Positions 1 to 31,331 of a stretch of DNA of 31,331 nucleotides are shown here, in pieces. Numbering within the stretch: position 1 is the stretch's first letter; every line of letters begins with the position of its first letter. The notes below the pieces were generated by a model that worked only from the letters and a program-made list of their open reading frames with translations, had not been told where the DNA came from and did not search any database. The DNA is from a virus. Its lineage: Duplodnaviria > Caudoviricetes. Location of the stretch: IMG/VR virus record IMGVR_UViG_3300030376_005329, positions 1 to 31,331 of that record. One strand, 5' to 3'. A program made the position numbers and the translations under genes.

Positions 1-137
1 CCCCATACTTTACGCAGTTCAACTATCACGCTGTTGAGTATGGGTCTGATCTTGTCATATTCGGTGCCCTGTAAATATCGTTTACGCCATCGAGCCAGTT
101 CTATCAGGGCCTGCCATTGATTGTTCTTTTTCTTCAT
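1..137 (-). CDS. 5' part of the 81-aa hypothetical protein (duplicate of 30804..31049, truncated by the window edge)
   Basis: Lies within the terminal repeat and reads MKKKNNQWQALIEL... Confidence 0.75.
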   Translation of the reverse strand, partial: MKKKNNQWQALIELARWRKRYLQGTEYDKIRPILNSVIVELRKVW

Positions 138-419
138 TGAGCGTAGTCCACTGTGGTTTCGTGTTGCTCACGGTGTTGGGCCAGTTTGCTTTCAAACACA
201 CGTAGCATCTGCTGGTGTAAGTCCAAATCATTCTCGGATTCCCAAAGTGCCACCTCAACATCATCATCTTCTAGGTATTCAAAGGCCCACCAGTCTATCC
301 TTTCCGGTTCCACCTGGTCTGGGTCGTCAGGATCGTATCCCTGTTCCTCCGCCCAGTCCGCCATCTGGTCCCAAACATCGTTGTTATGGGCCGGATATAG
401 GTCTGAACCTGTGCCTTCG
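1..419. repeat. Terminal direct repeat, left copy (matches 30913-31331)
   Basis: Direct comparison: 419 bp identical except positions 11 (T/C), 36 (G/A) and 105 (C/T). It cuts through two ORFs, consistent with a circular or permuted assembly overlap. Confidence 0.97.
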
Positions 420-526
420 TATTGGCCTTGATCATATTCACCATAGCCACCATACACAGATGTCTCGCCCTCCGCATTGGTCCATTTGTAGAATTCTGCG
501 TAAAAAAGTTTCTTTTGTTTTGTCAT
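134..526 (-). CDS. Acidic hypothetical early protein (130 aa, MTKQKKLFYAEF...)
   Basis: AAGGAG RBS 8 nt before the ATG at 526; sigma70 promoter upstream; ATGA overlap with the next gene. Confidence 0.8.
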   Translation of the reverse strand: MTKQKKLFYAEFYKWTNAEGETSVYGGYGEYDQGQYEGTGSDLYPAHNNDVWDQMADWAEEQGYDPDDPDQVEPERIDWWAFEYLEDDDVEVALWESENDLDLHQQMLRVFESKLAQHREQHETTVDYAQ

Positions 527-668
527 TAGTTTTTCTCCTTGCTTTGTTTCTCCTTTTTTTGTGCCTGGCATCCGGGATATTGGCATCTGGACACCTGGCA
601 CCACTTTTTAATAGGTCACTGATGACATGAACAAAAAAAAACTAAAAGTGTCATCTTTGACTTGTGTA

Positions 669-697
669 ATAGTAGCACATAATGATGATGACGTCAA
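669..697 (-). promoter_or_regulatory. sigma70-type promoter TTGACG-17-TACTAT with extended TG
   Basis: Read directly on the minus strand, upstream of the 134..526 gene. Confidence 0.75.
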
Positions 698-733
698 CTG
701 CGTTGGTAATCTAATCCGCCGTGCCAACTGTTG

Positions 734-739
734 TAAATA
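734..739 (+). promoter_or_regulatory. TAAATA late-promoter-like box upstream of hairpin RNA A
   Basis: TGTAAATA, intergenic, 5 nt before a 12-bp stem. Confidence 0.55.
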
Positions 740-744
740 CTGTT

Positions 745-808
745 GGTTGCTTGGCACCCTATCGATACATAGTTGCCATACTACAATCCTAAAGAATGCT
801 GGGCAACC
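745..808 (+). ncRNA. Putative small hairpin RNA A
   Basis: Stem 745-756 (GGTTGCTTGGCA) / 797-808 (TGCTGGGCAACC): 12 bp with 3 G-U pairs that form only on the + strand; 40-nt loop. Confidence 0.55.
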
Positions 809-861
809 TCACTCCAAAACACACCTTTAAACGCACACAGAGCCACGCACAAAGAAAAAAT

Positions 862-891
862 TTGACATCCTGCACAGTTGGGCTATATACT
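862..891 (+). promoter_or_regulatory. sigma70-type promoter TTGACA-18-TATACT with upstream A-tract
   Basis: Read directly; no credible CDS downstream. Confidence 0.7.
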
Positions 892-897
892 TGTGAA

Positions 898-1310
898 TCA
901 GGCAACTATAGGCACAGATAGGCACACAAACAATTTCCCACAAGGCGACATAGCAACAACAAAACGTACCCAAGAGTTGATCACAACCTCTGATTGTGTA
1001 GGCCAGTTGCGGCTGAACTTGTTAGGCTTTGACAAGCAAATCTATGAGCAGTCATGCTGACGCACTTTGATGACTTTTGTGTGTCAGGCTTTGTACACTT
1101 GGACTCAAGTCAACCACGGTTCACCTGGTGTGTGCAATGACGGAAGTCGGAGGACCCAGTGATGGGTTTGGTAAGATACGAAACACCCTCTACCACAACG
1201 CTTGGATGTAGTGAACCTAACTGGAGAAGATTTTGCTAAAAGTCTTCTTGCGGCGAAGCAGAAAAAGAAAAAAGACGTCAGTCTTTTTTGAGTGAGTGTA
1301 ACTCACTCCC
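898..1310 (+). ncRNA. Putative ~400-nt structured non-coding RNA and/or replication origin region
   Basis: No credible ORF. Many stems (CTTGTTA/TGACAAG, CTGACGCAC/GTGTGTCAG, GGTTCAC/GTGAACC, GAC-GGAA-GTC), bounded by a promoter and a hairpin cluster. Confidence 0.45.
1262..1289. terminator. Probable bidirectional terminator-like hairpin AAAAAAGAC-GTCA-GTCTTTTTT
   Basis: Perfect 9-bp inverted repeat with T-tracts on both strands, where convergent transcription units meet. The stem is AT-rich and weak. Confidence 0.5.
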
Positions 1311-1338
1311 ACACTGCCACCCCGGACTGTTCCGATAA

Positions 1339-1413
1339 GACCCAGTGCCCCAATCCAGAAAAAATGTTTATAGCCAGGGCACCGAGTCGTCCCGTATTTT
1401 GGAGATATAGGAC
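1339..1413 (-). ncRNA. Putative two-hairpin small RNA B
   Basis: TAAATA at 1419-1424 (minus), then 5 nt, stem 1413-1405/1397-1389 (loop CUCCAAA) and a 14-bp stem 1388-1375/1352-1339 with 4 G-U pairs valid only on the minus strand. Confidence 0.55.
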
Positions 1414-1421
1414 ACTGGTAT

Positions 1422-1649
1422 TTAACGACCATAACTGTGACTACAGAAGCGGCACTTCAAGGTCCTAACACCACGCCAGTAACGGGCCACATAGCCGGAA
1501 TGGCGATTGCGCCTGCAGGTGGGCACACGTTTGGGTGCTATCCAGTCGTGTTCGGTGCTGATCCGGTTGGGACCTTTGTGGCTCTCACGCGGTGGCCTAC
1601 GTCTGTAGCCCAACTGTTCAAGTCGCTGTTGGAATAGATGGGGTTTCAT
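1422..1649 (-). CDS. Small basic hypothetical protein (75 aa), possible Zn-binding C-terminus (C...H...CxxC)
   Basis: GAGGT RBS and TAAATA box upstream; the stop codon overlaps the next TAAATA. Confidence 0.6.
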   Translation of the reverse strand: MKPHLFQQRLEQLGYRRRPPRESHKGPNRISTEHDWIAPKRVPTCRRNRHSGYVARYWRGVRTLKCRFCSHSYGR

Positions 1650-1668
1650 TGCTCACTGACCTCACCAG

Positions 1669-1678
1669 TATTTAAATA
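1669..1678. promoter_or_regulatory. Palindromic TATTTAAATA: divergent pair of late-promoter-like boxes
   Basis: Sits in the 36-bp gap between divergent genes 1422..1649 (-) and 1686..2207 (+). Confidence 0.65.
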
Positions 1679-1685
1679 GATCCAT

Positions 1686-2207
1686 ATGCACAGTGGTAAA
1701 AAGGCTATCGTTTGGTTCAATGGTCCGTCGGCACGACAGTTATGGGACATGGATCCATGTCACGTGGAGATAGGTTGCAATTTCATCCAACAGCACCGTG
1801 ACGTGGATCACGTGTGTGCGTATGACCGACCGTGCATAGAAAAGATCCAGCAGAGTCCGGGTGTGCAGTACTGGACCAGGCACGCACTGCGATCAGACAC
1901 CTGGCCAGCACCAGAATCCAGATTCCAACCATTCGACAGCGGCACATTGGCCGTTGTGGTGGCACACCAACTGCGTGTGGAGAGCATGTACATCATAGGT
2001 TGTGATTGGCAACACACCAACGAGAGCGTGTTCGATAGGGCCTACACCTGGAGGAACTACCAGCCCAAGAAGGCCAGCCTCCCCAAACAGAAATTGCTGG
2101 AACGCATAAACCTGTCAGTGCCCATAACAGTGGTCACGGATCGCCCGTGGAGGATGGAGGTGGATTTCATCCGACCCAAAGAATTTTTAAGAGATATTAG
2201 GAACTAG
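1686..2207 (+). CDS. CstII/Maf/MptE(DUF115)-like transferase, putative glycosyltransferase (173 aa)
   Basis: Motif series AIVWFNGPS...IGCN...D...DSG..A...A..L....MYIIGCD resembles this family. It is the only clear + strand gene. Confidence 0.65.
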   Translation: MHSGKKAIVWFNGPSARQLWDMDPCHVEIGCNFIQQHRDVDHVCAYDRPCIEKIQQSPGVQYWTRHALRSDTWPAPESRFQPFDSGTLAVVVAHQLRVESMYIIGCDWQHTNESVFDRAYTWRNYQPKKASLPKQKLLERINLSVPITVVTDRPWRMEVDFIRPKEFLRDIRN

Positions 2208-2628
2208 GTACTTCAGTGTTGTCGTCGAAGTATCTCCACACACCACCGGAGTAGTATGCGGGTTTTGTTACCGTGGAATCACCATCGCTCATCATGGCCA
2301 TCATTCCGTCTGCCAAGTTGCTGACAGCGTAGGCCGCCGTCCTTGTGATGGGATTGAGTTTGATGATGTCTTCTACTGCCACAATGCCAGTGGCAGGATC
2401 AAGTGTCAAGTCAGTTGAACCGCTTGAGTTGATCTCGTCCGGCATCTGTGCTGAAGGTATCTTGGTGTCAGCGTCCAATGAAGCCACGCCATTCACGGCG
2501 CCCCTACCATTGATAACATTCTGTAATTCTAAAAGTGCGTTTAATAATTCAACCCTCGCTTGTGCCGGTGAATCATCAGCACTGTCAAGGTGTGTTGTTG
2601 TTACGTTTCCTACTGTGGCCCAAGCCAT
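2197..2628 (-). CDS. Small tail-tip/fibre-associated protein (143 aa)
   Basis: AAGGAG RBS; NGVASLDADTKIPSAQ and ITLDP-type fibre motifs; last gene of the tail operon. Confidence 0.7.
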   Translation of the reverse strand: MAWATVGNVTTTHLDSADDSPAQARVELLNALLELQNVINGRGAVNGVASLDADTKIPSAQMPDEINSSGSTDLTLDPATGIVAVEDIIKLNPITRTAAYAVSNLADGMMAMMSDGDSTVTKPAYYSGGVWRYFDDNTEVPSS

Positions 2629-2655
2629 ATGTTGTTCTCCTTGTGTTGTTTGTAT

Positions 2656-5652
2656 TTAAACTACTTCCCACCTACCCAACTGTAAATCAGTTACAAATTC
2701 CTTACTGCTGGTGTGTGTCTCCAGACATCTCCATCTCCTACGATTGTGTAATCTGTATTGGTCCTTGGTCTGTGTGGCGAAACGCACCCATGGTGCGATG
2801 TCTGGTCCTTGGCCGGACTGACCACCCCTGGTTTTGACAAGGGTTTCATCTACCTTGTTGAGATCATAGTGTTTAGGATTACCAGAACCCTCTATCCTGA
2901 ATATTTCAAATGCACTGCCAGAACTGAGGTAGGTCTCGCCCAAGAGGCTGTGTGCTATCAAAGGTATGCCAAACACAGTGAATGTGCTGTTCTCATTGGC
3001 TGTCTTGAACACAATGCTGGACCTCTCACGTGAGATGTAGTTGGTGCTGAGTGACTGTGTGTTTCTTGCACCAGCGGTCAGCCTGTTGTAGCCTGGGGGA
3101 ATCCCACCAGCCCAAAATATCCTGTTGTCTGCCTCTGACACATCACTTACAAACCATATCTTCCATTTGGCCCTGGTCACATCACTACTACTGGTGTGGG
3201 TGACGCCACCAATGGACGCAAACAGTTGGATGGATCGTAATTCATCTGCGGCCATCACACTGTCAGCACTGATGGCAAAACTGGTAGTGTCAGCACTGTC
3301 TAATGTTAAAGGTAAACTGTCGTCTGTGCCCGCGGACGGACTGTGTCCGTTGAGGCCAAAAAATGCCTCGATTGCTGGTGGTGCCTCAGATGAACTGTCA
3401 GCACGTTCTATCTCTGACACATTAACATACAAGGTACCATTTGTTGGTAGGTCTAGATCTACGAAGATTGGCGCGGCTCTGATGCCCGACGAAGAAGTTA
3501 CGTTAGTGGTGTATGTGGTAATCACTATGGGATCATTCACGTCACCACGTGGTGTGGTCTTGGTCTGGATGGTGTCTGTGAAACTGCCAAAGTATTCCTT
3601 AACGGTCTGTTCCGCCTGTCTTTTGCTTGGCAAACCAAAACTGCTGGGTGATCCACCCGAGAAGCCCGCCGCACCTGACCTCTCTATTGCGGGCCTGTAC
3701 ACAACCTCTTCGTTGGCATCGACATGCTTGATGTCAGCGAACGGTGATAAAAAATTGACCAATTTGTGACCGAGATCCTTGATGTAAGGCTCGCCGCTGG
3801 CGTTTGGTGTGATGATGTATCCGGGTGTGTGTAAAGACAGTGTTCTACTTGTTGAAGTGTTTATAGGATTCGTCAATCCTGTATCCGCGAACAGTTCTAT
3901 CTCTGTCGTGCTCCTGACCTTGACATGGCTGATACCGTGCAATTTGTGTGCGTCAAAACCATCCATATGCCCTGTACTGCCAGTGCCCTCATTTGGGTAA
4001 CTGTGTGGATTCCTAAACAGTCCTGGCCTAACCATTATCTTGTCTCCATCGGACAGACCGTGTGCGGTCCTTGTGGTTATGATTACACCCGCGCCTGATG
4101 ATGAGTTGTCGCTTATTGAACTAATCATCTTCGTGTTGGTATTGGCCAGTCTAAAATCGTGATCGAACCTTAGAGATGACGCATTGCTTTTTTTGAATGA
4201 ATATATCCCGCCCTCGTACACGGTTGAACTGTTGTCACTGACCTCGTAGTAAGGCAGTCCCATGAAGAAGCGTCTTTCACTGTTGTTGTTGGTTTCTAAT
4301 TCCTCTGCCACCAGTTGCTGGTCGATCGAATATGCGATCTGTAGGATTCCCCTTGGCCTCATGCCTTGATTGTATTGTGAATTGCTTGAAAGTGAATCAA
4401 CTTTTGTAGTATCCAATAGCGATTGGCTTTCTGTTATCTGTTCTGCGGGAAGATAACCTGCACTGGGTAATGTCAAACTGTAATTGGTGCTGGACGTCGT
4501 GATCAGACCACTGCCAAACGGTCCATCATTTTTCAATTCCGTTATTGGATTGAGATCTGTGATCAATGCGTGTCTATTTGAACCATTTGCTGTTGGAGTC
4601 CAAGCGTTGAACTGTGTGGTCGCACCGCCCAACTCATCTCGCCCTTGTCCATAGGCACATAAGAAACCATCCGTGGTGGTAATGTCAAGGTTCTTGAAAC
4701 CAGTGACCGGTTGGTCAAAAGCAATCGAGCCTGTTGTAACTTCTATTTGACTTCTTGGATTTATCCACCAGTATTCCCAATCACCCCATGTCTGTGGTAT
4801 CAACTTCAATTGTCTTGGTTTTGGTGCTGTAGACCCTTCGCCTTCGTTGAAGAATAAACAGATTAAAGTGTTTATGTCCCAAGCCGTATTATCGGAGCCG
4901 TCAAACGTGGGATCCATGTCAATCAGTTGTCTGTCAGTGCTAATACCAAGTCCCACTGAGTGAACATTCTGTGTCAAGAACGCATCCTTCCTTATCCTGA
5001 AAGCATCAACCTTAGCACTCAACAAGTAGTCTCCTGTGCTGTTGCCACCTATCACAAAATTGTTTGAAGTGTTGGTGATGCCTGCACTGGCTGACGTAGT
5101 GCTGTCCAGTACGTTGTTGATGTAAATTTTTATCTCGCTGTTATCATACACGATCTTTACGTCGTGGAAGTCATCGATGCCTATCGTGGCAGTAGATGTG
5201 ATCGAATTCAGTGTTGAACCGTCATTGTAATAGAATTTAAACTTTCTGTTGGCATCTATGGTGCCTGCGTAATCAACCGTCCTGCTTGATCCATCATCCG
5301 TGAGTAATCCGCCCTCTCCGGCGGCAAACACCACACCTTCGTGTGCTGTCTGGAAGTTTGTGGTTGAAGTGCTGTCTGAGTCTATCCTGATATAGAAATC
5401 AATTGTCCAAGCGGATCTATTTGATAGCCTTAACGCATCGGTGTAATTGATACGCCAGTAACCTGCGTTCTCTGGCGTGAATTCTGTAGTTCCTGTACCG
5501 TTGAGGCCATCGCCAGCAGAGAGTGTTACACCTCCAACTGCTGTGATCGTGAAGTATGCGCCACTGCCGTTGCCTAGGTCATCCCAACGACTGAAATCTA
5601 TTGGGAAAATTATGTTATCTCCTGTGTCTCTCCATCCTGATGTGATTGGCAT
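2656..5652 (-). CDS. Large virion protein with LamG/concanavalin-A-like lectin domain (998 aa)
   Basis: WTIDFYIR...FHDVKIVYDNSEIKIYINN...FVIGG...VDAFRI pattern; ITTRTAHGLSDGDKI motif common in virion proteins; follows the tail tip gene. Confidence 0.75.
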   Translation of the reverse strand: MPITSGWRDTGDNIIFPIDFSRWDDLGNGSGAYFTITAVGGVTLSAGDGLNGTGTTEFTPENAGYWRINYTDALRLSNRSAWTIDFYIRIDSDSTSTTNFQTAHEGVVFAAGEGGLLTDDGSSRTVDYAGTIDANRKFKFYYNDGSTLNSITSTATIGIDDFHDVKIVYDNSEIKIYINNVLDSTTSASAGITNTSNNFVIGGNSTGDYLLSAKVDAFRIRKDAFLTQNVHSVGLGISTDRQLIDMDPTFDGSDNTAWDINTLICLFFNEGEGSTAPKPRQLKLIPQTWGDWEYWWINPRSQIEVTTGSIAFDQPVTGFKNLDITTTDGFLCAYGQGRDELGGATTQFNAWTPTANGSNRHALITDLNPITELKNDGPFGSGLITTSSTNYSLTLPSAGYLPAEQITESQSLLDTTKVDSLSSNSQYNQGMRPRGILQIAYSIDQQLVAEELETNNNSERRFFMGLPYYEVSDNSSTVYEGGIYSFKKSNASSLRFDHDFRLANTNTKMISSISDNSSSGAGVIITTRTAHGLSDGDKIMVRPGLFRNPHSYPNEGTGSTGHMDGFDAHKLHGISHVKVRSTTEIELFADTGLTNPINTSTSRTLSLHTPGYIITPNASGEPYIKDLGHKLVNFLSPFADIKHVDANEEVVYRPAIERSGAAGFSGGSPSSFGLPSKRQAEQTVKEYFGSFTDTIQTKTTPRGDVNDPIVITTYTTNVTSSSGIRAAPIFVDLDLPTNGTLYVNVSEIERADSSSEAPPAIEAFFGLNGHSPSAGTDDSLPLTLDSADTTSFAISADSVMAADELRSIQLFASIGGVTHTSSSDVTRAKWKIWFVSDVSEADNRIFWAGGIPPGYNRLTAGARNTQSLSTNYISRERSSIVFKTANENSTFTVFGIPLIAHSLLGETYLSSGSAFEIFRIEGSGNPKHYDLNKVDETLVKTRGGQSGQGPDIAPWVRFATQTKDQYRLHNRRRWRCLETHTSSKEFVTDLQLGRWEVV

Positions 5653-8132
5653 TATATCTCTCCTGTGTCGTTCCTTTTAATTGTTACTGGTGTTGTCACG
5701 GTGGTACCCGCACCACCACCACTTGATAGAGTACTAATTGCACCATCCATGTAGTTTTTAGGGAATGGGAACACGTTGTCCTCGAACTCACCACCAAAGT
5801 AAGACTTACTGCTGACACTGGTGCTGGCGAAAGAACTACGATCTCCATTTTGGTTGATTGCCCTAACCCGTATGGTCAGTTTCTGACCAGCCACGAAGAA
5901 TTCTGTCGTAACAGTGAATTCTTGGTTCCTTGTTGTACCAAGGCTGACAAACTGGGCATTGGCATCTGTGTTCTTCTTGACCTGCACTTCATATTGATTG
6001 TTGTTGGCGTTGATGTTTCCATCTTTCCACGTCACAAGCAGGTCGGACCTGTTGGTCTTACTGAACACCAATCCAGGTGTGGCCTTGCTCCGCACCAGTA
6101 ATCCTTGAGGCTGACGAAATCTATTACGAACCGTGTTGATCACAGGACGCTTCCTTAATTTATTAGTGACGAACCTGTTGAAAGATATCATGTTGTCAAA
6201 CAAGTTCACATCATCGAAATCATAGTTGTTTGGATAGTGCCTGATGGCTGTGATCTCAATGTCGCCATCCTGGTTCATGGTCATGTTTGTTATCCTGAAC
6301 ATGTGATCAAAATTTAAAGTGGTGCTGGTGACACGTATGAGGTCGCCCGCAGTAAGGTCGGTGGCTGATTCGGTGGTCTTGAATGATATGCTCTGTTGGC
6401 GCCTACTCTTGGCCACCAACACTTTGGCATAATGCGTGGCGTGGGCGGCATTAACTATGCCCGCATTGGTCACGTTGCCAACTAGGTCTTGATCATTGTC
6501 TTCTTTCCTAAAAAGTTTATACTGTGCATCGGTCTTGGGTGGCCAAACAACTGAGTTGTTCTGTGACCTTTCTTCAATATCTGTGAAATTGACTTTGATC
6601 TGGTTGAAGGTGTTTTCCAATGCCCCACCGTTGAAACTTATGCCATCAATGATGTTGTCATCGTTAAAAGTCATTGTGTGGCTGGCCTTGAGATCCGAGT
6701 CTGAAGGTATGTCATAACTGTTGTCAGGAGTGCCCGCGTTCTCTATGGTCAATTTGAATTTGCCATTGACGAAAGGCATTATACCACCCATGCTGGTCAA
6801 TATACGATTTATATTCTGTAGATGTGTCATTCCTGTGTCTATCACGAACTGCCTGTAGTAAACCGAGTTGGGATACAACAGTTTCCCGTCACCCAATTCG
6901 TCTATTCCAACGTTTCTCCTTAACCTTAAATTTGGAAAGTGTTTGATGGAGAGTACGCCTTCATAGATCAATTGGTAGTTGTTTGTTGCGAAATTACTGC
7001 CCGCGGTACTGTTCTCTGCCCTCAATCGGCCACAGGCCACCGCGGCATTGATGAAACTGTTCTGATCTATCTTGCTCAAAGGTATGCCGGCTCCATAACG
7101 ATCATTCAACATGTAGTCCAAGAGTATTTCAACAGGATTGCCTGACACATCGTAACCGTCCTGCCTAGTGGCAGTGTGTGAATAGGCCCCACTGGCAAAT
7201 GTCACAGAGTAATCTGCGGGTGCTGGCATGGTGGCTACAACACCAGTTGATGTGGTGTCAGTGTCGTGTTCATAACCTGGGTCTGCATTTTTCTCCCTGA
7301 CCAATTTTGGAACATTCTTGCCTGGCGCCATCACTACCACCCTTGGTAGGCTGGAGAAAGGGTTGGTCAGGTTGTCACCGTTCTCGTCCGTGATCTCATC
7401 ATTGTTCCATTCGAATCTTAACGCGATGTATTGTACGCCCCTCAGTCTGTGGTCATCATTCCAACGTGGGCTCTCTTTCAAAAGATCTGATGCTGGTTGT
7501 GAATCACTGCCATCGAACAATTGGAATCTTACCCTGTTCTTGAACGTGCCTGTCTTGACTTCATAGGTGGGTGGCTGTCTTAGTGCAGTTGTACCAAAAA
7601 ACAATTGCCTTCCACCGAATCTTGGATATCCATCACCCGGAAACGTTGTATCATTGACCGATACCCCTTGTTCAAACACTGTGGTGTAATTTCCAGGCTT
7701 GTATCCCCTGACTGCCCTGGCAGTCTTGATGTCACACACTTGGTCATCTATCAATAAATTCCATAATCTTGAACCGTAGTTGTCGTCCTGTGTCATACCA
7801 AGTCCTATCACACCACACATGTACAGATATTGATTCTTGTCTCCTGCGGTGTCAACGAAAATGTTCTTGACCGCACGTTCTACATATTTGCCATAACACA
7901 CCGGTATCGCTGTGTTGCTGGGCGTGAAATCCACCGTGGTGGTGTTGTCTATGGCGGCTGTCGTGTCAACGTTGAAGTCAGGTATGTCAAAACCACCAGT
8001 GAATGGACTCAACGCGATGTTGAACACACCCTTGACAGCGCCAACGGCGACGTCTACAGTCTTGTCAACTACTTTCTTTACTACATTGACCGCTTGGTCT
8101 TTCTTTCTCTGGAACCAACTACCTATTCCCAT
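5652..8132 (-). CDS. Tail tip / central fibre protein, lambda gpJ-like, with C-terminal FnIII-like domain (826 aa)
   Basis: IPVCYG, HRLRGVQYIALRF, NPVEILLDYMLNDRYGAG and LTAGDLIRVT motifs; position after the hub gene. Confidence 0.85.
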   Translation of the reverse strand: MGIGSWFQRKKDQAVNVVKKVVDKTVDVAVGAVKGVFNIALSPFTGGFDIPDFNVDTTAAIDNTTTVDFTPSNTAIPVCYGKYVERAVKNIFVDTAGDKNQYLYMCGVIGLGMTQDDNYGSRLWNLLIDDQVCDIKTARAVRGYKPGNYTTVFEQGVSVNDTTFPGDGYPRFGGRQLFFGTTALRQPPTYEVKTGTFKNRVRFQLFDGSDSQPASDLLKESPRWNDDHRLRGVQYIALRFEWNNDEITDENGDNLTNPFSSLPRVVVMAPGKNVPKLVREKNADPGYEHDTDTTSTGVVATMPAPADYSVTFASGAYSHTATRQDGYDVSGNPVEILLDYMLNDRYGAGIPLSKIDQNSFINAAVACGRLRAENSTAGSNFATNNYQLIYEGVLSIKHFPNLRLRRNVGIDELGDGKLLYPNSVYYRQFVIDTGMTHLQNINRILTSMGGIMPFVNGKFKLTIENAGTPDNSYDIPSDSDLKASHTMTFNDDNIIDGISFNGGALENTFNQIKVNFTDIEERSQNNSVVWPPKTDAQYKLFRKEDNDQDLVGNVTNAGIVNAAHATHYAKVLVAKSRRQQSISFKTTESATDLTAGDLIRVTSTTLNFDHMFRITNMTMNQDGDIEITAIRHYPNNYDFDDVNLFDNMISFNRFVTNKLRKRPVINTVRNRFRQPQGLLVRSKATPGLVFSKTNRSDLLVTWKDGNINANNNQYEVQVKKNTDANAQFVSLGTTRNQEFTVTTEFFVAGQKLTIRVRAINQNGDRSSFASTSVSSKSYFGGEFEDNVFPFPKNYMDGAISTLSSGGGAGTTVTTPVTIKRNDTGEI

Positions 8133-8731
8133 TATTGTTTACCCCATTGTATGTCCGCCAGTGTCTCTGTGGTGAATTCGAATCCTTTGTCGTCCTCGAA
8201 CACTATCTGGTGGCTCAGTGTGGTTGCGTATCCGTAAATGCTGGCCTTCTCGAAGGCACTGAAAGGACCTCCACACTCTAGTCTGAAATCTGCTGTTGTT
8301 TTGTCGTGTGTTAGACTGAAAGTGTTGATGAATCCTTCGAACACAGAATACACACCGTTGGTGGTGATGCTGTAATCCTCGTTTAGGATCGCTTTCCTGA
8401 TGCTTACCTTGGCGCCAACGAAGTTGGAATTCAACAGGATTGTTGGGTTTGTCAGGTCAACACCAGTGAACACCAGTGACAATTTCTCATTGGCCGCATT
8501 GACCGTTTCCGTTATCGCACTGTGTCCTATGTAACCAGCATTGGCGCTGTAGGTCACAGAGTCATGTGTAAGGTTCACATCACAGTTGGTGAAATCCAAT
8601 GAATTGGTACCGTTGGTCAGGACATTGAACAGCGTACTGTCGTCCTGTGAAACTATCCGCACAAGGTCAACAACCCTACGTGTCTGTGCCGCTAAGGCCG
8701 TGTTCGCCGCTGAAGATATGCCCCTTGTCAT
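8132..8731 (-). CDS. Baseplate hub / minor tail protein (gpL/DUF2163-like, 199 aa)
   Basis: MTRGIS... start and DKGFEF...DIQWG end; position between Dit and J-like genes. Confidence 0.7.
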   Translation of the reverse strand: MTRGISSAANTALAAQTRRVVDLVRIVSQDDSTLFNVLTNGTNSLDFTNCDVNLTHDSVTYSANAGYIGHSAITETVNAANEKLSLVFTGVDLTNPTILLNSNFVGAKVSIRKAILNEDYSITTNGVYSVFEGFINTFSLTHDKTTADFRLECGGPFSAFEKASIYGYATTLSHQIVFEDDKGFEFTTETLADIQWGKQ

Positions 8732-9330
8732 TACAACGTCTCCGCTACATCTAGTTCATATTGGTATAAATTGTCAACCCCTAAATCAAACTCCTGTGCG
8801 TCATTGATGAATCTGACAGTGATTGGTACATCGTCTGTCAAGGTGTTCTGTGATGATGGCACCTGTGTCCTTAGGTTTGGAAAAATATTGATCGTTGTCT
8901 GTGTTGAATTGCTCAAGGTCTTGTCAGCAGTCAGCATGTAAACTTTTGAATGATTTGCGAACTTGATGAGGTCACCGGCTTTCAGTGTGCCACTGCCAGT
9001 TGGTGTGACCGTTATGGTACTCGCCCCCACCGCCGCTGTTGATGTCACAGGCAGTTTTGTGCCGTCATTGACGAACGTGCCATTGGCACTGCCAATCACT
9101 GGAGGAACGATGGTGAACGTGTCAAACGCACCCCTCTGTGTGACGATGAATGCTTGAATGCTACCAAAGTCATCCCTTGATAACGGTACGCTCTTCAATG
9201 TGAAACTGAAGAATTGACCTCCAAGATCTTTGGAAAATGTCTTGTTGGTTATAGTGGTGCTGACAATGGTGTTAGCATTGCTCTGCCAATTGATTGATTT
9301 AAAATTAGTTGTTGGGAATGTTCCTGACAT
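8731..9330 (-). CDS. Distal tail protein (Dit-like, 199 aa)
   Basis: Directly after the tape measure gene; LKAGDLIKFANHSKVYM...IFPNLR motif. Confidence 0.7.
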   Translation of the reverse strand: MSGTFPTTNFKSINWQSNANTIVSTTITNKTFSKDLGGQFFSFTLKSVPLSRDDFGSIQAFIVTQRGAFDTFTIVPPVIGSANGTFVNDGTKLPVTSTAAVGASTITVTPTGSGTLKAGDLIKFANHSKVYMLTADKTLSNSTQTTINIFPNLRTQVPSSQNTLTDDVPITVRFINDAQEFDLGVDNLYQYELDVAETL

Positions 9331-11288
9331 TACGCAAATCTCCTTCCTTGCCTGCTCATTGCATCGCTTATTAGATTAGTTATTAGACCCCGCCTGCTGG
9401 CCAACAAAGTGTCGAAACCTTCGGCATCCACCGTGCTGATGTTGAAGTTTACTGTGGCTCCACCCATCCTGCTTCCAGAAGCCTCGTTTGAGACAACTGT
9501 GCCCGCCGTGTTAGGTATGAATAATTCTGGTCCTCTTTCTCCTACCAAGAACGCATTACTGCCGCCAACTGGTCCACCGCTCGCTCTTGCACCACCGTAG
9601 CCTATGGCACCACCATTGGCATGTCCAACAGCACCACCGTTAGCAAATCCGCCTCCTAAGAAAGCCAAAATTGTTTTCAACACGATTGTTTTTTGTAATT
9701 GCCTGTTTAAATTTTTTTGTGCATCTACTTGTCTGTTGACACCAGCGACCATGTCAATGCCAAATATTTTGGCTAGTTTTTCTAATATAGGTCCAACTAT
9801 GAACAATCTAATCATGCCACCGATCAGATCTCTGAGGATGGCCTCTCCAATTTGTCCAAGTGCTTCTTTCAATGTTTTGGTTCCCATTACCACATCAGTC
9901 AATGCTGATTCTGTTGTAGAAGCAAAAGTCTGTGTCATGCTTGTTAGTGTGTCTGTTATGATAACGGCCGTGTCATATTCTTTCAACATCTCTGTAAGGT
10001 TGTCTCTATAATTTCGTAACGCTTTGTTGGCGGTCTTGACAGATTCTGAAGTTTTAGGAAAAGTCCTGTTCATTATGGCAGTTTCTCTGTTCACTGCCGC
10101 GGCCTCATCTGCTTGTTCTTTTAATAGTTCTGCGTTGGTCCTTCCTTCGTTCTCATTGTAGTCACCTAATGCATCTGTTAAACCAAGTGTAGCATTTATA
10201 GTGTCATTTAAATTATTGCCTAGTTCTTCAGTTTCAAATGCCATTTCGCTTAACTGCGGAATAACTGGGTCTGTGTCTCGAAGTAGTGCTTTAAAACCAT
10301 CACCAGTCATGTTGAGATCAGAATTTAAGCCACTGAAATCTTGGCTTACATCTTCGGTATCTTCTTTAACGTCTTTGAAGAATCCGATTAGTTTCTCCCC
10401 ACCAACAACGACCGCTCCCAATGCCTTTGCGAATCCAATGAATAGTTTGACCACTCCCTGTAATACTGCTCCGCCTAATCTACCAAGCGCCGCTATCGTT
10501 TCTTCGTTGTTCTCAACGAACTTTGTTAGATCCGCAACAGCCTCTTTCAATGGTGGTGATAAACCTTCTCCGAATTCCATTGCTGAATTCTTCAGGGCGA
10601 TGTTTAAGTTTGAAAACTGTGTTGAAAGGTTATCTACAACGTTGGCTGTGGCACCACCAAAATCTTGACGCAATCCTTTTGAAAGACCATTGAGTAATTT
10701 TTTAGATCCCTCTGCGGTTTTACCCATTTCAGATATCTCTAATCTTGTGACTCCAACTTGTTCCTCAAGTATCCTGAATACCGGCACACCCCTGTCAGCC
10801 AATCTGTTTAGTTCCTCTAGACCCAATCCACCTGATGTGGTCCTCGCAAATAGATCAGTTATGGCCTGTAATGAACCAAGTTGGTCAGTTGTAACCGCCG
10901 CTGTGTCTGTGAATAGTGTTAGTAGGTCTTCTGTGGGTTCGATACCCGATGCCTTCAATTTAATGAAGGTTGTGGTTAAATCTTCAACTCCAAACTGTGT
11001 CTTGGTGGCGAATTCACTGACGAAGTCAAATGCTTCCCCACCGGCCTGTGCTGATCCTGTTACGGATGCCAGTGCATCATTTAAATCTTCAAATCTTGCA
11101 GTGGTTTCAATAATGGACTTACCAATCCTTACAGCGAAAACAGCCGCAAGTGCAACACCGGCACCTTTGAGTGCCGTGCTTAATTTAAAACTGCTCTTTT
11201 GTATCTTGTTGATGTCACGATTAATTTTACCCAACGCCTGTTGGTTCTTAATCTGTATATCTAACAACAGTTTTTCAGTTTTAGCCAC
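9330..11288 (-). CDS. Tail tape measure protein (652 aa, GTG start)
   Basis: Helical A/L-rich sequence; tape-measure domain (LEELNRLADRGVPVFRIL); C-terminal RASGGPV...VGERGPELFIP. Confidence 0.93.
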   Translation of the reverse strand: MAKTEKLLLDIQIKNQQALGKINRDINKIQKSSFKLSTALKGAGVALAAVFAVRIGKSIIETTARFEDLNDALASVTGSAQAGGEAFDFVSEFATKTQFGVEDLTTTFIKLKASGIEPTEDLLTLFTDTAAVTTDQLGSLQAITDLFARTTSGGLGLEELNRLADRGVPVFRILEEQVGVTRLEISEMGKTAEGSKKLLNGLSKGLRQDFGGATANVVDNLSTQFSNLNIALKNSAMEFGEGLSPPLKEAVADLTKFVENNEETIAALGRLGGAVLQGVVKLFIGFAKALGAVVVGGEKLIGFFKDVKEDTEDVSQDFSGLNSDLNMTGDGFKALLRDTDPVIPQLSEMAFETEELGNNLNDTINATLGLTDALGDYNENEGRTNAELLKEQADEAAAVNRETAIMNRTFPKTSESVKTANKALRNYRDNLTEMLKEYDTAVIITDTLTSMTQTFASTTESALTDVVMGTKTLKEALGQIGEAILRDLIGGMIRLFIVGPILEKLAKIFGIDMVAGVNRQVDAQKNLNRQLQKTIVLKTILAFLGGGFANGGAVGHANGGAIGYGGARASGGPVGGSNAFLVGERGPELFIPNTAGTVVSNEASGSRMGGATVNFNISTVDAEGFDTLLASRRGLITNLISDAMSRQGRRFA

Positions 11289-11474
11289 TATCTTCTCCTC
11301 CTAACAGGCATTGCTTGTTTGCCCATTGTTTTTTTACTTTCATTGTACTCATGCAAAAAGTAACCAGCCCAGAGGTCTTTCTCCAGTGTCGTCATTTGTA
11401 ATATTTCCTCGATTGTTTTCTTCAATCGATCTGCCAGCATTATTACAAATCGTAACTCAACACTGGAACCTATT
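11288..11474 (-). CDS. Tail assembly chaperone C-terminal extension (gpT-like), -1 frame relative to 11470..11814
   Basis: Manual translation: ...ELRFVIMLADRLKKTIEEILQMTTLEKDLWAGYFLHEYNESKKTMGKQAMPVRRRR*. It fills the gap exactly up to the tape measure start and is not in the ORF track. Confidence 0.8.
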
Positions 11475-11814
11475 CCTTTGCGATAGATTCCTGTGTAGCA
11501 GTTATTTTTGCATTGTTGATTGCAGTGGCAACTTTGATCACAACTTGTGGGTCTGCCTCATTCATCAACTTTATCCTATCAGCATCATGGAAAAGACTCT
11601 TGCCATCTTTGTCTTTGGCTTTCCTTATAATGCTTTCAACGAGTGCTTCTACAGTCTTGCCTTGTGTTTGCAATTCAAGTATCTTGCCCTCGTCTTTCAG
11701 TGGGTATGTGGTTCTGAAATAAATGTCAGTGTCCCATTCCTCACATCTTACTTTTTGCAATTCGCCACCAATGCTAGACTGGTAGTGTTTGCTTATCTTG
11801 TCCGTTATTGTCAT
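11470..11814 (-). CDS. Tail assembly chaperone (gpG-like, 114 aa)
   Basis: Position between tail tube region and tape measure gene; EEWDTDIY and KAKDKDGKSLF motifs. Confidence 0.8.
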   Translation of the reverse strand: MTITDKISKHYQSSIGGELQKVRCEEWDTDIYFRTTYPLKDEGKILELQTQGKTVEALVESIIRKAKDKDGKSLFHDADRIKLMNEADPQVVIKVATAINNAKITATQESIAKE

Positions 11815-12101
11815 TTATATCTCCTGTTTGCTATATTTTTGATCGCAGGTTTTACAACACCACTTGGTGCCTGTCGGCTACGACCTCTTTCCAGTGCGCC
11901 AGCATAAGGTTGTGGATTGGTCAATCTGTATCTTGTGCCAGTCCCTGACTTACGCCAACTTCTCTTGAAAAGTCCAGACCTCACTGGTGATCTGTCCTTT
12001 ATGTCATCTAGAACGGTGTCAGTGATCGCTTCGGTCGCCGCCTCTGTTATGGCTTTGATCTTTTGCTTCATGCTGGCACCGTTGAAGATAACTCTTGTCA
12101 T
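11811..12101 (-). CDS. HK97 gp10-like tail completion/neck protein (96 aa)
   Basis: SPVRSGLFKRSW...NPQPYAGALERGRSRQAPSG motif. Confidence 0.8.
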   Translation of the reverse strand: MTRVIFNGASMKQKIKAITEAATEAITDTVLDDIKDRSPVRSGLFKRSWRKSGTGTRYRLTNPQPYAGALERGRSRQAPSGVVKPAIKNIANRRYK

Positions 12102-12517
12102 TATAGGTTCGTTACTGCTAACGCTCCTGTAATTTGTCCTGACACTTCTGCCGTCACAGCACCATCATTTGCGGCAGAAATTTCAAAAGATGTTACAATC
12201 ATCTCGCCTGAAAGTTTCTGACCTGTTGTTGTGCCTGATGGATAAAGTTCAACGGTAGCCGCCGCCGCGCCTGGTCCTGATTGTAGGGCCGCTTGTGCCG
12301 AATCACCGTCAACGAAGTATAAACTCATTGAAGCCGTTGCGTTGGTTAGACCTGGAACGTATGTCCTAGCAGTCGCCCCCATTGCTGAAGTTTCAATTAC
12401 GTCGCCTGTGTTTGTTAGTGTGAATGATATGACAGATGCGATAGTAGTAGCGGAGCCACCAACATCGAACTTGGCCACACCTGATGTGCCTGCGTATGCA
12501 GTTGTATTGTTTGCCAT
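12101..12517 (-). CDS. Major tail tube protein (138 aa)
   Basis: IETSAMG...RTYVPGL...LSGEMIVTSFEISA...SGQITGAL pattern; GGAGG RBS. Confidence 0.85.
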   Translation of the reverse strand: MANNTTAYAGTSGVAKFDVGGSATTIASVISFTLTNTGDVIETSAMGATARTYVPGLTNATASMSLYFVDGDSAQAALQSGPGAAAATVELYPSGTTTGQKLSGEMIVTSFEISAANDGAVTAEVSGQITGALAVTNL

Positions 12518-12744
12518 TAGTTGTCCTCCTTAATGGATTTTATGACCTCTGCTTCTGCTTTTGTTATTCGCATTGTCGCTTTTGGTCGTTTAGTTTTAGT
12601 CTTTGTGATGTTTTTGTTCTCTTCCACTTTTGGTGGCGAGACAGGTTTTTTAAAAAACACCCAACCTGATTTCAACTTGTCCTGCACTTGTGTGTTTGGG
12701 ACAAGGTGAGAATTCCCTTGTTCGTCGTACATTTCTCTTAACAT
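12517..12744 (-). CDS. Hypothetical basic protein (75 aa)
   Basis: TAATG overlaps at both ends within the neck operon. Confidence 0.7.
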   Translation of the reverse strand: MLREMYDEQGNSHLVPNTQVQDKLKSGWVFFKKPVSPPKVEENKNITKTKTKRPKATMRITKAEAEVIKSIKEDN

Positions 12745-13181
12745 TATGGATTACCCCTCTTGTACATGTATTCCACTTCAACGGTCACTATGACCTGTCC
12801 TATCGGTGGATTACGTTCTATGACTTCAACGTTTGTCACCCGTGTCTCCACGTAGTGTGTCGCGTCCTTGTTTGTTGTTAGATTCCTACCCCTTGATCCT
12901 TCAAGTGTCTGTTCGATCACCTCGATCAGTTGGTTTCGTTTGGTGTCAAGTTCATTGCCACGCACGAAACATCTCAGTTCGACCTGCAGAATGCCCTGTC
13001 GCTCTGACAGTGATATGTCGGTCCTCTCCTCGTTGCCGCTGACTACCAGTATCGCTGGATACTGTGTTATGGCCAGTTTCTCGAAGTCAAAGAACTCCCT
13101 TGTCACCGTGCCAGGCGCTGGGTCTGACATGTTGATCAGTTGTTCTCGGATGTCTTCCGCTATGGTCTCTCTCGCACTCAT
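12744..13181 (-). CDS. Tail terminator-like protein (145 aa)
   Basis: MSARETIA... start, YPAILVVSGNEER motif, position before the tail tube gene. Confidence 0.7.
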   Translation of the reverse strand: MSARETIAEDIREQLINMSDPAPGTVTREFFDFEKLAITQYPAILVVSGNEERTDISLSERQGILQVELRCFVRGNELDTKRNQLIEVIEQTLEGSRGRNLTTNKDATHYVETRVTNVEVIERNPPIGQVIVTVEVEYMYKRGNP

Positions 13182-13183
13182 CG

Positions 13184-13630
13184 TTATCTAACGAGTCGAT
13201 TGAAGTGTGTAGCCTGTTTCTCTGAATTTTCTATGGTACCACTTGAATCGTAATCGTATTCTACTCCGTCCTTCAATATCTCTTGGAAGGTTGTTGCAAA
13301 TTTCTCTTTGTAATAAATCATCTTCTCCCTGAACACATCTCCATCTGGAGAGAACGTTGACAGCCTTGGGTATATGTACTCCGCTAACACGTGATACACT
13401 GCCGCCTGTGTGAATTGGCTGTAGGTCAACAGGTTGTTGTCCATTTCCGTGTATGTGCCCGTGGTGATGTCATATCTTCCATAGGTCGCTCTGGGCCACC
13501 AATCGATACGCAACTTCCTTAGTAGATCGTTCGTCGTTTTAGTGTGTAGGTCTGTGAATGATTGTATGCCGAAGTTTTGGATGTCCGGCTCATATTCAAG
13601 TAGGTCTGAGTCTGTGCTCATGTTGGCCAT
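13184..13630 (-). CDS. Head-tail adaptor/connector protein (148 aa, MANMSTDSDL...)
   Basis: GGAGG RBS before the ATG at 13630; first gene after the capsid gene; C-terminal YDYDSSGTI...E...RLVR. Confidence 0.7.
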   Translation of the reverse strand: MANMSTDSDLLEYEPDIQNFGIQSFTDLHTKTTNDLLRKLRIDWWPRATYGRYDITTGTYTEMDNNLLTYSQFTQAAVYHVLAEYIYPRLSTFSPDGDVFREKMIYYKEKFATTFQEILKDGVEYDYDSSGTIENSEKQATHFNRLVR

Positions 13631-13675
13631 TTGAGTCCTCCTGTAATGGTTGCGTCCAGTCCTTCTGGACAATGT

Positions 13676-13682
13676 TATTTAT
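13676..13682 (-). promoter_or_regulatory. ATAAATA late-promoter-like box for the neck/tail operon
   Basis: Lies between the capsid terminator and the adaptor gene. Confidence 0.65.
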
Positions 13683-13712
13683 TGCGTTGTGATCTTGATA
13701 CTAACAACACAT

Positions 13713-13738
13713 AAAAGAAAAGGGCCCGAAGGCCCTTT
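13713..13738 (-). terminator. Rho-independent terminator after the major capsid gene
   Basis: Minus strand AAAGGGCC-TTCG-GGCCCTTT TCTTTT: GC stem, UUCG loop, U-tract. Confidence 0.9.
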
Positions 13739-13763
13739 CCAAGTGAGGTCTAGTCTCCTAATA

Positions 13764-14636
13764 TTAGTCTACTAAACTTTCAGATTTGATTCTGCAACCG
13801 TATTGCTCTTTGATGATAGAGTTACCTCTAGCCGTAGTAGCAACGTACTCCGTGCTTCTTAATGAAGCATCGTATTGCTCTCTTACAACGATTGGTCTCT
13901 TAACAACGTGTGCCATTGCGTTCGGTGAGAACACAGCACCAATTGAATCATTCGCTGAGTCAACGTCTACCGCAGTAGTCATGAACAGTTTTACATTATA
14001 AATCCGTCCCAAGTAAGCAGATGAAGATAATAAAGAATTACCCGCGTTTGATAAAGCAGTCGCCCCACCTGATTGGTAACCAGATGCAGTTAAAACTTTA
14101 GCAACATTGTGGATAGCCGCTGGAGCGAACACACCAAAGTAATCTCCGTCAGCATCAGTCGGAGCGTTTTGGGCTCTTAACTTGTATACTGCTTGTAAGA
14201 TTAAATCTGGAGTAAGGTCTGCGCCACCTGTTCCTAATCTGTTTGTTGTGAAAGAATCGAACTGATCGAAAACGTCTCCGTCAACTTTCTCTCCAATTGC
14301 TTCACCTAGGATTTTTCCAACTGATTGTGCAACGTTGTCAGTTGAAGATTCCCTTAATAGGTCAGTAAGGTCTGCTCTAACACCAATCTCTGATGCTGTA
14401 ACTGTAACTGACGCTGGGTTTACACTTGTCTGTGCAGTGATGTCCGTGCCTTCAGTAAGACCTGAAGCAGACACTGTTGGATATACAGGGATCTGTGCCG
14501 TTAAGCCAGGTGTTCCTGTCATGTCGTACACTGTAACCAAGTTAGCGGCGATTGAACGTTCCGCGGCAGTGTACTGTGCAGATTGTAAAATGTTCGATAA
14601 CAAGGCTGAGTGTGTGCTTGTAGTATTGATAGCCAT
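13764..14636 (-). CDS. Major capsid protein (HK97 fold, 290 aa)
   Basis: Follows the scaffold gene and precedes a terminator; GLTAQIPVY, LTEGTD, LGRIYNVKLFMT and EQYDASLRSTEYV motifs; AAGGAG RBS. Confidence 0.9.
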   Translation of the reverse strand: MAINTTSTHSALLSNILQSAQYTAAERSIAANLVTVYDMTGTPGLTAQIPVYPTVSASGLTEGTDITAQTSVNPASVTVTASEIGVRADLTDLLRESSTDNVAQSVGKILGEAIGEKVDGDVFDQFDSFTTNRLGTGGADLTPDLILQAVYKLRAQNAPTDADGDYFGVFAPAAIHNVAKVLTASGYQSGGATALSNAGNSLLSSSAYLGRIYNVKLFMTTAVDVDSANDSIGAVFSPNAMAHVVKRPIVVREQYDASLRSTEYVATTARGNSIIKEQYGCRIKSESLVD

Positions 14637-14662
14637 TTTGCTATTCTCCTTTGTTGTTTAAT

Positions 14663-15373
14663 TTAGAAGAACTTTGCTCGGGGTGATTGCTTGGCAACCG
14701 CCTCCTTGTAAATCCTTCTCTGTTCTGGATCATTCATGTCCAGTTTGGAGACGTCCACTTCCTGCACTGATTTTGCGTTGGTGTTTGATGTTGCGCCTGA
14801 TCCACTGGGACCTGCTTGAACAAAATGAGAATTCTCAGATAAGAACTCCTGAACATAAAGTTCGGGACTCATAAGTTCTCCAGATTCAGTGTATCTTGGT
14901 GCGCCATTGTCTCCAATGACTTCAACATCACCAGCATCGTTCAATCTAACCTTGTCCCTCACAAGTCTAACGACCTGTTCTGGGTTTATGGCCTTGTGTT
15001 TGGAAGCACTGTTCAACAATGCACCATCCACCTTGACTGAGTTCAACTGTGAACGAAGTTGTTGGATATCTTGGTCCTTCTTTTCAGCGGTCTCCTTAAG
15101 AATCTTTTCAAATTCGCCTCGCTTCTTCTGTTCTTCCAGTTTCATTGCTTCATCCTTCTGAACAAGATCACGATAATGTTGTACATCAACGTCTTCGAAT
15201 TTTTTCAACACGTTAGCCTCTGTCTTCTTACGGACCGATGCCATGGCGTTGTTGAATTCGTCAGCAGTGTAGGTTTTTGACACCTCTGTCTCCGGAGTTT
15301 GTTGTTTAGAGTCGTTTGCGTTGGCCTCCGTGGCCTCCTCAACTTTGACTTCTGTCTGTTTTGAATCTGACAT
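14663..15373 (-). CDS. Capsid scaffolding protein (236 aa)
   Basis: Acidic coiled coil (KTYTADEFN, EEQKKRGEFEKILKE, AINPEQV) directly upstream of the capsid gene; AGGAGG RBS. Confidence 0.85.
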   Translation of the reverse strand: MSDSKQTEVKVEEATEANANDSKQQTPETEVSKTYTADEFNNAMASVRKKTEANVLKKFEDVDVQHYRDLVQKDEAMKLEEQKKRGEFEKILKETAEKKDQDIQQLRSQLNSVKVDGALLNSASKHKAINPEQVVRLVRDKVRLNDAGDVEVIGDNGAPRYTESGELMSPELYVQEFLSENSHFVQAGPSGSGATSNTNAKSVQEVDVSKLDMNDPEQRRIYKEAVAKQSPRAKFF

Positions 15374-15400
15374 TGGATTTCCTCCTATTGAGTGTGTTGT

Positions 15401-15418
15401 TATTTACACAAATATTTA
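15401..15418 (-). promoter_or_regulatory. Tandem TAAATA boxes upstream of scaffold/capsid
   Basis: TATTTA at 15401-15406 and 15413-15418, both intergenic. Confidence 0.65.
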
Positions 15419-15445
15419 ATAGAATTAAGTCGTATGATTATATTT

Positions 15446-15910
15446 TTAATAGAACTGCTCAAAATCCTCAACGCCCCAGGCCTCGTACCATCCCGACCTA
15501 CGCAGTCGTGCCTGTGCATCTTTCAACTTGTCAACAGGTTGAATCATCACCAACGGTTTTCTTTTGTAACTGAAACTGACACCACGATGCAGTCCTTTGT
15601 TGGCAGGGTGATCATACATGATGGCCATGTGTAACTTGTTATCGTGTGCCTGCCTACAGATGGTTGCCAATCTCTGCTCACTTATCTTGTAATCAATGTA
15701 AAGCACCACGATATCAAGCCTAAAAATAGGAACCATATGGCAACAATGGATAATGTGGTCAAGAAGATTAACCTTTGCTTTCGTGATTTGGATCGTTTTA
15801 TCTTGTAGAGTCTTTTTTGCAAACGGACAGATTGCCTTTCCAGTCTTCTTATGGACCTTAGCAATCTGTCCTCTAATCCAGTTCTCAATTAATTTACTTT
15901 CTTCTGCCAC
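15446..15910 (-). CDS. Hypothetical protein with ICPFA motif (possibly DUF1415-like, 154 aa)
   Basis: ORF in the operon; CPFAKK, DHP and LRRSGWY motifs. Family call is from memory. Confidence 0.65.
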   Translation of the reverse strand: MAEESKLIENWIRGQIAKVHKKTGKAICPFAKKTLQDKTIQITKAKVNLLDHIIHCCHMVPIFRLDIVVLYIDYKISEQRLATICRQAHDNKLHMAIMYDHPANKGLHRGVSFSYKRKPLVMIQPVDKLKDAQARLRRSGWYEAWGVEDFEQFY

Positions 15911-15968
15911 CTTTTTTGTTTTTCTTTTTTGATGACATTGGTTTTCTTCTTCCGCTCGCTCTAGCCAT
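15894..15968 (-). CDS. 24-aa K/R-rich peptide MARASGRRKPMSSKKKNKKGGRRK
   Basis: Manual translation; GAGGAG RBS 7 nt upstream; overlaps both neighbours. Confidence 0.65.
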   Translation of the reverse strand: MARASGRRKPMSSKKKNKKGGRRK

Positions 15969-16266
15969 TGGTTTTCTCCTCTTTGTTGATATCCGATTGG
16001 TCAGCAGTGCTGACGCCGTTGATGTTGTTGTTATAGGCATTCAGTCTCCTCTCGTCCTGAGTGTACAATTCAAGTAATTCAATTTTCCTTTTGTGTACTA
16101 GATATTTAATTTTCTGCAACGCTTTCCTGGCATGGAAAGCACCTTGTTGGCTTTGTCTTTCTATGCAGTTCCTGTTGTGTAATCTGTATTCATCAAACAC
16201 TGCCTCAAGGGCACGCGAAGTAGCGGTCTCTATGGCACGTCCGTCAAGTTTTCCTTTGTATGGCAT
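15961..16266 (-). CDS. Hc1 (histone H1-like)-related small protein (101 aa, MPYKGK...)
   Basis: FDEY..N.......GAFHARKALQKIK.L...RK.EL.E resembles phage Hc1-like proteins; TAATG coupling at 16266. Confidence 0.55.
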   Translation of the reverse strand: MPYKGKLDGRAIETATSRALEAVFDEYRLHNRNCIERQSQQGAFHARKALQKIKYLVHKRKIELLELYTQDERRLNAYNNNINGVSTADQSDINKEEKTNG

Positions 16267-16502
16267 TATTTCAATTCGTCTGGTTCTATAGGCGAGAAAC
16301 GGATAGAATGCCACGGTGCCGTATTGCCATGTGCGTTCTTGTATGTCTCACCGGTCTGCACTGACTGTGCGGCCATGAACTCCCTTGTGCCGTTGCCGTA
16401 CCTCTTCTTCTGCACCACCCTACAGGGCCTCCATTCTTGTCCCCGGGCGTAGTATCTGCTGTGATGGGTCTTCTGTCCCTTTGATGTCTTTACACCTGCC
16501 AT
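16266..16502 (-). CDS. Small basic hypothetical protein (78 aa)
   Basis: GGAG RBS; in-operon ORF. Confidence 0.7.
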   Translation of the reverse strand: MAGVKTSKGQKTHHSRYYARGQEWRPCRVVQKKRYGNGTREFMAAQSVQTGETYKNAHGNTAPWHSIRFSPIEPDELK

Positions 16503-16514
16503 CTATCTCTCCGA

Positions 16515-16787
16515 TCATAGTTTGAATCCTTTTTTCCAAGTCTGCAATGACCAATAAGCAGGACTCAAAGTTTTTTGTCCTCTCACATCGTCCAGTATGG
16601 CACCCATCCTTGCGTTGAAACTTCTACGCCTTGTTGGATTGTTCCTGCCTATGCTCATGCCCTTCTGTCCAAAATTCACTTTCTTGACGTTGCCTGTGTT
16701 TCTATCTCTCACAAACACTTTAAACTTCTTAACGTCACCACGCATGACCTTGTTAAGTTTTACATCTCTACCTTGATATTTTGCCAT
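16515..16787 (-). CDS. Small basic conserved phage protein (DUF6321-like, 90 aa)
   Basis: KKFKVFV...GNVKKVNFG...RRRSF.AR...AYWS...W pattern; family name is from memory. Confidence 0.7.
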   Translation of the reverse strand: MAKYQGRDVKLNKVMRGDVKKFKVFVRDRNTGNVKKVNFGQKGMSIGRNNPTRRRSFNARMGAILDDVRGQKTLSPAYWSLQTWKKGFKL

Positions 16788-16833
16788 GTATCCATGTCCA
16801 TATTTTCTTAAAAAAATTTTTTATTTTTTCCAT
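16768..16833 (-). CDS. 21-aa cationic amphipathic peptide MEKIKNFFKKIWTWIHGKISR
   Basis: Manual translation; AAGGAGG RBS and TAATG coupling to the upstream gene. Confidence 0.6.
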   Translation of the reverse strand: MEKIKNFFKKIWTWIHGKISR

Positions 16834-17066
16834 TATTTTTTCCTCCTTAAATCAAGATCGTGTTTTCGTGATCCTTTCAAAAAACTATTGACCCTGCCCA
16901 TTGCCCATTGGTTCATGCCAATGCCCGGTCTTGATCCTGCTGTAAGGAAAGCACCTTGTCCCCTCCTATAAACTTTTGTCAGAGTGGACAGTGTGAATCG
17001 GCTCTCGCTGGCCTTTTCCCGTAGTGTCTTACGCACAGTGGCATTGAGTGGTTTACTTTTTGCCAA
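16833..17066 (-). CDS. Small basic conserved phage protein (DUF5824-like, 77 aa)
   Basis: L.KVYRRG.GA....GSRPG....QWA..RVNSF motif; family name is from memory. Confidence 0.75.
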   Translation of the reverse strand: MAKSKPLNATVRKTLREKASESRFTLSTLTKVYRRGQGAFLTAGSRPGIGMNQWAMGRVNSFLKGSRKHDLDLRRKK

Positions 17067-17241
17067 GTTTAACCCTCCTGTCTATCAATGATTGTGGTAT
17101 TCGTTTGCCTTCACGGGCCAATTTACTGATACGCTTTGTCAGTCTTGCCAATTGTAACCTCTTGGCGCCTGTGACACCACTTAGATATTTTTTTGGTAGG
17201 CCTGTTGCTTTATCCTTAGGAACTTTCCGTCTCTTCACCAT
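17053..17241 (-). CDS. Small basic protein (62 aa, MVKRRKVPKDK...PKKYLSG)
   Basis: GGAG RBS; overlaps the portal 3' end and the next gene start. Confidence 0.7.
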   Translation of the reverse strand: MVKRRKVPKDKATGLPKKYLSGVTGAKRLQLARLTKRISKLAREGKRIPQSLIDRRVKLGKK

Positions 17242-18796
17242 TGTCATCTCCGAAGTAGTTTTTTATTTCTGGGTGTAATTGTAAAATTTGTTCGTTGGTG
17301 TACCCTTCCTTGACCATGTCTCTCATGTGTTGGATCATGTCTTGGGCATTTTGCATTGGTGGGTGTTGCATGTCTATGTTCAATGGGTTTTGTATTTTGT
17401 TTTGATTCATCTGTTCAAGTTCCATTGGGTCCTTGGCCAGTATTTCTTTTATCTTGCCGTCAATCACTTGCTTGACATCTGGTGCGGCGTTGACTATGTC
17501 TCTTGTGGTCCTTGCCGCTTTCTCTAAAACGTCCATGTCAAGGTTCTTGTCCCTGATGTGGAACGCCATTGGGTATTCTATCTCGCCATCCCAATCTATG
17601 TCCAACCACTTGCCGAACAATCTGAACAACTGCTCCTCAGCAAGTTCCAAGTTCTTGGCCTTCTCTGTCAGTTTAGCGTCTAACATACTGTACTCCGTGA
17701 TCATGGCTATTCCCGACTGCTGTCTGGTCTGTGCCTGTCTTATGCCTGACATACACGCCATCCTGTCTATGGCCGTAAGTTTCTCGTCTATGGATTTCAA
17801 TATGGCCTCAACGCTCTGACCCGTAGGCTGTAAAAGATATGGTTTAAGGTTTGGATCAGTCTCGTTTGGTATTGTGATTATGGCACCCGGTCCCGCCGCG
17901 GCGTCAACCTCTGGTGTCTTCACAAGACTTGGTGATGTTGATAATTTTATTGTCTCGTTGATCTCGCTCAACTCATTGAATATGCTGTTGGAAAGATCTG
18001 ATATGTCGCCCACATCTGAAACACCTATGCCCCTCACAGGTGATCTGTTGGCATACACCCAAACTGCAGGTATCACACCCAACTCGTTTGGCATCTGTTC
18101 CAACATCTCTGTGTTCTCTTTCTCTGTGTTGTATTCACTCAATGTGATGGTGTCCTTGGTGAACTCCCTCACGTAGTATCTCGCATTCATGCCATAGGCC
18201 TTCTGTTCTACTTCAAGTAGTTTTAGATATGTCAGGTCGTAGTAGCCTGATGGCTGTCTGGTGTATTCCCAATCCAACACGTTCTCTGGTGTGAACAATG
18301 AACAATAACTTCTTATGTTTTGGCTTAGTTCTTCCGCCCTGGTCCTTGCGTTTGACTGTGGTTTGTCTAACAAGATCACGCAGTGGCCAAACACCGTGCT
18401 CCAGGTGTTGACATCACGCATGAAACTTTCAAAACTCCTGCCCTCTAGGTCAGTGTCCTTAAGGAAGTTTCTTAATTCTGGTGTGTCCTTGATGTTGCCG
18501 TATTCCCTCTTGACCGGTTGCCTGTAAAGGAATGAATTGTAAATGTTCACGATCGATTTCACTTCATTCATGTAAGGTGTGGCCGCCACCCTCCTGAAGT
18601 ATTCTGAATCTGATTCGTATTGGTACTTGGTCAGGTATTCGCCCATCTTCATCTCGTATGAGCCAAGGTATGATGCCCTTAGGAACTCCCATCTCTTGAA
18701 GTGTGTTAGGTATTCGGGATGAACACCCAATGCCGTGTAGTGGGCACTGATCCTGTTGGGATCTTGGTTTACTGAAAAATTGCTTATAGTGGCCAT
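17216..18796 (-). CDS. Portal protein (SPP1 gp6-like, 526 aa)
   Basis: Directly after terL; ESDSEYFRR, TPENVLDW, NELGVIPAV, RGIGVSD and QSGIA motifs. Confidence 0.92.
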   Translation of the reverse strand: MATISNFSVNQDPNRISAHYTALGVHPEYLTHFKRWEFLRASYLGSYEMKMGEYLTKYQYESDSEYFRRVAATPYMNEVKSIVNIYNSFLYRQPVKREYGNIKDTPELRNFLKDTDLEGRSFESFMRDVNTWSTVFGHCVILLDKPQSNARTRAEELSQNIRSYCSLFTPENVLDWEYTRQPSGYYDLTYLKLLEVEQKAYGMNARYYVREFTKDTITLSEYNTEKENTEMLEQMPNELGVIPAVWVYANRSPVRGIGVSDVGDISDLSNSIFNELSEINETIKLSTSPSLVKTPEVDAAAGPGAIITIPNETDPNLKPYLLQPTGQSVEAILKSIDEKLTAIDRMACMSGIRQAQTRQQSGIAMITEYSMLDAKLTEKAKNLELAEEQLFRLFGKWLDIDWDGEIEYPMAFHIRDKNLDMDVLEKAARTTRDIVNAAPDVKQVIDGKIKEILAKDPMELEQMNQNKIQNPLNIDMQHPPMQNAQDMIQHMRDMVKEGYTNEQILQLHPEIKNYFGDDNGEETESS

Positions 18797-20037
18797 TATG
18801 TTCTAACCCTCCATGTTTTGTGTTGTTCTGTTGGTTCGTAGTCCCTAGTGATAGGAAATAGGAATGATGTGGCATATCCCAATGCGTCAGAGATGTGTGA
18901 GTAGTCCCTTGAACCATTCTTCTCTGGTTGTGATGTGCCTTCCTTGTAGATGTGTCTCTCCATCGCTGTGATCAAACTCTTACATTTTGGATGTATCATA
19001 ATGCCTCTCTCTCCTGTGCCTGAACAGAACTTGCTATTTACAGCATTGATCCTGTCCCTCACAGGAATGTGTCTTGAAGGGGCCTTGACCACAAAACCCG
19101 CATTGGAGAGTATGTGGAAATCTGTTTTAGGTGAATTGGTCTTCCTGGCCCTACCTGATGGATCAGGGTATGCTATTATCTTGGTGCCTGGAAACCTGTT
19201 GTGTATCTCGTTTGCCAGTTCTTCTGTGTTTGAACCATACATCTCTATCTCATCGATCACGTACATCCGGTTGTCTTTGATCACAAAACAGATCGCTGTA
19301 AGGGGGTGTACGTTGAAATCAATTCCGATGTGTATGATGTTTTGTCTCTGTTCAAATGTGAATTCTTCTACGTTGTGCTGTCGTTCAAATCCGTAGTATA
19401 TCCTACCCTCGTAATTCTCGAACGTGCCTTCGTATTCTTGTTTGAAAACTTTAGCATCCAGTTCCGCTTTTGCCTGTTCTACTTCTTCAGGTGTCACGAA
19501 CCCACCCTGTATAGTAGTGAATTGATGTGAACTCCAATTTGGTTCTGTGGGATCTTGTCCTTTTTGGTATATGTCATACAACCAGTTTGAAATGCCTTTG
19601 GGTGTGCCCGCGAACATGGCCCTGCCACCTGTGTCAGACAGAGTTGGCCTTAGGACTTCGGTGTAGGCTTCCTTGTCAATTGAGGCCACCTCATCTAGGT
19701 ATAGATAATGGTATTTTGATCCACGGAGTGCATCTCTGTTGTCCGAACCTTTTAAGGAAATCTTGCTTCCGTTTTTTAAACGTATTGATAGATCCGCTTC
19801 GTTAATTTTCTTGTCCCAGCACAGTGATATTGCTTTGTTCTTGACCTCGTCCCACCACACGTTACGAGCCTGTCTATAAGATGGCAGTATAGCGGCCACA
19901 TTCTGATCGGGTAATCTAGCATGATAGAAAAGTTGTCTAATGCCAAGAGTAGTTTTTCCTACCCTTCGTCCAGCCACAAGAACAACGAACCTTGCTGGAT
20001 CGTTGGCTACTGTCTTCTGTGGTGTTGACAACTTCAC
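18796..20037 (-). CDS. terL: Terminase large subunit (413 aa, GTG start)
   Basis: Walker A AGRRVGKT, Walker B YLYLDE, coupling motif AGTPKG, nuclease motifs GIDFN, YPDPSG and HISDALGY. Confidence 0.97.
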   Translation of the reverse strand: MKLSTPQKTVANDPARFVVLVAGRRVGKTTLGIRQLFYHARLPDQNVAAILPSYRQARNVWWDEVKNKAISLCWDKKINEADLSIRLKNGSKISLKGSDNRDALRGSKYHYLYLDEVASIDKEAYTEVLRPTLSDTGGRAMFAGTPKGISNWLYDIYQKGQDPTEPNWSSHQFTTIQGGFVTPEEVEQAKAELDAKVFKQEYEGTFENYEGRIYYGFERQHNVEEFTFEQRQNIIHIGIDFNVHPLTAICFVIKDNRMYVIDEIEMYGSNTEELANEIHNRFPGTKIIAYPDPSGRARKTNSPKTDFHILSNAGFVVKAPSRHIPVRDRINAVNSKFCSGTGERGIMIHPKCKSLITAMERHIYKEGTSQPEKNGSRDYSHISDALGYATSFLFPITRDYEPTEQHKTWRVRT

Positions 20038-20039
20038 TG

Positions 20040-20360
20040 TTATTCATCCTCCTGCCACGGTAGTGGTTGTGAATGATCTGTTGAGTTGGGGTCATCTTTC
20101 TGCTCGAGGTAGTTACGTCCAAGCCAAATCTGCATCCTGACGTCTCCAGCCAAAGCACGTTCCATCTGGCTTCGGCGTAACGACTTCTTGCCTTCCGCCC
20201 TGCCTTCATCAACTAATTTCTTGTATCTCTTCTTGACGCCCTCTGCTGTGATGCCAATTATCTGACCTATCTCTTCATAGGTACACATTATACGAGCAAG
20301 ATCCTTGATAAGATCCTTGTCGTGCTTCCTGTATTTCTTTCCTGTGTTGTCAGGTGTCAT
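20040..20360 (-). CDS. terS: Terminase small subunit (106 aa)
   Basis: HTH (CTYEEIGQIIG) plus SLRRSQ...GDVRMQIWLGRNYLEQKD, directly upstream of terL. Confidence 0.8.
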   Translation of the reverse strand: MTPDNTGKKYRKHDKDLIKDLARIMCTYEEIGQIIGITAEGVKKRYKKLVDEGRAEGKKSLRRSQMERALAGDVRMQIWLGRNYLEQKDDPNSTDHSQPLPWQEDE

Positions 20361-20713
20361 TATTGTAATCCTTTGTCTTTGACCACTATCCGGAAATGCC
20401 TTGCATCTGTGTCACCGTTAGCGGTTGTGATCTTTACTTCGATTGGGTATATGTTGCCTGTGGTGCCTGCGTGGACCCTGAATATTGCCTTCGTGCCTGA
20501 TATGTTGACGTCCGTGCCTGAACCTGTTGGAAATGCCAATGGTGCTGAATCACCTGATATTGTGCCTATTGTCACTGTGACTGTGGCCAATGAATCACCT
20601 GTGTTTAGGTAATCAACGAAATCTAAAGAATATTTTATGTTTGCATCACTGTCTTTGAGAATGAAGATGCCCTGTGCGTCCTTTTGATATCCTGTAAGTG
20701 CTAAATTTGCCAT
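20360..20713 (-). CDS. Fibre-tail adaptor-like virion protein (117 aa)
   Basis: KD.DA...YSLDF..YL..GDSL...GT.G..Y......TT.NG.TD.R.F pattern. Confidence 0.6.
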   Translation of the reverse strand: MANLALTGYQKDAQGIFILKDSDANIKYSLDFVDYLNTGDSLATVTVTIGTISGDSAPLAFPTGSGTDVNISGTKAIFRVHAGTTGNIYPIEVKITTANGDTDARHFRIVVKDKGLQ

Positions 20714-21520
20714 CTAACTGTTTCTCCTTGTTCCGGAACCAGCAAACACTGGTCGATTTAGTTTGAATTCTCTGGTCTCCTGTTGAACACGGAATGCCCT
20801 TGATTCAACTGGTATTGTATTTACACGCGATTCCTCTAGAACTTTTATAAGCCTAGATTCCTCTGGTATGATAATGGTCCTGATGTCCTGTGCGACCCTG
20901 TAGGTGTTGAATGGATCCACATCTATGTCTGTGCCCACTATGGTTATAGTGGTGTTGATAGGTAAGGTTGCTTCACCAAATTGAAAAGAGAATGCCGATG
21001 CGGTCAGTGTGCTTGATATGTTCATTGACACACTATTAGCCAACACACCATTGACCGTTATCGAAGATGATGAGTTAACAGTGCTTGACGAAGTCAGCGT
21101 GGCACTTGGAGTTGCCGTGATGTTTGCCGTAGATATCAGCAATGCCGCCGCTAGGTCTTGATCCTGTGCCGCCGCGGTGATTGTGGCAGTTATAGGAAGT
21201 GTCGCCGTGGCAACTTTTTTCGCACTAGGCGTCGCGATTATGTCAGCACTGATAGAGAGTGTGGCCGAACCGGTCTCGGCAGTTTCAATACCTGCAACAG
21301 TTATGGTAGCATTAATAGGTAATGTTGCTGATGCAACTGCCTTCAATGATGGTGTTGTTGTAACAGTGGCTGATGCAATTAATAATGCCGCACCAATATC
21401 TAGATCAACACTGTCAACACCACCCTGTACGTAATCTACTACGACATAGTCGTCACGGACATAGTTGATGCCAATGTCAAATATTATTTCTAGATCCGCT
21501 GACGCGGTTATCAGTGCCAC
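20714..21520 (-). CDS. A/T/S-rich repetitive virion protein (268 aa)
   Basis: Repeated ~20-aa beta units (ATLPINATIT) and C-terminal EESR repeats; lies in the fibre cluster. Confidence 0.7.
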   Translation of the reverse strand: MALITASADLEIIFDIGINYVRDDYVVVDYVQGGVDSVDLDIGAALLIASATVTTTPSLKAVASATLPINATITVAGIETAETGSATLSISADIIATPSAKKVATATLPITATITAAAQDQDLAAALLISTANITATPSATLTSSSTVNSSSSITVNGVLANSVSMNISSTLTASAFSFQFGEATLPINTTITIVGTDIDVDPFNTYRVAQDIRTIIIPEESRLIKVLEESRVNTIPVESRAFRVQQETREFKLNRPVFAGSGTRRNS

Positions 21521-21545
21521 TGGGTAAAACTCCGGTTAGACTTGA

Positions 21546-21950
21546 TTAGTCTATTGTGATAGTAAGTGAGCCAGAATTTATTTGAAACGTGTCTCCATCG
21601 GAAATAACACGAGAGGCACTCAAAGCGCCATGCGCCAATAAGTTTCCAGAACTGGCCGCATCAAAGATACCAATGTGTGTCACTGTGCCAAAAGCACCAC
21701 CTGATGCTGTTGGGAATGTGATGTCTGCGTTACTCACGATCGAACTGTTGTCTGATCCTGTGGTTGCTGATGCCATTTTGGTGTCCATTCTTACTCTTGC
21801 ATAGCCGTTTCCTGAACATTCCGTACCAGACGCTGAGTCTGTTGGATCTGATGTGAAAAGGGCCATGTGTGCTTGAGGCGAAGTGAAGGACGTGTTCTTG
21901 AAAAAAAGTTCTAGTGTCTTTCTCTCGCTGTACGAACTTAATGCTGTCAT
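21546..21950 (-). CDS. Small fibre/collar virion protein (134 aa)
   Basis: ALFTSDP...E.SG.GYARV...ITFPTA...GTVTHIGIFDAASSGNLL, a widespread phage structural motif; AGGAG RBS. Confidence 0.75.
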   Translation of the reverse strand: MTALSSYSERKTLELFFKNTSFTSPQAHMALFTSDPTDSASGTECSGNGYARVRMDTKMASATTGSDNSSIVSNADITFPTASGGAFGTVTHIGIFDAASSGNLLAHGALSASRVISDGDTFQINSGSLTITID

Positions 21951-21989
21951 TTATATTCTCCTAATTAGGTTTGTTTGTTATAACAAACA

Positions 21990-21995
21990 TATTTA
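21990..21995 (-). promoter_or_regulatory. TAAATA late-promoter-like box
   Basis: Intergenic TGTAAATA upstream of the 21950 gene and the packaging operon. Confidence 0.6.
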
Positions 21996-22022
21996 CACAA
22001 TCATGTGTAGGTTAATGTATTG

Positions 22023-24260
22023 TTATTCAGACTCAATGAATGATTTGCCTGACAGTTTCTCAACTTCAGCGACCAATTTCTCCATGTTGATCCTGACCGT
22101 TTTACCTGTCTTGCTGTTCTTGGAGTAGTATTCCCATTCACCGGCTTCGTTGTGTGGTGATATCTTGGTCACGTTGCCCGCTTCATCCCTCACATACACC
22201 TCTGATGAACTGCCGTCATCCTTGGCATATATGTGTGACATGTCTGCAACACCTGATGGGTCTCCAGACTGGTTCATCAATCTTACCGCTCCAAACTGTG
22301 ACTGTGCTGTGGCTTCTTCTGTGAAGAAAGCGTAGTCGTTGGTCAGTGTCAGGTTGGTCTTGCTGTGTGTGCCTGCCCTGAAGTGATAGAAGTCTGTCAT
22401 GGTTGATGTGCCTGATCCATGGTAGTAGTCGATACCAATTGACTCGTAGCCAACAGCATCCGTGATTGTAAGGTCTCCTGAACCTGAACTTGGTGCCAGT
22501 TCGAAGTATGTGCCCATTGCTGTCATGTTGGTGATTGTTAGGTCGCCGGAACTGCCTGGATATACTGATACACCATAGTTTCCACCTGATGCCTGTCCCA
22601 GCGTGGCCGCCGTTGAACTGTTGTTGCTGATCGAACTGAATGCCTCAAATGCCACTGGTCCCCTGCTCCTGTATTGACCACTGGTCGCTGTTGAACTTGA
22701 ACCACTCATTTCCAAATAGATCTGTGCCATGTTCCTCCATCTCTGATCACCGTCCGAACCGTTCTGGCCCGGTGCCAATACGATGTCCTGTACTATAACA
22801 TTTTTGTAACTTCTGTCTGAACTTGCTGTGCCGAGCGTGTGGTCTAGGTCTTGGTATAGCATTAAGTTGGCATTGCTGTATCTGCCGTTGGTTGAAATAT
22901 GACTATAATCACCACCGTTGGCCGCCAGCAACACCTGTCCTGTGCCATTACCTTGTATGCAGATGGAATCGTTTGACCTGTTTGCTTTTATCTTGTTGTC
23001 TTTTATATCTATCGCCTTTGTCTGTATGTCACCGAACACTGACAGTGAGTTGGTTGCGTCGTAGAAAGCATACTTGTTGTTACCATTCAATGCATCCACA
23101 CGGAAACCATAGGCCTCTGAGATTGTTTCTGTACCACCAATGCCGTCAGTAATAACTTCTGCTTGGTAGGCGATTGCCTGTGTGATTGTGCCTGTCATTG
23201 GAGATGCAACTCCCAGTTCCACATATGAGTTGTTCCCACAAAGTTTGCTCATTGATACATTACCACTTGAATTACCGCCTAGATGCAGATATGAGCCAGA
23301 CTGGAGGCCAACACCTGATCCCACCGTTGCCGCGTCTGAGGCTGAGTTGATGATTGTGAGACTGGCATCAATGCCTCTAGGACCACGACTCAAACTTGTG
23401 TTGGTCAATTCCGCACCGTTGGCATCAAAACCCATGGCTCCGATCAAATTTCTAAATCTGTTATCTGAATCTGATGAATTCACACTTGAATCCATTTTTA
23501 ATTCTGAGAATATTCCGTGGATGTATCTTCTGTCTGTGGATCCCGTCAGTGCAGGTACATCTGTTTCTTTGTAGATCGTTTGGACACCACGCATAGCGTT
23601 TATGGCAGTTCCGTAACTCTCTACTATGACTGGCATTTCAGTGTTGCTAAAATTGTCTGTTGTTGACATCTGGATTGTGCCCGTGCCATTCGTTCCTATT
23701 TCTAAATTAGCATTTGAACTGCTTGTGCTCATGCTGTTGCCTGAGAACCCTATGTCTCCAGTTGAACCACCTGCGTTTGCATCCACATATGCCTTGATGG
23801 CCTTGGCTGATGCCAACGTGTCGTCTGATCCTGACACACTTGAAAGGTCTGTGTCTAGCACACCTGATTTTAGATTCGCCACATCAACATTTGAAAGTGC
23901 GTTACCTGTGCCTTCCGCATCAAATGTCTTGTTTGTAAATGTTGTTGTTGAACTGCCTGTGACTTCACCGGTTGCATTGATTGTTAACACACCCGCACTG
24001 TCCGTGCTGGTTGTGACATTGTTTCCGCCTTGCACATACAGAGTACCTGCTTCAGCAACAGTAATTGTAGCAGAGTCATCCGCCACCACTTTTATGCCTT
24101 CACCTGTCTTGTATGCTAGGCTGTTCCATGCTGTGGATCCATCCCCTATCTTGAATTTTGTTGTGTCTGATTCGTAACCAAACTCACCAGCCGCCAGTGT
24201 TGGATTGGCTGATGTCCAATCTGCCGCCGTGTCTCTTCTTAATTGTATCTTTGTAGCCAT
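22023..24260 (-). CDS. Tail fibre / receptor-binding protein with Mtd_N/hyaluronidase-N-type N-terminus (745 aa)
   Basis: IQLRRDTAADWTSANPTLAAGEFGYESDTTKFKIGDG; G/S/T-rich body; C-terminal DEAGNVTKISPH. Confidence 0.85.
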   Translation of the reverse strand: MATKIQLRRDTAADWTSANPTLAAGEFGYESDTTKFKIGDGSTAWNSLAYKTGEGIKVVADDSATITVAEAGTLYVQGGNNVTTSTDSAGVLTINATGEVTGSSTTTFTNKTFDAEGTGNALSNVDVANLKSGVLDTDLSSVSGSDDTLASAKAIKAYVDANAGGSTGDIGFSGNSMSTSSSNANLEIGTNGTGTIQMSTTDNFSNTEMPVIVESYGTAINAMRGVQTIYKETDVPALTGSTDRRYIHGIFSELKMDSSVNSSDSDNRFRNLIGAMGFDANGAELTNTSLSRGPRGIDASLTIINSASDAATVGSGVGLQSGSYLHLGGNSSGNVSMSKLCGNNSYVELGVASPMTGTITQAIAYQAEVITDGIGGTETISEAYGFRVDALNGNNKYAFYDATNSLSVFGDIQTKAIDIKDNKIKANRSNDSICIQGNGTGQVLLAANGGDYSHISTNGRYSNANLMLYQDLDHTLGTASSDRSYKNVIVQDIVLAPGQNGSDGDQRWRNMAQIYLEMSGSSSTATSGQYRSRGPVAFEAFSSISNNSSTAATLGQASGGNYGVSVYPGSSGDLTITNMTAMGTYFELAPSSGSGDLTITDAVGYESIGIDYYHGSGTSTMTDFYHFRAGTHSKTNLTLTNDYAFFTEEATAQSQFGAVRLMNQSGDPSGVADMSHIYAKDDGSSSEVYVRDEAGNVTKISPHNEAGEWEYYSKNSKTGKTVRINMEKLVAEVEKLSGKSFIESE

Positions 24261-26854
24261 TATGCTGTTCCTCCGTCTATGGTTGGTACTGACGTGTATG
24301 TTGAGTCAGCAACACCGCCGTCGATATTTATAGCAGTGGGATCTCTGAAACTTAAAACACCTGATCCATTAGTACCCAATACTTGATTTGCGGATCCATC
24401 CGCGTTGGGCAGTGTGTACACTGCGTTGATGTTGACTTTGCCTGTGCCCGCCGGGTTCAAAGTGATGTCTGCGTTGCTGGGTGATATCATTGTTGAGCCA
24501 ACGAATGTTATGTCTCCGGTGCTGGCACTACCACCTGACTGTGCCACGAAACTTAAATTGCCTGATCCATCCGTTTTCAAAACTTGGTTGGCTGATCCAT
24601 CTGATGTGGGCCAGTTCAATCCATCCAGCACGATGTTGCCCGTTCCGGCAGGTGTGATTGTTATATTCTGATTGGCTGGTGCATTGGTACCATAAGCACT
24701 GGTTGATTTAATTACAGGCCCACTTGCAGGCAATTCTATTGCCAGCGATCCACCACCATTTGTTTGGCTTGTGAATTGGATATCTGCGTTTACATCTTTG
24801 ATTGTGTGTCTGATATCTCCTTCATCTTCGTAAATGGTGAAGGCACCGGTTTGTGATCCATGAGATCCAACAGTTAAAGTCTGTCCTGCACTCCGGTTTG
24901 TTATTTGGCCATTATTCGAACCACGTCCAACCTTAATAGTAGGACCAATTGTAATAGTACCACCTCCTGGTGCACCGGTAAGAACCGCATCGACTACAAC
25001 GTCTCCGGTACCACTTGCTGATATTTCTAAATCGGCATTTGATTGACTTGTTGAAATTGTGTTGTCTACCAATGATATTGCTGAAGTTGTTAAGTCTCCA
25101 GTAACATTTGTGTTGGCGTTTAATTCTATTGTGCCAGTACCGCTTGGGTCTAGTGTAATTGCGGCGTTGCTTGGAGAAATAAGTGTTGATCCAACCGCTG
25201 ATAAATCACCCAACGTTACACCACCTACCTGTGAATCCACATATGTTTTAATTGCTTTTGCTGAAGCAAGTGTATCGTCTGAACCACTGACACTTGAAAT
25301 GTCTGTGTCCAACACTCCCGACTTCAGGTCAGCAACATCTATGTTTGATATTGAGTTGCCAGTTCCTTCAACATCAAATGTTTTGTTGGTCAATGTCAAT
25401 GTGTCTGATGCAATTGCGGCATCCTGTGTGTCAACGTATGCTTTTGTAGCCGCGTCTTGTGCCGAAACAGGATCTGTGACATTTATGATCTTGTTTGAAT
25501 TCATGTTGGCCTGTGATAACATTGAGATGTTACCTGTACCGTTCGCCAGTAGTTCAAAGTCCTCGTTGGATGCATCTGTAAACATCTTGTTGCCTGACAC
25601 AACGATTGTGCCTGAACCTAGGTTTAGATTCCCGCTTGCGTCTAATGTAATGTCACCCGCCGCGTCTATCCTAATGTTTCCCTGTGATGAATTGACGCCT
25701 TCTGTCTGTAACAACAACGATCCGTCTAGAACTTTTATCTTCGCACCATTATTTCCATCACTCGCTTTATTGAATTCAATAATGGGATCTGCATTTGAAT
25801 CCAATCTAATCCTCATGTCGCTGGACGTTGATCCATCCGCGGAGAATGGTATATCCATTGCTGTGAAATTTTTCCTGCCCCCACTATTACCGACTGGATC
25901 TTGGAACGTGATACCAGCAACTTTAACTCTGCCGCCACCGCCGTCACCTGTTGAAAGTGTTCCAGCATTACCTATCTCTACAAGTCCTGTACCACCTTGG
26001 TGTGGTTGTATGTAGATGTTGTCGTTGGCACCATCACCTATTGAAATGCTACCTGAGTTGGTTCCTGAGTTGGTGTTTAAAATTAAACCGTGTGCACCAT
26101 TGGATGTGAGCGTGGCATCTCCTGATCCGCTACCAACAAAAATTTTGCCTGCCGCGGCGCCTGGCTTTAGGAATATTTCACCCGACTCACCTGAACCGTT
26201 GGCTGGGCCTGCCATCACCTTGACCTCACCTGCGTCAGCGTTACCGCCTATCAGTGAAAGGTTCTGTCCAGTACCACCTGTTACCGTGGCATTGGCCGCC
26301 CCGCTGGCCCTGTCCTCTCCAACCCGCACGTTACCTTCTAATGCAACAATGCCTGTGTTATTGGTCTGCAGGATCAAATCATCATTGGTCCTTGTTGCTT
26401 TTATGTTGTTGTCGTGTATCTCTATGCCGTCCGTGTTTAGGCTTCCTGACGCTGTCAGGTTGCCGGTTACATTTGTGTTAGCGTTTAATTCTATTGTGCC
26501 TGTACCACTTGGGTCAAGTGTTATCGCGGCGTTGCTGGGTGAACTGATCGTTGATCCTATGGCTGTTAGATCTCCAAGGCTGTCACCACCAGTTGCGTTG
26601 ATTGTTAGAACTCCCGCTGAATCCGTTGATGTGGTAACATTTGAACCACCCTGTATGTATAATGTGTCACCTGCCTTGACGTCCAATGTGCTGGAGTCAT
26701 CCGCAACCACCCCAATGGCACCATTCTTCAATTCAATGAAGTTGGAGTCCATCTCCGCGAAGGTTAGTTTACTGCCCTTGTTTAAATTCTGTGTTGTGTT
26801 GCTTGATGTGGTCTCTGATCGTGTTACGATCTTGGGTGTGCTTGGCATTGACAT
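24260..26854 (-). CDS. Long tail fibre protein (864 aa, MSMPSTPK...)
   Basis: KGSKLTFAEMDSNF N-terminal motif, DPVSAQDAATKAYVD, DGSANQVLKTDGSGNLSF repeats; AGGAG RBS before the ATG at 26854. Confidence 0.85.
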   Translation of the reverse strand: MSMPSTPKIVTRSETTSSNTTQNLNKGSKLTFAEMDSNFIELKNGAIGVVADDSSTLDVKAGDTLYIQGGSNVTTSTDSAGVLTINATGGDSLGDLTAIGSTISSPSNAAITLDPSGTGTIELNANTNVTGNLTASGSLNTDGIEIHDNNIKATRTNDDLILQTNNTGIVALEGNVRVGEDRASGAANATVTGGTGQNLSLIGGNADAGEVKVMAGPANGSGESGEIFLKPGAAAGKIFVGSGSGDATLTSNGAHGLILNTNSGTNSGSISIGDGANDNIYIQPHQGGTGLVEIGNAGTLSTGDGGGGRVKVAGITFQDPVGNSGGRKNFTAMDIPFSADGSTSSDMRIRLDSNADPIIEFNKASDGNNGAKIKVLDGSLLLQTEGVNSSQGNIRIDAAGDITLDASGNLNLGSGTIVVSGNKMFTDASNEDFELLANGTGNISMLSQANMNSNKIINVTDPVSAQDAATKAYVDTQDAAIASDTLTLTNKTFDVEGTGNSISNIDVADLKSGVLDTDISSVSGSDDTLASAKAIKTYVDSQVGGVTLGDLSAVGSTLISPSNAAITLDPSGTGTIELNANTNVTGDLTTSAISLVDNTISTSQSNADLEISASGTGDVVVDAVLTGAPGGGTITIGPTIKVGRGSNNGQITNRSAGQTLTVGSHGSQTGAFTIYEDEGDIRHTIKDVNADIQFTSQTNGGGSLAIELPASGPVIKSTSAYGTNAPANQNITITPAGTGNIVLDGLNWPTSDGSANQVLKTDGSGNLSFVAQSGGSASTGDITFVGSTMISPSNADITLNPAGTGKVNINAVYTLPNADGSANQVLGTNGSGVLSFRDPTAINIDGGVADSTYTSVPTIDGGTA

Positions 26855-26903
26855 TATCTCCTGTTGTGTTGTAATCGTTGTCTTCGATACAACTGGTTGC
26901 AAT

Positions 26904-26910
26904 TATTTAT
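26904..26910 (-). promoter_or_regulatory. ATAAATA late-promoter-like box at the start of the structural region
   Basis: Intergenic, 50 nt upstream of the fibre gene start. Confidence 0.65.
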
Positions 26911-26933
26911 TGCTGAACAGGAGTCATAATGCT

Positions 26934-27476
26934 TTACTTTTTCTTCTTCTTGAGATACCAACCCCACACGTCCTTGAAGTTGCTGTACTTGTCCGTTATG
27001 AGGTCAGGGCTCTGTTTGAGGTCCTGTTGTTCCTGCTCGCCGTCCCTCCTGACGTCATTCAACCTCTTGACCAACTGCCTGCTCAACATGGGTTTGTCGT
27101 CTGAGATGTTGCGTGGCACGAAGTAGTCTGGTATCTTGAGTCCAGACCCGGTGACCTGCTCACAGGCCCTATCAACCTTGACCAAGGCCCTCATCAGTTT
27201 CTCCAACTGTGATTCTGTGGTGTCCCTGAACCTGCCGCCCCTGTGTATGGGTCCTATGTTGTGTGCAATTCCTGGTATCACCCCATCATCATGTTGGTTC
27301 CAACCAGGCAACAGATTGTGTGTCATGAGTTCAGTGATGTCTTCCTGTATCTTGGTCAGCCAATCATAGGCCTCAAGCCTCTCCCCAACTGTCTCGCCTA
27401 TCAGCATGGTGGCCTGATGGAACTTGCCCTTGGCGTCCGAATAGCCACCGGTCTCTGGTGTGTGTAGATATGACAT
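26934..27476 (-). CDS. Hypothetical protein (180 aa)
   Basis: AAGGA RBS; 1-nt gap to the upstream gene. Confidence 0.75.
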   Translation of the reverse strand: MSYLHTPETGGYSDAKGKFHQATMLIGETVGERLEAYDWLTKIQEDITELMTHNLLPGWNQHDDGVIPGIAHNIGPIHRGGRFRDTTESQLEKLMRALVKVDRACEQVTGSGLKIPDYFVPRNISDDKPMLSRQLVKRLNDVRRDGEQEQQDLKQSPDLITDKYSNFKDVWGWYLKKKKK

Positions 27477-27477
27477 G

Positions 27478-27687
27478 CTAGTCCTTGATGTATGGTTCTT
27501 TTGGTTGTTGTGGTGATTCAGGTGCCTTTGGCGGTTCTGGTTGCTCCTGTTGAATGATCTGTATCACCTTCTGGTGCAGTGTGCCCACCGCCGCCATCTC
27601 AGCGGCACCAAACGCACCCCTCCTCGCGGCCACGTCAAGCGCCTGTGCTATTATCTGGTAGTCCTGCAGTACTAGTGTCTGTTTCAT
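27478..27687 (-). CDS. Conserved small phage protein (69 aa, LDVAARRGAF.A.EM..VG.L)
   Basis: AAGGAG RBS and its own sigma70 promoter; motif recalled from large dsDNA phages. Confidence 0.75.
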   Translation of the reverse strand: MKQTLVLQDYQIIAQALDVAARRGAFGAAEMAAVGTLHQKVIQIIQQEQPEPPKAPESPQQPKEPYIKD

Positions 27688-27705
27688 TTGTTTTTCTCCT
27701 TGTGG

Positions 27706-28198
27706 TTATTGTTTGTTTTTCAGTTTATTATAACGTATTCCAGCCAATCCGTCAAGCACACCACTCTCCTGCAGTGCCTCGGCGTCGTTGTCTCGCAGTC
27801 TGGCCAATCGCTGTTCATTGATCAGGCACACCATCTGTATCTCCTCCGTGGTGTATGACTGGTTCTCTATCAACCATGCCAAGGGTTTAAGCCTCTTGAT
27901 CTGGTGTGGATCTATGGTGTCCTCCAACCTCGGCAGTTTCTGCTCTTGCCTGCTCCTGATCAGTTTCAGTATGTCCTCGGCCCTCTGTGCCGAATCCTGC
28001 TGTTCCCGGCTGTGCAGTTCGTCCAGCAGTTGCTTGAGCCTTTTCCCTTCTGCGGTGTTCGGCCTTCCAGTTGTTCTTGGCCTCTTCGTTGGCCTGCTTC
28101 TTGATTTGTCTTTCATGTTTCTCCTTCTGTTGTTGTGATTCTATCATTGCCCTCACGAACTGATCGTTGAGGTGTTTGCTTCGTACGTGGTCAGTCAT
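27706..28198 (-). CDS. Hypothetical helical protein present as two overlapping frames (27887..28198 and 27706..28116); possibly one frameshifted gene
   Basis: The upstream frame is protein-like until GGGAAAA (28041-28047) and the downstream frame is protein-like after it. Confidence 0.5.
27727..27755 (-). promoter_or_regulatory. sigma70-type promoter TTGACG-17-TATAAT
   Basis: Read directly upstream of the 27687 gene. Confidence 0.75.
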
Positions 28199-28700
28199 GT
28201 CGCGGTCCCCCACCACGCTTCCATTGTTGGCCTCGTGCCTTGGATCCCAGTCCCTTGGGCCTGATCCTGTGTTTGTCCCGGGTGGGCCTACGCATGGCGT
28301 CTATCCTACGCATCAGCCTCACGTTCCAGATGTGCCAGCCTTCACGGGTGTCCACACGTGTCAGGTTCAAGGCCTCTGAGTCCCTGCTCCACTCTCCCGG
28401 TGCCGTCTTCAACAGGTCCAGGTAGTCCTCCCACAGTATGGTCCATTCCTGGCTCCAGAATCTGGCCTGTGCCCGGGCCCTGCTCCACCTCCTGCGGTGG
28501 TCCCTGACCTCGGGATCCGGTCCCGTCAACCAGGTGTCAGGACTGGGTCCTGACCTGTGCATTATGTGGTACTTTTCCGGGTTCTCCCGTATCCGCTCAC
28601 GTTGCCGGTCACTGGCCCACTGGCGCCTCTCCGCGGTCCATCCGGCCTCCAGGCCTGACAGCCCCTTGTTCCAGGGTCGGTTATTCTTCTTGAATGGCAT
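28191..28700 (-). CDS. HNH-like (beta-beta-alpha) endonuclease/DNA-binding protein with NUMOD3-like PWNKG motif (169 aa)
   Basis: RARAQARF..QEW.I.WEDY...LTRVDTREGWHIWNVRLM resembles phage HNH variants; GGGAGG RBS. Confidence 0.55.
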   Translation of the reverse strand: MPFKKNNRPWNKGLSGLEAGWTAERRQWASDRQRERIRENPEKYHIMHRSGPSPDTWLTGPDPEVRDHRRRWSRARAQARFWSQEWTILWEDYLDLLKTAPGEWSRDSEALNLTRVDTREGWHIWNVRLMRRIDAMRRPTRDKHRIRPKGLGSKARGQQWKRGGGPRHD

Positions 28701-28872
28701 TGATCCGGTCCTCCCGTTGGCAGTTGAATCTGACGCACCTCCACTGATCCGGCAGGATCACCCACAGCCAGTTGCGGAGTGGCTGTATAACGATCCAGTG
28801 GCCCCGTGCCGCATCCAGCGAGGTGCTGGTGTGGGGTGCGTTTAAAAAAAATTTGGGCAGTTGATTCTGCAT
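28681..28872 (-). CDS. Hypothetical protein (63 aa, MQNQLPKFF...)
   Basis: AGGAGG RBS; promoter immediately upstream. Confidence 0.65.
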   Translation of the reverse strand: MQNQLPKFFLNAPHTSTSLDAARGHWIVIQPLRNWLWVILPDQWRCVRFNCQREDRINAIQEE

Positions 28873-28897
28873 GTAGTTGCCTCCTATTGTTACTGTG

Positions 28898-28931
28898 TAT
28901 TTAGTGTAGCAGGCGCAGGCCGGTGTGTCAA
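28898..28931 (-). promoter_or_regulatory. Overlapping sigma70 promoter (TTGACA-17-TACACT) and CTAAATA box
   Basis: Minus strand TTGACAcaccggcctgcgcctgcTACACTAAATA. Confidence 0.7.
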
Positions 28932-28987
28932 CCTGGTTCGGCAGGCGATTTTTTTTTGCGTCCAGCAAAAATTCGCGTTCGTTCTGA

Positions 28988-29323
28988 CTAGGCTGGTCCA
29001 GTGAATGCCGCGTCCATCAGGCGCTTCTCTTCTTTGGCCAGATCTGGCAACACCTTGCTATACCATAACGGCAGTTTGTTCTCTATTGGTATCTCAACTG
29101 CATATGTCACTGTGGGCCAATGTGCCAAAAAACCCGTCTTATCCTTGAACCCATCTGGCAAGGGATTGTTTTTGGGATCCTTACGGTGTTGAGCCAAACG
29201 GTCAAGCCATACTTGCAATATGAATTTTGCGTCTGTGTGTGTGATGTCGATGTCTAATGTGTCAACCACCTGGTTTGTTATTGGGTCTATGACCAATGTT
29301 TTTTTTGTGTTTTTCTTTGTCAT
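28988..29323 (-). CDS. Hypothetical early protein (111 aa)
   Basis: AAGGAG RBS; consensus promoter upstream. Confidence 0.8.
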   Translation of the reverse strand: MTKKNTKKTLVIDPITNQVVDTLDIDITHTDAKFILQVWLDRLAQHRKDPKNNPLPDGFKDKTGFLAHWPTVTYAVEIPIENKLPLWYSKVLPDLAKEEKRLMDAAFTGPA

Positions 29324-29346
29324 TGTTTTTCTCCTTTGTTAGTATG

Positions 29347-29374
29347 ATTATAGCACGGATTGGTGCAGTGTCAA
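29347..29374 (-). promoter_or_regulatory. sigma70-type promoter TTGACA-16-TATAAT with extended TG
   Basis: Read directly. Confidence 0.8.
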
Positions 29375-29741
29375 CCTACTCGGAAAAGTTGCTGTATTTT
29401 TACAGCGTATATAGGGCAAGTTACCAAACCAATTTCAATGGCCACCCCCCACCGTTCACCACCATGGGTCACCGTTGGGCCAGGATCGAGTCATTTCCTA
29501 CACGATTACCACCGGTAAAGGTTGATTGGGCGGTAGATACGGTGGTCCAACCTGGTCCATTCTGGTTCATACGGCGGGTAAGGTCCGGAATGTGGCTGAT
29601 ATCAGGTGTTGGTAGAGAATGGTAAGGGAGATGCCAAACCCTAGTATCATGTCCGACCTTATCCACGATATCTTGTGCTCCTTTACACTCGTATGACAGC
29701 GTCGTATTGGCTTATTTGTAGGGGTAATGTTGTGGGAAAAC

Positions 29742-29769
29742 GCAAGGAAACCGTTTGTTATTTCCTTGC
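29742..29769. terminator. Hairpin GCAAGGAAA-N10-TTTCCTTGC after the 29777 gene
   Basis: 9-bp perfect inverted repeat followed by GTTTT on the minus strand. Confidence 0.5.
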
Positions 29770-29776
29770 CTGTTGA

Positions 29777-29956
29777 CTATGCTTTCTTCTTGATCAAGTG
29801 TTCCGTCATAGTCTCGAGAGCGGTGGCGATCCTTTGTGTGTTCCAACTGATGTTGTGTATCTCTGATTCAACATCGCTGGGCCATTCACCCAAACACCTT
29901 GTGTTGTACTCAATGTTCTCGAGTGCATCACATATGCCTTTGATTTGCTCTTCCAT
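29777..29956 (-). CDS. Hypothetical early protein (59 aa, MEEQIKGICDALE...RIATALE)
   Basis: AAAGGAG RBS; promoter upstream. Confidence 0.75.
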   Translation of the reverse strand: MEEQIKGICDALENIEYNTRCLGEWPSDVESEIHNISWNTQRIATALETMTEHLIKKKA

Positions 29957-29978
29957 GTGTTTTCTCCTTTCATATGTA

Positions 29979-30007
29979 ATTGTAGCACACACGGGCGGCA
30001 CAGTCAA
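29979..30007 (-). promoter_or_regulatory. sigma70-type promoter TTGACT-17-TACAAT with extended TG
   Basis: Read directly; similar to the 669-697 promoter. Confidence 0.75.
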
Positions 30008-30021
30008 CTGTGTTTGGTAAT

Positions 30022-30282
30022 CTAAACAGGTCTCCGCAACTCCGCCCAAACTATCTCCCTACGCAACCATTCCGGACAGCGTTCATCTCTGTACAGCATC
30101 AGTCTCAGTTCTCTTGTGGTGATGAACTCGTCTGTGGGTATCATGGCTTCGTCTCGTGTCAAGGGATTAACTATCACTGCGTTGATGCTACGTTGATGCA
30201 GTTGTGCGGCCATGTGGTCTTCTATCTCTTGCAATGACTGGTACAGATCTATGTGTTCCCACAGGTGCTCCAGTGTGGTCAT
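30022..30282 (-). CDS. Hypothetical protein (86 aa)
   Basis: ORF begins immediately after the TAG of a 13-codon leader ORF. Confidence 0.65.
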   Translation of the reverse strand: MTTLEHLWEHIDLYQSLQEIEDHMAAQLHQRSINAVIVNPLTRDEAMIPTDEFITTRELRLMLYRDERCPEWLRREIVWAELRRPV

Positions 30283-30324
30283 CTACCCCGACGCTGAATC
30301 GCCATTTATGATTGTTTGACTCAT
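30283..30324 (-). pseudogene. 13-aa ORF MSQTIINGDSASG, possible remnant of a DNA methyltransferase gene start
   Basis: GGGAGG RBS and CTAAATA box (30364-30370). IINGDS resembles the first motif of N4/N6 beta-class methyltransferases. Confidence 0.4.
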
Positions 30325-30385
30325 TTGTTTTCCTCCCGGGATAGCAGTCAGTTTGTATAGGGATATTTAGGAGGATTGGGCTCCA

Positions 30386-30490
30386 TGGCGGCAGAAAGGA
30401 GTCATATCGTGCAAGGAGTATGAAGAACTGCCGCCAGGATCTGGACGTGACTTATAAGTTGGGCACGTGTAACGCCTGACTACACGTCCA
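30386..30490 (-). ncRNA. Putative two-hairpin small RNA C with anti-Shine-Dalgarno loop
   Basis: TAAATA at 30496-30501, then 5 nt, perfect stems TGGACGTG/CACGTCCA and TGGCGGCAG/CTGCCGCCA. The second loop has ACUCCUU twice. Confidence 0.6.
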
Positions 30491-30498
30491 AATTCTAT

Positions 30499-30807
30499 TT
30501 AATCTATAACCGAGTGGCCCCTGCCCCTAAGGCACTGGTTCACCCTCTGCTTGTACTTGCTCTCACGCTTGGGCACTATGCCCAGTGTGGCGTAGTGGAA
30601 GTAGGCACCCCATCCCTGGTTCAGTGTGTCGTAGATCCTGAAGGTGTTGTCATCAGCATAGGTCTTGCAGTGCTGTATGTCGTTGGTGAGCCTTTCCGCC
30701 TGTGTGTCGGGGAATGTGCCTGATCGGCCCACGGTGTCAATCTTAGGATTGTAACTACACGCTGTGAGTGAGATCAACCCAATCACGGTCACTATTGTCT
30801 TGTTCAT
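30499..30807 (-). CDS. Small lipoprotein (102 aa)
   Basis: Signal peptide and lipobox MNKTIVTVIGLISLTA-C; AAGGAG RBS; conserved-looking C...CL.GRG. Confidence 0.8.
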   Translation of the reverse strand: MNKTIVTVIGLISLTACSYNPKIDTVGRSGTFPDTQAERLTNDIQHCKTYADDNTFRIYDTLNQGWGAYFHYATLGIVPKRESKYKQRVNQCLRGRGHSVID

Positions 30808-31049
30808 TGTTTCTCCTTTTTTGGTTTGTCTTTTTTGAACCATTCTGGCCGTTCGGCGGTCTCGTATGTGAAAAAATCCACGATGTCCTTGCCTGCGTCA
30901 AGCGGTTCCATGCCCCATACTTCACGCAGTTCAACTATCACGCTGTTAAGTATGGGTCTGATCTTGTCATATTCGGTGCCCTGTAAATATCGTTTACGCC
31001 ATCGAGCCAGTTCTATTAGGGCCTGCCATTGATTGTTCTTTTTCTTCAT
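30804..31049 (-). CDS. Hypothetical protein (81 aa)
   Basis: ATGA overlaps at both ends. Confidence 0.75.
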   Translation of the reverse strand: MKKKNNQWQALIELARWRKRYLQGTEYDKIRPILNSVIVELREVWGMEPLDAGKDIVDFFTYETAERPEWFKKDKPKKEKQ

Positions 31050-31331
31050 TGAGCGTAGTCCACTGTGGTTTCGTGTTGCTCACGGTGTTGGGCCAGTTTG
31101 CTTTCAAACACACGTAGCATCTGCTGGTGTAAGTCCAAATCATTCTCGGATTCCCAAAGTGCCACCTCAACATCATCATCTTCTAGGTATTCAAAGGCCC
31201 ACCAGTCTATCCTTTCCGGTTCCACCTGGTCTGGGTCGTCAGGATCGTATCCCTGTTCCTCCGCCCAGTCCGCCATCTGGTCCCAAACATCGTTGTTATG
31301 GGCCGGATATAGGTCTGAACCTGTGCCTTCG
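30913..31331. repeat. Terminal direct repeat, right copy (matches 1-419)
   Basis: Same sequence as 1-419 with 3 substitutions. It contains the 3' part of the 134..526 gene. Confidence 0.97.

Follow-up and report, generated by a model that had tools for sequence, protein, structure and literature searches.

Genome and gene content

The window, which is the whole stretch of 31,331 nucleotides analysed here, represents a circular genome of 30,912 bp from a marine siphovirus, with a complete virion module (head and long tail). Three hairpin units, called A, B and C, lie behind TAAATA boxes and are listed with their neighbours in Table 1. The tail assembly chaperone gene is the first after the genes of the major tail protein and the neck.

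No replication, sigma or lysis genes were recognised in the window. Searches for polymerase, primase, helicase, initiator, sigma and endolysin gave no match among 47 window ORFs, among 23 ORFs or among 44 accessory ORFs of relatives, and several small proteins received no assignment. Pfam, PHROGs and NCBIfam gave no sigma-like match, and the only HTH was that of the terminase small subunit. Proteins of 180, 136 and 69 aa are conserved and have no assignment. The 180-aa family is restricted to 13 clusters at 50% identity; its predicted model is of low confidence (pLDDT 60) and uninformative, with the best Z of 5.7 to generic helical bundles, no match to viral folds and none in the Atlas. For the 169-aa protein, the Atlas leads were NUMOD3/HNH-type clusters. 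A tRNA scan of the window gave nothing.

A close relative was absent from the contigs of 185,579 genomes. Six distant alphaproteobacterial or proteobacterial prophage loci shared tail genes alone with the window and showed no TAAATA bias. None of the runs recorded as RNA carried the stretch, and three metatranscriptomes likewise gave nothing. Contigs from one run, which is possibly DNA, span pieces of A, of the predicted RNA D and of B of relatives.

Table 1. Positions of the hairpin units, their boxes and the related genes and promoters in the window.
Feature	Position	Strand	Remarks
130-aa first gene of early operon (526-134)	134..542	-	Has SD GCAAGGAG (542-535); loop C2 may target it in the window
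Sigma70-type promoter of early operon (130-aa gene, 81-aa gene, lipoprotein)	669..697	-	Divergent from unit A; both hexamer regions conserved in relatives
TAAATA box of unit A	734..739	+	Late-promoter-like; invariant in 9/9 aligned versions
Unit A	745..808	+	12-bp closing stem, ~40-nt loop; -19.5 kcal/mol, z -3.07
Sigma70-type promoter (11 of 12)	862..891	+	Just downstream of unit A; predicted to drive variable cargo slot
Predicted RNA D	896..1289	+	~400-nt structured non-coding cargo; start inferred from promoter
Bidirectional terminator-like hairpin (1268-1289) and adjacent hairpin	1268..1308	.	Between RNA D and unit B
Unit B hairpin 2 (B2)	1339..1388	-	Long GC-rich stem
Unit B hairpin 1 (B1)	1389..1413	-	ATATC(T)TCC arm and loop; columns invariant in 12/12 close versions
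TAAATA box of unit B	1419..1424	-	Overlaps stop codon (1424-1422) of 75-aa gene (1649-1422)
Tail assembly chaperone gene (11814-11470)	11470..11824	-	PHROG 344, E 3.8e-5
Unit C hairpin 2 (C2)	30386..30436	-	Loop CTCCTTGCA invariant; stems replaced between relatives
Unit C hairpin 1 (C1)	30442..30490	-	Invariant CACGTG (30469-30464), and TTATAAGT within CTTATAAGT (30458-30450)
TAAATA box of unit C	30496..30501	-	First half is stop codon (30501-30499) of 102-aa lipoprotein-like gene
102-aa lipoprotein-like gene	30499..30807	-	Most relatives have GCAAGGAG in the start region; the window does not

TAAATA boxes

In marine T4-like phages, NATAAATA is described as the late promoter of gp55 (PMC2984593). 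In the window TAAATA stood before a Shine-Dalgarno (SD) sequence and ATG in 12 of 18 cases, against 37 of 222 for permuted hexamers. The same bias was seen in 12 family contigs (43/119 vs 168/1680) and in the phage DSL-LC06 (7/17 vs 75/744), and there was no bias in cultured HTVC111P (5/79 vs 102/1320). From its placement, TAAATA appears to behave as a T4-type late promoter box. As expected of a satellite, the late promoter word of the putative helper stands ahead of virion genes, with window boxes before the fibre, scaffold, head-tail and 143-aa genes. Where the boxes of B and C overlap stop codons, the ATA after the stop is kept in all aligned versions (12/12 for B, 8/8 for C). Most likely this phage is a satellite that encodes its own complete virion and would borrow late transcription, replication and lysis.

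Structure and conservation of the units

The boxes and stems of A, B and C sit where the initial annotation had placed them, and folds were computed for all three. A survey of 20 family contigs gave 14 distinct versions of A, 16 of B and 8 of C; across these versions the stems covary and are replaced, and the loop words are constant rather than variable. It had been claimed that the stem begins exactly 5 nt after the box. This is right for A and for the core of B1 in the window and wrong for C, whose stem reaches +3/+4 in 8/8 versions. Pairing begins at +6 in 6/14 versions of A, 3/16 of B (with a short fold window) and 0/8 of C, and a G occupies the sixth position past the box in 13/14, 16/16 and only 3/8, respectively.

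G-U pairs were said to fix the strand of A and B. For B the energy agrees, since both hairpins together fold at -31.2 kcal/mol (z -5.23) on the box strand vs -20.1 on the other. The energy of A does not (-19.5 vs -21.9); instead, three positions of its 3' arm switch solely between G-U and Watson-Crick pairs, and these give the strand assignment. Unit C has -34.9 kcal/mol (z -3.14) and folds better on the opposite strand (-40.6), so its strand is assigned by the box alone. In C, 11 of 16 pairs changed on both sides, which 0-1 of 500 shuffles reach. Both conserved words of C1 have palindromic cores.

CUCC/UCCU or CAU is present in four of the five window loops, as had been noticed. The units share one design, but they are three different RNAs and not a single sequence family. 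Covariance models of Rfam 15 (including C4, ctRNA and phage motifs) at gathering threshold assigned them to no family, in line with the earlier impression; the best scores were 14 bits vs 50 for 700-1450 and 16 vs 83 for 30350-30520, and the whole window had one weak match elsewhere. No intrinsic terminator (short stem and U run) was found among the five hairpins in terminator scans. As expected of small RNAs, each unit has its own promoter-like box and a conserved structure, with invariant boxes, covarying stems and no conserved reading frame. Conservation and covariation in relatives thus back the proposal of structured, late-box-driven RNAs with loops directed against start sites.

Unit B and the tail assembly chaperone

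The SD region of the chaperone gene, GGAGATATA (11824-11816), is complementary to B1 and is its predicted target. A first scan of own starts with long loops gave nothing above shuffles, and the B1 signal emerged only on comparing relatives. With longer B1 fragments in the first run, the chaperone start was first in 7/9 genomes, second in G008 and outside the top four in G003. The test fragment was then set as the first 19 nt after box+5, a choice made after that run. With it, the own chaperone start ranked first in 7/8 genomes and second in one, among 14-54 own starts each, and its energy was matched by 0/100 shuffles in 7/8 genomes. The sum over cognate pairs was -139.0 vs -118.3+-6.5 for permuted pairs, with matching changes on both sides; the fraction was 0.0024 (0.033 for a 5-genome subset), a value that overstates independence because the eight genomes form about three clades. 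Complementarity of B1 to a distant start site is conserved and covarying within these few independent clades.

In three genomes, only 0, 1 and 0 of 1272 T4-like starts beat the cognate start. The window itself is the weakest by margin among the first-ranked cases (-15.7 vs -15.1 for the next); 10/100 shuffles did equally well on some own start, and 16/1272 T4-like starts pair equally well. GGAGAT is a common SD context found in about 10% of T4-like starts. In G007 the chaperone start lacks the motif, and there is no B1-type hairpin either. In DSL-LC06 the motif is present at the chaperone start, yet none of its orphan hairpins ranked this start first.

On this complementarity, support is best for own RNAs of the phage as targets, and B1 with the chaperone is the strongest predicted case. 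In scans of start sites and of whole contigs, loops A, B2 and C did not show any own target consistently. Own portal and terminase were tried as targets of A and B2 and rejected as inconsistent across relatives.

Unit C and the early operon

For the C2 loop, the lipoprotein start ranks first in 4/7 genomes and second and third in two more. GCAAGGAG occurs in 10/204 family starts and in 0/735 T4-like starts. In the window, the lipoprotein start was 27th and the 130-aa gene second, and 0.5-2.8% of T4-like starts pair equally well. These ranks suggest, more weakly than for B1, that loop C2 may fit the phage's own early lipoprotein operon.

Unit A and RNA D

Loop A carries the invariant AGTTGCCAT (anti-AUG GCA ACU) and the mostly conserved ATCCT (anti-AGGA). 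It is complementary to the 5' end of RNA D (901-909, 917-921). RNA D was found in 4/9 relatives; 5/119 predicted pairs had double changes, and indels disrupt its frames. Despite differing cargo, pairing of loop A with the beginning of the sigma70 transcript next to it is seen in 9/9 versions (-12.5 to -21.9; <=2/200 shuffles). The cognate neighbour was often outdone by other partners, the match is sometimes as short as 8 bp, and no AUG is present in RNA D. Again more weakly than for B1, we suggest that loop A may fit the 5' end of this transcript, which in the window would be RNA D. Loop A and RNA D gave only chance matches in a BLASTn search of GenBank phages.

Proposed mechanism

As the best explanation of the boxes, folds, conservation, covariation and complementarity observed above, we infer with slightly better than even confidence that the three units are small antisense RNAs from T4-type late promoters, which would be fired by the late sigma factor of a co-infecting T4-like helper and would act mainly on the phage's own RNAs. 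The promoters would fire only if the helper provides this factor. Transcription would start about 6 nt past TAAATA, the 5' end being tucked into the stem, and the C/U-rich loop would seed on an SD or AUG region. B1 might unzip over the chaperone start and damp tail assembly. Loops C2 and A might shut host-sigma70 transcripts of the pre-helper stage, namely the early lipoprotein operon and the cargo slot (here RNA D). The anti-AUG/anti-AGGA half of loop A would have no part in this pairing; it is probably for a second, outside target, and none was found. The initial annotation had named helper, host or own early mRNAs as targets. Own mRNAs agree with our results, the best case being a late structural gene, the tail assembly chaperone, with early transcripts weaker; helper targets of the SviR kind were sought and not found.

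We speculate more tentatively, and with less than even confidence, that a widespread class of marine and freshwater siphoviruses may be full-virion satellites of T4-like myoviruses. They would wait on host sigma70, sense the helper by its late sigma, and use hairpin RNAs to switch off genes of the waiting state, ration their own tails and silence a helper virion gene. If this is true, T4-like marine phages have a hidden class of parasites recognisable by TAAATA bias and the absence of replication and lysis genes. The B1 pair, if true, would be a rare case of a phage sRNA and its target changing in step across genomes, and throttling of the tail assembly chaperone by an RNA would be a novel means to time or ration tail assembly. 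In the literature searches made, neither such RNAs nor satellites that have whole virions and T4 late promoters were found described.

Alternative explanations

The RNAs could be aimed mainly at helper (or host) mRNAs, as SviR partly is, with the own-gene matches as side effects; we consider this rather unlikely. Read in reverse, loop A spells a full start site (AGGA, 3-8 nt, ATG GC(A/G) AC) absent from window genes, and its anti-AUG stays invariant also in versions whose neighbour RNA lacks an AUG. No window gene starts with ATGGCAAC (0/33), and several T4-like virion genes do (gp13, gp6, gp14, gp19, gp27, VrlC). Anti-start loops are also found in distant freshwater members. Nine A loops paired somewhat better with T4-like starts than flank-shuffled loops did (top-5 mean -24.2 vs -22.6+-0.6), and one single pair was good (L031 loop with a gp6 start, -31.6). 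However, no target family emerged consistently from gp6 (75 starts), gp20 (116), gp19, gp15, gp13 and gp14 or from three whole T4-like genomes, in a start set biased to SAR11-type phages that may miss the true helper. The gp19 lead equals its shuffle control (-1.06 vs -0.99) and reflects composition, gp20 was weak, and gp6 and gp15 were inconsistent. A scan of IMG/VR with the exact anti-A pattern gave nine loci, four in family members and five at unrelated genes, and the own chaperone start suits B1 better than nearly all T4-like starts do.

The RNAs and targets might also be as described in an autonomous phage, in which an unassigned early protein (e.g. the conserved 180-aa protein) would be its own late factor for TAAATA and host enzymes would replicate the DNA. 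Related HTVC111P-type phages are described as growing alone although they lack a gene for DNA polymerase (10.1101/2019.12.14.876532), so the absence of replication genes is by itself no proof of helper dependence. Sigma70-type promoters are also directed into the virion operon, and the conserved proteins without assignment leave candidates. But the lack of any sigma-like match and the narrow range of the 180-aa family speak against it, as do the endolysin and initiator, which were not found here and are both present in HTVC111P, a phage with no TAAATA bias. We regard autonomy as improbable.

It is very improbable that the hairpins work as DNA or in cis, be it as an origin, as sites for packaging or protein binding, as terminators or as folds of 3' UTRs, with anti-start words as remnants of inverted duplications. 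In favour of this, B and C lie directly behind stop codons, C folds better on the other strand, C1 has two palindromic words like dimeric DNA-binding sites, and an origin in cis is required if a phage has no replication genes. Against it, the G-U/Watson-Crick switching in A and the strand bias in B point to RNA, the stems have no U-tails and are replaced while loop words persist, and B1 shows matched changes with a site 10 kb off.

Comparison with known systems

Read as antisense RNAs of a satellite, the units can be compared with SviR of the Vibrio cholerae PLE, described as a satellite sRNA with a helper-induced promoter and with targets in satellite and helper genomes near ribosome-binding sites (10.1101/2022.04.08.487710). 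They share a promoter predicted to be helper-induced, and predicted targets in the own genome with pairing near ribosome-binding sites. In contrast to SviR, which is described as one RNA of 160-300 nt from an integrated, capsid-borrowing island, there are three units of 64-105 nt in a complete siphovirus with T4-type late boxes. SviR pairs with helper transcripts, whereas no helper target was found here, and the likeness is one of description.

The C4 RNA is also similar. This antisense RNA of phages P1/P7 is described as pairing in trans with a transcript of its own phage and gating a developmental switch (PMC8201110). The present RNAs are likewise predicted to pair in trans with own transcripts, but they have no Rfam C4 match, lie behind late boxes and have a tail gene as the best target; C4 acts through the ant antirepressor to guard lysogeny.

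Mulch and Flayer, satellite phages of Streptomyces, are described as having their own encapsidation genes without key replication genes, one of them not integrated (PMC10690885), and in this gene content they are like the present phage. They differ in hosts and helpers, and their abstract describes no RNAs; the present genome has T4-type late boxes and a complete set of head and long-tail genes, and its helper dependence is a prediction.

DSL-LC06 (OR003941), a phage of about 30 kb with no replication or lysis gene annotated, was assigned to the proposed family 'Nanhuiviridae' (PMC10611076). The words 'satellite' and 'promoter' are absent from the main text of that paper. The phage has its virion genes in the order seen in the window, its head and tail proteins are 32-55% identical, and it shares the TAAATA bias and has orphan box-hairpins, but these hairpins have no loop word in common with A, B and C.

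Box-hairpin units of the A, B and C types were not recognised by motif in HTVC111P or in 40 low-GC contigs (10 scattered motif matches among 1364 boxes). HTVC111P, unlike the window phage, was cultured on SAR11 and has DnaD-domain and lysozyme genes. Its group of pelagiphages (MN698245 and kin) has the nearest cultured virion module, with 44% identity in the terminase and 43% in the portal, and the small lipoprotein is also common to both (41%).

Box-hairpin units and their conservation

Units A, B and C, each a TAAATA box with its hairpin or hairpins, were found where the initial annotation had placed them (see the table), and all folded better than shuffled sequences (z = -3.07, -5.23 and -3.14, respectively). 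The 5-nt spacing is loose in C, where the stem reaches +3/+4 in 8/8 versions, and by energy B alone clearly favours the box strand. A search of Rfam gave no match of A, B or C to any family. Among 20 contigs there were 14 distinct versions of A, 16 of B and 8 of C; close relatives shared the gene context of the units, which was rearranged in distant ones.

The annotation had also proposed testing related genomes for stem covariation. Covariation around fixed words was clearest in unit C, where CACGTG, TTATAAGT and CTCCTTGCA were fixed and both sides changed in 11 of 16 pairs; this was equalled in 0-1 of 500 shuffles, with the structure taken from the same alignment. Unit B kept ATATC(T)TCC and had double changes in 2/16 pairs. 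In the close group AGTTGCCAT of unit A was invariant (9/9) and three stem positions alternated between Watson-Crick and G-U pairing, with double changes (1/12 pairs) no commoner than in shuffles; distant versions had entirely different stems surrounding the same loop word. More distant marine and freshwater members carried orphan box-hairpins of other kinds, some with anti-start loops. The sequence evidence indicates that the hairpin RNAs A, B and C are real, conserved and undescribed.

The C1 word TTATAAGT also preceded 15 of 121 T4-like portal starts (loci L331-L450), apparently as a TATAAGTA late-box variant, and might be a promoter mimic.

Features of the genome and one gene of a relative
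Feature	Coordinates	Strand	Remarks
Unit A	734-808	+	
Unit B	1424-1339	-	
Unit C	30501-30386	-	
TTATAAGT of C1	30450-30458		
TTTAA-CGCACA-A element	822-845	+	between unit A and the sigma70 promoter; 9/9 relatives; candidate cis site
RNA D (predicted, ~400 nt)	896-1289	+	behind a sigma70-type promoter; structured; double changes at 5 pairs (4 sequences)
Palindromic TATTTAAATA	1669-1678		divergent late boxes of 173-aa and 75-aa genes; kept in close relatives
Tail assembly chaperone gene	11814-11470	-	114 aa
Chaperone gene end (GCAAAGGAATAR) and sequence 3' of its stop	11288-11470	-	kept in relatives
DNA methylase gene leftover	30283-30324	-	13 codons; own TAAATA box at 30369
Terminal repeat	1-419, 30913-31331		few differences
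Early gene with RNA polymerase alpha-CTD-like domain (contig L019)	8302-8712		Pfam E 2.6e-8; possible transcription decoy

Late boxes, gene content and a proposed helper

T4 late transcription begins about 6 nt after its box. The circle had 18 TAAATA boxes, 12 of them with SD and ATG within 75 nt, while 14 permuted hexamers preceded SD+ATG in 37/222 cases on the same circle. The proportions for TAAATA and permuted hexamers were 43/119 versus 168/1680 in 12 contigs of the family, 7/17 versus 75/744 in DSL-LC06, 26/186 versus 304/3990 in the T4-like HTVC008M and 5/79 versus 102/1320 in HTVC111P. Small early genes were preceded by sigma70-type promoters. NATAAATA is described as the marine T4-like phage late promoter read by gp55 (PMC2984593).

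The window spans a complete virus record. Because of the terminal repeat, and of an independent contig (L082) spanning the end junction, the genome is a circle of 30,912 bp. PHROGs and Pfam searches of 47 ORFs identified head and packaging genes (terminase, portal, scaffold, capsid, neck) and tail genes (tail tube, chaperone, tape measure, Dit, hub, central fibre, side fibres). Replication, sigma factor, integration and lysis had no match in these ORFs, in 23 ORFs compared with NCBIfam, or in 44 accessory ORFs, chosen among 120 listed for 13 relatives, compared with Pfam. Pfam matches among the accessory ORFs were to DNA methylases, FkbM-type methyltransferases and HNH proteins, with a single RNA-polymerase alpha-CTD-like domain. 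Since TAAATA is used and no sigma was recognised in the genome, the sigma would most simply be borrowed from a helper. Dependence on a helper phage is likely.

Hairpin B1 and the tail assembly chaperone

The fixed word of B1, the first hairpin of unit B, was complementary to GGAGATAT at the start of the genome's own chaperone gene. This motif was present there in the window and 10 relatives; relatives G007, G008 and the distant G012/L030 deviated. When the 19 nt following box+5 served as the test fragment, the chaperone start outranked every other own start in 7 of 8 genomes; in G003 it came second. G006 (B1 and start region as in G005), G007 (no B1) and G012/L030 (different hairpin) were omitted. 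An earlier run with 22-23-nt fragments placed it first in 7/9.

The two sites varied in concert. Genomes with GAGGAGATATAA carried TTATATCTTCTC (14-15 bp), and those with ATCAGGAGATATA carried ATATCTCC(C/T)GAT. The B1 5' end was GTTCA where the chaperone began ATG AAC (G001, G002 and G008, not L031), and GTC in the window, where it begins ATG ACA. The cognate sum was -139.0 versus -118.3±6.5 for permutations (fraction 0.0024; 8 genomes from about three clades only), and the fraction was 0.033 in five less related genomes. The margin of the window's own pair was slim. In DSL-LC06 the chaperone start has the motif, yet without a matching hairpin. One target, the own chaperone start for B1, is supported by covariation between predicted partners. 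Own-genome scans gave no target for B2 or C1.

Conservation of the chaperone gene's end and of the sequence beyond its stop would fit a G/GT-type frameshift or read-through.

Early transcripts as possible targets of C2 and unit A

For the loop of C2, the second hairpin of unit C, the lipoprotein start ranked 1, 1, 1, 1, 2 and 3, and 27 in the window, where the first gene of the lipoprotein operon ranked 2. GCAAGGAG was found in 10/204 family starts and 0/735 T4-like starts; by energy, 6-35 of 1272 T4-like starts paired equally well with this loop.

A conserved sigma70-type promoter lies 54 nt downstream of unit A with variable cargo, which in 9 genomes was RNA D (4/9), ORFs beginning ATG GCA (4/9) or other sequence (1/9). 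Complementarity to loop A marked the beginning of all nine predicted cargo transcripts (-12.5 to -21.9; at most 2/200 shuffles), and in contig L012 it covered SD as well as AUG. Cognate pairs were often not the best, and the common cargo start matching loop A may simply be part of the promoter module.

RNA D, also present in contigs L096, L015 and L034, had no match in Rfam or among GenBank phages. It is a mobile cassette, with ORFs in its place in other relatives. In the unit A loop of L034, 14 nt nearly duplicate an RNA D-internal stretch in the same sense.

Loop A and candidate outside targets

Read in reverse, loop A has the parts of a start site, with AGGA followed after a short spacer by ATG GC(A/G) AC. 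We searched GenBank phages, IMG/VR, three whole genomes of T4-like phages and 80 T4-like loci, together with 75 gp6 and 116 portal starts. Nine A loops paired slightly better with T4-like starts than flank-shuffled loops (top-5 mean -24.2 versus -22.6±0.6). No T4-like gene family stood up as a target in this set, which is skewed to SAR11-type phages and may lack the true helper. The candidate gp19 was rejected (-1.06 versus -0.99 for shuffled loops), and so was gp20 (-0.89 versus -0.58±0.13 with 9 starts; about 0-2 sd on 116). Of the target classes initially proposed for the antisense RNAs, translation starts of helper, host or own early mRNAs, own mRNAs are supported, with the late chaperone gene paired to B1 as the best case; among helper mRNAs no T4-like family stood out for loop A.

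Proposed mechanism and known systems

The mechanism joins a computed part, fold, conservation and loop complementarity, to transcription, helper, repression and purpose, which we infer. Most likely, the newly arrived genome would express a small number of sigma70 genes together with RNA D. A T4-like phage would then bring gp55, which would switch on A, B and C at the same time as the virion operons. B1 would damp the chaperone, and perhaps also the low-copy tail genes behind it via coupling; C2 and A would shut the early transcripts. Unit A probably has a helper target too.

In their predicted working A, B and C may be likened to SviR, described as a helper-induced satellite sRNA with own-genome targets (10.1101/2022.04.08.487710), and to P1 C4, an antisense switch on its own gene (PMC8201110). 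The Mulch/Flayer satellites are likewise without replication genes (PMC10690885), a likeness at the level of the genome. Literature searches, with subscription journals mostly outside their coverage, found no published report of this arrangement.

HTVC111P-type pelagiphages have the nearest cultured virion module, and the metagenomic DSL-LC06 is closest in overall layout; the words "satellite" and "promoter" are absent from the main text of its paper (PMC10611076). TAAATA boxes without recognised replication or lysis genes were observed, in the parts seen, in the window, DSL-LC06 (L108) and contigs L005-L008 and L022-L030. These siphoviruses of ~30 kb form a broad family, of marine and freshwater origin, and are a candidate satellite class. 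In the slot of the window's methylase leftover, relatives hold intact methylases of 428-543 aa.
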